A stretch of DNA of 64,000 nt from an uncultured virus (IMG/VR IMGVR_UViG_2718217648_000002) (IMGVR_UViG_2718217648_000002:1-64000), one strand, 5' to 3'; positions 1-64,000 are shown, counted from the first letter of the stretch. Numbers and translations are program-made. The notes: a model not told the origin generated them from the sequence alone.

Positions 1-120
1 TTACGTTTCGGCTCTTTCAGCAACCTTGAACGTATCATTTTGTTGTTGGAGATAGGAAGCACCCACTGTTCCGGCAACGCCGAATAATAGAACTGCACAG
101 ATAAATAGTTTAGTTTTCAT
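1..120 (-). CDS. phr: Phr signalling pre-pro-peptide, 39 aa MKTKLFICAVLLFGVAGTVGASYLQQQNDTFKVAERAET; predicted mature peptide ERAET
   Basis: Translated by hand (not in ORF track); ATG overlaps rap stop (ATGA); signal peptide, VA cleavage motif, xRxxT pentapeptide at C-terminus. Confidence 0.9.
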   Translation of the reverse strand: MKTKLFICAVLLFGVAGTVGASYLQQQNDTFKVAERAET

Positions 121-1277
121 ATTGCTTCTCCCCTTTTGATTTGTCTTCTTGCTTCATTTGCCAAACGATAAAATTCAACTGCACCCCAAGCATCCTGTTT
201 TCCAGTGAGAAAATCTGCTACAGAGACACCATAGCTTTCCATGTCAGGGTATATACTTCTTTCTTTGAAGAACTCGAATGTTTTCCTAACTAAGTCTAAA
301 TCATAGTCCAAGAAAAGTCCTTTAACCATTTTTAACTTTTCAAGTACCATTTCATTGTTATGCCGTTCAGCCAACTGTTTGGCCTGTTCATAAAATTTTT
401 TTGCGTTTTCAATGTCATTTTGCCTTCCCTTTAAGAAGGAGATAACAAATAATGTTTTAGCAGCGTAATCATGATTTTCCGGCTCAATGATTTGAAGTGA
501 CTTATTAAAGTGAAAAAATGCTTTATCAAGTTCTTCCATTTGATTATAACATAATCCAATATTAAACAGTGCTGAACGCATCAAATGCCCACGATTCTTT
601 TCACTTTTGTTTAGCTCTACTGCTTCCTGATACGCTTTGTATGCTTGCTTTAAAGCTTCATCAAACTTCATACTGTCCAATAAATTACCAAATATGACGA
701 ATTGACAGCGTACCTTTTGTACCCCGTATGTAGGGCTCCCGTCAATAGCAGGTTGCTTTTTAAATATATCGTAAGCCCTCATGGCATAATTCATTGAAAA
801 ATAAGTCTGTTTCATGTGGTAATACACTTCTGACAATTTAAAATAAAATTCAGCTTTTTCAACTTCAATATCTTCGCTCTCAATTGAATCCAAATATCTC
901 TCAGCTTGTCTATAGTGATTAAGGGAGAATGCCAACTCCTTTTGTCTAAAATAGAACATGCCCATGAAAAAATAATAGTAATATTCGAGCATTCCAGTTA
1001 AGTTTTCATGGCCTTCGTATGCTTTTAACTCACCATAGTTTTTCTCAATGTCTTTTATAGCGTTAGGATACATATATGCCAACATTAGCTTATGTCTAAA
1101 CTCAAGTAGGGAGTAGTATAGTAAAACATCTTGGTTTTCTTCCATAATTTTTATTTCCTGCATAACTTCTTTACGCATTTCTTCTGCTCTACCGACCCAA
1201 TTCTTTTTAATAGCCACATACCAATGATTCATCTTTGTTGCTACTAAATCATAAGGAATGACCTTTTCGTTCTCCAA
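117..1277 (-). CDS. rap: Rap family response-regulator aspartate phosphatase (TPR)
   Basis: N-terminal IPYDLVATKMNHWY...MEENQDVLLYYSLLEFRHKLML, TPR repeats, 386 aa, followed by phr. Confidence 0.95.
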   Translation of the reverse strand: MENEKVIPYDLVATKMNHWYVAIKKNWVGRAEEMRKEVMQEIKIMEENQDVLLYYSLLEFRHKLMLAYMYPNAIKDIEKNYGELKAYEGHENLTGMLEYYYYFFMGMFYFRQKELAFSLNHYRQAERYLDSIESEDIEVEKAEFYFKLSEVYYHMKQTYFSMNYAMRAYDIFKKQPAIDGSPTYGVQKVRCQFVIFGNLLDSMKFDEALKQAYKAYQEAVELNKSEKNRGHLMRSALFNIGLCYNQMEELDKAFFHFNKSLQIIEPENHDYAAKTLFVISFLKGRQNDIENAKKFYEQAKQLAERHNNEMVLEKLKMVKGLFLDYDLDLVRKTFEFFKERSIYPDMESYGVSVADFLTGKQDAWGAVEFYRLANEARRQIKRGEAI

Positions 1278-1392
1278 GTCCTAAACCCCTTTCAAATCCA
1301 TTTTATTATATAGTTGCATTGGAGGAAAGAAATGTAAAGGGAATTTGAGTGAAAATTAAAAACAAATCAATAATTCGATTATGAACGAAACG

Positions 1393-1424
1393 AAAAAAAT
1401 ACCCTCCTCGTTAGAGAAGGGTAT
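1393..1424 (-). terminator. Intrinsic terminator at end of late/lysis transcript
   Basis: Minus strand ATACCCTTCTC-TAAC-GAGGAGGGTAT followed by T7. Confidence 0.75.
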
Positions 1425-1428
1425 ATGA

Positions 1429-1734
1429 TCAGTTTGCTGTTGCTTTTAGAGAAGCAAGCCACTCATCTAATGTTCCAGTGAAGCCTTGTTGAACGGCTAA
1501 TTCATATGCTGATTTTCCATCTTTACCGGCAGCACCAGTAGCTCCTTTAGCACCGGTTGCACCAGTATCACCTTTGTCTCCCTTAGCGCCAGTAGCTCCA
1601 GTGTTGCCTTTTTCACCTTTTAGTGAAGCTAACCATTCCTCTACAGTTCCTGAAAAACCATTGTCCACTGCGATTTCATAAGCAGACTTCCCAGTGACAA
1701 TTGAGACATTAACCATTGGATTGAAAAAACTCAT
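1429..1734 (-). CDS. Small collagen-like repeat protein
   Basis: G-X-Y run flanked by two GKSAYE(I/L)AV..GF.GT..EWLASLK motifs. Confidence 0.8.
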   Translation of the reverse strand: MSFFNPMVNVSIVTGKSAYEIAVDNGFSGTVEEWLASLKGEKGNTGATGAKGDKGDTGATGAKGATGAAGKDGKSAYELAVQQGFTGTLDEWLASLKATAN

Positions 1735-2021
1735 TTATGCGCCCCCAAAAAGTTATATGTAATTCCTGACTCAGAAATTTTGAAGCTTGTGATAGGTGAA
1801 TCGTGAGCGTCCATTTGAAAGCCTTGTCCAGCCCTTAAATAGATAGGATCTCCACCATTGATTGATACGTGGCATTTCTGATCATTCGAAAAGCTGAACT
1901 TATAGAAAGAATATTTAATCGTCCAGGTTGCAGGTGGGGAGGGGATTACTTCATGGTTAGATTCTGACTTCTCAAGCATTGGACTTCCGATATATCCAGA
2001 TCCTATTTGCATAATCAACAA
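1731..2021 (-). CDS. Hypothetical phage protein
   Basis: ORF with RBS, coupled to collagen-like gene. Confidence 0.7.
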   Translation of the reverse strand: MLIMQIGSGYIGSPMLEKSESNHEVIPSPPATWTIKYSFYKFSFSNDQKCHVSINGGDPIYLRAGQGFQMDAHDSPITSFKISESGITYNFLGAHK

Positions 2022-2072
2022 TCATTCCTTTCTTCTTGAAAATGAAAAAAAGGGGGAGATAAACTCCCCAAG

Positions 2073-2324
2073 TTATTTTGGCTCTGTGTATTCCATGGCT
2101 TGATCGCTGTCTGAGATACCTGTAGTGGTTGGATCCACTACAACCCCCATTGCAGTTAGAAATGTAAGCAAAGCATTAAATTTCTCAGTAAGATCATCGC
2201 TAAACACAGAAATGTCGTATCCAAATGCAGATGCAATTGCTTGTGCAAACAAAAGAGTTGCAGAGAAGATTGCAACCAGGAATGTTTTCTTTTTAAGTCT
2301 TACTTTCCAGTTAATTTTAGTCAT
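2073..2324 (-). CDS. Holin, phi LC3 family
   Basis: INWKVRLK..F N-terminus, two TM segments, GVVVDPTT.G.SDS motif. Confidence 0.9.
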   Translation of the reverse strand: MTKINWKVRLKKKTFLVAIFSATLLFAQAIASAFGYDISVFSDDLTEKFNALLTFLTAMGVVVDPTTTGISDSDQAMEYTEPK

Positions 2325-2336
2325 TAAATCGTCTCC

Positions 2337-2726
2337 TTATAAATTAGCTAATTTGGTGATATCAACACCAGCGATCTCTGCACCAAGCAGTAAGAGAATA
2401 ATTAGAACTAAAATCTTTAATGTCTTGCCGAATGTTCCTTCTAATAAGTTTTGAAGCCATTTTGTTTGCGACTGATTAACTTGCTGAAACTCATTTCTTA
2501 GTCCAGCTATCTCAGTGGTGAACAAATTTTTTGTTTCAACAAGGTTTTTTTCCTGATTCTCAACAACAGTGGTAAGCCTAATGAGCGATTCACTTGTTGT
2601 TTTTTGTGTTTCCAACATGATTTTTCTATCTTCTGCTTGTTCTTTAAGACGTTCTTTTATATGAGCGACCTCGGTCTTTAAAACTTCATAGTTTTCTTTT
2701 TCAGCCACAATGCAATCATCCTCCAT
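2337..2726 (-). CDS. Coiled-coil protein with C-terminal TM, holin-associated position
   Basis: Between endolysin and holin; start probably GTG near 2708. Confidence 0.6.
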   Translation of the reverse strand: MEDDCIVAEKENYEVLKTEVAHIKERLKEQAEDRKIMLETQKTTSESLIRLTTVVENQEKNLVETKNLFTTEIAGLRNEFQQVNQSQTKWLQNLLEGTFGKTLKILVLIILLLLGAEIAGVDITKLANL

Positions 2727-2814
2727 AAAAAATAGGAGGTAATGTCACATCACCTCCTAAATAATCATTGATACACTTTGAGCTACAATCATTCTCAAAG
2801 ATATTTAAATATAT

Positions 2815-3861
2815 TTAGATTTTTGAGCCAAATTGTCCTGAGATGTAGCCTCGTTTACCTTTGTAGATAACTTCCCAGTAACCCTTAGCATTGTTTAACC
2901 CTTTCACTGAGCCAGAAATGCTGACGGTATCACCTAGCTCCACAGTGCCGAGATTCTTCGCTTTGTTTTTATCAGGTCTGTCCATTACGATAGCAGCGCT
3001 TTTTACTCCGACAACTTTAATCTTGCCTACAGATTTGATTCCACTGCTATCAGGCTTAGAAGTGGGTTTAGGCTTTGGGGTTGATTTTCCAAGCTCAGCA
3101 TCACTTTTAATGTATTTCACATTTACATATCCGCTGTATGTAGCGCCTTTGGAGTTTGTATATTTGATATAACCCCAACCATTTTGAGTTGATCCTTTTT
3201 GGTATTGGACAGTGGAGCCTTTAGGAAGGGCAAGTACAATAGAGGAGTTCGCATTGCGCTGAGTTCTCACATTAAGACTGTCTGCGATAACTGTGTTCTT
3301 AACATAAGAGCCATTTGTTTTAACGACTTTTGTTGGCTTTGAAGATGAGGAAGAAGTTTTCCCGCCGAGTGCTTTCAATTCAGCAGCAATAGAAGCTTTA
3401 ACAGCATTCCAACGTCCTTCATCAAGAACTCGATGTGGGCAATACTTGCCAGACCAGTCTTGATGCTTTTTAACTCGATCTATGCCCCAGCCACGTTCTT
3501 TAAGGAGTTGTGCAATAAACTTAATAGCCAACGCTTCAGCTTTTTTATAGCGCTCTCCGCCTGATTTAGAGTAGCAAACTTCTACACCGATGGAAGTCCG
3601 GTTTCCTGAATTCACACCTGATCCATCACCCGTATGCCATGCATTACGATTTGTAGGAATCCCTTGGACAACCTCTTTATCATCTACAGCAAAGTGAAAA
3701 GAAACTTCATTATTGTTACCGATCATATAACTAACTTCATTTTGCGCTGGTGCGTCGTTGTATGTATTGTGAAAAGTGATGAATGAAGCAGATAATGCAT
3801 ATGGACATTTGATTGAATATTTGTCTGGTGATACTAACATTTGTCTCGCTTGAATAGCCAT
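2815..3861 (-). CDS. blyA: Endolysin, N-acetylmuramoyl-L-alanine amidase (Amidase_2) with SH3-like wall-binding domains
   Basis: HNTYND, SFHFAVDD, AWHTGDG, HQDWSGKYCP motifs; start moved to MAIQ after AGGAGAG RBS. Confidence 0.9.
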   Translation of the reverse strand: MAIQARQMLVSPDKYSIKCPYALSASFITFHNTYNDAPAQNEVSYMIGNNNEVSFHFAVDDKEVVQGIPTNRNAWHTGDGSGVNSGNRTSIGVEVCYSKSGGERYKKAEALAIKFIAQLLKERGWGIDRVKKHQDWSGKYCPHRVLDEGRWNAVKASIAAELKALGGKTSSSSSKPTKVVKTNGSYVKNTVIADSLNVRTQRNANSSIVLALPKGSTVQYQKGSTQNGWGYIKYTNSKGATYSGYVNVKYIKSDAELGKSTPKPKPTSKPDSSGIKSVGKIKVVGVKSAAIVMDRPDKNKAKNLGTVELGDTVSISGSVKGLNNAKGYWEVIYKGKRGYISGQFGSKI

Positions 3862-4030
3862 ATTAAACATCTCTCCTAAATTAAATTTGAGCACAAAAAA
3901 GAGAGAAGGGGACAAATCCCTATCTCTCTTTATCTCACGTATGCTCTTGTTATCTCTGTTTTTGAATGCCGTAAATTGAATAAAATTTATATTTTAACTA
4001 GAACATAACCACCTCCTTTAATTTTAAGGG

Positions 4031-6580
4031 TTACTTAATTAAGCAGATGGCAATGCCGTAACCGAGCTTGTCTGAATATGGAGTTACAATCTCCATAGCC
4101 TTCCAAGAGTAAAACCTGTCTTCTGATTTTGTGCCGATTCCATAATTACCTTCAATTCGATCTCCCACAGAAACAGTACTGTCCACTTTCACATAAACCT
4201 GTCCAAGCAATCCTACTATATTCCATTCAGGACGTTCTTCACGAGGGACGTAATCTATTTTTTCAATCCACTCAGGGTTTACTTTAGGCAGCTTCTTAAC
4301 ATCACCGGTTTCTGGGTTGACCACATCTTCATATATGTATCCACCAAACTCATTCTTTAAATATCTACCTTGCCAGTGAATATCAGCTCCTCCTAGAATA
4401 GTTCCTGCAGTTTCAGAGATTACTCCGTGTACATCTTCACCTTTTCTCGCCGGGCGAATTTTAGCTCCTTCAAGAGTGACAATTGTCCCTGTCGGAATTG
4501 CTTTTCCGTCAAGACTTTCAAAATACTCAGCGTAATCACTAAAGGTGGCTCCGCCATTCATCTTTCCTGCCGATGTTATATCCCCATTCATGGAGTTTAG
4601 CATCCATTTAATATTTGCTCTGGACGGAGTAGCGCCATATCCGCCAACCACCATATAGCGATCATTTTCACCAAGTTTTACACCTCCAGAAGCGTGGATT
4701 TCACGTGATACATTTTGCCCCTCGATATGAGAATCATTGGAGTTGTAAACACCGCTACGAGATCCATCTACAGAGCTTCCGCCTGATGAGCCGAAAACGT
4801 TGGTTCTTGTTCCCTTTGCAACGCATCCTCCGGTAGTAGCTCCAACTAAAGTGGCATCTCCAAGTGCTTGAGGTTCACCCGATGAAGCTAATACTGCACT
4901 AGTATTTGTTTTAGCATAGCCAGAAGTCGTAGCCCCACGTAGACCGCCCTTGAAATTATTCGGGATAAACGTGTAGGTTTTTCCGGCAATTTTACTGGGA
5001 GTAGCGTATTGTTCACACATCGCAGCGCTAATATTAGCTTGTGAATTCGTGCAGTAAACACCTATCGAACCTGCTTTGTTTGATCCCGTCATGTTAACGT
5101 TATTGATATTGACTGAGCCAACTTTACTTCCCACAGCAATACCAACTAAAGCAGATTGGTTAATGGTTACATTCGAGATGTTTACATTATCTGATTTTTG
5201 AGCTCCACCGATTACATAGATATCGTTACTCGCTGTTGTAAATCCCGAAACAGTGATGTTGCTTAGGTTGATATTTTTGCTTTTATATTGGGTGGTGATG
5301 ATTGCAGTGTTTTTATAATCATAGGTTGGATCACCAATTGCGTTGAAGTTCGAAACGTTGACATTTCTATAAGCGGAAATGACTAGTGCGCGAGGATTTA
5401 AACCTTGATAAAGGTCACTGAAAATAGGATGTTGTGCAGTGCAGTTAACGACATTAATGTCAAATGCACTTGTGGAGATTTTTTCGGAGGCTAGGTGGAA
5501 GCCAATATGTCTAAAGTCGAAAGCGCGGATATCATTTTCGGAATAGCAGTTTATTAAGTTTACGTTTCTTGCTGCAGGTGCTCTATTGTGAGCTTTGACT
5601 TCAAAACCCCTGCAATTTTTTCGGCTGTAACAGTTCACAAGCCATACGTTTTTAGAGCCATCATCAATTTCAAAACCGTTTGAATTTGAAGCTCCTTTGC
5701 TGTGTGCGGATCCATTAGCGTCATAGGCGTAACAGTTAGTGAAGAAGATGTAGTCTGAATAGTGAGTTGTGAAGCCATCATCACCATAGTTAGTTGCAGT
5801 ACAATTTTCAATCCAAACATATTTGCTACCATTTGGCTGATAATGATCTGCTCCATCAGAAGAAGAGTTCCAAACAGGGGAGCTTACATCAAAACCGTGT
5901 ACACCTGGATTACGAGCATTGACGTTTCTAACCCGAACAAATTTAGAGTTAACAATCCCCACACAGTTTGCATTTGTTCCATTTGTAATGGTGTTGTCCT
6001 TTTTGTCTAAATTCCAATCGAGGTCTAAGTCTTCAATTAAGATATATTCGTTTCCGTTTGTGTAGTCGCTATTGGTTAACACACAAGATGTTCCGGTAGC
6101 AGTTGGGTGAAGCTTGATAATAGATCCTGATCCAACACCGTAAAGTCTGACATAAGAAGGGATATGTAATCCTTGAACCATATAAATACCTGCGGGTACA
6201 AAAACTTCTCGCTTCCCGCTGGCAAAGGCAGCTTTGAAAGCTTCAGTGTCATCAGTAACACCATCACCCTTAGCTCCAAAATCCTGAACATTGACACTTC
6301 GTCTGATAAACTCATTTAAGACTTTATCAACAATTGTTGCACCAGCTGCAGGGATTTTTGAAATGTCTCCAATAGTGTTTGTGATATCTGTTAAACCAGA
6401 ATCGACTGTGCTTATTACGTTTTTAATATCCTTAGAAGCTTTATCAAAAGCCTCTTGAATATCGTCTGCAGTATATCTAATATTATTTGATTTTAACCCT
6501 ATGGCATCAATGGGTATCCATTGCTCTGTTTCTTCGTCCTTATAGCCCATTGTGTTTACGGGAATTAAATTGTCGCTCAA
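4031..6580 (-). CDS. Pre-neck appendage/tail spike: pectate-lyase-like beta-helix with C-terminal peptidase G2 autocleaving chaperone (phi29 gp12/YobO-like)
   Basis: VNVQDFGAKGDGVTDDT, beta-helix repeats, DYAEYFES and RPEWNIVGLLGQ motifs. Confidence 0.85.
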   Translation of the reverse strand: MSDNLIPVNTMGYKDEETEQWIPIDAIGLKSNNIRYTADDIQEAFDKASKDIKNVISTVDSGLTDITNTIGDISKIPAAGATIVDKVLNEFIRRSVNVQDFGAKGDGVTDDTEAFKAAFASGKREVFVPAGIYMVQGLHIPSYVRLYGVGSGSIIKLHPTATGTSCVLTNSDYTNGNEYILIEDLDLDWNLDKKDNTITNGTNANCVGIVNSKFVRVRNVNARNPGVHGFDVSSPVWNSSSDGADHYQPNGSKYVWIENCTATNYGDDGFTTHYSDYIFFTNCYAYDANGSAHSKGASNSNGFEIDDGSKNVWLVNCYSRKNCRGFEVKAHNRAPAARNVNLINCYSENDIRAFDFRHIGFHLASEKISTSAFDINVVNCTAQHPIFSDLYQGLNPRALVISAYRNVNVSNFNAIGDPTYDYKNTAIITTQYKSKNINLSNITVSGFTTASNDIYVIGGAQKSDNVNISNVTINQSALVGIAVGSKVGSVNINNVNMTGSNKAGSIGVYCTNSQANISAAMCEQYATPSKIAGKTYTFIPNNFKGGLRGATTSGYAKTNTSAVLASSGEPQALGDATLVGATTGGCVAKGTRTNVFGSSGGSSVDGSRSGVYNSNDSHIEGQNVSREIHASGGVKLGENDRYMVVGGYGATPSRANIKWMLNSMNGDITSAGKMNGGATFSDYAEYFESLDGKAIPTGTIVTLEGAKIRPARKGEDVHGVISETAGTILGGADIHWQGRYLKNEFGGYIYEDVVNPETGDVKKLPKVNPEWIEKIDYVPREERPEWNIVGLLGQVYVKVDSTVSVGDRIEGNYGIGTKSEDRFYSWKAMEIVTPYSDKLGYGIAICLIK

Positions 6581-6593
6581 TATATACTCCTCC

Positions 6594-7409
6594 TTATCCT
6601 TTTCTAATCCAAACCATGCTTCCGTCAGGGGGTTCTACAGATGGTTTTATCCTCATCTTTTTGGGAGCATTGTTCGTTCTCAACCATACTGATCTGATGT
6701 TGTAAGGCTCTACATAGCTAGAAACAATGTTGAAACCATCATACTTATCTGACACGCTAATATTTATCCAGTCGAAACCATCCCATCGATATTCAATGCC
6801 TGTTTCTTTTACAGTGACAGTCCAACCAATTTGAGGGGAAGGATAAGTGTTCAATAAATCCTGATAGGTGTACACAAACGGCAAGTAAATCTTCCTAGTA
6901 TTCTCAACTACATACTCATAATCTGATGTTGCTTGTCTGCACCAATTTGTTATTTCAATACAGCGCTTGGTGACACGTTCACATTCAGCAATACGTTCAT
7001 TGATACGAATAATGGCATCTTCAGCATCATCAATTAAGCCTTGAAGCGTTTCAATGACCATATTTCCTTGTCGTTTAATCCAAATTCTTGAGGCAGGGAA
7101 GAAGGATGCGCCTTCTCCTTGATATGCAAAAGTAAGTGATTTGCCTTCATTTGAACCATTGAAAAAGACAACTCCCATAAGGTAATCAACCTTAAAGTAG
7201 TTGTCTTCTAATTCACCATCTTCAATTTCTCGCCATTCTTTACTGTCACCACTAACCTCGACTCTGTACTCACGGTTAGGTACTTCTGTAAGTAAGACTC
7301 GACCATTGTAAACAGTTAAAGTTTCACTATAGCTTAAATAAGGGTCATCGATTGAACCCTTCCTTTTTTGAGAAAGGGTAGGGTCGTTATAGAGCTGAGG
7401 AAAATCCAA
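6594..7409 (-). CDS. yomF: Tail/baseplate protein, YomF-like
   Basis: 271 aa, synteny. Confidence 0.65.
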   Translation of the reverse strand: MDFPQLYNDPTLSQKRKGSIDDPYLSYSETLTVYNGRVLLTEVPNREYRVEVSGDSKEWREIEDGELEDNYFKVDYLMGVVFFNGSNEGKSLTFAYQGEGASFFPASRIWIKRQGNMVIETLQGLIDDAEDAIIRINERIAECERVTKRCIEITNWCRQATSDYEYVVENTRKIYLPFVYTYQDLLNTYPSPQIGWTVTVKETGIEYRWDGFDWINISVSDKYDGFNIVSSYVEPYNIRSVWLRTNNAPKKMRIKPSVEPPDGSMVWIRKG

Positions 7410-7429
7410 ACTAAATTCACCGTCCTTTC

Positions 7430-10400
7430 TTATTGTGTAATTGATTTGAGCAATTCTTCTAAGTGCGCGACTCTCTCTTCTAAACTCTGCAGTCTGCCCT
7501 TAGTACCACCTAATGTTTGTCCTCTAATAATGGATTCAGCTTTCTTGTCAATTACGTTGTAAACAGACTTCTCATCTGAAATTGCATATACAGAATATCC
7601 TTGCCACCAATCTTGAGCTTGAAAAACTCTAACCCATGCTTCAAACCAATTCGCCTGAATTGATTCATTGTATTCCCCTAGGTCACCGAATGCGTTATGG
7701 GGCTGTTCAGGAGAGTTACTGTAAGGTGGGATGCCAAGTTCACCAAAGAAGATCGGCTTATTCCATTTATCATAAAATGCTTTGATTTCCTTGAATATAT
7801 TTTGTCCGCGTCCGTATAACGGTACGCTATAAATAGCATCAATTAGCTGATCGACAGATGGATTTCGATTATCAGTTAATTCAAAGTAAGCCGCTATTGC
7901 AATAATATCGACTAGTCCGAATAGAGGATTATTCAGCTTTTTGTTGTAGGCAGCAATCGTTTCGGGAGCCCAATCAGCGGTTACCCAATAATTTGTTCGG
8001 TAGAGCATCTTTCCACTGAATAAACTCCTAACGCTTGTAATAACTGATTTCCACTTTTCTGTTGAGTCTTCCATATGAACTAGGTTTGAAGCAATGTATA
8101 AACCGTCTAATTTAAATTGTTCGCATTTTTTAGCGAAGTCTTGCAGGATGTTGTTCCATGCTACGAACCATTGGTCTAGATCAGAAGGTGCCCAATCGGT
8201 TTCAGCTATCGTTCCATTTGCGATGAAGGGGTAGGGTTCTAAAATAATGTTGTACCCGTCATTTTTGAGTTTAGGGATCATATCCCACGCTTCGTTATAA
8301 GTGTAATCCACAACAGTTGGATTTGAGTCTGAAGCATCCACAGCATTAATAAGGATAGGAATAGTGATTGTATTTAAGTTTAAAACAGTTGAGTCATAAC
8401 TAACATCAGCATAATATTTACGACCAAATGCAGAAACATTTCCGCCTTTCCATTTCAGGGGATTGACCAAAAGGTTATTGAGCTCAATGTTTTGGACACG
8501 ACTATCATAGTCGGAGAGTTTAGTGTCAACTTGTGCTGCTGTGGTTTCAACTAACTCAGCAGTTTTCTGGTCACTGGAAACCCATTTTTCGCCGTCATAA
8601 GAGGAAACAACACCGGTAACCGTATTAGTCCATAAATCGTTTGCTTCTGGCTCTTCGGGTTCAGTTGAGGAGACAGTGTATTTCGAGCCATTAAGCTTAC
8701 CTTTGACTTCTACAGTAGAAGAGGGGAGGTAGGGGTTTTCTGAGGGGAATTTAGGCTGTACAATATCAGATAGTATTCGACCACTGCTATCAATGGACGT
8801 CTCTACTGTGCGATAGGCTTGGACTCCAAATGTATAGTGTTTATTTGAAACTTGACCGGTTAATGTTGCAATTCGTTTATCATAACTAACTGATAAATAT
8901 TGTTCAGCTGACATCTTTGCACCAAAAAGATAGGTATCATCTGATGTGTCAGAGTAGCAATGGATAAGAAAACCATCGATATTGTATTTATCCTCATCGG
9001 AGTCTGGAAAATCCCATTCAATTGATACATCTACAGATCCATTATCATTTACAACATGAGTTATAGCAGTCCCGTCATTTCGGATAGTTGGGTTTGCTAC
9101 GGGTGCAGATATACGATCATTTCGTGCATTGTAATTGGTCAGTAGGGTATCATAATCAATCTTTTTCTTATTGAATTCAGTTGATGCTTTCTTAGCAGTA
9201 TACAATGAGCGTGCAAAGTCTTGTTCTATCGTAGTAGCTCTTTTTCCATTCGAGAGTGTTACTTGTATACTTTGCTGCTCAAAATCAAAATTCATTCCTG
9301 TAAGTGTTGCTTTGACATCAGTTCTAAAATCGTCATTAACTAATCTGATTATATCTCCCAGGTAAATTCTATCCCAAAAATCCTTTTCTTTGTTGACAGT
9401 GAATAAGTTGACAATGTTTGTTCTGATGTCTACCGGAGGTGTATTTTTCTCCCCAAGTTCCTCAAGGCCTTTTTCATACAGCTCTGTTTCATCAAAAATG
9501 TTGTCATTAGACCAATCATCTTGACGGATAAAATAAGACAACTTTTTCATTAGCTTTTCACCGAGAAACTTATCCATAGATAACCGATCTTTTAACACTG
9601 CTATTTCTTCAGTTATCTTGGAAATCTGATTGGCAGTGGTGGATATTTCAGCTTTCTTTGATGTAACTTCAAGTTGTTTGGCATCTCTTTGCTTGATAAG
9701 GTCTTTCGTGTCATCTCCAGCTTTTTTTGCTACTGTGATCTTATCTAAGATTTGTTGTAATTCAATTTTTTCTAGGGTGAAGAGGGTATTCTCCTGTGTT
9801 GTTTTTGTTGCTTCCAGATCTTTTTTCTGATTTAAAAGGAGGTAAAAAGAAGAGCCTTCTTTATTTACAAGTTCATTGTAATCTAAAATTGCATGGCACA
9901 AATCATCATCCATGTAATCACTATGCTTAATTACATTTCTCTTTTCATCACGTTCAAAAGGGTAGAGGAAATAAGAGAAATCATCCAAGTAACTTTGTCC
10001 AGTAGGATTGACTGAATTAATAACAATTCCATCTTTACCGGTAATGTCTAATCGTGTTACAACTTCATCAATATCAATGGTATCTTCCATATCAATCATG
10101 AACCTTTTAGGAGAGAATTGGACACCTTTATACTTGGACACAGTTTCTTTTTTATAAAATGATACTGTGTTGTTCACAGTATCAAATATAGGCACAGCCT
10201 CAAAAGTTTCTCCAATGTTCTTTAAAAACTCATATCGGGTAGAGGTAACATCAAATGAGCGGCGTTTTTCATTAAAAGAGGGGTCAATAAAGTCTACAGT
10301 AAAGCAAGTTCCTTTAAGACAATCTGTGGCAACTTCCAACAGATTTTTAGAGATGCCTTCATATGATTTGATTTTGCTTTTATGAAGAATGTAGGGAAGT

Positions 10401-10711
10401 CCTTGAGCTCTAACTTGTATTGTTTGTTCCTCATTTTCTGACTTTGTCAATCCGGTTATTACAAACCATTCAACTCTGTTTAAGAACTCTGCCTTAATGA
10501 GATACCAGCCTTTTATGAGTTCTGCCACATGGTTTGGCTTCATCTTGAAATTATATCTTGCTTTAAGTGGGATATTAAAAGTTAGATCGTGGAGTTCATC
10601 AAAATTCAAATTTAGAGAGGCGTTAGAGAAATCTACTATATTAGCGATTTTCTTTTTATTTGGTTTTGCTAAAGAAACCTTGAGATGGCCTGGTTTAAAA
10701 TCGTAAATCAA
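7430..10711 (-). CDS. yomG: Tail tip protein (YomG-like N-terminus) fused to C-terminal GH113-like TIM-barrel domain
   Basis: Follows distal tail gene; C-terminal ~330 aa with IASNL, DIIAIAAYFEL, KPIFFGELG motifs. Confidence 0.75.
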   Translation of the reverse strand: MIYDFKPGHLKVSLAKPNKKKIANIVDFSNASLNLNFDELHDLTFNIPLKARYNFKMKPNHVAELIKGWYLIKAEFLNRVEWFVITGLTKSENEEQTIQVRAQGLPYILHKSKIKSYEGISKNLLEVATDCLKGTCFTVDFIDPSFNEKRRSFDVTSTRYEFLKNIGETFEAVPIFDTVNNTVSFYKKETVSKYKGVQFSPKRFMIDMEDTIDIDEVVTRLDITGKDGIVINSVNPTGQSYLDDFSYFLYPFERDEKRNVIKHSDYMDDDLCHAILDYNELVNKEGSSFYLLLNQKKDLEATKTTQENTLFTLEKIELQQILDKITVAKKAGDDTKDLIKQRDAKQLEVTSKKAEISTTANQISKITEEIAVLKDRLSMDKFLGEKLMKKLSYFIRQDDWSNDNIFDETELYEKGLEELGEKNTPPVDIRTNIVNLFTVNKEKDFWDRIYLGDIIRLVNDDFRTDVKATLTGMNFDFEQQSIQVTLSNGKRATTIEQDFARSLYTAKKASTEFNKKKIDYDTLLTNYNARNDRISAPVANPTIRNDGTAITHVVNDNGSVDVSIEWDFPDSDEDKYNIDGFLIHCYSDTSDDTYLFGAKMSAEQYLSVSYDKRIATLTGQVSNKHYTFGVQAYRTVETSIDSSGRILSDIVQPKFPSENPYLPSSTVEVKGKLNGSKYTVSSTEPEEPEANDLWTNTVTGVVSSYDGEKWVSSDQKTAELVETTAAQVDTKLSDYDSRVQNIELNNLLVNPLKWKGGNVSAFGRKYYADVSYDSTVLNLNTITIPILINAVDASDSNPTVVDYTYNEAWDMIPKLKNDGYNIILEPYPFIANGTIAETDWAPSDLDQWFVAWNNILQDFAKKCEQFKLDGLYIASNLVHMEDSTEKWKSVITSVRSLFSGKMLYRTNYWVTADWAPETIAAYNKKLNNPLFGLVDIIAIAAYFELTDNRNPSVDQLIDAIYSVPLYGRGQNIFKEIKAFYDKWNKPIFFGELGIPPYSNSPEQPHNAFGDLGEYNESIQANWFEAWVRVFQAQDWWQGYSVYAISDEKSVYNVIDKKAESIIRGQTLGGTKGRLQSLEERVAHLEELLKSITQ

Positions 10712-10723
10712 TAAAACATCCCC

Positions 10724-11482
10724 TTACAAATACTTATATCTGTATATAAACCGGATACAACATTCGCCCGTTATTTTAACTCTGTTTATCCCCCTTGTTA
10801 AAAAAACATACTGTTCATTGACTTGATCATAACACTCATACCCAGTAACACTGGAGGTGATCAGCTCTTTATTGGCATCTACATTAATAACTTCTTGATG
10901 TTTAATTGATGTGAATTTTAGAGGTTCTTTATAAGCTGTCAAGTTTTCGACTGTGATGTCTCCATCACCGATTTTTTTGAATTCAAGAGAGAGTGGGATA
11001 TCTAAATCCCCTATATTTTTAATTTCTATATTATTAGAACCTGATGATATGTCATACCAATGGGTAGTTGTTTCTCGTCCATACCTATAAGGAAATACTT
11101 TCATTGTCAGCTTCACATATCCGTCATTAGAGCAGTTGTGTACCAAATCTGTTGCATTCACTGGCAAAGCAAAATAAATGATATCTAAATTACTACTGAA
11201 TGAAAGAGGCTTATAATCATCTACATTTAGCCAACGTGCAACTCTTCGAATATTTTCTTCATCTAAATGATCTTCTATGTAAAAGTTTAAAGGGATTTCA
11301 TATGGTTCACGTTTAACACTGTCTACATACGGTTCAGAAGCTGATCGTGTATATGTTTCATTTACTGTTCTATTCGCTACGAAGGTCTCTTCCAATAGTC
11401 CGCCCTCTGTGTTTACATTCACTGCCCCAATTTCATAAGAGGGGATATCATCGAACATGAAATATTGACTTTCTCTAATCAT
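10724..11482 (-). CDS. yomH: Distal tail protein, YomH-like
   Basis: 252 aa directly after tape measure. Confidence 0.75.
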   Translation of the reverse strand: MIRESQYFMFDDIPSYEIGAVNVNTEGGLLEETFVANRTVNETYTRSASEPYVDSVKREPYEIPLNFYIEDHLDEENIRRVARWLNVDDYKPLSFSSNLDIIYFALPVNATDLVHNCSNDGYVKLTMKVFPYRYGRETTTHWYDISSGSNNIEIKNIGDLDIPLSLEFKKIGDGDITVENLTAYKEPLKFTSIKHQEVINVDANKELITSSVTGYECYDQVNEQYVFLTRGINRVKITGECCIRFIYRYKYL

Positions 11483-11539
11483 AAAATTCCACCCTTACCA
11501 ATCAAAAAGCAAGCTGAAGAGCCTGCATTATACAGACTC

Positions 11540-14500
11540 TTACATGCTTCCATTTAATTTTATAACTTCTTTCTTGATGGTTTCGAGCATTGTTCTGGCT
11601 CCAGTTTCCCCACCAGTAAGTTTATCAACATTGAAAATTATTGGTGTGTTAATTGTTTTATCACCATTAGAATTAACGGTTGTGGTAGGGGGCAGGTTAG
11701 CAGTCTTAACATTTGGTATCAAACTATTAGATAGGCTCGCTTGGTTAATATTCGGAATTATTGATGGAATAGAAGTAATCCCTTTGTTAATCAAAGCTGC
11801 TAATTTTCCACCTTGCCCCCATTTAGGTGTTTCATTATTCAGATCGTTATCAGACAGATTGCGAACATACTTTACAGTTTCAAGCATGTTCTTGGTGTCA
11901 GTCTTATTCAGAATAAGCTCTTTATCATGAAGAATAGCAAGCTTGCCAGCACCTAAACCTGTTCCTGTGTATCCTCCTGTTTCAAATGAAGATATTTTTT
12001 TGCCTGTTGTATTGCCTTTGGTCACAGTATTAAGGGCATTAGAAGCTTCTTTAAGCTTATCGATAAGGTTATTAGAGATACTTTTACCAATGGACTCCAT
12101 ATTGCTGTTAATGAATTTAGAGAATTCATTCAGTTGCTTAGCAATATCAGTAATCTTCCCATCCATTAGCTTTTTCTCAAGTTCCTTAAATCCACGCTCA
12201 TCATTGACGAGATCATCATATTTCTTGTTAATTGAATCTTCGTCTTTTTGAAGCTGATCTTGCAACGCTTCTTTACGTTTGCTACTTTCACGATCTTTAA
12301 GAAACTCATCTAAATCTAACTGTTCCTTTTGTAACTGCTCAGTTAATTCCTTAACCTTTGACTTACCAAATTCTGAGTCATCAAGAGAATACTGATTAAT
12401 TTGGTCAGTGAGTTTTTGGATACTCTCTTGCTTCTCTTTTAACTGTCTTTGAAATTTAGCTTCATCGTCAGTTTTATCGATCTCATCAATCAAGTCTTGT
12501 GTTGCTTTTTGGTGCGCTTTTAATTCAATATCACGCATCTTTTCGTACATCTCTTTATAGATGGAGACAACTTCATCAGCAAGGGATTTGTACACATCTT
12601 TGATTGATTTCTTTGTGTTGTAAAGCTCCAGATTGTAATCCTTCTGCTTGTCTTTCCAGTTCTCGATTTCTTCAGTAATTTGTTTCTGAATATCCGGGAA
12701 CCCTTTAGCAGCTTTCTTTTGTGCTTCCAACTGTTTTATATACTTCTTCGCTTCATTCTGTTGCTGCTGAATAAGCTTAATCTGTTGGCTATAATATTTA
12801 ACCTTGTCTTTATCTTCCTCGGTCATGGATATTTTGTTGCTAACATCTTTAAGCTTGGATTCAGTTTTCTTGGTTGATTTCTCTATACCGTTAAGCGTTT
12901 CATCAACTTTGGATTGGATGAGCTGTCCCTGAAGTTCTCTTACTTCTTCTTGGAAATTGATGAGATCAATCTTAGCTTGTTTTAATTCCTCAGCAAGCTG
13001 TGCTCTTTGAGCGGCATTCAGAGTTTTGTTTGTTTTGATTTCTTTTTCAATAAAAGAAACCTTCTGACTCTGAATCTTTTGCTGTTCAGTTAAAGCTTTT
13101 TTCTGATCGTTTGTATACTTACGGAACTCTTTACTATCGCTCAGATAATGACTAGCGAGGGCTTTGTCTTTAGCGATTCTTACATCAAAATCACCAATGC
13201 GCTTGTCATATTCATCAAGATGCGACTGAACGATCTCATATTGAAGCTCTTGTATCTGATCGTTTACTGAATTAATGTCACCTTGAAGGGAGAGGAGGTC
13301 GGATTTAGCTTGCGCTATTGCTTGTTGTCGTTCTGCTTCAGCTTGAGACGCATCTGAAATAGATGTACCGACACCTTTTAAATACTTCTCAGGGTCAATT
13401 GTCTTTCCGTTTTCCTCAATTTGAAGATGAAGGTGATTTCCAGTTGAATTACCCGTACTGCCAACTTTACCGATGGTCTGGCCAGCTTTAACAGTTTGAC
13501 CGGCTTTAACAGAAGGGGTATCAAGCATATGCATATACTTAGCAACTTTTCCATCATCCTGCTGAATGACAACCCAGTTACCGGCAGTTTTACTATAACC
13601 AGCAATTTGGACTTTACCACTTTGCAAAGACTTAATTGCAGTACCGGCTTTTGCGGCAAAGTCTGTCCCTTTATGTGGAGTTGATCGGTAAGCGCCATCT
13701 TGAGCACCATACTTAGAACTTATTCTAAACGCGCTGTTCTTCGTGTAGTAGCTTGCAATGGAGGAATTGGCAGAAGTCATTGACTTCGTGTAATTTGACA
13801 TGATCTTCTGAACATAATTCTGTGTTTCTTTGAAGGGAGGGACGCCGCCATATTTAATTACATTACCAGGCCCTGCGTTATAAGCAGCAAGTGCTTTCTC
13901 AACATTGCCACCAAATTTGCTTAGTTGTTGGGCTAGATATTTCGTGCCACCCATAATGCTCTGATAAGGATCATAAACATTGTTTACGCCTAAGCTTTTA
14001 GCAGTGGAAGGCATCAACTGCATCAAACCAGCAGCTCCGGCTCCAGAGCGAGCTCTTGCATTGAATCCTGATTCTTGTTGGATTACAGCTGCAATTAGAG
14101 CTGGATCAACACCGTATTTGCTTGCGGCAGAATTAATGTAGCTGGAGTATTTACCGGAGTAAGACCCACCACCAGAAGAAAAAGAACCACCAGAAGATGA
14201 ACCAGAGGAAAGGGAAGAGGTAACTATACCGTATTGTGCAATGTTCCCTGACTTAATTTGATCCTTGAGGAGTTTGGCTTGCTCCTGCATAAGCTTTTTC
14301 TTTTGTTGAAGAGCTTTAATTTCTTTCTGCAGGGCATTTCGATAACTTTGGGAATACTTTGGATAGTCGTTTACTTGCTTATTGTACTTTTCGATTTCAG
14401 CATTAACTTTCTCCAGAGCTTCCTTGTATTTATCAGCCACGTACATGGACGTTTTGGTTTCTTCATTTGCTTTCTCTTGCTCGTCTGTCCATTTTTCAAG

Positions 14501-17500
14501 GGAAGTACCTGATTCTATTAACGCTTGTTTGTTTGTTTCCTGAGTAGATGTAGCTTCTTCAGATGCTGAGATGTAGGATTTAAGAGCAGCTCTAACGCTA
14601 TCCATTGCAGAGATTTGGCTGTTAGAAAATCCACCAGGTTGCAACATTTTTTCTTCAATCTTATGTAATTCTTTCTTCGCATCAGCTACATTATTGATTG
14701 ATTTAACTTCGAGCTGAGACAATTCTGCCTCGGATATATCGAGCTTACGCTCTCTCCGAAGCTTTCTAAGGCTGTCAATTCGTAAAGAATCAGCGTTTAA
14801 GGTTTTAATGGCATTATTGACTTCAGTTTTCATTAGCTTATTGCTATATTGAACCATGTCATTATAGGCATCGAGCTTAACTTTTCGCTGACGAATTACT
14901 TCATCTCGGTTAACCTTTATAACACCATTTTCATAACTTATTGCTTTGGCTAATTCTTTATCTTTTTGGATTAGAGCATTAGCTTCATTGGCAGAAATGC
15001 TCTTTCCTTCAGCCATCTTTTCTAAAAGTTCGTTTAAAGGAGCAACTTGTTCTTTGGTGTTATTAAAAATATCCCCGTTAAGAATGCCTTGAACAGAGTC
15101 AAACTGCATTGACTCTGACATGCCTTTGATTACATCTTTAATCTGACTGATATCATTTGCGTCAAGCGCTTCTTTGAGCTTTTGACCAAAATCTTCAGCT
15201 TCATTACCTGCTTCAGCAAGAGTTTCCCCTAAATCACCAACTTCCGATTTAACAGAAGAAATGGCCTTATCTCCATCTTTAATGTTCTTTTGTGCCTTAT
15301 CAAAACTCAACTTAAAGACATCAATAGAAGAACTGGATTTTGAATAGGTCTCCAAAAGGGTTTGCAGATCCTTTTTCGCGCTATCAAATGCTTTTTCATC
15401 GTTTGAATTCAATGCCGATTGCATTTTCTCTTGGAGTTTACCCAATGCAGAAGAGAATTTATCGAGATCATCAGGATTCAAATCATCTTTTAAAGTGAGT
15501 TTACCTACAATGTCATTGATACTCGTTTTTAAAGTATTGCTGATATCTATAGAACTGTATGCTTGGGCGATTGAGAGAACACTGTCTCTAACCTTTGCAT
15601 TTCCACTTGCTATGTCAGATTGTGCTTTAAGCATACCTTGCTTCGCTTTATCTGCAGCGATTTTATAATCTTCATCATCAGCAAGGAAGTCCCATTTTGG
15701 TCTGCCTTTATCATTATAATCAGCAATTTGTTTGTATTGCTTCAACTCATCTTTAGACTTTTTAATTTCTTTAGAAGCGTCCTCGAAAGTTTTCTTGGCG
15801 CTGTCTTTAGTTTCCGTCTTTTTAAGTTCAAGGTATTCTTTAGTGTTCTCAATAGCTTCTTCTAAAGCTTTATTACTTTTTAAAATTGCATTTCCTTGAG
15901 AGTCATAACCTTGAATTAAAGCGGGGAATGTCTGAGCCAATTGCTGAGTAACTTGAAGATATTCTTGCTCTTCATCTGATGAAAGGGTTCTTGAATCTTT
16001 GGCTTTTTGAAGCTCTTTATACTGTTTTATTAGTTTGTCTGTGGAGTCTTTGTTGGTTGTAATTGCTTCAACATTGGTCTGTTGACTCTGTTCAAAATCA
16101 TCTTTAGCTTTTTTTGCATCTGCGAAAGATGAAACTATGCTTTCTAAAGCCCAACCCAACGCAGCAAGCGCGCCTCCAACCACTGTAGAAACTAAAAGCC
16201 CTCTAAGAGCAGTTTTCAAAACCCTTGATGCAACAGCAGCACGGGTCATACCTGCTTCTAATCCGATGCTAGCTAAGGTTTCTTGTCTCATTGCTTTTGA
16301 GCCTAATATAAGAGTTGTAGCTAAAGTTCGAGTGTTTTTACTGAGTAACAATGTAGCAGTGCTAATCGTCACAAAAAGAGGGGGGAGGAAACCAACAGTG
16401 TTAATTATTCCAGTGGAGGCTTTTAACAAAGAACCCAGAGCTTGAGTGAACTCAATCAATCCGTCACTAATAAAGGCATCCGATGAAGCTATAGCCAATT
16501 CAGTGAAATTGTTTTGAAGTTTATTTAACCTTGCTTGTAAGCTATCTGCGTATTTCTGCTGTTCGCTCCAAGCGCTACCTGCAGAATTAGAAGCTGTTGC
16601 GGCGGCATTTTGGGCGATAGAGAAGTTGTTCATTAAGGCATTAAATCGAGACAATTGATGGATATTTGCAACGCCAATAGAGGTGTTTTGTCTTTGAGCA
16701 TCAGTTAATGTGTTCCATTTGGCTGCTACCTCATTAATCAACTCACTCGCAGATTTTGCTTCTCCGCCTGCAGTCTTTACAGAAATTCCGATTTCATCCA
16801 ACGCTTTGATTGCGCTTCGGTTGTTACCTATCCGGGCAAAAATAGTTTTAAGTGAGTTACCAACAACGTTTCCTGATTCACGAGTGGTACTTGCGATTGC
16901 TGTAGTATAACCAATCAGATCGTTTAATTCAACACCGAAAGTCGAAGCGGTGCTTCCTGCTTTTCGAATAGAGTTGGCCAGATCAAGAGTAGTTACAGCG
17001 TAGTTGTTATCCACTTCATTTAGCTTGTCTGCAATTGAAATAGAATCATTGGCTGCAATATTGAAGTTTAACATTGCGGCAGTTAAAGTATTAACTGTGT
17101 CATCAGGAGTTAAGTCAGAGACGTTTTGTAGAACCTGCGCGGTTTTTGTTAGAGTTGACAATTCACTTTCATCGAAGCCCATACGCCCGAAATCACCGGT
17201 CATTTGGAGAATGTCAGTGATTTTGTTTGAAAGTGTGTCACCTAAATCGATTGACTCTTGAAGAAGTTCATTGTACTTGTAATCAGGCTCATTCATCACA
17301 CGTCTGATGTTTGTCATTAGAGTATCAATTTCAACAGCCTGAGATACCATTTCCTTGAGTCCAGATATAGCGCCGTAGAACAAAGAACCAGAGATTAAAT
17401 ATGTAGACATACTTTTGAAAGCTTGCGTTAGCTCCGCACCAAAAGACGAGGCTTGACTAGCTGCTGCTTGCGCATTTGAAGCCAATTCCCTGTATTGCAT

Positions 17501-18445
17501 GTTCAAGCTTTGCATTTGAGCTCTGATATTGCTTCCGCCGGCACTTACATTAAGGCTATTAACTGCATTGAGGTACTCTTGGATAGCTTGTCTATTTCCA
17601 GCGCCCATCGTATCGCCATAACGCGTATTAAGGTTTTGTACGTTTACCTGTGCTTGGCGTTGATAAAGCTCAATAGTTTTTCGGAGTTCATTATTTTTAG
17701 CCACAGCAGCAGACTTATCATCGAGCATTTTAATTCTGTTTTGTAATGCTTCAATTTGTTGAGCTGTTTGAGCAGTGTTTAATTTCCGCCCAAGGGAAGA
17801 GAGGGTGGTGTCAGTTACAATTCCTTGCTGTCTAAGTTTTTCTAAATCTATCTTTAGTTGTTCAATTGCTTTTCGTTGCTGATCGTAATTTGTTGTAACT
17901 TTTGATGACGTAGCATTTGTCTTTGGATCAGTCGTATATGTTATATCATCGAAGCCATTGCGGTTCTTTTGAGTTACCCTCGTCGTTTGTCCTTGAGAAT
18001 TCTTCTGTTCTGTTCTTTTCTGTACCTGACCTAGTTTTTCAGTCGCTTGAGCAAGCCTGTTAACTTCTTGGGTTTGTTCACGTAGTGATTGATTACGATT
18101 GTCGATGAATTTCTTTTCACGCTGAATGATTTCGCCATTTTTCTTATATTGCTGCGTCAGCTTTTCAACAGTGCCATCGGCATTTCTGGTAACCGTTGTG
18201 GTTTCTTTAATTGTTTGATTGAAGGATTTGAGATGTTTTTGGTAAGTGTCAACTGCAGAGGAGAATTCGTTGAGAGTCTTTAAAGCAGAGGCATCAATAT
18301 TGGTCTTTAAATTAAGGGAATTAAGCTTTTTCTCTAAAGATTTAATTTGCTGATTTAACTGTTCGACAGTCTTTGAGGAGGTATCAGCTTTTGGGGTCAG
18401 TATTATTTTTAAATCTTGACTCAAAAATAAGTCACATCCTTTCAA
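11540..18445 (-). CDS. cwlP: Tape measure protein with lytic transglycosylase (SLT) and M23 peptidase domains
   Basis: 2301 aa; [28 protein letters not shown] and HLHLQ motifs (YomI). Confidence 0.95.
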
Positions 18446-18482
18446 GTGGGGCTAATCAGAGCAAATAAAAAAGCCACTCAAA

Positions 18483-19163
18483 TTATTGAGCGACTGTACT
18501 TGTTTTCTTGATAATTACATCCATGACACCTTGCCAATACTCAGCGTTTTTTAAAGCTTGCTGTATGATATTCCCATCTTTTTTATAACCTTGAGGCTCA
18601 TATCCATCATCCTCGCGAGAAGGGAGGAAGTGGATATAGTGTATAGGATTTTTGAGGTTTTCGACTGTAATTTTAAGCGTAATTGACTTCACCATTTCTG
18701 TTTGAGTAGAGGAGGCTGACAAACCACCAATTGTTGCACCAATTCCGCCGCCTAATAATCCTCCAGCAATAATCCCCGATTTGGCAACCTTCGAAATCAC
18801 CTGGTCATCCAGTGAGATTTCAGATTGAATAATTTGGGCAAAAGGGACAACATACTCGTTTATTTCTTCTCCATTTAGCTGATATACCTTAAGGATAGAT
18901 TTATCTTCATTGTAAGCAATTTTAGTTTTATAAGTGCTAAAGAAATTATCAGGGTTAAATTCGCTATCATAGGTCTTTAGTGTTTCAGCATTTTTTCTAA
19001 TCTTTTCAGCAACAGTTGCATTTTTTATTCTGTAAGGTTCGAGCGCTAAATAAGCCAAACCGCCAATTATCAGAAAAACCCCCAAAGGTCTCCAGCCATC
19101 CATTAAACAGAAGAAAAGGCTGAATAAAAAATAGCCACCATAAGCCATAATCTTATAGCCCAT
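18483..19163 (-). CDS. yomJ: Membrane protein YomJ-like (immunity-associated in SPbeta/phi3T)
   Basis: 226 aa, N-terminal TMs, glycine-zipper GGLLGGGIGATIGG, own TG-TATAAT promoter upstream, synteny. Confidence 0.7.
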   Translation of the reverse strand: MGYKIMAYGGYFLFSLFFCLMDGWRPLGVFLIIGGLAYLALEPYRIKNATVAEKIRKNAETLKTYDSEFNPDNFFSTYKTKIAYNEDKSILKVYQLNGEEINEYVVPFAQIIQSEISLDDQVISKVAKSGIIAGGLLGGGIGATIGGLSASSTQTEMVKSITLKITVENLKNPIHYIHFLPSREDDGYEPQGYKKDGNIIQQALKNAEYWQGVMDVIIKKTSTVAQ

Positions 19164-19236
19164 CCAACCACCACCAGTATTATTTTCCTACATTATATCA
19201 TGATTTCCAAAAGTGTAGAACTAGCAAAGGGGAGGG

Positions 19237-19659
19237 TCACTTTCCTTTTTCGGACTTAATCTGCTCAAGTAATTCTTTAAAATATGTAGCAGTAATAACA
19301 ATGTCCCTATCCTTTCGTACAACAAAAAGTAGGAGAAGGCAAATCGATGTTGCGATTAGAATATACCAAAGCAAATTAAAACTAAACATAATTCTGAGAG
19401 ATAGTAAACATGTTCCTATGAGCACACTTCCAACTGTCCACATTTTCGTATGATCGAAGGACGCTTCAATTCGACTCATACGGGAAATAGCTAAAATTAA
19501 ATCTGATGAATTGAGCGATTTTAGGATTTGAAATTTGCGCTTTTGTTCTGTGTAGAGCTCACCAGAGTGCGGGAATTCTTTTTGTATGTATTTGATCAGG
19601 TCGCGACTATTCATCTGTACTAAATTGTGTTTAAGTATTGTCTTATTCATATTTTTCAC
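19237..19659 (-). CDS. Hypothetical two-TM membrane protein (moron)
   Basis: GGAGAGGTG RBS, hydrophobic C-terminal half. Confidence 0.65.
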   Translation of the reverse strand: MKNMNKTILKHNLVQMNSRDLIKYIQKEFPHSGELYTEQKRKFQILKSLNSSDLILAISRMSRIEASFDHTKMWTVGSVLIGTCLLSLRIMFSFNLLWYILIATSICLLLLFVVRKDRDIVITATYFKELLEQIKSEKGK

Positions 19660-19762
19660 CTCTCCATATTATCGTCAAATATGGAAATAAGTTTAAGGTT
19701 TTATCCATAAGCAAAACCCTTCGGTAGAAGGATCTTGATTCTGCATAAAAGAGGGATTTCAT

Positions 19763-20773
19763 TTACACTTCAAATTTTGCTTTCTTGTCTTGAATAGCAT
19801 CTTTGTTTACTTCTAGATAGTGATTCTTTGTTACGTCAGTGCCTTTATGGTTCAATAATTGAGACACGTCCTCTAGACTCATGCCACTGTGATACAGAAG
19901 GTTACTACCACTGTGCCTTAAATCATGACAGTGTAATTCAGGAATATCAATTATTTCTCCGATTCTCTTTATCCAATATCCTTGTAAAGTTCCGGTTTCA
20001 GCTTTCTTCCATATGCCTCCGTACTTTGTTATGAAAAGGTATTCGCATTCAATTCCGTTTTCGGATCTGTACTCCAGCCATTCCTTAACAAGATCAATAG
20101 CTCTTTGAGAAGGGAAGAGGGTGACTTTATATCCTTCTTTTTCAATGACATCTTCCACCCGAAGTCTTTCAAAGTCAATTTGTTCAACCTTAACGTTGCT
20201 TATGGCATTAGCTCTGGCCATCGTTGAGAGACCGAATTCAAAGAAGAGCTCTAACTGAATATTTTCCTTCTTTTTAAGTCCTTTTCTGATTTCTTCGACT
20301 TGTTCTTTTGTTAGGAAGGTCTGTTTAATTTGAAGTTTTTCACCAGTTCCAGCTTTAGGCCTGTCTAAGAAGTCAACGGGATTCTCTTTAATCTTACGTT
20401 TTTTCCTTAAAAATAAAAAGAATGAGCTAATACTACTCATTCGTCTCTGAATTCTTCGTTCATTATTGCCTAGAATACTGGTGCAAAATGCAACAAAGTC
20501 TTCAATTAAATCAACCATATCATCAGGATCTTCTTTAATAATATCCACAATGTGCTGATTATTGTAATTCTCTAAAATGTATACCAGCCATTGATTGAAA
20601 TCTGATTGATATCCCACTTTACTGGATTCCGAAAGGTTCATGTTTTTAAAGACAAAATACTTTCGGATTAATTCCGCATTTTTGGGGTTAATTTTGTTGA
20701 CCTTTTCTTTTGTTGCATATGCTATCTTTTTTCTGGCCATTAATACACCACCGTTATTCTGTTTTAATACCAC
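19763..20773 (-). CDS. yomM: Tyrosine recombinase/integrase family protein
   Basis: STMAR, HDLRHS, LNH, Y catalytic-type motifs; 336 aa; synteny. Confidence 0.9.
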   Translation of the reverse strand: MVLKQNNGGVLMARKKIAYATKEKVNKINPKNAELIRKYFVFKNMNLSESSKVGYQSDFNQWLVYILENYNNQHIVDIIKEDPDDMVDLIEDFVAFCTSILGNNERRIQRRMSSISSFFLFLRKKRKIKENPVDFLDRPKAGTGEKLQIKQTFLTKEQVEEIRKGLKKKENIQLELFFEFGLSTMARANAISNVKVEQIDFERLRVEDVIEKEGYKVTLFPSQRAIDLVKEWLEYRSENGIECEYLFITKYGGIWKKAETGTLQGYWIKRIGEIIDIPELHCHDLRHSGSNLLYHSGMSLEDVSQLLNHKGTDVTKNHYLEVNKDAIQDKKAKFEV

Positions 20774-21170
20774 TTGTATTTAAATCTTTTATCATAGCAG
20801 CAACTAATCGTCCATCTTTTAAGGATTCAGCAGTATTCTTCATGACTGGGCGAGGTTTTCCGTAACCATAGCCGTATTTATCTGGATACGTGTACCCTTG
20901 ACCAGTCTCAACAACCGTAGCAACATCCTTGCCGTTGTCTTCACGGTTGTTGTCTAATGAAATTCCGTTATATTCGTTTTGAATGACAAAGGAGTCCTTC
21001 AAAAGAGAAGTACGTTCATATACAAGAGGATCGTATGTGTCATATACATCAGATTGTACATGCTCTTGACCCGTTTTAATCATCGTATTTTTTGTGCTGG
21101 ATTGTTTTTGAACGGCTTGCTTTGCGGCAAATTCAATTAATGCTGCTATTTCTTTTATGTTCTTGGCCAT
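20754..21170 (-). CDS. yomN: Phage structural protein YomN-like
   Basis: 138 aa, synteny. Confidence 0.6.
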   Translation of the reverse strand: MAKNIKEIAALIEFAAKQAVQKQSSTKNTMIKTGQEHVQSDVYDTYDPLVYERTSLLKDSFVIQNEYNGISLDNNREDNGKDVATVVETGQGYTYPDKYGYGYGKPRPVMKNTAESLKDGRLVAAMIKDLNTSGIKTE

Positions 21171-21655
21171 TATTCAGCCTCTTGTTCATTCTCAATCTCT
21201 TCGACCTTATTAAGGATGAGATCATTTATTTCTTCAGGAGATATGTTTGAAAGTTTGTCTAAATTCTCTTGCATCATCTTTGTTGCTTCTCCAAATTTCT
21301 TCATGCTTTCTTCAGGGAAGCTACTAATAATCAATGGGAAAAATTCAGAGTCCACAAGCTTAACAAACCACTTAACTTTGTTTTTGATATCACTTGGAAT
21401 ACCCAAGTCTGTAAATTCTTTAATTAGTGAAAAGAATCCCCATTGAACAGGATTTATGCTTTTAAAGTCAATGTTTTTTTCTTGAGCATTTTGTGGGTCA
21501 GTAATTAATTCAGTAAGCATTTTGGTTAAGCGGGTAGGGGAGAAGTAAGGGTAAATAAAAACATGAACGTCCTCAGTAAGTTGTACTCGTTCTTTCTTGT
21601 CATATTTACTTACACTTTCTTCAATCAACCCAAGATTTAATTTTTTCGATGCCAT
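21170..21655 (-). CDS. yomO: YomO-like protein (possible tail assembly chaperone)
   Basis: 161 aa, synteny. Confidence 0.6.
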   Translation of the reverse strand: MASKKLNLGLIEESVSKYDKKERVQLTEDVHVFIYPYFSPTRLTKMLTELITDPQNAQEKNIDFKSINPVQWGFFSLIKEFTDLGIPSDIKNKVKWFVKLVDSEFFPLIISSFPEESMKKFGEATKMMQENLDKLSNISPEEINDLILNKVEEIENEQEAE

Positions 21656-21737
21656 CTCATTTCCTCCTTATATATCCTCTGCACACATTAAAAAAGACAC
21701 CTCAATAGGGGAGAGGTGTCTAAATAAAACTTGTATT

Positions 21738-21932
21738 TTATTCTGTGTCTGCTTCTTCGTAGTCTTCGCCGGTGATTTCTTTGTACTCTTCTAAAGTGAC
21801 TAAACCATTCTTTACTCCTAATTGGAGCTCTTCTTTTGTCACATCGTTGAATTCCTGGTAAGCTTCTTTGACTTGATCGACGGTTGCCCATTTTCGACTC
21901 AGGGCATTAACCCAATAATTGTATGTAGTTAT
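21738..21932 (-). CDS. yomP: XkdX-family small protein (YomP-like), 64 aa, begins at ATA
   Basis: Hand translation ITTYNYWVNALSRKWATVDQ...GLVTLEEYKEITGEDY; GGGAGG RBS 8 nt before ATA. Confidence 0.75.
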   Translation of the reverse strand: MTTYNYWVNALSRKWATVDQVKEAYQEFNDVTKEELQLGVKNGLVTLEEYKEITGEDYEEADTE

Positions 21933-21933
21933 T

Positions 21934-22272
21934 TTATGAACCTCCCTTTAGATCAGCAATATCTTTTAACATTGTGTTTATTGTTTTGTTGACTTGAAGC
22001 AAGCTTAGGCGGAGTTGGGATAGGGTCTGTCCTATTATTTCAAAATCGTTAGGTTCAGGGATACTTGGTTTAACGCTATCCTTGTATTCTTCAGTTGCTG
22101 ATTCAATCCATTTATTTTTCTTGGGATCATATTTGGGCAAGATTATTGTGGGGTCTGGGACAGCAGTTGTACTATTTGGAGGAAGAGCATCGCCTTCAAT
22201 GAAGTCTTCTCCAGCGTACATAAAGTTCTCATCATAATAAAGAACATGCATAATATTTTCACCTACTACCAT
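21934..22272 (-). CDS. yomQ: YomQ-like tail-fibre-associated protein
   Basis: PPNSTT..P...LPKYD....W motif, synteny. Confidence 0.6.
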   Translation of the reverse strand: MVVGENIMHVLYYDENFMYAGEDFIEGDALPPNSTTAVPDPTIILPKYDPKKNKWIESATEEYKDSVKPSIPEPNDFEIIGQTLSQLRLSLLQVNKTINTMLKDIADLKGGS

Positions 22273-23600
22273 AAAGGAATTCCTATATTAAATGAAACTC
22301 TGGAAACACTGTTAATGTCATTAGCATACAATCCATCAAAACGTAAATCTCCATCTGTTGTGAAGGCAAATCTCGCTGTTCCATATGATCCAATTGTGGG
22401 TACTACAAAATCCACTAGCTGTGTTGGCTTGGTTGAGAATTTAGCAACTGCAGTTCCAATGGCCGGCAATGTTCCGAAAGATCCTCTTAGCCATAACACA
22501 TTGTTTACACTTGAGAATTTGAAAGGGTAAGTGGAGTATTGTGTAGCTCCATTGATAAGTGTAACTGGGTTCCAAGAACCTGACGTGCCACTCCATCTGG
22601 CTTTGTCATCTAAAGTAACGTGAATATCAGTTTTTGCTTCGTGGGCATCGGTGTAAGCTTTCGCCGAGCTGAGTGCGGTAGTAGCTCTTGCTTGTGCTCC
22701 GTCAGTCGTCTCATGTGTTTGCCAGGAAGTCCATGTTGAATCGCTCTTTCTAAAACGGAAATAAGTATGTGTTCCGTAATATGCTTCTAATGCGAATTGT
22801 GCAATCGTAGTTCCATAGTTCATGACAGCTAAATAGACATTGGATAAGTTGGCAGGGGAGTGAAGCCCCTGATTTGCGATTAAATAAAACCCAGTGTTAA
22901 TCAAATCATTGTACTCCGTTTTTTCGGAGCTACCTTTGTAGAATACTTTCCCATCATCGTCAGTGAGTTTGAAAAGTTGAGCAGCGTCCCATTTTTCTCG
23001 ATCAGACTTGCTGATATGAACATTAGTGTCATTCAGATGATTATCAAAGTCACTTTTAGTAGCTTGTTTTACATTGTCTACATTCCCAAGCCCAACCTGT
23101 TCAGCAGTAACCTTGTGTGGGTTTGATTGATCGTTAGTATGTTCAGCTAAAAAAGACTTTGACCTTTCATCGGAGCTGTTCCAATAACTGCGCTCGTCCT
23201 TTGTGATATGTCGATCCAGGTCTGCATCATGAGCGTCAAAATCAATTTTCGCTGCTTGCTGTACATTATCAACCTTAGATAAGCCAACTTGGCTTTTAGT
23301 AACTGAATGGGGATTTTTCTTGTCGTCAAGATGTCCATCAAAAGCCACCTTTGTGGCTTGCTCTTCATTAAGTACATTTGGTAATCCGACTTGCTCTTTA
23401 GTTACATGGTGCGGGTTTTCTATGTTCTGAGTATGCGACTTTAATTCTGAATTTTGCTTTTCCATGAACTCATCGACCTTATCGGATAAACGTTTTTCAT
23501 GATCAGACATGTGAGATTCAGTTCTGAAAAATTGATCTTTAAGGTTATTGATTTGTATATTGTTTTGTTTGAGCTGACCTACAAATTTACTGCTGCTCAT
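22266..23600 (-). CDS. yomR: Tail fibre/baseplate upper protein with NPH.VT..QVGL..V.N repeats and knob-type C-terminus
   Basis: Three internal repeats, synteny. Confidence 0.7.
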   Translation of the reverse strand: MSSSKFVGQLKQNNIQINNLKDQFFRTESHMSDHEKRLSDKVDEFMEKQNSELKSHTQNIENPHHVTKEQVGLPNVLNEEQATKVAFDGHLDDKKNPHSVTKSQVGLSKVDNVQQAAKIDFDAHDADLDRHITKDERSYWNSSDERSKSFLAEHTNDQSNPHKVTAEQVGLGNVDNVKQATKSDFDNHLNDTNVHISKSDREKWDAAQLFKLTDDDGKVFYKGSSEKTEYNDLINTGFYLIANQGLHSPANLSNVYLAVMNYGTTIAQFALEAYYGTHTYFRFRKSDSTWTSWQTHETTDGAQARATTALSSAKAYTDAHEAKTDIHVTLDDKARWSGTSGSWNPVTLINGATQYSTYPFKFSSVNNVLWLRGSFGTLPAIGTAVAKFSTKPTQLVDFVVPTIGSYGTARFAFTTDGDLRFDGLYANDINSVSRVSFNIGIPLW

Positions 23601-23965
23601 TAACTCACCGCAATTCCTTTAACCGTAACATCTCCATTTACGGAAATGACCTCAACCATGAATTTGAAAAGCCCCGCAATATCGAAATCCCAGTTTTCAT
23701 TTGTATTCAATGTACCCGTACCTAATTGAAAATCAGTTTTGTTTGTTCCAGCAATTTCTGTCTTTTCGCCATTTTCATCTACAGCAAAGAATTTTATTTC
23801 TCTTGAAGTTGAGGAACCAGAGATCTTAACAGTAATATCCCGATAATGTGATACTACAAATTCTTCACCTTCAGACGGGGCAGTTGTTGCTTCGTGGAAT
23901 GTAAAGGTTGCTTTATCTGGAATGGTTTTTAAAATATTTTCATCGGTTTCTGTCAACAACTCCAC
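23600..23965 (-). CDS. yomS: YomS-like virion protein
   Basis: ~120 aa, synteny. Confidence 0.6.
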   Translation of the reverse strand: MELLTETDENILKTIPDKATFTFHEATTAPSEGEEFVVSHYRDITVKISGSSTSREIKFFAVDENGEKTEIAGTNKTDFQLGTGTLNTNENWDFDIAGLFKFMVEVISVNGDVTVKGIAVS

Positions 23966-24027
23966 CTCCTAAATCTGTTTAAAAACTGACTTTTATTTAA
24001 AAAGGAGAGGGGAAGAATCCCCTCAAA

Positions 24028-24492
24028 TTATTTAGCTTCAAATACTCTTACGTCTCTGTCAGTACCGTCATTGATCACATAGACATAAAGTGTTTTACCA
24101 GCGGCGACAGGAACTGAAAAAGGTTTGTCACCGGCTGTTAATGGGATACCTGTATCAGCAGTTACAGTTGAGTTCCCAATGTAAATCGTGCCTTCTGCAG
24201 GTGGGTAAATAGTAAGTGCTGTTCTGTCAGTGATACCTGCGGTAACTTTTTGAGCTGTTGAAGTAACAGTGAATTTATCCGTTTTAAAAGAGGAGAAACC
24301 AGGATCTCTTTCATTCAAGGTCACGGAAGGGGATTGTACTTGGATGCCTTTGATAGCATCCAAACCAGCTTGAGGAAAGTCAACTTGTAGTGGTTTTTCT
24401 TGTGATTTTAGATGAATATCGGTGATTGGTTTACCAGTTCCATCGTCTCTAGCTGAAGTGTAAATGTCTCCGTCTTTGTTTAAAAGTGCCAA
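24028..24492 (-). CDS. Hypothetical beta-rich virion accessory protein
   Basis: TTG start with AGGAG RBS, downstream of putative tail tube gene. Confidence 0.6.
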   Translation of the reverse strand: MALLNKDGDIYTSARDDGTGKPITDIHLKSQEKPLQVDFPQAGLDAIKGIQVQSPSVTLNERDPGFSSFKTDKFTVTSTAQKVTAGITDRTALTIYPPAEGTIYIGNSTVTADTGIPLTAGDKPFSVPVAAGKTLYVYVINDGTDRDVRVFEAK

Positions 24493-24510
24493 GATATCAA
24501 GCTCCTAACG

Positions 24511-25314
24511 TTATTTTGTTTCTTGCGTTGTTCCAATGTCTACACTGCTATTCGATGTCGCATCTTCTTGTTCAGTTTTAATTCCTTTTGTCCCATCAGG
24601 GTTACGCTTAACACGGGCAAAAGTACCGATCTTGCCATTATCATCAGCTAATGCTCGGTATCCAATTTCAGGTGTGTAGGCTTGTCCAGCCTCTAAGGAC
24701 ATGTCTGCTTCACCAGAGAAATTAACTTTAGGTAACTGGATATAAAGGTCACTGTAAATTTTTGATGTCTTTGGATCGTACTCAAGTGTGTGGATTTCGA
24801 AGTAATAGTTCTCGGAGAATTTTTCACCACTAATTTCAACTGTTTCTGCATCAACTTCAATTTGATAGTGAGCTGTTACAGCGTTCCCTTTAGCAGCAAA
24901 CGTTTCAGGAACAGTAATTGTTTTGTCTGAAACATTAAATTCTTGTTGATCTCCGTCTTCATTTGTAAGTGAGACTTTGGATAAAGGAGTATACGCGATT
25001 TTGATTGTGCCGGTATCACTTACAGTAAGACTTTCATCTTCCCATACAGAAATCGTCTCGTTTTCAATTTTTACACCTTGCTGCATTGCCATAAAATCAA
25101 GATCAAAGAAAGCATTTTTTACGTTGCCTGAAACCTCTTTGCTTGAGTTGATGACATACAGGTCTCTATTTCCCCATCCGCCTTTTAAAAAGTCTTGTTG
25201 GACTTGTTGGGAGAACTGAGTCATTTGTGTTACAGAAGATGCAACAACCTTGTGGTCACTAAGTCTTTTGGTTAGCACCTTGCCAACTTCATGGATAACT
25301 GTTTGTTTTGCCAA
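24511..25314 (-). CDS. yomU: Probable major tail tube protein, YomU-like
   Basis: 267 aa, strong AGGAGG RBS, synteny. Confidence 0.65.
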   Translation of the reverse strand: MAKQTVIHEVGKVLTKRLSDHKVVASSVTQMTQFSQQVQQDFLKGGWGNRDLYVINSSKEVSGNVKNAFFDLDFMAMQQGVKIENETISVWEDESLTVSDTGTIKIAYTPLSKVSLTNEDGDQQEFNVSDKTITVPETFAAKGNAVTAHYQIEVDAETVEISGEKFSENYYFEIHTLEYDPKTSKIYSDLYIQLPKVNFSGEADMSLEAGQAYTPEIGYRALADDNGKIGTFARVKRNPDGTKGIKTEQEDATSNSSVDIGTTQETK

Positions 25315-25354
25315 GTGTTTTCCTCCTAATTTAAAATGAAAAAGAGACTGTGAA

Positions 25355-26065
25355 TCAGTCTCCGAATAATTGCTCTAAATTTTTAGCATCTGCTGTACTG
25401 AGGTGGTGTTTTTCTTCTCTATACATATCAACATGACTATTCCAGTCACCGATTTTCACATCAGTTGATACAGTGGCAAATAACGCAGAAGTGTTATAAT
25501 TCATTATTTCACCCATTCTGTAATATGACAGGTACAATTGATAAATTGTCATATCGGCTACCTCTTGATATGTGTATCCATTAAATGCAGCCACACAGCT
25601 AGCGATGTCCTTTAAATCATTTTGAGAATTTTGGAGTTTTAATTGATTATTCAAATCATGAAACTCCTGTAATTCATCATTCTCAACAATTTTCTCTTCA
25701 GTCAGGCAATGCATCTCTAATATCAATTTTCTAACATTGTTAAATGCTCTCTGATCAATAAGATGTAGTGATTCCTTGTCCACAAATACTTTGCTAAACA
25801 CTTTAAAATAAGCCTGGTTAAATTCGGGTAAGTAATCATGAACAATTTTGAAGAGACTATTCTTCTTCAATTCGATAATTAAATCATTTAATGAACCGTC
25901 ATTGTTGATTTTTGAAAAGTTTCTGATGATTTCCTTCTTGCTCATTTTCATCATATTTAGCTCGCTTATGTACTCTGGGTAATCTCTTAAGTGGATAAAG
26001 TTTATTGCACCGACTTCAGTATTAATAGGCCTTCCTAAAAAGAAAAAATCCTTTAACACATTCAT
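25355..26065 (-). CDS. yomV: YomV-like protein
   Basis: 236 aa, synteny. Confidence 0.6.
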   Translation of the reverse strand: MNVLKDFFFLGRPINTEVGAINFIHLRDYPEYISELNMMKMSKKEIIRNFSKINNDGSLNDLIIELKKNSLFKIVHDYLPEFNQAYFKVFSKVFVDKESLHLIDQRAFNNVRKLILEMHCLTEEKIVENDELQEFHDLNNQLKLQNSQNDLKDIASCVAAFNGYTYQEVADMTIYQLYLSYYRMGEIMNYNTSALFATVSTDVKIGDWNSHVDMYREEKHHLSTADAKNLEQLFGD

Positions 26066-26568
26066 TTACTTGCTCCGAAAGTGAATATCAATTTGTATCC
26101 CAAGTACCCTTCAGGCGCATTTGATATGAGCAACCTTGTATATTTAACATTTTTACCGATGCCAGCAAAATTTTGATTGAAGAGCATGTCACAAATACGA
26201 TCAGTAATTTTCAGGTTCCTGAATTCGGTCTCCTCATAAGTGTTAATGTGTGTATAAACATCAATCATCAAGTCTTGATCTAGCAGCATCACACTTTGGG
26301 TTGAGGGTTTAGGGATTCCATTGCCGAGATAAACACAAAGTCTGCATATTGGTTGATCGGTTAAATCATCAGTTTTGGGAGCACGTTTAATTATTGAGCT
26401 TAATATTGATGGGGAATCATCAACTGGATCATAATAATTTTCCAACGTCTGAACATCAGGGAGAGAAGAGGAGAGAGGGTCATCTTTATAATATAAAAGA
26501 CGATTCAATTCTGTATCATTCATAATAGTTCTAAATACAGTTGTCATATGTTCAACCATCATACTCAA
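26062..26568 (-). CDS. yomW: YomW-like tail completion/neck protein
   Basis: 168 aa, synteny. Confidence 0.6.
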   Translation of the reverse strand: MSMMVEHMTTVFRTIMNDTELNRLLYYKDDPLSSSLPDVQTLENYYDPVDDSPSILSSIIKRAPKTDDLTDQPICRLCVYLGNGIPKPSTQSVMLLDQDLMIDVYTHINTYEETEFRNLKITDRICDMLFNQNFAGIGKNVKYTRLLISNAPEGYLGYKLIFTFGASK

Positions 26569-27230
26569 TCGCTATCACCTCCAACTTTCTTTTTGGCTAT
26601 AAGTCTAATTGTTCCGGTGTCTCCATAGACCTTGGAATAGTCTATATCATCAACACGGAATTCCTCACCATAAAAAGAAAGAAAAAGACCCTTCTTTAAT
26701 TTTTCATGTTTTAAAAAAGGGATGGTGACATGTGCTTGCCCTTCAGGAATGTTTATAGCCAATTCTGATCCAATTGTTGAGGTTGTTCGTTCTAATACAC
26801 ACGGGATGTCAACCTTCTCACCAGGCACTTTAATCTTTATCGGTCTCCCTGTAACTTCATCAATCTTTCCAGAATCAATAAGTTTGTCAGAAGATGTTAG
26901 ACTGATTGATGAATTGCAAAGCCGCATAGTAGCACTGTCATTCATTTTGTTATCAGTGGGGCGCGCATTAACTAACCAGTAACTACCGTCATACAAAATC
27001 AAGTCTCCACGATTTAATAAGCCTAAAACTGTAAGGACTTTTTTTGTTTCGCTGTCCTGAGTGGTTTGAATTATCACCTGTTCTGGCTTACCATTCAATT
27101 CAATGTCGTAAGTTTCAGGTGAATTTGCTAAGATTTCTTTGAAAATTTCATACTTGTTTGAATTAAACTCTTCGTTTTCCCAGCCACTCAAATAATTTGA
27201 AGAAGAGGTTAGATACCAATCTATAGACAT
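26565..27230 (-). CDS. Head-closure/neck protein (YomX position)
   Basis: 221 aa, synteny. Confidence 0.55.
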   Translation of the reverse strand: MSIDWYLTSSSNYLSGWENEEFNSNKYEIFKEILANSPETYDIELNGKPEQVIIQTTQDSETKKVLTVLGLLNRGDLILYDGSYWLVNARPTDNKMNDSATMRLCNSSISLTSSDKLIDSGKIDEVTGRPIKIKVPGEKVDIPCVLERTTSTIGSELAINIPEGQAHVTIPFLKHEKLKKGLFLSFYGEEFRVDDIDYSKVYGDTGTIRLIAKKKVGGDSD

Positions 27231-27239
27231 CTAATCACC

Positions 27240-27626
27240 TCAATCAAAGTTATTCACTTTCAGTTTGCTCATTTTTTTTTCAATCTCATCGACAAGATCT
27301 TCATAGGATCTATTAACCTGAGCTTTAGTATTAGATAAACCTGTCAATTGAACATCTCTTCCTACAACGTTGTTTAATTTTAAGGCTCTGTCTCGATATC
27401 TGAAAGAGAATCCTTTGTACATAAGCATTCCTAAAACTTGAATTTGTGATGAAGTAAGGGGATATTTAAATGTATTGGACTTTTCATCATAACCAAGTTC
27501 TGTCAGTTCGGTTTCGTATTCACCAACTGCGTTAATGAAAAACTGCTGTTCAAGGCCATCAGGGAGAATTTCATTTGATTGAAACATTGAGTGGAAAACG
27601 TTAATTATTTTTTCATAAGGAGTCAA
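27240..27626 (-). CDS. Head-tail adaptor (YomZ position)
   Basis: 128 aa, synteny. Confidence 0.55.
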   Translation of the reverse strand: MTPYEKIINVFHSMFQSNEILPDGLEQQFFINAVGEYETELTELGYDEKSNTFKYPLTSSQIQVLGMLMYKGFSFRYRDRALKLNNVVGRDVQLTGLSNTKAQVNRSYEDLVDEIEKKMSKLKVNNFD

Positions 27627-27639
27627 GATTTAACCTCCC

Positions 27640-28113
27640 TTATGATTGAGTATCAAATTTAAACCCAGTGTATTCTTCAATGAACTTGATCTTAGCGTAA
27701 TCATTAATCTTTTCTTTTTTAGCTACATCAAACAGCTGAGCTTTTTCAGACTCAAGTAAGATTTCCTTTTGAACATTTTCTTCGAAGGCTTTTTGGGTTT
27801 TGTATCCCAAGATTTGTTTAATTCGTTCTACAGTAACAATTTCTTGTTTGTCGTCTTTATCTTCGGTCTCAAAACCTAAGTGCACACGGGTTTCTTTGTC
27901 ATCAATATAGATTTTGGCATGAGTACCTTGACCGTCAGTTCCAGTAAATAGTGAGGTATTGTCATAGACTTGGGATTGCACTTCCCCAGCTGTGATCTGT
28001 CTAATTCCATTGGCCGGCAATCTGAAGTCACCGTGAGAGTCAATCTTTCGGAAATATAAATCCCATGGACATAAATTTTTAATTGTAATCTTTTTATCTA
28101 AATTAAAAGACAT
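27640..28113 (-). CDS. Hypothetical head-module protein (YonA position)
   Basis: 157 aa, synteny. Confidence 0.55.
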   Translation of the reverse strand: MSFNLDKKITIKNLCPWDLYFRKIDSHGDFRLPANGIRQITAGEVQSQVYDNTSLFTGTDGQGTHAKIYIDDKETRVHLGFETEDKDDKQEIVTVERIKQILGYKTQKAFEENVQKEILLESEKAQLFDVAKKEKINDYAKIKFIEEYTGFKFDTQS

Positions 28114-28167
28114 GTAATCCCTCCAAAAATAAAAGGAGGGACACAGCCCTCCTAAATTTTAAATTGT

Positions 28168-29274
28168 TTAAATTTGTGGTAATTCATATTTTGTGTCTCT
28201 GATGAGACCAATTTGATGTTCTTGTCCTTTGGCTACACCAGCTCCAATTTCCATATCAAAACGAGTGATCTCAGTTCCAGTGATAATGTCGTTACCATTC
28301 ATCGATGTGAGTCCGCCTTTTTGGAAAACTTGAAGAGGAGACTTTTTACCTTGAGGAATGAAGAAGAGAAGTCCTTCAGGAAGATATGTTTTGAAGTTAT
28401 CGCCGGCTTTATTTAATTCAGTTAGATTATAAGCATTAGGTAATTCTACAACAGAAGAACCTTTATAAGTGTTAAGTAATCCTGTTCTTCGGATTTCATC
28501 CATAACAGACTGAGGGAGTTTAGTGCTTGAAGCATCTCCGGTTACAGCCTGGAACCCTGCAAAGTCATTTAACTGAGAAACAACAGAAAAGTCACCAACA
28601 ATAGAAGGTTGTCCAAATCGGCGAATCTTTGTGATAATATCGTCTACAGATGATTTGGTGATACCTTCAGTTTCAGCAAAGTATTTAACACCTGTTGCAT
28701 TTTTAATTGCATTGAACATTTCATTTACTACATAGTACATCGCTTTGTTCATCATATCTGTTTGAACTTGCTCCATGCCTTCTGCTACTTTATCGAGGTT
28801 TCCACTTTGAATCTCACGATAGTTAACAGCATAGCCAGAAGAAATGGTTTGAGTTCCAATCGGGTATTCGCTCCAAGTTGTAGTAGCGAACGGTACGTCA
28901 CCACGGGAAGCTTGGAATTGGCTTCGGATGGATTCATGCGCGTATGATGTCATCATTGGTTGCTGATCATAGCCGATAGTTCTAAATGTGCCCATAAAAT
29001 CAAATAGCTTAATTGCTGAAATAAGCTTAGGCTCAATGGCATAACGCACAATTGTGTTGATCTCGGCTTTAGCTACAGGGTTGCCCATAAGAGCTTTGGA
29101 AGCTAGTTCCTTCACATGGGTCATAGCAGCATTGGCTTTTGCTCCAAACTTGGAAAGATCTTGACCTGTTGCAGCTGCAGAAAAGATTTCTACAATAGGG
29201 GACTTAGCATTCAATTTAGCATTTGCATAATGGTTTGAGTCTTTTTGAACATTGTTTAATTCAACTGTAAACAT
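28168..29274 (-). CDS. Probable major capsid protein (YonB position)
   Basis: 368 aa, GGAGG RBS, follows scaffold and decoration genes, terminator after it. Confidence 0.7.
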   Translation of the reverse strand: MFTVELNNVQKDSNHYANAKLNAKSPIVEIFSAAATGQDLSKFGAKANAAMTHVKELASKALMGNPVAKAEINTIVRYAIEPKLISAIKLFDFMGTFRTIGYDQQPMMTSYAHESIRSQFQASRGDVPFATTTWSEYPIGTQTISSGYAVNYREIQSGNLDKVAEGMEQVQTDMMNKAMYYVVNEMFNAIKNATGVKYFAETEGITKSSVDDIITKIRRFGQPSIVGDFSVVSQLNDFAGFQAVTGDASSTKLPQSVMDEIRRTGLLNTYKGSSVVELPNAYNLTELNKAGDNFKTYLPEGLLFFIPQGKKSPLQVFQKGGLTSMNGNDIITGTEITRFDMEIGAGVAKGQEHQIGLIRDTKYELPQI

Positions 29275-29297
29275 TAATAATTACCTCCAGAATATAA

Positions 29298-29762
29298 TTA
29301 AGCCTGTACTGTTAGGTACAAACCTTTTCCGCCAAATGTATTTTTCTCTAAGACTTTTAGAGATACTTTAAACTCTGCAACGTCATCTCCAGCTTTAACC
29401 CATTTACCTGATTTGTCTGCAGCAGGAACCAATACGTCATCTTTAACAAGCGCATCATAATCAACTACTACGTCTGAGCTAAGTTCAATTGGCAGTCCTT
29501 TTAAGTCAGCTAAATTAAAAGCAAGGACATATTCACCTTTTAGAACTTTGAAGTCTTCTTTATTGCGAATTTCAGGTTTATCAATAATGTTTCCAACAAC
29601 ATACACATCACCTTTTGCAGTTGAAGATGCACCTGGAGGGAATGCGTTACCAGAAGAATCGTTAGGGATTACGACTAGACCAGGGACTAAATCGACACTA
29701 GCCTTGCAACGTGGATTATTTCGTACTTGTTTATAAGCACCAATTGTTCCGAATTTGAACAT
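29298..29762 (-). CDS. Probable capsid decoration protein (YonC position)
   Basis: 154 aa, position. Confidence 0.55.
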   Translation of the reverse strand: MFKFGTIGAYKQVRNNPRCKASVDLVPGLVVIPNDSSGNAFPPGASSTAKGDVYVVGNIIDKPEIRNKEDFKVLKGEYVLAFNLADLKGLPIELSSDVVVDYDALVKDDVLVPAADKSGKWVKAGDDVAEFKVSLKVLEKNTFGGKGLYLTVQA

Positions 29763-29802
29763 TGAGTATTCCTCCTAAATTTTATAAAAGTGTTATTTTA
29801 TC

Positions 29803-30957
29803 TTAATAAAGATCATCAATAGTCACTGAACTTTGTTGCCCAGAATCACGAACTTCTGAATAAATATCGAAATTTGTGCTATTAGTCTCAGAGGCTTGCT
29901 TCTTTGAGCGTTCAGTGATGAAGGATCGAGCGATTGCTGAGTTGATTTCAGAAATAATTTCGTTTTTAAGCTCGACAGAAGGAGACTTAGAGAACATTTC
30001 AATTTTCTCTTTTGCGACATCCTTTTCTTCAGGAGAATATTCCTTTAAAGCTTGGTTAAGCTCTCCTTGCATCTTTTCGGCTACCGCCTTGTTTTTGAAT
30101 TCCTTTAGGGAATTAAGCTCTTCATCTGCCTTGGCTTTTTCATCCTTAGCTTTTTGCGCTTCTTTTTCTTTTGCATCAGCCTTAGCTTTTTCATCCTTTG
30201 CAGCTTTAACAGCGGCATTCAGTTCTTCAGTTTTTTGCTTTAAGTCCTCAGTAAGTTTCTCAACTTTTTGATTTAATTCTCCAATTTCTTTATTCTTATT
30301 ATCAAGTTTGTTGTTTAACTCAAGGACTACTTCTTCTTGAGATTTTGGCATTAAATTATCCTCCTTTTTTTTACTGTTTAATTCAAGCAAAATGGCAGCG
30401 TCGTCTGCAGGGTCAATACCTAAAATGGCATCACCTGTAAAGTCAAATTTCATAGGTATACGTCCTTGCTCTTTCCAGCCACCTTCATATTCAATTGCAT
30501 CTGAATCTTCTACAGCTGCTATCTCAACCGAGGTCTCAGGGAAATCGCCATCAAACATTTTTGATTTTAACCATTGAACAAATTTAGGATAGCGCTGGTT
30601 GTATAGGAAGCCTTCAGCTATTAACACTCTTTTTGGCTCACCATTAACATCAATAGTGTCAATGTAAGCATTGGTAGTCGTACCAACCACTGCGCTGTTT
30701 TCAAAGAGAGGGGTGCCGTCCTTGACTTCTGTTAAACCGTGTCCGAATGGCTCACTGTTTTCATCATCCAAGAATTCTGCGCAAATTGGCATTAACTTGA
30801 TTGATTCAAGGTTAGCGTTTATGTATTTCTCCAGCCAGGTAATACCGTTCTTGTTGAACTGAGTATTGTTTTCATGGATTTCGAGAACGACCCACTTGAT
30901 GTATGTTTGACCACTGGTTTTTTTCTGATTGTTAATTTCTAAAATCGTGCTTTTCAA
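29803..30957 (-). CDS. Prohead protease/scaffold protein (YonD position)
   Basis: Globular N-terminal domain plus K/E-rich coiled-coil C-terminus, between portal and capsid. Confidence 0.65.
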   Translation of the reverse strand: MKSTILEINNQKKTSGQTYIKWVVLEIHENNTQFNKNGITWLEKYINANLESIKLMPICAEFLDDENSEPFGHGLTEVKDGTPLFENSAVVGTTTNAYIDTIDVNGEPKRVLIAEGFLYNQRYPKFVQWLKSKMFDGDFPETSVEIAAVEDSDAIEYEGGWKEQGRIPMKFDFTGDAILGIDPADDAAILLELNSKKKEDNLMPKSQEEVVLELNNKLDNKNKEIGELNQKVEKLTEDLKQKTEELNAAVKAAKDEKAKADAKEKEAQKAKDEKAKADEELNSLKEFKNKAVAEKMQGELNQALKEYSPEEKDVAKEKIEMFSKSPSVELKNEIISEINSAIARSFITERSKKQASETNSTNFDIYSEVRDSGQQSSVTIDDLY

Positions 30958-30974
30958 ATACTAATCACCTCCTC

Positions 30975-32516
30975 TCAAGAGCCAGAAGGCGTTCCGTTAC
31001 TGTTATTTGTCTTCGATTTAATCGTGTTTTCATTTTTCGGATCATCGATCTCAGGTGCGCCGGCTGACTTATCGTTATTCTTACTCATTGTGAAAGAGGT
31101 CGCATGAACAGGGAACTTTTCATCAAAACCTTCGTCTTTTTCATATTCCATTAGGGATAAGTAAGCATCAGGATTCCATCCAGTAGCGGCTATCCAAGCA
31201 ATAAGGCTTCCTCGACCACTTGTATAAAGGTCTTTCATGTTTTGGACTTTTTCTTTCCTGTTAACGTGGGTAAGAGGGAGGTAGTAAACCTCAATATAAG
31301 AGCGAGGATCTTTGATGATATTGGCGTTTATCACCTTGTTAAACTCACTTTGAATTTGTTCTAACCAGGAGAATATTTGGGAAGAAACCATCTCGATATT
31401 GGTTTGTTGAGAAGAATAGTTACCGTCTTGACCATTGAGAGCAGATCCTGCAAATCCTAAATTTGTAGTGATTCGTTTAATGAGCTCGTCTTCACCTTTA
31501 ACCTTCAAGAAATCTACATTAGTTTCCAACTTGTCTAATTTTGTTCCAGAGGCCAAAGAGAAGAACTTAACACCTTTAACGCTTCCTTTAGCAACTAACG
31601 CTTTTTTTATATTCTCATGCTGCTGCTCCTGTTGCTTTTGAGATAAGGCTGATTTGCCTTTTTGATCACCTTCAGGGAAAGTCTGATAAATTAAAGTGCT
31701 GTTGAGCTCATCTAAAATGTTTCGTTTAGTGTCAACAAAGTATTCATCATAAACCATATCAATAAATGCGGATAAACCGATTGGGCGTCCCCATTGATCT
31801 TCAATGTCGCTACTTCCTTTAACAGCAATAGTCTTATTGTTATCAAGAACTAACCATTTTCGATTTTGGTCTTTCTTATAACCCCTATAGCCTTGTCTGA
31901 TTTCTTCTGGCCATCGTCTAAGCTTGAGCGATCTCCCGTTACTTGTGAACTTATCAAAATAGGAGACATCAAAAGCTAACTGATAAGAGGAATTTTTCCT
32001 TCCGATAATTTTGCAATAATCGAGAGGAAGAGGGAGGACGGAACAATTAAAGTCGTCAATAGCATTTGATTCAGTTATTGATCCGATCTCATTGTCACTT
32101 AGAGTGGTGGGGAAAGAATCATCCACTACAGAATCAAAATAATAAAAGCCAGTGCCATATTTGCTGAGTTTTCCTAATGCATCCCTGACAGCACTTTTGT
32201 CGCCGATTTTTCTTAAAGCCAGATTGAACTTTTGTTTGTTCGATTTGAAATTAGCTACTTTACTTGATCCCAAAATAACTCTGTCTAAAGTAGGGAGGGC
32301 TACCATGTAGTCAATAACGTTTCTATACACACCATTTGCGTTATAAAGCAATTTAGAGGCATCCCTAATCTGTTTATTGTAGACGTTGTGGTCTTTCAGC
32401 CATGATTTAACTTTGTCGTAAGAAATACCGTTAAATAAATCATTAAAGAACAATGAATCAAGCGGCGCTAAATTTGTATTAAACTCATATGATGACTGTG
32501 GTTCAGATGTAGTCAT
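30975..32516 (-). CDS. Portal protein (YonE position)
   Basis: 513 aa directly after terminase. Confidence 0.75.
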   Translation of the reverse strand: MTTSEPQSSYEFNTNLAPLDSLFFNDLFNGISYDKVKSWLKDHNVYNKQIRDASKLLYNANGVYRNVIDYMVALPTLDRVILGSSKVANFKSNKQKFNLALRKIGDKSAVRDALGKLSKYGTGFYYFDSVVDDSFPTTLSDNEIGSITESNAIDDFNCSVLPLPLDYCKIIGRKNSSYQLAFDVSYFDKFTSNGRSLKLRRWPEEIRQGYRGYKKDQNRKWLVLDNNKTIAVKGSSDIEDQWGRPIGLSAFIDMVYDEYFVDTKRNILDELNSTLIYQTFPEGDQKGKSALSQKQQEQQHENIKKALVAKGSVKGVKFFSLASGTKLDKLETNVDFLKVKGEDELIKRITTNLGFAGSALNGQDGNYSSQQTNIEMVSSQIFSWLEQIQSEFNKVINANIIKDPRSYIEVYYLPLTHVNRKEKVQNMKDLYTSGRGSLIAWIAATGWNPDAYLSLMEYEKDEGFDEKFPVHATSFTMSKNNDKSAGAPEIDDPKNENTIKSKTNNSNGTPSGS

Positions 32517-32534
32517 TATTCACCTCCTCAATTT

Positions 32535-35500
32535 CTAATTAAAAAAGAATCCAAATGAATACTCATCATCGGATTCTTCCTTTTCTAAAAATAAAGCTAT
32601 GTAATACAGCGCATAAGCAATTGCACTGTACCTATCCTTATCAATTCTTTTTACAACTTGCTCAACAGTGAAAGAATTCTGTGTCTTTTTAATTCTGAGG
32701 TTTGCTACTTCGTCAATAAACAATTGAGTTTGAATACATGCTGCTTCAATCATTACATCATCAGATATGCTTTTTTGGTTCTTGATGTCATCATAGGATT
32801 TAAGCAACTTCAATTTTCCGGACTCAACATAATCCAGGAATTGAGTAATAATGTCTTGGTTAATACCTTGGGATTTTAGGTTGTAAACGATTTCCGGCGA
32901 ATTTGGGACATCTGGCTTTTGATCAGTGTTTATTGTGGCCCAGCATCCAAGTTCTTCATTGGTCTCCGGATCCGTAACATCCTCTAATAACCGGTCGATT
33001 AAACCGCCACCGACTCCGTTTCCATCGACAATAACAGCTTTAACTCTTGAGAGAGAAGTATCTTGATTTCCTCCATAGTTTTTGAAAACTCTTTTTACCA
33101 TGATTGATTGTTCTTTAAAACTCAATCCGTTTGGTGGCTCTATAATATTGACCACTTGAACTTGCCTAATGAGGTTATTGCTGTTTCTGATTATCTTCAA
33201 AACAACGATAGCTGTTTTATTGTTTGATTCAGCCGCAGAGCGGGCTACGTCTACCCCGATTACATATTCATGTAGCAAGAAGTTCTTATTTTTATCTCTA
33301 GGACAAGAAAGTTCAGGGTGGGTAATTGTCCGAGCTTTGATCAATTTACTGATATTAATCAATGCGCCGTCACTTGCACCAATCCAGTCACAAAGGTAAT
33401 TCTGACGGAAGCGAGTTACATTCCCTTGTCGCGCTTTATTAATAACAGACATTTTTTGACGACCAAAGTGAATAGGAATGCGCCAATCTGATCCGAATAC
33501 AAAGGATCCTTTAAGATCACCAGTTTCCTTAACCATCGTAAGGATTTTTTCGTACTCATCTGAGTTTTTATATCCTGATGTGGAGAACCGGTTAATCTGC
33601 CCATTTAATTCAGCAGGATCTATTTCGCCAGTCATGGTTGTACGAGGGATGTTAAAAATCGGCTCGATAGCATCATCGTATAAATCTTTATCAATCAAGG
33701 CAGATTCCTCTAAGGAGCCACGTCTTCTACGTAAACCCTTAGATGATTGGGCGTTTGCCAGGTTATCGATGATCGCCCCGTTTTGAAATTCAACTCGACC
33801 ACTGTCTTTTGAAAAGTTTTCACTCTTGATTTCATCTTTAATGGAAGGGTAAAACCTTAAAATTTCCTCGTGCTTTTCTTTCCAAATTTTCACCGCTGAT
33901 TCCTTTGTAGAAGCGGTAATGGCTAACGTTACATTAGGAAAGCAAATAGCTGTATGGTATGCAACCATGATCTGGGTCAATGTATTATGACTAACTAATC
34001 CATTACTTACAAATGAGTTGGTTAAAGGCATATATAGATCATAAACGTAGTTCTCAGAGTCTTCTGTTTCAATTACTTTAGTGTAATAGTAATTAGAATC
34101 ATAAAGCTCTACTAAATGGTTGAATTCATCGCTATCTTTATTATCAAAACGCTCATTTTCACTTAATAATAGTGATAATTTTTCGTAAGTAAGATCATTA
34201 GATCCTTTAAGAACATGATAAAATTTATCTCTTGTTTTACCTTTAGGATAAATTGCTATAATGTTATCTTGCTGATAAGGGATGACATCTTTATTTGGAT
34301 TGCGATTTTTGTTACATATTGATATAAGTTTTTCTTGCTTTCTTGAACAACTAAATCCAATTTCCCGTAAAAAAAGATCAATATTCTTTGTAGAAATATT
34401 GATCTTATAATGATAAGTATTAAATTTTTTATTTAGATATTTTTTTCTGAAAGAAATAATACCAAAGTTTAAAAGTAACATTTGAACTTGTTTACTCATT
34501 TTTTCTGATGCAGTGCAAAATTGTACGCTTTTATTTGTCACACATCCATCGGTATCAAATAGACCTTGTATTGTTTTTGCAACAATATTTTTAGGTGCTT
34601 TAAGTATAATTTTAGGTATTTCCTTACCAAAAGCATCTTTTTCTTCCAGTCCTAACTGTCTGAAGAATTCTCGAATGAGCTTACCAAATACGATAAAATT
34701 AATTCTATCTTTTTGCTTAACTGCAATACCTAATACGTTGTTAAAATAATCTATATAATTATTTAATATATCTTCGTCTTCATTTGTAAAAAGTATTGAA
34801 TTGTTTCTAGTCAAGCAACCATCACCAAGAAGATAACCAATAATTAATGCTAATTGTTCATCAATGTATTCTGGAATATTGAATTTGTTTCTTTCTACTT
34901 GCCATCTGCCTTGATTGCTAAATCCATTTAAGAAATCATCAAAGCTTACATTTAGCTTTGTTTCACTTCCAAATACATTATTGTTTCTTGAAATAGGTAA
35001 TAAATCTCCAACTTTAATTTCACTAGAATTTTTGTATCTTAGTTTTCCATCTTCACACATTACTAATACTGGGTGATTTAAACTTGCTTCCAAGTCATAG
35101 CCATCTTGAGTTTTGATTTTCTTCGTTTTCTTGAATCCGCTTGATATGCCGGCCATAGAAGTTTCCATTAGACCATATCTGTTTTTCATTGAGATTTTAT
35201 GTATTGTTTCAACTTCAGACTCTTTTTTTTCGTAATTGAATAGTTCGCCAATTTCTACTAATCCATTTTCAGTAAATAAAACTGTGTCTCCTGCAACACA
35301 TTTTGATCCGCCACGTGGAATACAGAAGTAGTTCTGAGGGAAGCGACTGAGTGTTCTCATCATAACTCTTTGGTATAAATCCAGCTCAATTCCGCCGACT
35401 TCGGGTTTCAACATATCGTAAAAAATGTCTGGATAAAAACGAATAAATGAGGTGAACTCAGCCCATTTGGAGATATTCTTGCCAATGAAGTTTGAATTGT

Positions 35501-35600
35501 CATCTGGATTCAGAGGGGTTTCAAAAGCTGCGTCGTAAATATCTGTTCTGTTTTTTGTGTGCTTCTTGTTTTTCGAGGTGAAGTTTTTATAACTAGCCAT
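32535..35600 (-). CDS. yonF: Terminase large subunit containing an intein (582 aa after splicing)
   Basis: Walker A RGGSK/T split by intein, GLRRRRGSLEES, GVDVAR, IVDGNGVG, KDRYSA nuclease motifs. Confidence 0.9.
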   Translation of the reverse strand: MASYKNFTSKNKKHTKNRTDIYDAAFETPLNPDDNSNFIGKNISKWAEFTSFIRFYPDIFYDMLKPEVGGIELDLYQRVMMRTLSRFPQNYFCIPRGGSKCVAGDTVLFTENGLVEIGELFNYEKKESEVETIHKISMKNRYGLMETSMAGISSGFKKTKKIKTQDGYDLEASLNHPVLVMCEDGKLRYKNSSEIKVGDLLPISRNNNVFGSETKLNVSFDDFLNGFSNQGRWQVERNKFNIPEYIDEQLALIIGYLLGDGCLTRNNSILFTNEDEDILNNYIDYFNNVLGIAVKQKDRINFIVFGKLIREFFRQLGLEEKDAFGKEIPKIILKAPKNIVAKTIQGLFDTDGCVTNKSVQFCTASEKMSKQVQMLLLNFGIISFRKKYLNKKFNTYHYKINISTKNIDLFLREIGFSCSRKQEKLISICNKNRNPNKDVIPYQQDNIIAIYPKGKTRDKFYHVLKGSNDLTYEKLSLLLSENERFDNKDSDEFNHLVELYDSNYYYTKVIETEDSENYVYDLYMPLTNSFVSNGLVSHNTLTQIMVAYHTAICFPNVTLAITASTKESAVKIWKEKHEEILRFYPSIKDEIKSENFSKDSGRVEFQNGAIIDNLANAQSSKGLRRRRGSLEESALIDKDLYDDAIEPIFNIPRTTMTGEIDPAELNGQINRFSTSGYKNSDEYEKILTMVKETGDLKGSFVFGSDWRIPIHFGRQKMSVINKARQGNVTRFRQNYLCDWIGASDGALINISKLIKARTITHPELSCPRDKNKNFLLHEYVIGVDVARSAAESNNKTAIVVLKIIRNSNNLIRQVQVVNIIEPPNGLSFKEQSIMVKRVFKNYGGNQDTSLSRVKAVIVDGNGVGGGLIDRLLEDVTDPETNEELGCWATINTDQKPDVPNSPEIVYNLKSQGINQDIITQFLDYVESGKLKLLKSYDDIKNQKSISDDVMIEAACIQTQLFIDEVANLRIKKTQNSFTVEQVVKRIDKDRYSAIAYALYYIALFLEKEESDDEYSFGFFFN
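33984..35300 (-). mobile_element. Intein with LAGLIDADG homing endonuclease, 439 aa
   Basis: Begins CVAGDT (Cys1), ASLNHP block B, IIGYLLGDG and IQGLFDTDG motifs, ends VYDL...SFVSNGLVSHN followed by Thr+1. Confidence 0.95.
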
Positions 35601-36607
35601 TAATCTTCATCACCTGTGTCATAAAGAGGTTCTTTGTACACATTCTCCAAGTCTCTGAAAACATTGTTGCGAGCACTCTTTAGTTTATCAATTTCTTCAG
35701 GCGACAATCCTTTTGATTTGAAGTCTTCTTCAAGCATTTCATCATAAAAATGGTAAATGTCTTTGTAATCGACTTTTTCCTTATCTTCGAGCCTTCTGTA
35801 ATAATTTATAATCGCCCAAATGATTAGATCAGCGTCATCATATGGTTGGGCTGCTAAACGAGGAAGAAGGGGGATAATGCCCAATTCTGTTTCAACGGCT
35901 TCAAATAATTGAGAAAGTACATCGACTCCACCACTGATATCGCTCTTACTTAACTGAGATACATTAATTTTTGCATCTGTAGCTGCCTTTGAAGCTAATG
36001 AACCCCATTCTTTAGCTTCTTTTACATCACCTTTAGCAGTTGCTAATTCCTCTTTTACACGGAAACGAATATATGAAAGCAAGCCTTCAGTATGAAGTGT
36101 GGTTTTTTCTCCGTAATTTCGAATAAGTTTATTGTATTTTCTTTCAAACTGACGGTACTCATCGGGGGTGTAACCAATACCCCATTTATCAATCAGGTCA
36201 TCTGGAATTTCAGATTGGCTAACACCAGAATTGTTTGTAGGCGTAGATTCCTCTATAAGTGGCTTCTCTGGTTGTCTTTCAAAAACACTGTCTTTATAAC
36301 CAGTACCGTTAAACTGCTTCAATGAATTAGCCATTGTCATATAAGCACTAAATGTATCTGTTTTTCTCTTTTCAGCTTGTTCCCAATACAACGGATCAAA
36401 TTTAACATCGATCTGCTGTAAGACTGTATATATTGACTCAATATTGCTGTAATCAATGTTTTTCTTCAAGCAAGTCTTGCAAATAGGGACTTTTCCTGTT
36501 TTCTCATACAGACTACTTCGTGAATTATAGAACCCCGACTCTTTGTCCTTTTCTTTTTGACAAGCAGCACAGATCAATTTTTCCTTTTCTTTAGCTTTTC
36601 TTGGCAT
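35600..36607 (-). CDS. Probable terminase small subunit with N-terminal CxxC..CxxC Zn finger (YonG position)
   Basis: Start MPRK after GGAGGTG RBS; coupled to large terminase. Confidence 0.65.
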   Translation of the reverse strand: MPRKAKEKEKLICAACQKEKDKESGFYNSRSSLYEKTGKVPICKTCLKKNIDYSNIESIYTVLQQIDVKFDPLYWEQAEKRKTDTFSAYMTMANSLKQFNGTGYKDSVFERQPEKPLIEESTPTNNSGVSQSEIPDDLIDKWGIGYTPDEYRQFERKYNKLIRNYGEKTTLHTEGLLSYIRFRVKEELATAKGDVKEAKEWGSLASKAATDAKINVSQLSKSDISGGVDVLSQLFEAVETELGIIPLLPRLAAQPYDDADLIIWAIINYYRRLEDKEKVDYKDIYHFYDEMLEEDFKSKGLSPEEIDKLKSARNNVFRDLENVYKEPLYDTGDED

Positions 36608-36715
36608 TGGTTCACCTCCAAAATTTTGGTTCAAAAACACGTTTTATAAAACGCCCAGCAATAGAGAGGGAGTCGAGATTTCTCAAATCATCACTGGACG
36701 TTCTAAAAAAGTATT

Positions 36716-37216
36716 TTATTTATAAGTTAAGGCACCGTTTTCGGACAAAACAACCTTGGTTCCTTTTAAGGTATCAGCAAGAGCATCCAGCAAACCTTTT
36801 CCAATACCGTTTGCATCAATTATTAACTTACTCGGTCGTTTGTCTATAATAATGGCTTTTATTTGACTAGCCTGATGTTTAAACGTTCCATGCTCCACTT
36901 TCTTAGAGATGTCCTCAATACGGGAATTATTTAAATCAATAATTAAAAAGGTTGTTTCTTCTCTTCTAGGATTAATTACAGCAATTCTTTCAGGATTGTA
37001 GCCCGTGCTCAATGTGTAGCTAGTTCCGTTTAAGGGTTTAGTAGAGAATTTGACGTCTCGGTTCAATTGTTCACTTTTAGTGTTTTTCTCAAATCCCAGG
37101 CTTTTATGCAGACTTGTCAGGGCGTCTTTTAATTCCCTGTTACACAGATAACCACTATCATTAATTTCTTTTAGCAGCTTTACATATTCCCAAAGAATTT
37201 TAGTTTCTTCTTTCAA
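36716..37216 (-). CDS. yonH: YonH-like protein
   Basis: 166 aa; IIDANGIGKG resembles the terminase nuclease motif IVDGNGVGGG. Confidence 0.6.
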   Translation of the reverse strand: MKEETKILWEYVKLLKEINDSGYLCNRELKDALTSLHKSLGFEKNTKSEQLNRDVKFSTKPLNGTSYTLSTGYNPERIAVINPRREETTFLIIDLNNSRIEDISKKVEHGTFKHQASQIKAIIIDKRPSKLIIDANGIGKGLLDALADTLKGTKVVLSENGALTYK

Positions 37217-37364
37217 TCTTCCTCATCCTCATCTTTATAAAATTAAAGTTTTATATTAATTAACAATCAAATTTACTAGAGTGCTCTTACTTTCAGGGGA
37301 CAGGTTGTCCCACTGCACTGCTAATATTTCTATAAAATCGTTTGCAGACATAGGATCATTCCTT

Positions 37365-38564
37365 TTACTTTTCATTTTTAAAGCGAATTATGTATGTAGC
37401 CTCAATACCTGCATCATCAAAAACCATAAATTTTTGAGAAGGTTTTGTGCCAAACCGACCTTGCATAGCATAATCATCCGCACCAACAAGCGCTCCGTTT
37501 ACTACAACGGTTGTGCTGCCGTACTCTTTTTCATAATTGTGATGAATATGACCACCGAATATGTAAGAAGGGATGTAGCCAAGTAATTGAGGTAATCGTG
37601 TTACACACTGATCAACACGATCGTAGTGTCCGTGCACAAACACGACTTCCTGATTGTTGATTTTAGCGGGGATGAATCCGTCTTGCTCAGGTTCAATGGA
37701 GATGTTCTCTATGTTCTTTAATCTGGCTTCAAGATACCAATTAATGAGGTATTCAAAGTTTTCTTTAATCCCTACATCATTTTTAGAAGGGGAGAGGCGA
37801 CCGTGATTACCTGCCACGTTGTAGAACTTAACCTCTTGAAACTCACTTGCCAACATCGCTAAAACCTCGGCAAGCGTTTCTGATACATATTTAATTTGTT
37901 CTACAGCATCTTCATTGGCCTGAACTCTTGTAGACACATGAATAAGACCTCCGATTAAATCACCGAGATTTGCTACATGCAGTGTGGAAACATGATTCTG
38001 CTTACCATACTCAATCACTTTGTTGGTGAGATGTTCTACACGTTCATTAAAGATTTCTTTATTGAATTTATTTATGCGGTTGTCGATTTCCATTCCGAAG
38101 TGCCAATCACTGAATAGAGCGAGTCCATGTTTTTCAGCAATAGCAGGTGATGGGAAGGTGAAGCGAAGGGGTCTTTTTGACTCTAAAGATGCAATAGCTT
38201 GTACGACATCATCTTTAATTTGTTCAAACCGTGCTTGATTGGCAATGAATTTCCGATATTCTCTTTTTTGATCTCGTGCTTTGATTGTTTGTTTTTCGGA
38301 TTCAATGCGAATTTCTTCATGTTTTTGTTGAACTTCTTTGTTCATATTCTTTGAGATAAAGTAATCGTGCCAGCGCTCAAATTGTTTAAAGTCTTTACGC
38401 CATTTGCTTTCATCATAGTTGGTTCCCTGATCCTTGTTTAAAAGGGCAGCAATTGTTTTTGTGTCAATGTGATAAGTGTCTTTGTTTTTGAAAAGTCTGA
38501 TATGATAATCAGTAAATGATTCGTCTTTTTCTCGTTGTAAAACAGTATCTAAAATAGCTGTCAT
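37365..38564 (-). CDS. yonJ: Calcineurin-like metallophosphoesterase
   Basis: SDWH, LGD, GNHGR, HGH, GHIHH motifs. Confidence 0.85.
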   Translation of the reverse strand: MTAILDTVLQREKDESFTDYHIRLFKNKDTYHIDTKTIAALLNKDQGTNYDESKWRKDFKQFERWHDYFISKNMNKEVQQKHEEIRIESEKQTIKARDQKREYRKFIANQARFEQIKDDVVQAIASLESKRPLRFTFPSPAIAEKHGLALFSDWHFGMEIDNRINKFNKEIFNERVEHLTNKVIEYGKQNHVSTLHVANLGDLIGGLIHVSTRVQANEDAVEQIKYVSETLAEVLAMLASEFQEVKFYNVAGNHGRLSPSKNDVGIKENFEYLINWYLEARLKNIENISIEPEQDGFIPAKINNQEVVFVHGHYDRVDQCVTRLPQLLGYIPSYIFGGHIHHNYEKEYGSTTVVVNGALVGADDYAMQGRFGTKPSQKFMVFDDAGIEATYIIRFKNEK

Positions 38565-38575
38565 TCAGTCACCAC

Positions 38576-38761
38576 CTACTCATTGATTTGTGGAAGTTCG
38601 TCTTCTTCGGTAATAGAAATTTTCACTTTCCGACCGTCAAATGATTTTAAAATAGAATTCAGATCATAACGCTCGATGTCTGTTTTTGTTTCTTCTTCAA
38701 TAATCCCATCAATGTAAGTATAGTTACCTTTTAAATTTACTGTATGAACTTTCTTAGCCAA
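38576..38761 (-). CDS. yonK: YonK family protein
   Basis: AKKVHTVNLKG... sequence; TTG start after GGAGG. Confidence 0.8.
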   Translation of the reverse strand: MAKKVHTVNLKGNYTYIDGIIEEETKTDIERYDLNSILKSFDGRKVKISITEEDELPQINE

Positions 38762-39155
38762 ATTAAATTCCTCCAATATTTGTTTTATTTACGTACAATA
38801 AGCTCCTTCGGAAGCCCGATGATCCGAAACATCGGTAACGTCCGAAAAGGGGATATAAGGAGATGAAAATATGAGTCGGATAGGCGTTGGGGAAACGCCC
38901 GAAGGAGATTATTGAAAACTTGCGTACCAGAAGTCTCGTAAGGACATTCCGGCTGATCAGTAAAGTAAAACGCAAGCACAAAAAGACCTCCGCCGTAGGG
39001 TGCGGAAGCCTCGTTCTGATTGCGTCTATACACCGAGATCAGGACGCATCCCTTACTCGCTCGCTTCTCTGCCGGACAATGCCGGATGTATAGTTGGCGC
39101 TGTTGGCTTTTAGCAAGCTGCGATAGCTTGACACGCCGCCTTGGCTATTCGTTTA

Positions 39156-39294
39156 TTATGCGGACGAGGATTTGCACCTCGCATGGACGAATTTCAACAA
39201 CCGTTAGCCAAACCGACTATTAAGTAGCCCGTTGTCTACCTCACAGCATCGTCCTTATGTTCGTCTAAGCGTCTACCTATTCCGCCACCGCATC
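39156..39294 (-). ncRNA. tRNA-like element lacking a normal anticodon loop (~139 nt)
   Basis: ATGCGG/CCGCAT acceptor-like stem, D arm TGGCGGAATAGGTAGACGC, T arm CGAGG-TGCAAAT-CCTCG, GACGAA/TTCGTC stem enclosing ~70 nt insert; no encoded CCA. Confidence 0.65.
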
Positions 39295-39444
39295 GTTAGG
39301 TTTTAAGACACTCGATTCTAAGATTACCTGCGCTTGATTATACGCTTCCTCATAATCGCCGCTCTTAAACTCGTCTAATTTTTCCCGGAATTCTCTATGA
39401 CGTTTTAAGTAAGCGTCTTTGTCGAATTTAATACGTATCGGCAT
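39277..39444 (-). CDS. Small hypothetical protein, 55 aa MPIRIKFDKDAYLKRHREF...PNDAVAE
   Basis: GGGAGG RBS plus ATG; stop lies within D loop of tRNA-like element. Confidence 0.55.
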   Translation of the reverse strand: MPIRIKFDKDAYLKRHREFREKLDEFKSGDYEEAYNQAQVILESSVLKPNDAVAE

Positions 39445-40847
39445 TTTCGTCCTCCCTTGAAAAATATACGAAATTAGCGTTTTTTTACATAATATTCATT
39501 AACTCACGTAGGTACGCAAAATCGACAGGGAATACGCTGATTACGGGTTCATCGTTCGAAATCTTTGTAAGTCGAAAATAACAAAAGACGCCAAATAACG
39601 TCTTCAGAAACTCCTTGTACATCATGGTACATGAGCATAAAAGGCTGGTTATCGCTGTGCGAAATCCAGCTGGCTCCTTCTACACCTGGCAGATGAGCTA
39701 TGATAACAAAAATACACGCTTTAAGGGACGTGTTAAAATTCCTATTACCTTTACATCTTATATATCAAGTTTTTATGTTGCTTGCCAACTGCTCAGTAGA
39801 GTCTGAGAGCCAAGGGAAAAATAATTTGAGAAGGAAGACCCTAATAAGCCTTCTCAATGGCATTTTAAATGCTCTTGTCGGGTTACACGCCTTATTGAGA
39901 AACAAAGCGTCTCAAACGCTCGCCATTTATTTTGCACAGTTTTCTCTGACCCGTGTAAGGAGGTATGTGCATGGGAAAGGTAAGTCTCCATACAGAACAT
40001 TGAAGGAGATGAAGTGAAATAAAGTGAACGTGTTGCTAAGTGAAATTGAAAAGGCAAGACCGAAAATAATCCTTTTCTGTGAAATGGGAGCGGTGATCAA
40101 TCGCCCAAAAACCATCTCACTTATTTTGCGAGGGGATGTAATTACAAAAAGCCTCGCTAACCCGGAAAAATTTTTATGTGACCGCATAATAAGCATCAAA
40201 GCTTACAAGGGCATTATTTAAAGGGAAGGGAGACGCATCTACCTTACCTAAGTGCAAGCCGAAGCAATACACCGCAATTAATATTCAGGCTATATGCCAC
40301 CCATAATAAGACCCTGATGGGATTCAGTCGCAATTTGCAATAATGCGTTAAGTCTTACCGACATTTTTAGCCCGATAATAGCCATTTACCTGTCTCTTTT
40401 TAGATACAGACATGCGAGTTAACCTCGAACCCTCATAAGTGACCATTATCCGACTAACTACAATGACCAGTTGTAGCTGTAAAGTCGAATTTAATGCTTT
40501 TGTTCGTATGAAAGTGAGAATAGCAATGTTTAGAAAAAGCTTAATCCACGATGGGGCAATACCCCGCTAATATCCACTTATCCAAAACCCTGGCATCCAA
40601 GACCTCAAACAAATGAATATTAGCGGAGAACTGATATCCCACATATCAGTAAACAGCTTATTATTGACGACACCCCCATGCCATCAATAAAAGAACTCTA
40701 ATTAATAAACCTGGAGATGAATACATGAAAAAAGAGGGGAGGTCGACAATTTCCTCCATAACTTCTAACTCTGCCACTTTTAGGAGCATAAGCTCTATGT
40801 GACAAAGGCGTGCAGGAAGCCTTTCCTGTCGTCCTCAGTAAATTTTA

Positions 40848-41123
40848 TTAAGCTTTCACTGCGTCTTTTAGAGCTTTAGCAGCCTTGAAGGCAGGTGCCT
40901 TTGTAGCTGGAATATCAATTTCCTCACCCGATTGCGGATTTCTCCCTTTACGAGCTGCACGTTCACGAACTTCAAACGTTCCAACTCCTGGAATCTTGAT
41001 TGATTCACCTTTTGTTAGTGCTTCAATGATGACATTAAATACTGCTTCCACTTTAGGTGCAGCTTCTTTCTTAGTAACTCCTAATTTTTCTGCAACTTCT
41101 CCAACAAATTCTGTTTTGTTCAT
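40848..41123 (-). CDS. yonN: Phage HU-like DNA-binding protein
   Basis: MNKTEF...GTFEVRERAARKGRNPQSGEEI.IPA.K.P.FK HU signature. Confidence 0.95.
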   Translation of the reverse strand: MNKTEFVGEVAEKLGVTKKEAAPKVEAVFNVIIEALTKGESIKIPGVGTFEVRERAARKGRNPQSGEEIDIPATKAPAFKAAKALKDAVKA

Positions 41124-41376
41124 GTTTTAATTCCTCCTAGTGATTTTGTTTATTTTTGTGTTAAAGTATAATTACGGTATCGTTTGTGCTTCTTTTGAAA
41201 AAATGGGAGACGTACTCACCCTTATATGTGGAAATTAGCTTTCTTTCTCCCTTATGGCGATTATCTCAAAAAGGGCTTTCAGACCAGTTATATCAAGGGT
41301 TCAAGGGGATTTTTTCGTTAAACTTTTTCCGGTAAAATCGCTGTACCCCTTGGGGGAGTAAGGCTCAATACACTTT

Positions 41377-43905
41377 CTATTTCGTCATTTTTTTCTTACT
41401 GTATTTTTTTTGCCTTAATCGATGGTTCTTTTTTTCAATTTCCAATGCACATTTATTACAATATTTTGATTTATTTGAGATTGACTTAAACATCTTTCCA
41501 CAACTATAACAAGATTTAAATCTTTTTAAATTATTCTGCATGTTTTCCAATATTAGATCGCCAAAGCACTCCCATAATGTTGATTTAAATTTGCTTTTCT
41601 TTTTATATAAATGCTTAACCAAAACATCAGCAACAGATTGCTCGTCATTATAGATTTTCAGCAATCTGTCTTTAATGACCTTATAAACATAAAGTTTTTG
41701 CCCAGGCTTAATGTCTTCATCATTCATGAGCCATTTCTTGTTCTGGTCTAATCGTTTATATTCACGAATAATTGCATCGTCCAATTTAATATCCCTGTTC
41801 TTGAGCAGGAAGCGGTAATCAAATTTTCCTGCCACTGCTGCGAAATTAATTCGGTCAGAAGGGATAATGGAGTCTAACTTATTTACTGTGCTTTCATTAA
41901 TTAACTCAACACTATGTTCTTCTTTATCCTTTGCATTGATAAAGAAGTGAGGCACTTTATTTTTTATGTAATCTTTAATTTTTTCATCAACATGATCAGG
42001 ACGGGTCGGCATGAATAAGGTTTTTGCAAAATCAATAGTAAAGTTATTTTCCATGCATAACCATTTGATCACATCCAGATTTATATTGTCGCTGTTCCAT
42101 ATCTTAGTGATGTTGTTGCTGTACTCCCCGATATTGATCCCATAAGCAAGAGTTAGTGCTTCATAGATGTTCCTGCTATTAATCTTTTGTTTCTGGGCTA
42201 CAGACATTTCATAATACAACGGAACGATGTTTTCCATATTACGCTTGGCAATATTGACGATTAACTCATCAGAAATAATTAAGGCCTTATCCCCGTCATT
42301 ATCAAACTGCAGCAACTTAGATATCGGATCATGAATGCTTGTGTAAACACCTGGGGTAATGAACCACTTTTCATATTTCTCATCTTTTTTGTTCCACCTA
42401 ACACCATGCTCTCTGAATAGGTGAGGGGAGCGGAGGATGTCAATATACCCTTCATCATATAAAGAACAATGGACATCATTTCCTGAAAGCAGTCCTTTTG
42501 GATTCTGGATATTCAGAAATAATTTTTCGCAGAAAGCATATAGATCAGGGCATAAGTATGTATAACGAGCACCATCAACAAGCAATTTTCCTGATTTGGC
42601 ATCTTTAATCATGCTTTTCTTTTTATTTTTAATAATTTCTTTCGTGTGATCATCGTTAAGAAGTTCTGGATATAGAAGTAAAGCGTCCTGAAGAGCTGTC
42701 CGATGTTTCTTTTTCTCCGTAGCTCCAAGAACTCTTAACATGGTTTCTTTGTCAGTTCCCAATGTGGTAATCTCTTTTACAGTCTTTGAGCTCATTTGAA
42801 TTAATTCTTCACCGGAGATATCTGTAAGTGTTTGGAGCATTTGATAAGTGAGCTTCCCTTCAACAGAAGGATCTTCTTCGTTGAGTTTTGCCCCTAAGCA
42901 TCCATATTTTTTATAATTGCCTTGATATTCTTCCCACGATGAATAATACTTCCACATTTTAAACTGGCTTTTAGTGAAGATAATTTGAACATCATCTTTC
43001 ACTACGTCCCATTCCTTGCCGTATATATCAGTTACTTTAAAAGCTTTGTTTTCCTCAGCAAATTTGCGAAAATCAAACGGGACTAATAAACCCTTTACCC
43101 ATGGGAGTCTGACCATGAAGCTTTTGCTACTCAGAGTGGGGAGAATCATTCCGCAGCCATCCGTATGCTCAATGGGAATGTTCATTGTTTTTCGTGTGAT
43201 CTCGTAGGTATCTCGATCAATATAGTCAACGAGACTCGACACATCAGTTTCTAAGTCGTCGACAACAATGGCTTTATCAATATCAATCTCCCAAGGGCTA
43301 CTGGCACTGTTAGATAAGGCCATATAGCTATTCCATTTGTTAATGCTGCTACCACCAAGGGAGTTAATCTTTTCAATACTCAAGCCGCATGTCAAAGCAT
43401 CCTGATACTTATCGTAGGTGCTTTTTTTAATGAAACATGACTTCTTTGTACGAATTTGACCGGCACTGCTCGTGAAATAAACGTATTTTTCATTGTTATG
43501 TAAAAATCCCTGATCAATAATGTCCTTCAATACTTCAAAATGGTAAGTCTGGACAACCATGATTTCCTCTGAAAGGGTGTTTTCTTTAATCCCTAATGTT
43601 CGGGTCAACACTGAATCAAATAAAGAAATCACTTTATTGTCCCTTAAGCTGTCAGTTCGAAGTGTTCTTATGTCATTATGTTCTTCGAATGCAGAATAGA
43701 GGCATTCTTTAAGGTATGTAATTCTTTGTGAAATGTATTTCTTATGTTTATTATTTACATTGTCTAATGTCTTAAGATAATCTCTGTATCTATAAGACTT
43801 CAAAATCTTATTATGTAATGAATTTTCTTTGTCATTATAAAATGCTGATGTGTCCACGCTGTATATGTGAACTTGCTTAGACAATCCGTCTTTTTTTCTT
43901 TTCAA
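41377..43905 (-). CDS. yonO: Single-subunit two-barrel DNA-dependent RNA polymerase
   Basis: 842 aa, RSPH and QFDNDGD catalytic motif, synteny. Confidence 0.93.
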
Positions 43906-43946
43906 TCAATCCTCTCCTTACTATTTTATTTTTACTTTAAATGTGC

Positions 43947-44126
43947 TTAATATTCGCTATTAAGATATTGATTTACTAAACTTCGATATGTAAAGCTTTG
44001 CTTATTAATCTTTCCGTACCATTTGTAATCCTGATAAAGGTATTCTTCTTCGGGTGTTGCTGTACCATCGACTACTTTTCCCTCAATAAACCCCATTAAA
44101 TGACTAAATAAATACTGCTTTTTCAT
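43947..44126 (-). CDS. yonP: YonP-like small protein, 59 aa MKKQYLFSHLMGFIEGK...
   Basis: Hand translation, GGAGGTG RBS, upstream of yonO. Confidence 0.7.
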   Translation of the reverse strand: MKKQYLFSHLMGFIEGKVVDGTATPEEEYLYQDYKWYGKINKQSFTYRSLVNQYLNSEY

Positions 44127-44201
44127 CTTACACCTCCATACTATTTTATTTTTACTCTTAAAATGATTAAAATAAAGACCACTTCATGTGGTTGTGTCTT
44201 T

Positions 44202-44230
44202 ATTATATATTTTATTTTTACTCTTGTAAA
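44202..44230 (-). promoter_or_regulatory. SigmaA promoter for yonP-yonO with GTAAAAATAAAAT box in spacer
   Basis: TTTACA-17 nt-TATAAT on minus strand. Confidence 0.7.
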
Positions 44231-44245
44231 CATAAAAATCCAAAG

Positions 44246-44482
44246 TTAATTGGATTTAATTTCGATTAATTCAAAAAGATCGTCAACTTTACAATTTAGA
44301 ATATGTGCCATCAATAAAAGATTGTATGTACTAGGGAGGACGGTTGCAAATCCCTCGCTGTCATTTTTACACCATCTAGATATACTTGCTCTTTCAGCTT
44401 TTATTTGCTCTGCTAACCAGCCTTTTTCAATACCTTTGCTGTTTAGAAATGAATCCAACTTACTTTTAACCCTATATTCCAT
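44246..44482 (-). CDS. XRE/Cro-C1 helix-turn-helix regulator
   Basis: WLAEQIKAERASISRW...LLMAHILNCKVDDLF. Confidence 0.85.
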   Translation of the reverse strand: MEYRVKSKLDSFLNSKGIEKGWLAEQIKAERASISRWCKNDSEGFATVLPSTYNLLLMAHILNCKVDDLFELIEIKSN

Positions 44483-44573
44483 TTAAATCATCCTTTTGCT
44501 GTTTGAATAAATTTTATAAAATGACTGGTTTACATACAAGCAGAGTATGATTATTTGCATTAAGATACAAAAA

Positions 44574-44606
44574 TATTTGCATTTAAATGCAAATAGACAA
44601 TATAAT
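44574..44606 (+). promoter_or_regulatory. Promoter of wHTH-tubulin operon overlapped by perfect 22-bp palindrome TATTTGCATTTAAATGCAAATA
   Basis: TTGCAT-18 nt-TATAAT; palindrome 44574-44595; half-site copy at 44552-44561. Confidence 0.7.
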
Positions 44607-44660
44607 AATCGTATATCAACCAAGATACTTCAGAATCATCAGATATTAAGGAGGGGTCAC

Positions 44661-44945
44661 ATGGATACTTATTTTGCTTCTGTCATTGACAACTTAACTC
44701 GAAATGATCTGTATATTCTAGGCTTATTGAGCGATGAAGGGGCTGATTTAAAGTTTAAATCAATTAGGAAGAAAACCATTCAAGCTAAAACTCAACTAAC
44801 TGATGCTACTTTTAGAAAGAGCATTGATCGTCTTGAGGCCTTGCAGTTTATTATTATAGTGAAAAACAGTAAAGAGCATACAATTTTTATTACTCAATAT
44901 GGTCAAGAAGCTTTGAGATATCAATTAAAAAGGGAGAGGGTTTAA
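44661..44945 (+). CDS. Winged-helix DNA-binding protein, 94 aa (TubR-like adaptor candidate)
   Basis: AAGGAGG RBS before ATG 44661; LTDATFRKSIDRLEALQFI...IFITQYG wHTH pattern; coupled to tubulin gene. Confidence 0.75.
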   Translation: MDTYFASVIDNLTRNDLYILGLLSDEGADLKFKSIRKKTIQAKTQLTDATFRKSIDRLEALQFIIIVKNSKEHTIFITQYGQEALRYQLKRERV

Positions 44946-46057
44946 TGTTTGGATTTATTGGAGTTGGTCAGGCCGGTGGAAGTATAGCGGATGAAGCAAT
45001 GAAGAGAGGATTTCATTCTGTTGCAATAAATTATTCACTTTCAGACCTTAATTCATTAATCAATATTCAAGATAAGCTTCATCTGGTAGGGACAGAAGGA
45101 GTAGGTAAAGACAGAAGCGTAGCAGCGAAACATATGAAAAATAACTGGGAGTCCTCTATTGAGTTCATAAAGAACACAATGGAAAAGCCTTCAGTACAAG
45201 TTATTTTCGTAGTTTTCTCTGCAGCTGGTGGAACCGGTTCAGGAGTAGCCCCTATATTATTAGAATTGTTAAACGAATGTCTTACACATAAAACAATAGT
45301 TGCTGTACCAATCCTTCCTGACAATAATGAGGTATTGGTTAACCAGATGAATACACTGGAGTTACTTGATGACTTATCTATGCCAGAGACCTGTGTCTTA
45401 CCTTTGGATAATCAAATGGTTTTGAGCAAATATGAAGGGAAGATTTCTGAAAGCAGACTATACAAGGAGACAAACAAGATGTTCCTTGATTTAATCGAAG
45501 TCTTACTCAATTACACGGACAGAGGATCAAAGATCAGTACATTAGACAGGAAGGATTTAAATCAGCTTTTTGACACACCAGGAATCATGACTATTGCTCA
45601 AACAGACCTCAATGAATTTACAATTGAGGGTAAGTATTTTGATAAGCTGCATGAAGATATACAGAAGTCGTGGAACAATTCGATATTTACTCCTGTTGAG
45701 TTTACAAATGTGATGAGAGCTGGTGTCATTCTGGATGTTCATGAGTTTTTAACGGAGCATATATCGTATAATGAGCTGTTTAATGTCTTTGATAACAAGA
45801 TGCCCCTAGACTTATTTAAAGGACATTATGATAAAGGGAATAGGGCAATAACCATCCTTAGTGGATTAACCTGGATCAATGAGCGGATGAAGCAGTTAGA
45901 TGATCTAATTGAAAGTGGAAACACTGAAGTTAAAGAAACAACTGTCTATAAAGCGAAGAATCGCCGTAGAGAGGATTTATTCAAGCCGAGGAAGCTGGAG
46001 AACAAGGAATCGAAAAAGACCTCGTATATGGAGGCACTGAAGAGACTAAAACGTTAA
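44945..46057 (+). CDS. Tubulin/FtsZ-family GTPase (TubZ-like)
   Basis: GVGQAGG, GVGKD, AGGTGSG tubulin signature, LDN, T7-like TLDRKDL, basic C-terminal tail. Confidence 0.9.
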   Translation: MFGFIGVGQAGGSIADEAMKRGFHSVAINYSLSDLNSLINIQDKLHLVGTEGVGKDRSVAAKHMKNNWESSIEFIKNTMEKPSVQVIFVVFSAAGGTGSGVAPILLELLNECLTHKTIVAVPILPDNNEVLVNQMNTLELLDDLSMPETCVLPLDNQMVLSKYEGKISESRLYKETNKMFLDLIEVLLNYTDRGSKISTLDRKDLNQLFDTPGIMTIAQTDLNEFTIEGKYFDKLHEDIQKSWNNSIFTPVEFTNVMRAGVILDVHEFLTEHISYNELFNVFDNKMPLDLFKGHYDKGNRAITILSGLTWINERMKQLDDLIESGNTEVKETTVYKAKNRRREDLFKPRKLENKESKKTSYMEALKRLKR

Positions 46058-46066
46058 TTTTAAAGG

Positions 46067-46098
46067 GAAGCTGCCTATTATGGTGGCTTTTTTATTTT
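46067..46098 (+). terminator. Intrinsic terminator after tubulin gene
   Basis: AAGCTGCC-tattat-GGTGGCTT then T-run. Confidence 0.7.
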
Positions 46099-47048
46099 GA
46101 TTTTTAATGACCCCCCGGGTGATCGTTAGCTATAAAAGTGCTTATCGTAAATGAAGATCAGAAAGGGTTATTTAGTTGATATAGCAATGTTTTAGGGCTG
46201 TCAAAGGGGATAATAGGTGTTTTGTGATCGTAAAACGTAGACAGGAGAGAGGAAAAGTGGTTGTTTATTTAAAAATCTGATGAAAAAGGGGAGAATAAGG
46301 GGTGGAAAAACATTGATATTATAGGCTTTTACGATAGCGATTACGATGTGAAAATAGGCTGAAAAATGGGAAAGTGAAAAAATAAGTTTGGTGTGGAAAT
46401 GGAAGTGCTAGGGGTACATTTGTTCCTATTTTTTGGCCTTTAGATGTTAATATACCCCCTATATATTGGTATTTAATTCCCTATATAAGATACGTTATGT
46501 AGGGTTTTTATGATTTAGGTGATAAATTTGCACAGCTAACACAATTTCAAATGAAAAACAATATATATTTTTGAAAAAATAATTAAGCGGTCAACTTAAA
46601 AGTGAATACCCATTCATTAAAATAATCGTGTATATAACGAAAGGAAACAAATCGAAGTGTTATCTATACAATTCCTCATCTAACTACACACCTATTTTAT
46701 ATTCATCCTTAATGTTCATCTTTTCCCATCCTCATTACATTGCATCCACCATAAACTATCCTCAGCTTACCTAATCATCTCTATCCGTTTCCTTCACCAT
46801 ACATCATATATCCATCCTATACACACTAAGCACACATCATCAGAAGCATTCTAATCCACCTAGAATCAATTTTAATTTAATCATAGTATCATTGGTATCC
46901 AATCCACATACACGCCTTATACAGCCTATAAATAGCCATGAATAATAGTGCCAAAATAATTTAAAAAAATCCATTTTAAGAGTAAAAATAAAATGACTTT
47001 GAAAGGGAAATGTGCTATAATAGAGTTATAGGAAAGGAGGTGTACATA

Positions 47049-47222
47049 GTGCTTGAGAAAGTGGGTATAACAATTGCTTTCCTTATTCCTATCACGGTTT
47101 TAATCATCAACTGTTTAACGATAGCTGAGAAGATTCAAAACCTGATGAAGAATAAGAAAAGCAAAAAGCGTACACGCAAGCGCCTCCGTAGCAAGAGACA
47201 ACGCAAACGTATACGCAGATAA
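47049..47222 (+). CDS. yonT: Type I toxin YonT
   Basis: GTG start after AGGAGG; one TM helix plus very basic tail. Confidence 0.85.
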   Translation: MLEKVGITIAFLIPITVLIINCLTIAEKIQNLMKNKKSKKRTRKRLRSKRQRKRIRR

Positions 47223-47256
47223 CACGCTAAAGGGGAATTAATCCCCTTTAGTCACT
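47155..47256 (-). ncRNA. SR6-like antisense antitoxin RNA (ends approximate)
   Basis: Minus-strand TTTACA-16-TATAAT promoter at 47263-47290, CTAAAGGGGA..TCCCCTTTAG hairpin, overlaps yonT 3' end as in SPbeta. Confidence 0.6.
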
Positions 47257-47270
47257 ACCCATATTATAAC

Positions 47271-47480
47271 ATGGACAAGCACATTGTAAACATGAAACGA
47301 TTCTCATTATGGTTTACGAACATAACATTTGTTGTTTTATTCTTGTTGTTTCTGTTCATCAAAGATTATTTCAGCAGCGGAATACAGTCGCTGATTACGG
47401 CTATCTTCATAGTAACGTGTATCATTGTCATTTTGTCATGGATCATTTATTTTACTTTACGTAAGAGGTTAAATAAATAA
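47271..47480 (+). CDS. yoyJ: YoyJ-like membrane protein
   Basis: Two TM helices, directly after yonT. Confidence 0.7.
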   Translation: MDKHIVNMKRFSLWFTNITFVVLFLLFLFIKDYFSSGIQSLITAIFIVTCIIVILSWIIYFTLRKRLNK

Positions 47481-47529
47481 AGTTTGTGGTTTTCTGGATA
47501 TTGATTTACAAAAAAAGATCAAAAAGATA

Positions 47530-47558
47530 TTGATCATTTAAAGTGATCATGATATAAT
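47530..47558 (+). promoter_or_regulatory. SigmaA promoter with TGATCA-N7-TGATCA operator
   Basis: TTGATC-17-TG.TATAAT; related copies at 49454, 53107, 58221, 58477. Confidence 0.75.
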
Positions 47559-47608
47559 AAAGTTACAAGTTAAGAGGAAAAATACAATGTATATAGGAGG
47601 ATAAGAAT

Positions 47609-47776
47609 ATGATTACAGAAGATAGAATTTTTGAAATAGAAGAGGAAGAGACAATTGAGGGATATAAAGTTAGACGTGTGAACATGTCAGAATTAGAAAT
47701 CATTGATAGAGAAAAAATTGTATTTAAGGGGGAAGAGGCAGAAGTAGCTGAACACCTTAACTCACTACTCTTTTAA
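47609..47776 (+). CDS. Small acidic hypothetical protein, 55 aa MITEDRIFEIEEEETIEG...
   Basis: AGGAGG RBS, downstream of promoter at 47530. Confidence 0.7.
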   Translation: MITEDRIFEIEEEETIEGYKVRRVNMSELEIIDREKIVFKGEEAEVAEHLNSLLF

Positions 47777-48033
47777 ATATCCATTTTAAAACTCTAGCCG
47801 ATGCTTATTAGAGGTGAGCGGGATAGGAAACGAATCCTTGAGGGTATACAGTATCTTTCCGCGAATGTAGAAAGTGACCACCGATACAATGATAAGAAAT
47901 TCTCTGGTCTTGAAAGACGTATTCATGATCTTGAAGAAAGAATCAACAATTGAATTTCATACATGAGAAGGAGCGGTAAAACATTTATCCGTTCCTTTAT
48001 TTTTAATATTAAAGGGGGAAGTCTACACTTATT

Positions 48034-49251
48034 ATGAATAAAATTAAAATAATTGATTCGGTTATGGGGAGCGGTAAAACATCTGCAGCGATTAACAAAA
48101 TGAATTCTGCTGGTAAAGAAGAAACCTTTATATTCATCACACCTTATTTAAATGAAGTTGAGCGCATAAAGAAAAGCATAAAGTCCAAACAATTTTTCGA
48201 ACCTAAAGTAAAGAAGAAAGGTGATAAAACACAATATAAGTTTGAATCCTTTCACGAACTCTTATCACAAAATAAAAACATTGTGGCAACTCATAACCTT
48301 TTTAAAAACGCAAACGACGAGACAAAGGAACTTATACTTGCAGGCAATTACACACTGATATTAGATGAAGTCATGGAAGTAGTGGAACAATTACAGGTAA
48401 AGAAACATGATCTAACAACACTGTTTGATTCCAATCTGATTTATATTGAAAACGGTTTTGTCAAATGGAATGAAGAAAAAAAAGACTATGAAACACGATA
48501 CGATGACATTCGAGATATGGCGTTAAATAACAATCTAATGTATTTCAAAGACAATATATTGATTTGGAACTTTCCAGCCGATGTATTCCAGTTATTCAAG
48601 GAAGTTTACATACTTACATATATGTTTGATGCTCAAATACAAAAATATTACTACGATCTGAACAACATTAAGTATCAAAAGTACAGTTCAGCTTACATGG
48701 ATGGACAGTATAGCTTCATTGATCACCGTCCTGATTATGAAAGGAGCTTTAAAAAAGAGTTAAGAAACAAAATAAAAATATATGAAGGAAATCTAAACAC
48801 AATAGGACAACTGGAGTTTTCACTGTCTTCTAATTGGTATAAAAATAAATCACCTTACACCATCAAAAAGGTGAAGAACAATGTATTCAATTACTTTAAT
48901 AATATTGTTAAGTCGTCAAGTGATGAAGCTATGTGGACGACTTATTCAGACCATAAGAACAGAATAAAGGGCAATGGGTATACAAAGGGGTTTGTCTCAT
49001 GTAATGCACGTGCTACAAACGAGTTTAAGCATAAGAAACACTTAGCATATACAATAAACAGATATACGAATACTGTTCTGTATAATTATTTTAAAGAAAA
49101 GTACAGTATTACAATAGACCAGGACGCATTTGCATTGTCTGAGTTAGTGCAATGGGTATGGAGGTCAGCTATTAGGGATGGAGAAGAAATAACTTTGTAC
49201 ATACCTTCTCTAAGAATGAGGAAGCTGCTCACAAACTGGCTCGATACCTGA
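48034..49251 (+). CDS. yonV: YonV-like P-loop NTPase/helicase-like protein
   Basis: GSGKT Walker A, ILDEV Walker B, QWVWRSAIR motif VI-like; 405 aa. Confidence 0.8.
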   Translation: MNKIKIIDSVMGSGKTSAAINKMNSAGKEETFIFITPYLNEVERIKKSIKSKQFFEPKVKKKGDKTQYKFESFHELLSQNKNIVATHNLFKNANDETKELILAGNYTLILDEVMEVVEQLQVKKHDLTTLFDSNLIYIENGFVKWNEEKKDYETRYDDIRDMALNNNLMYFKDNILIWNFPADVFQLFKEVYILTYMFDAQIQKYYYDLNNIKYQKYSSAYMDGQYSFIDHRPDYERSFKKELRNKIKIYEGNLNTIGQLEFSLSSNWYKNKSPYTIKKVKNNVFNYFNNIVKSSSDEAMWTTYSDHKNRIKGNGYTKGFVSCNARATNEFKHKKHLAYTINRYTNTVLYNYFKEKYSITIDQDAFALSELVQWVWRSAIRDGEEITLYIPSLRMRKLLTNWLDT

Positions 49252-49538
49252 TAAAGAGGACAAACCTCTTAAACTTAAAAAATAAGCCAGTCATATCAAC
49301 GGTTTTAGAGCCTAAGTCTTAAGGAGAACCAGAAAAATAATTAAATAAAAAATAATAAATTCGTCCGTAAAGTGCCTTTACGGCCGTCTCGTTTCAGCAA
49401 GCTGAACCTCGATAATAGGATTTTCTTTATTTAGAATAAAAATAAAATATCTATTGATTATTTTAAGTGATCATGTTAAAATTAAATCAAGTCAAAGGAT
49501 TACATACATTTAAGATAAAAATAAAATAGTTATAAAGA

Positions 49539-51422
49539 ATGGAGAGGTTGAAAATGACAGCTGTTTTAAGAATTAATGAAGAGTTAAATGGAATTGAACT
49601 ATATTTTGATAGTAAACCAGAACAAGAGGTTTTAACTCATCTTAAATCAAACGGTTTTCGATACTCTGGATTCAAAAAATGTTGGTGGAGCAAACGGACA
49701 GAAAAATCAATGCAGGTCGCTAATGGTGTTACTAAACAAGAAGTCTCATCTTCTAAAACAATCACAAAAACCAAAAAGAAAGCTAATGGTGTAAATATGA
49801 GTCTGTGGGATGCAACACAATGGAGTGAATTAGAAGTAAATAAGGAACAAGAAGTAAAAGAAATGGCAAAGGAAATAAGAAAGCATTTAAGACAACGTCT
49901 CCCACAATGCAAATTCTCTGTTACTACTGGGGGTAGCTATTCACATAGCACTATTAACATCACAATCAAATCAAGTCCTTATGAAAAAGGCTCAGCTTAT
50001 TTGACTGCGATTTATGATTATTGCAACAGTCTTTTAAACAATTATCGCCATTGCTACAGCCCAGCAGATCCTTACACTGACTATGCTGGAAGCTACAATT
50101 TCTATGGTCGTGTTTCATTAGATTGGGAATACACAGTGACAGAGCAAACAGAAGAAATTAAAGAAGATATGACACTGTTTGATTCAAAGATGGAAGAATT
50201 CGAAGAAGCCGAGAAAGCGAGAAAAGAAAAAGAATTTCAGGAATATTTAAAAGAACAAGAAATCAAAAATGCTGAATATAAGAGACGGCAAGAAGAAAAG
50301 AAACAAGCCGAAAATATCTATAGCAGCATTGTAGTAAAACAACTGAATGAAGATCAAGAGTATTTTGTTATTGATGCACAGTTTGCCAACTTAAACAAAA
50401 ATCAAGCACTTGATCAATATAAAGACGAGGTTGCTAAAGGTGACTACAGACTTGAAAATGTGAAAATTACAAAAGAAGTGCATTTCAATACTGAAGAAGC
50501 TTTAAACAACTTTTCTAACTTGCTTTTAAATGATTTTGATTTTCTTGCGGAAACCGGTGGAAGTTTTACGGAAGACAACAGGATCAACTCAATGATTGAT
50601 TATTACAATATGGACGATTTAGAAAAGAACACAGTTAAATGGAATTTATATGGCGTAGGAGTGTACTACGGCGGGAAATTGCAATTTATTGTAGACGCTC
50701 AAGGCCATTCTTATGCAAGATACGTTGGTTTAGTGGACAATGCAAAAATTGAAAAGTCAATTTTTGATAAACAAGCGATAAAAGAAGGAGAATTAGACGA
50801 GTTAAAATATCAAGCGGGAAAAATAGAAGATCTTTCTAGCTCAGTCATTGAAGAATTAAATATATTTGCAACCTGGAATAATGAAGACTGGGACAAATAT
50901 AAAGCTTTACTCAAAGAAAAATTGAAATTGAATAATTTAAATTTGAGTAAAAAAATTATCCAACAAGCAGATACAGAGGAATTGAAAATTTCTTTATACA
51001 GAATTCTCCATGAAGTTGACAGCATTCAAGAACAATTTAAAAATGCTGATCTTGAAAAAGGTGAAAAATATACTCTGTTTTACATATCTGATCTTGGATC
51101 TTTAATTACTGAAAAAATAACGTATGACAGTTGCCAGTCAACTAAATATGCTCAATATGATAATGCAGTGAAGTTGACATACAAGCCTGAAAATAAAAGA
51201 AATTTATATTACCGACACTTCTATTCAGAATTATTGATGTTCAAAGGGTGGCACTCGCTGCCCGAAACTGTGTTGAATAATGTAGAGGTTAAACCAGATG
51301 GGACTAAAATAATTCACAGTAAGTACTACTCGTGTGACAAAAGACAATTTGACGAGGTTCTAAATTACTTAAATAATAAAAGCTTCAAACCTCTAATCAA
51401 CACATATAAACCTAGTCTATAA
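49539..51422 (+). CDS. Large protein with probable LPD29 (polyvalent-protein-associated) domain
   Basis: GIELYFDSKP..LK..GFR N-terminus; AKEIRKHLRQRLPQCKFSV and DPYTDY motifs. Confidence 0.6.
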   Translation: MERLKMTAVLRINEELNGIELYFDSKPEQEVLTHLKSNGFRYSGFKKCWWSKRTEKSMQVANGVTKQEVSSSKTITKTKKKANGVNMSLWDATQWSELEVNKEQEVKEMAKEIRKHLRQRLPQCKFSVTTGGSYSHSTINITIKSSPYEKGSAYLTAIYDYCNSLLNNYRHCYSPADPYTDYAGSYNFYGRVSLDWEYTVTEQTEEIKEDMTLFDSKMEEFEEAEKARKEKEFQEYLKEQEIKNAEYKRRQEEKKQAENIYSSIVVKQLNEDQEYFVIDAQFANLNKNQALDQYKDEVAKGDYRLENVKITKEVHFNTEEALNNFSNLLLNDFDFLAETGGSFTEDNRINSMIDYYNMDDLEKNTVKWNLYGVGVYYGGKLQFIVDAQGHSYARYVGLVDNAKIEKSIFDKQAIKEGELDELKYQAGKIEDLSSSVIEELNIFATWNNEDWDKYKALLKEKLKLNNLNLSKKIIQQADTEELKISLYRILHEVDSIQEQFKNADLEKGEKYTLFYISDLGSLITEKITYDSCQSTKYAQYDNAVKLTYKPENKRNLYYRHFYSELLMFKGWHSLPETVLNNVEVKPDGTKIIHSKYYSCDKRQFDEVLNYLNNKSFKPLINTYKPSL

Positions 51423-51473
51423 AATAAGAGGGGATGAGAAAACATCTCATTCCCTAAAAAGGGAGAACAAAAA

Positions 51474-53069
51474 ATGTTTAAAGATAATCCGGATTTTTAT
51501 CCGACACCACCACAGTTAATCCGAAAAATGACATCAAAAATAGAATGGAAGCATATTAAGTCTGTTTTAGAGCCGTCAGCAGGTAAAGGGGATTTGGTAG
51601 AAGCTATTCACAATCAATTCAAATACACCAAGAACTATAGAGGGAATTCGAAATATGATATTGATTCAATTGAACAAGATGAAAACTTAAGGCACATCCT
51701 TGAGGGGAAAAGTTATAGAGTGATAGCAGACGATTTTCTGACGTTTAACACTTACAAGAAGTATGATTTGATTTTTATGAATCCACCTTTTAGCAGCGGT
51801 GTTAAACATTTATTAAAGGCGATTGAATTAATTGAAAAGCAACAAAGATCCGGCCAAATTGTTTGCTTACTAAATGCCGAAACATTAAAAAATCCGTATT
51901 CAAATGACAGGAAATTTCTTATACGTAAGCTAGAGGAAATAAATGCAGAAGTTGAATACATTCAAAACGCTTTTTCGAACTCAGAGCGAAACACAGAAGT
52001 TGAAACAGCAATAATTTACATAAGCATTGAAAAACAAGAATATAGCAGCGTTCTAATAGAAGAATTGAAAAAAGATGAGTCACATAGAATTAATGAGGAT
52101 TATAAAGCAACACAGTTGGTGGACTTTATAAAAGGAATTGTAGAACAATTCAACTATGAAATCAAAGCGGGTTTAAAATTAATCAATGAATACAACAGTT
52201 TGAAACCCTTAATGCTGCATAGTTTCAATGATGACAGTACTCCAATATTGAAGCTGCTAATTGATAAGAATACCGAAGAAAATGACATAGAGAATGCATA
52301 TATAAAACAAATTAGGGCGAAGTATTGGAATACGTTATTTAACAATGATCAATTTATGGGGCTCTTCACAAGCAATCTGAAACAAAAGTATTTGGAGCAC
52401 GTTGAGGAATTAAAAGATTATGACTTTTCTTTGTTCAATATCTATACATTGAGAATTCAGATGAGCAAAGAGATGACGCAGGGCGTGGAAGATACAATAC
52501 TTAACCTTTTTGAAGAATTTAGCCACAAGCATTACTATGATGAATCATCAAAAAATGTGCACTTATATAATGGGTGGAAAACAAATAAATCATATAAAAT
52601 TAATAAAAAAATAATTATTCCACTAAACGGGTATTGTAGTTGGCTCGGTCACTATAGTCCAACAGACTACAAGGTCTTAGAAAAGTTGAAAGATATCGAA
52701 AAAGTTTTCAATTACCTTGACAACGGGTTAACAGAAGACATAAACATAGATGAATCTCTAAAACTGGCTAAGCATTACGGTGAAACGAAAAAAATAGAAT
52801 TAAAGTACTTCTATGTAACTTTCTATAAAAAAGGGACATGTCACATTGAGTTTAAAGACAAGGAAATGCTTAAGAAGTTCAATATTTTTGGCAGCCAAAA
52901 GAAAAACTGGCTTCCTCCTTCGTATGGCAAGGTAAAATATCAGGATATGACGGCAGAAGAAAAAGACGTAATAAATGATTTTGAGGGGGCACAATCTTAC
53001 AGTGATACGGTAAATAACGCTTCTTATTATATACTGGATACATCGAAGCTTCTCTTGCTTACATCATAA
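51474..53069 (+). CDS. SAM-dependent amino-DNA methyltransferase with DUF4942-type C-terminus
   Basis: FYPTP, VLEPSAGKG, MNPPF, YFYVTFYKKGTCHIEF. Confidence 0.85.
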   Translation: MFKDNPDFYPTPPQLIRKMTSKIEWKHIKSVLEPSAGKGDLVEAIHNQFKYTKNYRGNSKYDIDSIEQDENLRHILEGKSYRVIADDFLTFNTYKKYDLIFMNPPFSSGVKHLLKAIELIEKQQRSGQIVCLLNAETLKNPYSNDRKFLIRKLEEINAEVEYIQNAFSNSERNTEVETAIIYISIEKQEYSSVLIEELKKDESHRINEDYKATQLVDFIKGIVEQFNYEIKAGLKLINEYNSLKPLMLHSFNDDSTPILKLLIDKNTEENDIENAYIKQIRAKYWNTLFNNDQFMGLFTSNLKQKYLEHVEELKDYDFSLFNIYTLRIQMSKEMTQGVEDTILNLFEEFSHKHYYDESSKNVHLYNGWKTNKSYKINKKIIIPLNGYCSWLGHYSPTDYKVLEKLKDIEKVFNYLDNGLTEDINIDESLKLAKHYGETKKIELKYFYVTFYKKGTCHIEFKDKEMLKKFNIFGSQKKNWLPPSYGKVKYQDMTAEEKDVINDFEGAQSYSDTVNNASYYILDTSKLLLLTS

Positions 53070-53226
53070 CAAAATACACACTTTAAGAATAAAAATAAAA
53101 TAAGTATTGATTATTTAAAATAGTCATGATATACTTAAATCAAGTTAAAACAACAGCGAAAGCATACATATTTTAAGGGTAAAAATAAAATAAAATGCAT
53201 ATTTTAAACAGAATGGAGACATTAAG

Positions 53227-53889
53227 ATGAGTACATATCAAGTAGATTTCAATCAATTCAGAGGAAGTATGGAAACAACATGCGACCTATATAATTTAGA
53301 TAACAATACAACGCTTCAAACCAGCCTTTACCGTAATACTAATAGCCTTTGCATTGAATATAAGGTAATTCAGCGTGATGATAATTCAAATAGTTTTGCG
53401 GAGTACGATACACTTGCCCGTGGTTACATTGAAGTACCTTTGACTTACAATCAATTTAAGAAGCCTGTAAAAAAAGTTTATCTAAATAAAATAATTAACG
53501 CACTAGATTTTATTATTAATCAATATCTTATTATAGAAGATACTTCTCAAGAAATTAACGAACGAGTTCAAATGAAAGTGAGTGCAACTAAAATAAATGA
53601 GGAAGATCAATCTGACTTTACGAATGAAACCTCTAATTCACCAATTGATCAAATTAGGATGGAAAGATGGGACAGGGAATATGACGAGGGAGTTAAATAT
53701 TTCTTTGATAAATACGGGAATAAACGTATAGGGGATATTATTTATATTGATACACAGCAAGAGCTTGAGCATTTAGAACACATAGACTGTGATAATGTGA
53801 TAAGGATTTTTGTAGACAAAGAGCATGAAAATAAAATTAAAGCTATTGTACTTAAAGATATAAACAAACATTATCAAAGAAGTGGATAA
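53227..53889 (+). CDS. Hypothetical protein
   Basis: GGAG RBS, promoter at 53107. Confidence 0.7.
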   Translation: MSTYQVDFNQFRGSMETTCDLYNLDNNTTLQTSLYRNTNSLCIEYKVIQRDDNSNSFAEYDTLARGYIEVPLTYNQFKKPVKKVYLNKIINALDFIINQYLIIEDTSQEINERVQMKVSATKINEEDQSDFTNETSNSPIDQIRMERWDREYDEGVKYFFDKYGNKRIGDIIYIDTQQELEHLEHIDCDNVIRIFVDKEHENKIKAIVLKDINKHYQRSG

Positions 53890-53921
53890 AACAACAATTT
53901 TATACAGGAGATGATGAAGTA

Positions 53922-54152
53922 ATGGCAGTAATGAAAGAAGTGTCAATAGAAGAATATGATTTATTTAGAAAATGGTATTTAAAGTATACCAATAGCAGAG
54001 TCCTAAAAACAAAACAGAGGGCAGGGTTTACGGCTGTTCTTGACAAGAAAACAAAAGAAACTGTTTGTAGCGAAAGTCATCTTATGGGGAAAAGTAGATA
54101 CTTAATTAAACAAAATTATTATGATTTATATGCAGAGGAGGATGCGGAGTAA
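53922..54152 (+). CDS. Hypothetical protein
   Basis: ORF with RBS. Confidence 0.65.
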   Translation: MAVMKEVSIEEYDLFRKWYLKYTNSRVLKTKQRAGFTAVLDKKTKETVCSESHLMGKSRYLIKQNYYDLYAEEDAE

Positions 54153-54397
54153 TGGCTAAATGTAATGATTGTGGTAATGAACGTTTTTTCTACCTAGAGG
54201 TATCGGTGGGAGCCAAACAGCTTATTGATACAACAGGTGGAGCTAGGAACGGAAAGATTTATGATGTAGACTATTCAGATTCAGGTATAGACAATATCTT
54301 CAATAAAGGTAGTTATATTTGTAAAAAATGCGAATCGAAAGACGTACATCATGAGGATGGCGAAGGTGATTATAAACTCTATAATAAATCTGAATAA
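54152..54397 (+). CDS. Small Zn-ribbon protein
   Basis: CNDC and CKKC motifs. Confidence 0.7.
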   Translation: MAKCNDCGNERFFYLEVSVGAKQLIDTTGGARNGKIYDVDYSDSGIDNIFNKGSYICKKCESKDVHHEDGEGDYKLYNKSE

Positions 54398-54427
54398 AAC
54401 AGCAGTTTAATAGGAAAGGGGAATTAT

Positions 54428-54664
54428 ATGCGTGAATTAGAATTATTGCTCTTAGTGATGTGGGCAGAAAATGGTGTTAACGAAGTTTATAAGTATAAAA
54501 ATAGAATCAAGGCATTCCGTGATCCGTTGGTTAATATCGAGTTGATTAATGACTTGAGTTGCGGAGGTATGTTTGCTGACATTGACGACGTTGCAAACCA
54601 CAAGAATGCTTCGTCAGTAGATTATAAAGTAAGTATCGCAACCTTAGTTGAAAATAGAAGATAA
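54428..54664 (+). CDS. Hypothetical protein
   Basis: ORF with RBS. Confidence 0.65.
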   Translation: MRELELLLLVMWAENGVNEVYKYKNRIKAFRDPLVNIELINDLSCGGMFADIDDVANHKNASSVDYKVSIATLVENRR

Positions 54665-54814
54665 TAAGATAAATATTTTATTAAGAGGAATGCCTGTCTA
54701 AATAAAAACACCATTTAATTCGAAACGCTTCTTTATCATCGCAAAGAAAAAATGTAAAATCCACCTATTGGCATGAGTTGTCAATGATATTGAGACGTCA
54801 TTGGGGGGAGAAAT

Positions 54815-55699
54815 TTGAAAAATAAACTTGAAAAATTGCTTCTTGAAAAGGGTGTATGTGAATTTCATATTAAGGAAATGAAGGACACCAAAAATATAAG
54901 TGAGTATCCATATGAATTGTATTATGATGAAGTCGGAAACAGCGAAAAACTATATCGGGATGTCCCGTTAAAAAAAATTAAGAGTTTAGGATTCAGGGGA
55001 ACCAGTGGTGTGTCTTGGTTTGATCACGCGTGTTATAACGGTACAGATAATATTGACATTGGCCGATGTGAAAAAGCTTTTGAATACTTAAAAAAACAAA
55101 GTCTAGAAGAATTTCACACTTATTATCAACACTCACCAGTGAAATTGGTTCATTATGAAGATGATGACTTTTATGCTGTTTACGGTGATGGAACACACCG
55201 TACAATTTGGGCCAAGATAACAGAAGCTCCAACAATTTATGCTCAGGTAACTAGAGCAAGAAAGAATCCTTCCTTATATAAATCATACTTAAGATTTAAA
55301 GAATTAGAATCACAGATTAATAGGTATTTTAAGGAGAATGACCTTAGCTGGGGAGTTAAAAAAAGCCAATACTATTCAGAAATCCTTTACAAAGGTATGC
55401 CAGTAGCACTCTATTCTATAGATCCGCCTTACTCATTTAACCGATCTTCCTACAGTCTCAATGATCAAAAGTTGGATACATGGAATAAGGAATTAAATGA
55501 ATTTATGATTGAGTTTGAAGAAAGTTTTCGCTATAGGAAAATCTTTCGCAATGTTATGAAGGTTACGCCCGGAAAATTAGAGCACAAACTTTTTTCTTTT
55601 ATTGAAAATTTAAGTGAAAGTTGGTCTACAGCTAATGGAAAGGCAAGAATTATAAAACAAGGATTCGATATGTATTGCATCGATAAAAAAATCATTTAA
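54815..55699 (+). CDS. Hypothetical protein with ParB/Srx-like DG.HR motif
   Basis: PVKL......FYAVYGDGTHRT. Confidence 0.55.
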   Translation: MKNKLEKLLLEKGVCEFHIKEMKDTKNISEYPYELYYDEVGNSEKLYRDVPLKKIKSLGFRGTSGVSWFDHACYNGTDNIDIGRCEKAFEYLKKQSLEEFHTYYQHSPVKLVHYEDDDFYAVYGDGTHRTIWAKITEAPTIYAQVTRARKNPSLYKSYLRFKELESQINRYFKENDLSWGVKKSQYYSEILYKGMPVALYSIDPPYSFNRSSYSLNDQKLDTWNKELNEFMIEFEESFRYRKIFRNVMKVTPGKLEHKLFSFIENLSESWSTANGKARIIKQGFDMYCIDKKII

Positions 55700-55712
55700 G
55701 TTACTTTAAAAT

Positions 55713-56276
55713 ATGTACAACAGCATGAGGGATGACGAAGAAACTAAAGGAGAAGTGATGAAAAAGTTAATAATTTTATGTTTGGGTATTATCGGGGTAT
55801 TTCTTATAGTTCAGTGTAGTAAATTTAACAACAATACAAAAGTTTATGTGGATACTCAATTAGAGGTAAATCACGATGATGAAAATGAAAGAAAAAGTTA
55901 TTATGACAATGATTCAAGCCAAGAAAGTGAAGCACTTAATGACAAATATTTAAACAAAGAAGAGAATAAGGAATATGACATTTACGCATATGATTTAAAA
56001 ACTAGGGAAATTCAATCACGTAATGGACAACGTGAATATGTTTATGGAGGCAACGTGATCTCTAGCACTCAAGCCGAAAAATATGGTTATCATACAACAC
56101 CAATTACTAAGGAAGGAGATAAAACAATCAAATTTTGGAGGAACGATGTAAAGTTTGTTCCTGAAAAGGGTGAGATTGTCCTGGTTAGATTTCCTAAGGG
56201 TAATCATAAAACATTTGTTGATATTGAGCTTATGTATAAGCCAACAGGAGAGCCTAATGGAGAATGGAATTGGTGA
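55713..56276 (+). CDS. Secreted/membrane-anchored protein (start probably MKKL near 55758)
   Basis: Signal-like MKKLIILCLGIIGVFLIVQC after AAGGAG. Confidence 0.65.
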   Translation: MYNSMRDDEETKGEVMKKLIILCLGIIGVFLIVQCSKFNNNTKVYVDTQLEVNHDDENERKSYYDNDSSQESEALNDKYLNKEENKEYDIYAYDLKTREIQSRNGQREYVYGGNVISSTQAEKYGYHTTPITKEGDKTIKFWRNDVKFVPEKGEIVLVRFPKGNHKTFVDIELMYKPTGEPNGEWNW

Positions 56277-56339
56277 ACAAAAACACTACTTTATTTTAAA
56301 ACGGGAATCGGGCTGCCTACATAAGAACAGCCCTTGCAG

Positions 56340-57431
56340 TTAGCTCGCAATCCTTGTTTTGACTGGTTTGTTTTTCTTGATATTACGTAATTTAAGAGCG
56401 GGTTTTTCCACTATTCTGTACGAAAGAAATGCGGATGCAGCAGTAACAGCAATTAGGGCTATGATCAGCGGGTAATCAGACAATGTTTTATTAATTCCAG
56501 TGTATAAGAAGATGTTGATGATCACCATGTGCCATATGAAAATCCCCATACTTATATCGTCTAACCGGTTCAGCTGTCGCAATATCTTCGGCCCATTGTA
56601 ACCAAACCAGACGAGTGCATAGCTCAGAGGTACGAACCATAAAAAGCTCCATAAGGTGCTGTTTATTGAACTGAGATGCAGAAGGTCAAGTTTATAGAAT
56701 AAAAATAAAATTACCGAAGACAAAAATAAAACGATATGCTGCGGTAACTTGCTCCATGCCTTAGCCCAGAAGATGCCCAAAGTGAAATAAAACATCTGCG
56801 GCAGGAAAGAATGTAAGTACAGGTTACCGAACACACTGCCAGGCGCGAACTTTAAAATTATGAAAGAGACTAACACACTGAAAGCGGAAACAGCAAAAGA
56901 GCAAAGAATCATTTTTGGGAATCCGAAACGTTTATAAAACCAATAAATTGCGGGTAACACCAGGTAAAAGCTAATCTGAACAGGAATTGTCCAAAGTGAA
57001 TCGTTAAGGCGACCTGTGCCGATGTGATGGAATATGTCAGGGAAGTATTGAGGGTATAACACAAAATTGCTAAGAAGCCATGTCCAGTACTCTTTAGTAG
57101 TGAATACTGTTAATGAAAGAGCTCCTAGAACAATTAACAGGATGGTGGAGACGATAGCATAGGTGTATATAGCGGGTGCGATCCTAATAATTCGGCTCCA
57201 ATAAAAATCGGTTACATTATTACCTTTAAGCTGAGATCTCTCATAAGAAGTAAAAAGAAAAAATGCACTTAGAAAAAAGAAGATTGATATGCCGGTGTGA
57301 AATATTGCTTTGCTCTCTGGGGTATAACCAAAGACAGAAATATTTAGATCTCTTGTAGCATGACCAATCAACACACAAAGAGCAGCAAACAGCCTGATAA
57401 CAAAGAAACAGTTAGAATGTTTTACGTTCAT
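56340..57431 (-). CDS. Acyltransferase family 3 (OafA-like) membrane O-acyltransferase
   Basis: R..AAL.V...H, FFFLS.F, RI.RI.P, LWTI, S...Y..VEKP motifs; about 10 TMs. Confidence 0.9.
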   Translation of the reverse strand: MNVKHSNCFFVIRLFAALCVLIGHATRDLNISVFGYTPESKAIFHTGISIFFFLSAFFLFTSYERSQLKGNNVTDFYWSRIIRIAPAIYTYAIVSTILLIVLGALSLTVFTTKEYWTWLLSNFVLYPQYFPDIFHHIGTGRLNDSLWTIPVQISFYLVLPAIYWFYKRFGFPKMILCSFAVSAFSVLVSFIILKFAPGSVFGNLYLHSFLPQMFYFTLGIFWAKAWSKLPQHIVLFLSSVILFLFYKLDLLHLSSINSTLWSFLWFVPLSYALVWFGYNGPKILRQLNRLDDISMGIFIWHMVIINIFLYTGINKTLSDYPLIIALIAVTAASAFLSYRIVEKPALKLRNIKKNKPVKTRIAS

Positions 57432-57734
57432 TAAAAGAACCTCTTTCCTATACCATATGGCGAATAAGCAGTAAGGCTGCCTATAAGCAGTGATGATTAT
57501 ATCATAAAAATGGAAGATTTGTTCTTAAAAATGAACTAAAATAAATATTTTTGTTCTTAATAAGGTATATTTGTGTGATGTAGGGAGGTATAGATACTTA
57601 TAAATACACGTAGATATTCATAGATACATGTATATCTAGCTATATCAAGGAGAATGCAGATAAATTAAGAAGCCTCTGCCTGTTCTTTCACCTTTATTTC
57701 CAATATAGTATAATTTGGAAAAGGGGGAGAGGGA

Positions 57735-58172
57735 ATGAAAAAGCTAATCTTTTTGGCTGTGATTTGCATTGGTTTTATATTGAGTTTTAACACACCAAGT
57801 GCTGAGGCGAAGCTTACATTAGACTACAAAAATGTGGATTTTCACATGAGTGAGGATTCAGAGAGTTTTTCAATGGCAGATTATTTTGATCGGAATTTTG
57901 ATCGCACTTGGCTCTTCTACAAATTCACAATTAACAATGCTGAAGGGTGTACTCTAAATATGAAAATCAGTAGGATAACTCTTGCTGGCTGGGTATTTCC
58001 ACGTAGTGAGAAGCAGTTTGTAGGGAACTATGCTGACTATACTGCTACAGATCGAGTAGAGGGAGATGCTAATCGTAATCATGTGTTAGAGATTACAAAG
58101 AATCCAGGCTGCGGAGATGTGTGGATTAAAGGTATTTATGGATTTGAACATGAAGATTCATTTGATTGGTAA
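57735..58172 (+). CDS. Secreted protein with cleavable signal peptide
   Basis: MKKLIFLAVICIGFILSFNTPSAEA; terminator at ~58185-58210. Confidence 0.75.
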   Translation: MKKLIFLAVICIGFILSFNTPSAEAKLTLDYKNVDFHMSEDSESFSMADYFDRNFDRTWLFYKFTINNAEGCTLNMKISRITLAGWVFPRSEKQFVGNYADYTATDRVEGDANRNHVLEITKNPGCGDVWIKGIYGFEHEDSFDW

Positions 58173-58265
58173 GCTTGATACATAGTCAAGGTATATCCTT
58201 GACCTTTTTTATGGATATAATGATAATTTAAAGTGATCATACATAATGAATGCGAGGTAGTAACA

Positions 58266-58469
58266 TTGATTAAATCAAATTTAAAGCCAATATTAGACGA
58301 AAGGAATATCAGTATTCGAAAGCTGTCCAATGATATTGATCATGGTTTTAACACAGTCAGGAAGCTGTATCATGATGAAATGGAGCGGTACCCAAGGGAT
58401 CTGTTGGATAAAGTCTGTACATATTTAGACATTGAGCTGCATGAGCTGTTGATTTACAAAAAAGATTAA
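58266..58469 (+). CDS. XRE/Cro-C1 HTH regulator (YopB-like)
   Basis: TTG start after [23 protein letters not shown]...[15 protein letters not shown]. Confidence 0.85.
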
Positions 58470-58586
58470 AAAGATATTGATCACTTAAAGTGATCATGGT
58501 ATACTAAAGTTACAAGAACAGTAAATACTTACAAATTTTATAGGTCTACATAAAATCGTACTTTCATAGGGAAAAGAGGAAAAGAA

Positions 58587-58901
58587 ATGTTGCCAACTTC
58601 TTTAAAAGCAAAAGTTCAGCGAATTTTATTAAAAGGTAGCTTTAAAAAATCTGAGAGCTCTAAAAGCAGAGTAAAAGGACTAAGCAATATTTCAGCGGGT
58701 TTCACTTTTGAGAAGATGTTTGACGACGGTTACTGCCTCTATTATACATGCGGTAATATGACTTTCCGGGGAATGCCAAACGAAAAAAAGGATAATCAAA
58801 CAGAAAAAATGTATCACTTCTTATTGGATCAGGGTCTTCAAAAAAATATTGAATTGACAGAGTTTGGAAATAAAAAAGTAATCTTGTTGAAAGTGGAATA
58901 A
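58587..58901 (+). CDS. Hypothetical protein
   Basis: RBS, promoter at 58477. Confidence 0.65.
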   Translation: MLPTSLKAKVQRILLKGSFKKSESSKSRVKGLSNISAGFTFEKMFDDGYCLYYTCGNMTFRGMPNEKKDNQTEKMYHFLLDQGLQKNIELTEFGNKKVILLKVE

Positions 58902-58960
58902 TTGCGAGACACTTTGAGGAGTAGCATAAATTTGCACTTTACAACAAAGGGAGAGATAAA

Positions 58961-59350
58961 ATGAGAGAGGAAATTCAAGTGTTACTTGAAGAAATTGAAG
59001 AATTAGAAATGGCTTTAAGTAAGTCCGATAACAATACTGTTTCTGTGGTTCTTCAAGAGGCAATTGATAAAAGACGCAATGAAATTGGCGAACTAAAGCC
59101 AAATGGGTACGTCATAGCAGACGTAGTCCTTAAAGACGGTACCGAGTTAAAACGGTGCTTAGTTTTTACTGTAACAGATCGACTAGGGTCACAAGCTGTA
59201 ACTGAATTAGTTGAAGCAAGAGAAATCTTCGAAAAAGATAAAGCGGTTTATTTGCAACAGGAATATGAGGATGGAAACTTTGCAGGGGATATAGGAGTAC
59301 ACGAAATAGCAACATACAACCTTGAATATGAAAATGGTGTTAATGAATAA
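58961..59350 (+). CDS. Hypothetical acidic protein
   Basis: GGGAG RBS. Confidence 0.7.
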   Translation: MREEIQVLLEEIEELEMALSKSDNNTVSVVLQEAIDKRRNEIGELKPNGYVIADVVLKDGTELKRCLVFTVTDRLGSQAVTELVEAREIFEKDKAVYLQQEYEDGNFAGDIGVHEIATYNLEYENGVNE

Positions 59351-59389
59351 AATCATTCTTTCATCTTAATTAATAAAGGAGAGTACATA

Positions 59390-59707
59390 ATGTATAGATT
59401 CATATCAGAGCTGAATTTAGACGACTCGACAATTCAAAGGATGGATAAATCCCAAAGCTTTAAATACATCGGTGGTTTTTATATGTATGATCCCCAGCAA
59501 ATCGAATGGCCAATCCCAGAAGGAGAATCATCTTCGCTCAGTGATTTAGCCCATTTAAGTTTTAATTCTTATGACTGTGAAAACCAAATGATCGCGGATA
59601 TGAAAAGGGAATTCACTGAAGAAAAGTTGTTAAATATTTTTAATTCTGAGTGTCCAGAAACAGCTTTTAATGACGCTGCTTCAAGAATCATTGAAAAATA
59701 TAATTAA
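59390..59707 (+). CDS. Hypothetical protein
   Basis: AAGGAG RBS. Confidence 0.65.
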   Translation: MYRFISELNLDDSTIQRMDKSQSFKYIGGFYMYDPQQIEWPIPEGESSSLSDLAHLSFNSYDCENQMIADMKREFTEEKLLNIFNSECPETAFNDAASRIIEKYN

Positions 59708-59719
59708 GGTGGGTTTTAA

Positions 59720-60193
59720 TTGGCTAGAGATAAAGAATGGGTTAAAATAAGCGAACTTTCTGAAGAAGAAAAACAAAGCTTGACTGCCGGTACTGCAGTT
59801 CTGCTGCATGATAATTACTATAATGGGTCGTCAGAAAAAGCTTCCTTGATAAGAAAAAAAGGTTCTCAAGGAAGACTAGAAGACAAGTATTACGAATTGA
59901 ACGGTCAAATGGTTAGAATTCTTTTCGGAAGCAGAATCTTAAAAGTCCCTTCTTCTTTATTATCTGTTCCAGTTGCAATCGACAGGGAACAGGAAGTCGA
60001 ACTAAATCTTTCACCAGTCCAAATTGTTAAAGTTATGAAGTCATTAGAACTGTTACTAGACTTAGACAAGGAAGAATTTAAATTTAATCGAGAAGAGATT
60101 GTCCTATTATTGGAGCAGCTAAGTAAGAATCTAGATAGTAATGGTATTGATCCTAACAGAGTAATGAACGAGCTGTTTTCAAGGATTGATTAA
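59720..60193 (+). CDS. Hypothetical protein
   Basis: TTG start, AAGGTGG RBS. Confidence 0.65.
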   Translation: MARDKEWVKISELSEEEKQSLTAGTAVLLHDNYYNGSSEKASLIRKKGSQGRLEDKYYELNGQMVRILFGSRILKVPSSLLSVPVAIDREQEVELNLSPVQIVKVMKSLELLLDLDKEEFKFNREEIVLLLEQLSKNLDSNGIDPNRVMNELFSRID

Positions 60194-60273
60194 GTTGAAA
60201 TGAAACCAGTCTTTTAACCAGTTATGTAAGTCAGGTTGAGTCAGGAATACTTTTTTGAAGGGTTAGATATCAA

Positions 60274-60906
60274 ATGACGATGCTAATAGCAGTTAAATTC
60301 GACAATAGCATAGTAATGACTGCTGACAAAAGAGTGACTACTACAAATAGCTTGGGCCGAATTTTAAAAGTGGAATCAGATGAATATAAGAAAATAAAAA
60401 TTATTAATAAGAAGTACGTAATTTCTTTTGCAGGTAGAATGTTTATTGCAGAAAAAGCTTTTGATTTTATTGATCAAAAAAGCGATATTTTGAACAGTAA
60501 TATTGATCCACTCTTATTTTTTAGAGAAGCTTTTAATTACGGAAAATCATGTTTTGAAGCATATTATTCTGGTATTAACCCACTTTCCGTATTTTTTGTT
60601 GGATATATTAAACCAGACGAAAGACCACAATTGTTGGGGTTTTCATCAGATGATAATTACCTTGGATTAGAAATCGATTCAAGTATTAAAATTAATTCTA
60701 ACTCCCCTGATCACGAAGACATGCTTATAAGCGAAACTGTTAATTTTATTTCAACAGAAATGTCAAACCGTCATGCCTATCATGCAAATGAAAGACTTTT
60801 AGAGATTTATTCGGAGGCAATAAAAAGAACCAATGATCCAATGATCGGAAAAACAACTTACTCTGTTATCTTAACTTCTACAGGTGCCGAAGAATACCAT
60901 CATTAA
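60274..60906 (+). CDS. Putative Ntn-hydrolase of proteasome-beta/HslV-like fold
   Basis: M-T start, IAVK...IVMTADKRVT, KIK.I....VISFAG pattern. Confidence 0.6.
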   Translation: MTMLIAVKFDNSIVMTADKRVTTTNSLGRILKVESDEYKKIKIINKKYVISFAGRMFIAEKAFDFIDQKSDILNSNIDPLLFFREAFNYGKSCFEAYYSGINPLSVFFVGYIKPDERPQLLGFSSDDNYLGLEIDSSIKINSNSPDHEDMLISETVNFISTEMSNRHAYHANERLLEIYSEAIKRTNDPMIGKTTYSVILTSTGAEEYHH

Positions 60907-60951
60907 TGTAAAACAGCACGTAAAAATTATAATTAAGTGAGGAGAATGTAA

Positions 60952-61176
60952 ATGATCAAGGTTTATACAAGAGGTCATAAGATACCAAAAAAGATTAAAT
61001 CTTGCATCTCTGAATGGGATTATTGGTCTTGGATTGTAGTTACCAATATTGCAAAGAGGAACAAGGATGCGAAACGACTAATAGAGAAGATTGAAACTGA
61101 TCCAGACAGGATTGCAGAATATAAAACTGAAGATGGAATTGAAGTTTATGTAAGCTACATGATTCCAGTGAAATAG
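60952..61176 (+). CDS. Hypothetical protein
   Basis: GAGGAG RBS. Confidence 0.65.
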   Translation: MIKVYTRGHKIPKKIKSCISEWDYWSWIVVTNIAKRNKDAKRLIEKIETDPDRIAEYKTEDGIEVYVSYMIPVK

Positions 61177-61190
61177 AAAAGAGCATTAAA

Positions 61191-61373
61191 CTAAATGCTC
61201 TTCTTCATACCACATCTACGACACTCACGTAAAAACACACCACTTTTCACTGAACTCTTGAATAAAGCGTAATCACAGTTGTCACAGCGACCATATTTAA
61301 CATCGGGATACTCCTTATAATCATATACAACTGTTACATCGTAGCCATTAGTCTCAAAATCTTTCTCTTCCAT
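61191..61373 (-). CDS. Small Zn-finger protein
   Basis: CDNC and CRRC; AGGTG RBS; TATAGT -10 upstream. Confidence 0.7.
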   Translation of the reverse strand: MEEKDFETNGYDVTVVYDYKEYPDVKYGRCDNCDYALFKSSVKSGVFLRECRRCGMKKSI

Positions 61374-61443
61374 TAAATTTCACCTACACAAAGTATTTAA
61401 CACTACTATAATACCAGACGATGTATATAAGGAGGGTTTTAAT

Positions 61444-61695
61444 TTGATTGGAATAGCATATTTCTTAATGCTCTGGCTTGGTGTAGGCTTTCTGACAGGA
61501 TTTAAGGCCTTATTTGTTGATCAGGTTTATGATGAAGAGTTTAAGCAGGAACTGATTGATTCATTTTCACCAGGTATGGAGCAGAATATGATTGAACTGT
61601 TCTTTAAGAATAAAATAAATATCATGGTGTTTTACATATTAATTGGATTGCTGCCACTGGCCATAAAAATTGCTGGTCTGCTGAAGAGGAGTTAG
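61444..61695 (+). CDS. yopE: YopE-like membrane protein
   Basis: 83 aa, recalled sequence and synteny. Confidence 0.75.
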   Translation: MIGIAYFLMLWLGVGFLTGFKALFVDQVYDEEFKQELIDSFSPGMEQNMIELFFKNKINIMVFYILIGLLPLAIKIAGLLKRS

Positions 61696-61697
61696 CT

Positions 61698-61913
61698 ATG
61701 CCTGTTATCGATACCTTTTTTGTTATTCAATTTGAAAATGATGATTACTTCAAGTCATTTAAATTAGATGGAAGTGGTTATAAGACATCTAAGGGACTTC
61801 ATGGCGCTTCTAAGTTCATTACAATGTCAGAAGCTTTAATGATAGCAAACGAGCTGCGTACAGAGTTTAATGTCACTTCTGCCATTAGACAAATCGAAGT
61901 TATTACTAGGTGA
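61698..61913 (+). CDS. yopF: YopF-like protein
   Basis: 71 aa, synteny. Confidence 0.7.
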   Translation: MPVIDTFFVIQFENDDYFKSFKLDGSGYKTSKGLHGASKFITMSEALMIANELRTEFNVTSAIRQIEVITR

Positions 61914-61925
61914 TGGGGTGTTCAG

Positions 61926-62057
61926 GTGTACTGGATTGAATGGATTGAGGATGGGGAGAAGAAAAGTATTGTTGTGGACGGCTGGGTTGAATGGGCCACA
62001 ATCCTGGAAGACCTTTATCAGCAGCGGTTTGAGTATGTTGAATGGAAGCGGCTTTAA
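61926..62057 (+). CDS. yopG: YopG-like 43 aa Trp-rich peptide
   Basis: Hand translation MYWIEWIEDGEKKSIVVDGWVEWATILEDLYQQRFEYVEWKRL. Confidence 0.7.
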   Translation: MYWIEWIEDGEKKSIVVDGWVEWATILEDLYQQRFEYVEWKRL

Positions 62058-62127
62058 AAGTGTTGACAGAAATAAAAATACAACTGATGAGACATAAGAA
62101 CCTGAAAAGTTACTAGGGGGCATTTTT

Positions 62128-62817
62128 TTGGACAGCAGAAGTAAGATGAGATATATGCCAATTGAAGATTTTCCAAAGAAAGCTTATAAATACATGGAAG
62201 CGAAATGGTTGAAAAAATTAATGAGGGACAAGAAACTTTTTGTAAATCACCTTAATAACTATCCAGAGTCAAGCTTAGGTGCGGATGTTGGAGATGACCA
62301 AGAAGGTGTAGCAAACAGACATTTAAACATTAAAAAATATAAAACAGGAGACCATAATCCACACCTTCACAATGAACTACAAGAATGGTTTCCTGACTCA
62401 ATAGTTAGACTTGAAGATGTGTCATTTCAAACCTCAATAATAAATAAAAATTTTTATGTTTATTGTTTAACTTTCAATTATGATAAAAATATTATGAGAA
62501 AGTTTGGAGGTTCAGTAATGGTAATTAATGATTTTCCAAGTTTCGCATATTGGGTACACAATAAAATGAAAAAAAGAAATTGTGCCTTATATGCTGCGAA
62601 TAATTGCATATATAGAGATTCAAGGAGCATTACTTTTAATGAGGAAAACACTGATTTTTATTTGGTGCCAGGCCTTATTAAAGATAGTAAGCATTCTGAA
62701 CAAGAAGAGTTTAGATTTCTTTGGAGGAAAAACGATAATTCTTTAATAAACAGACCAATTAATGATCTTTATGTACCAGAAGCATTAAAGTTTTGCTCCT
62801 TTGAAATTAATGAATAA
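62128..62817 (+). CDS. Hypothetical AT-rich accessory protein
   Basis: 229 aa ORF in variable slot before aimR; start uncertain. Confidence 0.65.
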   Translation: MDSRSKMRYMPIEDFPKKAYKYMEAKWLKKLMRDKKLFVNHLNNYPESSLGADVGDDQEGVANRHLNIKKYKTGDHNPHLHNELQEWFPDSIVRLEDVSFQTSIINKNFYVYCLTFNYDKNIMRKFGGSVMVINDFPSFAYWVHNKMKKRNCALYAANNCIYRDSRSITFNEENTDFYLVPGLIKDSKHSEQEEFRFLWRKNDNSLINRPINDLYVPEALKFCSFEINE

Positions 62818-62921
62818 AACTTTATATTGTTTTTATGGTTTACATACTACGTTCAATTATACGTATTGAATTTGCAAACTTTTTAAATGTATTTATAATC
62901 TTCTTTAAGGAGTTGATTTAA

Positions 62922-63332
62922 ATGAATTGGGTATCTTACCCCTCAATTTTACACTATGCTAATGATGGTATTACAGTAACCTTCCCAGACCTTCCTGGTT
63001 GTATAACTTGTGGAGAAAATGATACAGAAGCAATTAGCATGGCTAAAGAAGCTTTAGGTCTTCATTTATACGGGTTGGAAATGGACGGAGAGAAGTATCC
63101 TAGTCCCTCACCGTTTTCGGAAATTAAGACAGGGGAAAACGAAGTTGTGTGTTTGATTGATGTGCCTATGCATGCATTTCGTGATGAGTATAGGCGTAAA
63201 TCAATTAAGAAAACATTAACTATTCCGGCTTGGTTAAATGAAGTGGCTGAAGAAAAGAACATTAATTTTTCCCAGGTGCTGCAGGATGCATTAAAAGATA
63301 AACTAGGACTAAATATCTTTAAGGCACAGTAA
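62922..63332 (+). CDS. hicB: HicB-family antitoxin, no adjacent hicA
   Basis: VTFPDLPGCITCG...EA..MAKEAL, KKTLTIPAWL...INFSQVLQ.AL. Confidence 0.9.
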   Translation: MNWVSYPSILHYANDGITVTFPDLPGCITCGENDTEAISMAKEALGLHLYGLEMDGEKYPSPSPFSEIKTGENEVVCLIDVPMHAFRDEYRRKSIKKTLTIPAWLNEVAEEKNINFSQVLQDALKDKLGLNIFKAQ

Positions 63333-63494
63333 GGATTCTTATTGTGCCGGTTCATATAAAATACGAATTTTAAACAGATAAGGGTTCCTTAAAAAATAAT
63401 TAGAATAAAAATAAAATAAATACTTGTAATTCTGACAACTCTAATGTATATTATAAACAAAGGGAACATTAGTTGGGAAGGGGTGTAGTAACCA

Positions 63495-64000
63495 ATGAAT
63501 CTTAAGCAGATGATTAAGAATGAATGTGAAAAAGACAACCAGCTCGCAGCGAAACTCTCAAAAATAGCAGGGTACAAAAAGGTTAATGGTTTTTACAAAT
63601 TCATCAACACCCCAGAGAAAGAAATGGACAACTTAGGCGGTTTAATTAATATTGTTAAAAGCTTGTTTCCTGATAATGAGGAGCAGCTTCTAAGTGATTA
63701 CTTCTTATCACTGGATCCCAACAAAAAATGTGCCAGACAATCTGTTGAATACTCAGATATTAATCAATGGGATACGTTAACAGACAAGATAGTGTCGAGG
63801 CTATCTAGCTCAAAAAACCTAGCAAGTCAAGAATGGGGCAATATATACAGTATACATAGAAGATTGAGCGAAAGTAAGATAAGTTTAACTGATGCAATAA
63901 GAGCAACCGGAAAGTGCAAAACAGATGAAATGTTATTTTTCTCAAATGCTATGCTGATGTATGAGTATTTGAAGGTAGGCGAATTTGGATTGATGAAAAG
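63495..64000 (+). CDS. aimR: Arbitrium receptor AimR, phi3T-like (5' part, runs off window)
   Basis: Hand translation MNLKQMIKNECEKDNQLAAKLSKIAGYKKVNGFYKFINTPEKEMDNLGGL...LDPNKKCARQSVEY. Confidence 0.92.
   Translation, partial: MNLKQMIKNECEKDNQLAAKLSKIAGYKKVNGFYKFINTPEKEMDNLGGLINIVKSLFPDNEEQLLSDYFLSLDPNKKCARQSVEYSDINQWDTLTDKIVSRLSSSKNLASQEWGNIYSIHRRLSESKISLTDAIRATGKCKTDEMLFFSNAMLMYEYLKVGEFGLMK

Follow-up and report, generated by a model that had tools for sequence, protein, structure and literature searches.

How phage mosaics with clean junctions at gene boundaries originate is a long-standing question, and the usual answer invokes selection acting on the products of illegitimate or short-homology recombination. 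Two kinds of short conserved sequence have been described that concentrate exchange at the edges of modules, the boundaries or linkers invoked by the modular theory of phage evolution and the PeSL elements of T4; to our knowledge both are regarded as homology-driven and have no common palindromic protein site with coded spacers. A site-specific precedent is provided by Cre/loxP of P1, where a single phage recombinase acts on symmetric arms and an asymmetric spacer sets both partner and direction, P1 having essentially one 13-8-13 site. Closest in geometry are the pdif sites of Acinetobacter Rep_3 plasmids, which are used by the host XerC/XerD and at which a module is replaced via a cointegrate formed at one spacer and resolved at another, the need for identical or near-identical spacers having been shown experimentally (PMC13141974).

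The window considered here is the whole stretch of DNA that was analysed, 64,000 nucleotides from an uncultured SPβ-like virus (IMGVR_UViG_2718217648_000002) with a genome of 125,351 bp. We conclude that its 28-bp sites are probably where related SPβ-like phages have swapped modules, most plausibly as core sites of a YomM-family recombinase for which the spacer serves as an address. A preliminary description had noticed inverted TAAAA and TTTTA arms around an always different spacer of exactly 6 nt, and this observation holds: the window contains 9 exact copies of TAAAA-N6-TTTTA, where shuffles give 1.02 ± 0.99 (n=100, max 5), and the whole genome contains 28; there the same arms are separated by N11 in 7 cases, by N12 in 4 and by each of the remaining 13 lengths (0 to 15) in 0-2. 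The motif is the core of a symmetric 11-6-11 palindrome of 28 bp, TCTVWWTAAAA-N6-TTTTAWWBAGA, with 39 copies in the studied phage, all with distinct spacers, and 38 in SPβ; five local shuffles gave 1-3 such sites each. By this fuller definition 14 of the 21 positions originally listed qualify, while those at 36631, 36703, 47773, 54665, 53070, 56278 and 58927 fall below threshold and are non-sites at the orthologous positions in relatives too, apart from a match between the right flank at 56278 and the right flank of an intact ACACCA site in genome G003. An exact match at 46047, absent from the original list, likewise fails as a site (score 8.9) and is not conserved in relatives. What was formerly read as a polar right flank, WNCAG/WNNAR, is the outer arm in mirror image (TCT...AGA), which makes the element palindromic, with a modest downstream bias remaining.

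These sites and pdif are alike in their length of 28 bp, in their 6-bp spacer and in bounding accessory modules; pdif has distinct C and D arms, alternating orientation and spacers repeated within a plasmid (PMC13141974). In the phages too, 11-6-11 sites bound accessory modules and junctions keep an identical or near-identical spacer, on comparative rather than experimental grounds, but both half-sites fit one symmetric arm consensus with no distinct XerC and XerD arms. Unlike pdif, moreover, 10-60 sites are distributed across the whole phage genome, structural operon included, their addresses are strictly unique and collinear, and a single phage-encoded recombinase would, from sequence, be the likely reader. 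Symmetric arms, an asymmetric spacer, a candidate single phage recombinase and headful, terminally redundant DNA are shared with Cre/loxP, headful packaging being described for SPβ-like phages in bioRxiv 2021.11.22.469490. Where P1 has essentially one site, these genomes carry 11-6-11 sites by the dozen, and their spacers are mutually incompatible, a natural version of engineered heterospecific lox cassette exchange. As short conserved sequences at module edges, the sites also resemble the linkers of the modular theory and the PeSL elements.

Placement is equally regular. With ORFs called by a crude custom caller, 35 of the 39 sites avoid the interior of an ORF; most have their centre 25-32 bp ahead of a start codon and lie on the upstream side of a ribosome-binding site, as had been proposed, and at many of them the stop TAA serves as arm positions 7-9. 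The accompanying claim of stop codons used as arms stands at 21738, the stop of a short ORF, but at 36716 concerns a non-site. Sites lying just upstream of ribosome-binding sites, together with 3 of 10 MrpR ChAP promoters within 300 bp of a site, could suggest a known repressor operator (MrpR/SroF, SroE or AimR) or an RNA-processing hairpin, a reading that we find hardly credible. The SroF/MrpR (YopR) operator is indeed also an A-tract motif scattered over these genomes, frequently adjoining a site and bound by a protein of recombinase fold; it differs, however, in occurring in about 10-24 copies and in being a non-palindromic, phage-specific 26-bp box bound by a monomer (PMC10516654; bioRxiv 2025.11.27.690993). 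The published box matches a separate, non-palindromic motif with 24 copies in this genome, and MrpR/SroF was rejected as the site reader on this ground and on that of the 3 of 10 ChAP peaks. Co-occurrence led to the rejection of SroE, AimR and YonO, since YopQ/SroE, AimR and YonO are present in 4, 2 and 3, respectively, of 12 site-bearing genomes. Finally, in 10 pairs of arm positions tested at the 28-bp sites, pairing equalled or fell below the shuffled expectation, within 0.01, so that an attC-like hairpin, and with it an RNA or single-strand structure, was rejected.

The key feature, overlooked by the preliminary description, is that the differing spacers are, on sequence comparison, locus addresses common to genomes. 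No spacer is repeated within any of 14 genomes (525 sites), duplicates over nine lineages number 0 against 6.4 expected, and the 271 distinct spacers include no palindrome, where 5.6 would be expected (P = 0.0035). Eighteen addresses are common to the studied phage and SPβ and are perfectly collinear (tau 1.0), often with both flanks replaced. Cross-genome site pairs lacking flank homology have an identical spacer in 968 of 126,413 cases (controls: reverse-complement 7, composition ~80), and unique pairs with one homologous flank in 185/262 and 230/333, the differing remainder (77/262 and 103/333) comprising many that depart by one base and 15 true non-cognate pairs; such pair counts are pseudo-replicated, and the address-level tests carry more weight. 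When junctions were grouped with no reference to the spacer (88 classes), mismatch rates were 0.021 for the spacer, 0.046 for variable arm positions and 0.092 for the flanks. In a gut-phage lineage the addresses are its own and again collinear, and the spacer is common to 18/18 and 27/29 one-flank pairs. Among the genomes used, G034 was read over 120 of 127 kb, G019 over 120 of 136 kb and G056 over 100 of 129 kb, and the records of G001, G002, G007 and G008 (74% complete) are incomplete. Spacers that act as shared locus addresses point to exchange between matched sites of two genomes and not to excision or insertion within one.

The expectation that gene gain and loss would break at the sites is supported by synteny: 439 of 1824 unique breakpoints fall in site windows covering 1.1% of the DNA, and in the gut-phage lineage 57 of 564 fall in windows covering 0.66%. 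Of the 1824, however, most lie elsewhere, 1077 at other boundaries between genes and 308 within ORFs, which counts against the sites as the sole points of exchange. At 30 of 35 addresses the site junction breaks more often than neighbouring site-less junctions (0.72 vs 0.37), and all four flank combinations are present at 7 of 33 common addresses. Outer-arm positions 1-6 track the left flank (0.90 vs null 0.51; 0.57 if the left flank differs) and positions 23-28 the right (0.92 vs null 0.52; 0.66 if the right flank differs), the right outer arm retaining some address-specific identity (0.62 vs 0.52). Because the outer arms travel with the flanks and the spacer is shared, the crossover can be placed inside the site.

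Similar junctions would also be expected from homology-driven exchange over the 16-22-bp shared core. On this account the arms are a docking site, structural or regulatory, for a dimeric protein (YomM in a non-catalytic role, or another), and exchange is ordinary short-homology recombination by a phage annealing protein or RecA. Some off-site breakpoints do lie at ribosome-binding sites or at repressor (SroF) boxes, which indicates that microhomology exchange also operates; SPβ-type YomM lacks Arg-II, and the sister protein SroF/MrpR is itself a recombinase turned repressor. Laboratory hybrids of phi3T and SPβ recombine in homology: 15 of 16 junctions in the original report, which includes one 'nonhomologous' junction near yosA (bioRxiv 2020.05.06.055103). 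SPβ has its TATTCC site there, and this junction may bear on the question. Across four hybrids, one read whole and three partly, no crossover maps to an isolated site, the crossovers lying in identity blocks of at least 1.4 kb or inside genes, and the parents share 5 isolated site blocks; for site-specific exchange these hybrids are uninformative to mildly negative. Docking with short-homology exchange nevertheless leaves unique and non-palindromic spacers unexplained, as well as their being more conserved than arm positions despite having no consensus. Perfect identity on the foreign side often extends only 5-7 bp past the spacer, near the null, and equally long identities abound at non-orthologous places in the form of SroF boxes, yet order is kept. 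We regard this account as unlikely.

An integron-like platform, from which single genes would be excised as circles and inserted or reordered within one genome, was the analogy originally drawn. Streamlined RBS-ORF-stop units between sites, a stop codon inside the site and a candidate tyrosine recombinase recall integrons, and a few non-cognate joins drop one slot. There is also one possible duplicated-site scar: the intact ACACCA site at 54697..54724 (18.4 bits; 4/14 genomes) has a decayed near-copy, ACACTA with broken arms (0.5 bits), at 56272..56299, the right flank of which matches that of the intact ACACCA site in G003. This single case is possibly an insertion scar; decayed duplicates as a class, at 17 against 11 expected, are not significantly enriched and were rejected as scars. 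The analogy fails in that the arms show no hairpin covariation, no attI/Pc platform or single attI-like insertion point is present, order is conserved (tau 1.0), and the window's YomM scores 18.9 bits against the IntI model TIGR02249, far below its cut-off of 265. If spacer identity is needed, excision would in addition be blocked by the differing spacers on either side of a module. An integron-like platform appears very improbable, and spacer-matched, pdif- or lox-like exchange of modules between related phage genomes is likely the best reading.

As to the enzyme, the preliminary suggestion of YomM is strengthened by co-occurrence, and a YomM-family tyrosine recombinase is the leading candidate. 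The gene lies at 19763..20740 on the minus strand (325 aa) and encodes a complete catalytic set, R-K-H-R-H/W-Y, here R-K-H-R-H-Y; as reported earlier, a site adjoins its own stop, namely the GAGGGA site at 19740..19767 (20.5 bits; 13/14 genomes), which overlaps that stop. Against YomM, the SPβ-type protein has Lys at the second catalytic Arg (HxxR) in 32/32 alignable sequences, although it largely keeps Arg-I, His-I and Tyr, and the two subtypes are only ~20-28% identical yet share addresses. Searching PDB sequences with YomM returned weak Xer-like matches only, and a literature search on yomM found no relevant paper. All 39 records picked by YomM exceed the reversed-pattern motif control, several barely (G012 9/5, G020 10/7), and among 26 picked by primase alone, a YomM-independent marker used because the portal-protein alignment was too diverged for searching, motif enrichment singles out five records, the same five that score best for YomM. 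Among recombination and DNA-binding families only YomM was found in 12/12 site-bearing genomes compared (11 by the G000 query, SPβ through the family alignment), a set with few independent lineages in which G054 is weak, 10 of its 11 matches lying in ORFs. In the complete record G074, with 22 sites, a single tyrosine recombinase could be detected, which resembles YomM and is catalytically intact, and in the motif-negative G056 YomM is absent from the 100 kb read.

The same chemistry could be performed by another enzyme, YopP/SroD or the host XerC/XerD (CodV/RipX), which we consider quite improbable. In its favour, the R-K-H-R-H-Y residues are all present in the YopP encoded here, most relatives among the Bacillota carry YopP-like genes, and the 11-6-11 geometry is that of dif. 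Against this, site-bearing G074, G008 (74% complete) and the gut lineage have no YopP-specific match, the arms are symmetric, unlike C/D sites, a Clostridium MAG shows no motif excess (129 vs 132), and the motif is missing from relatives that have no YomM, although their hosts presumably carry Xer.

If YomM is the reader, it would bind the two symmetric arms and cut at the spacer edges, and strand exchange would, by analogy with Xer and Cre chemistry, proceed only with a partner of identical 6-bp spacer. Because each spacer occurs once per genome and is never palindromic, a site can find its match only at the corresponding site of a second genome copy. When the two lie on sister copies or terminally redundant headful ends, exchange would do no more than circularise the genome or resolve multimers, possibly the function for which it is directly selected. 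When a phage meets a related prophage or a co-infecting phage, crossing over at one address and then resolving at a second would swap the module or modules in between, in register and with genes uncut, products that match the comparisons; rare joins between different, partly similar spacers might add or remove slots. We lean slightly towards the broader view that SPβ-like phages and their Bacillota relatives possess a genome-wide crossover code, in which YomM and tens of incompatible lox-like sites both circularise or monomerise genomes and trade modules. Permuted genomes would then be circularised or monomerised at any site, and defence, counter-defence and even structural modules would be traded in register without breaking genes. 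Our literature search found no such addressed-joint phage system; if true, the linkers postulated by the modular theory would have a first concrete, site-specific counterpart, and genome engineering could draw on a natural collection of more than 100 orthogonal recombination sites. Such a system would also explain the slot-like turnover of small accessory genes, give yomM a function and make predictable which phages can exchange which modules. SPβ, residing inside B. subtilis 168, is a model phage with a fixed joint map and an orphan core recombinase, which makes this site-specific route directly testable in strains already available.

Within the window, the leftmost site (3975..4002, TTTATA; PWM 23.1 bits) is found in 3/14 genomes, with TCTATA in 9 SPβ-type phages. 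The CTTGTA site (21719..21746; 23.3 bits; 5/14 genomes) and the GAGGGA site bracket a yomO-yomN-yomM block, and in 4/5 close relatives alignments stop at 21742, within CTTGTA. There follow ACTGAC (23974..24001; 25.0 bits; ACTGTC in SPβ-type phages), GTGTTA (29779..29806; 18.0 bits; 3/14 genomes) and the four-gamete-positive TTAAAG (37232..37259; 21.3 bits; 12/14 genomes). TGCATA (53185..53212), present in 14/14 genomes, has 8 left-flank and 11 right-flank families. Further on are TCGTAC (58545..58572; 11/14 genomes), TCATTC (59342..59369; 8/14 genomes), the left arm of which provides the stop of 58961-59350, CCAGTC (60195..60222; 16.5 bits), a spacer seen in this genome only, and TACGAA (63351..63378; 22.2 bits), upstream of aimR, with TAGGAA/TTGGAA in SPβ-type phages, where alignments to two relatives begin at 63355-63356. 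Metagenome contig joints near sites (53217-53218/53885-53886 in two runs, 58564/59348 and 54716/56300) were left out of the counts, having short sides and an unseen intervening sequence. Two raw RNA runs yielded 4 and 3 partial reads only. An example of a module comprises two small plus-strand genes (53909..54388) in the slot between CAACAA (53881..53908; 9/14 genomes), the left arm of which provides the stop of 53227-53889, and CAGCAG (54389..54416; 10/14 genomes). The same module type is found in the B. subtilis phages SPbetaL4, in which identity begins at the CAACAA site, and Goe12; near-identity spans the CAACAA core to the CAGCAG core and the sequence outside is unrelated. Across nine genomes, one slot has seven different contents.

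In the window the exact inverted motif TAAAA-N6-TTTTA occurs nine times against a mean of 1.02 in shuffled sequence (none of 100 shuffles reaches nine), and in the full virus record of 125,351 bp, an SPβ-type genome whose first 64 kb form the window, it occurs 28 times, other spacer lengths from 0 to 15 giving at most seven copies each. The motif is thus enriched both over AT background and over other spacer lengths, the comparison that the preliminary description proposed. A profile built from 190 distinct sites extends the motif to a symmetric 28-mer, TCTVWWTAAAA-N6-TTTTAWWBAGA, that is, two 11-bp arms around a 6-bp spacer, with information close to nil at the four central bases. There are 39 sites in this genome and 38 in SPβ, local shuffles yielding one to three; 35 of the 39 avoid ORF interiors, the usual position being 25-32 bp ahead of a start codon, with a stop TAA often supplied by the site. 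Fourteen of the 21 positions initially listed in the window qualify as sites, and seven fail the profile. The element is real and widespread, and apparently undescribed, no account of it having been found in the openly accessible literature that was searched.

Identity with the SroF/MrpR operator was rejected, since in this genome, whose YopR is 77% identical to phi3T SroF, the published phi3T SroF operator matches a second, separate motif, TTWAGARTAAAAATAAAAT. This non-palindromic motif has 24 copies genome-wide, frequently just upstream of -35-like boxes, with matches in the window at 46980, 49434, 53087, 56697 and 63403 on the plus strand and at 43923, 44143 and 44209 on the minus strand; it looks like a half-site of the palindrome, which it often abuts.

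Among 525 sites in 14 Bacillus SPβ-like genomes no spacer is repeated within a genome in either orientation, in keeping with the initial impression that spacers are always different. Over nine lineages no duplicates are seen where 6.4 are expected, and self-complementary spacers, of which 5.6 would be expected, are absent from the 271 distinct ones. Between genomes, spacers are shared in conserved order, the 18 common to this genome and SPβ being collinear (tau 1.0) despite core proteins such as YopP and YopR that are just 31-33% identical. This kept order does not bear out the integron-like insertion or shuffling of cassettes originally envisaged, and the element is not an integron. Of 126,413 site pairs without flank homology, 968 have identical spacers, as against seven in the reverse-complement control and about 80 from composition; in 88 junction classes, with orthology set by both flanks alone, divergence is lower in the spacer (0.021) than in the variable arm bases (0.046) and the adjacent DNA (0.092). 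To judge from these comparisons, the spacer is the address of its locus. Five gut-phage records of 42% GC follow the same pattern with their own distinct address book.

Synteny breaks fall in site windows in 439 of 1824 unique cases, these windows making up 1.1% of all DNA and 5.8% of that at boundaries, so that the predicted association of gain and loss breakpoints with sites holds as an excess, the majority of breaks (three quarters) lying elsewhere. Junctions with a site are broken in 21 of 24 cases in this genome and 19 of 21 in SPβ, compared with 17 of 47 and 22 of 54 site-less ones; relative to neighbouring site-less junctions, breakage is higher at 30 of 35 addresses and lower at three. 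Left-side homology stops just past the right inner arm and right-side homology starts at the left inner arm, so that the spacer is common in both one-flank cases (shared in 185/262 and 230/333 pairs). The outer arm bases go with their own flank, a pattern that locates the crossover within positions 7 to 22 and speaks against the site as a mere conserved island. At 15 one-flank junctions the spacers are non-cognate, with similarities of 0.46 and 0.38 against 0.28 by chance, so spacer identity is not absolute.

All four flank combinations are seen at seven of 33 common addresses, and slots have alternative contents, that from TGCATA to CAACAA, for example, holding seven types among nine genomes. 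The CAACAA-CAGCAG module is near-identical from core to core with that of the B. subtilis phage SPbetaL4, the DNA outside being unrelated. We regard spacer-matched exchange at the sites as well supported and very probable. Short-homology exchange in the same core would leave a sequence pattern indistinguishable from that of a recombinase cut, and the sequences cannot separate the two; in the parts of the phi3T/SPβ laboratory hybrids covered, no crossover lies at an isolated site, crossovers occurring in long identity or inside genes. One published study reports its sole 'nonhomologous' phi3Ts-SPβ junction at yosA, a gene which the TATTCC site at SPβ 116409-116436 adjoins. A 235-bp part of the CAACAA-CAGCAG module (54151-54385) matches the large phages 2S-4 and PJN02 at 87-88% identity, and a 1.6-kb two-gene block (54697-56299), with an ACACCA site at one end and a degenerate copy, ACACTA, at the other, is a possible scar of site-specific insertion.

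In Xer/Cre chemistry one protein binds both arms of a symmetric 11-6-11 site, cleavage takes place where arm and spacer meet, and strands are joined only to a partner whose spacer matches. Given spacers that are unique and non-palindromic, neither deletion nor inversion would be open to a single genome, and the only crossovers left would be like-with-like, from one genome copy to another. Headful packaging of permuted DNA from concatemers is described for SPβ-like phages in bioRxiv 2021.11.22.469490. The chance that the terminal redundancy includes at least one site is about 70% for 5 kb and about 90% for 10 kb, and a direct use in circularisation or multimer resolution is plausible, which would account for the sites with invariant flanks (TACTCC, ACTGTC). 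If the partner were a related prophage or a co-infecting phage, crossing over at one address and resolving at a second would exchange a module in register; we infer these steps, from circularisation to module replacement. Heterospecific lox exchange is a known spacer-matched system that works similarly, although the element is not a member of it. The same holds for the Acinetobacter dif modules, for which cointegration and resolution at identical spacers have been demonstrated (PMC13141974).

The likely catalyst, a prediction from sequence, is YomM. The yomM-position gene of the window (19763..20740, minus strand) encodes a Xer-like recombinase that keeps the complete set of six catalytic residues; it aligns with SPβ YomM over its full length at about 20% identity and retains 52-69% identity in distant relatives, far above most structural proteins. 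The motif exceeds its control in all 39 records selected by YomM, a few weakly; of 26 for which primase was the sole criterion, five have an excess, and these are also the top five in YomM score (one of them, G054, weak when inspected), and the other 21 have none, the lineages in this co-occurrence being few and not independent. No motif excess was found in a Clostridium MAG. The complete record G074 has 22 sites, and the single tyrosine recombinase detected in it is intact and resembles YomM. In the 12 site-bearing genomes compared, YomM and a phosphoesterase are universal and primase occurs in 11, whereas YopP, YopQ, AimR and YonO are not universal; the phosphoesterase is also present in the site-less record G056, and primase is the marker that defined the negatives. 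Every one of the 32 SPβ-type YomM sequences that could be aligned carries Lys at the position of the second catalytic Arg, so this type may be slow, altered or non-catalytic. Spacer-matched exchange with YomM as candidate recombinase is, as a whole, a reading we hold to be reasonably probable. The yomO-yomN-yomM block (19740-21746) has a site at each end, and two YomM subtypes, just about 20-28% identical, occur in otherwise close phages.

The genome encodes a YonO-like polymerase and aimR, with yopP, yopQ and yopR just past the window end, and a near relative, its recombinase 98.8% identical, was deposited as a Bacillus velezensis plasmid. The accessory genes of the window are common to Spbetavirus isolates; O-acetyltransferase-like (56340-57431) and HicB-like (62922-63332) genes lie inside site-bounded slots. 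A Tubulin/PhuZ-like gene of this SPβ-like phage (44945-46057) is annotated as FtsZ in the B. velezensis relative, and the terminase-like ORF at 32535-35600 (1021 aa; 96% identity to phage SPR versus 24% to SPβ), much longer than SPβ YonF, possibly contains an extra insertion.
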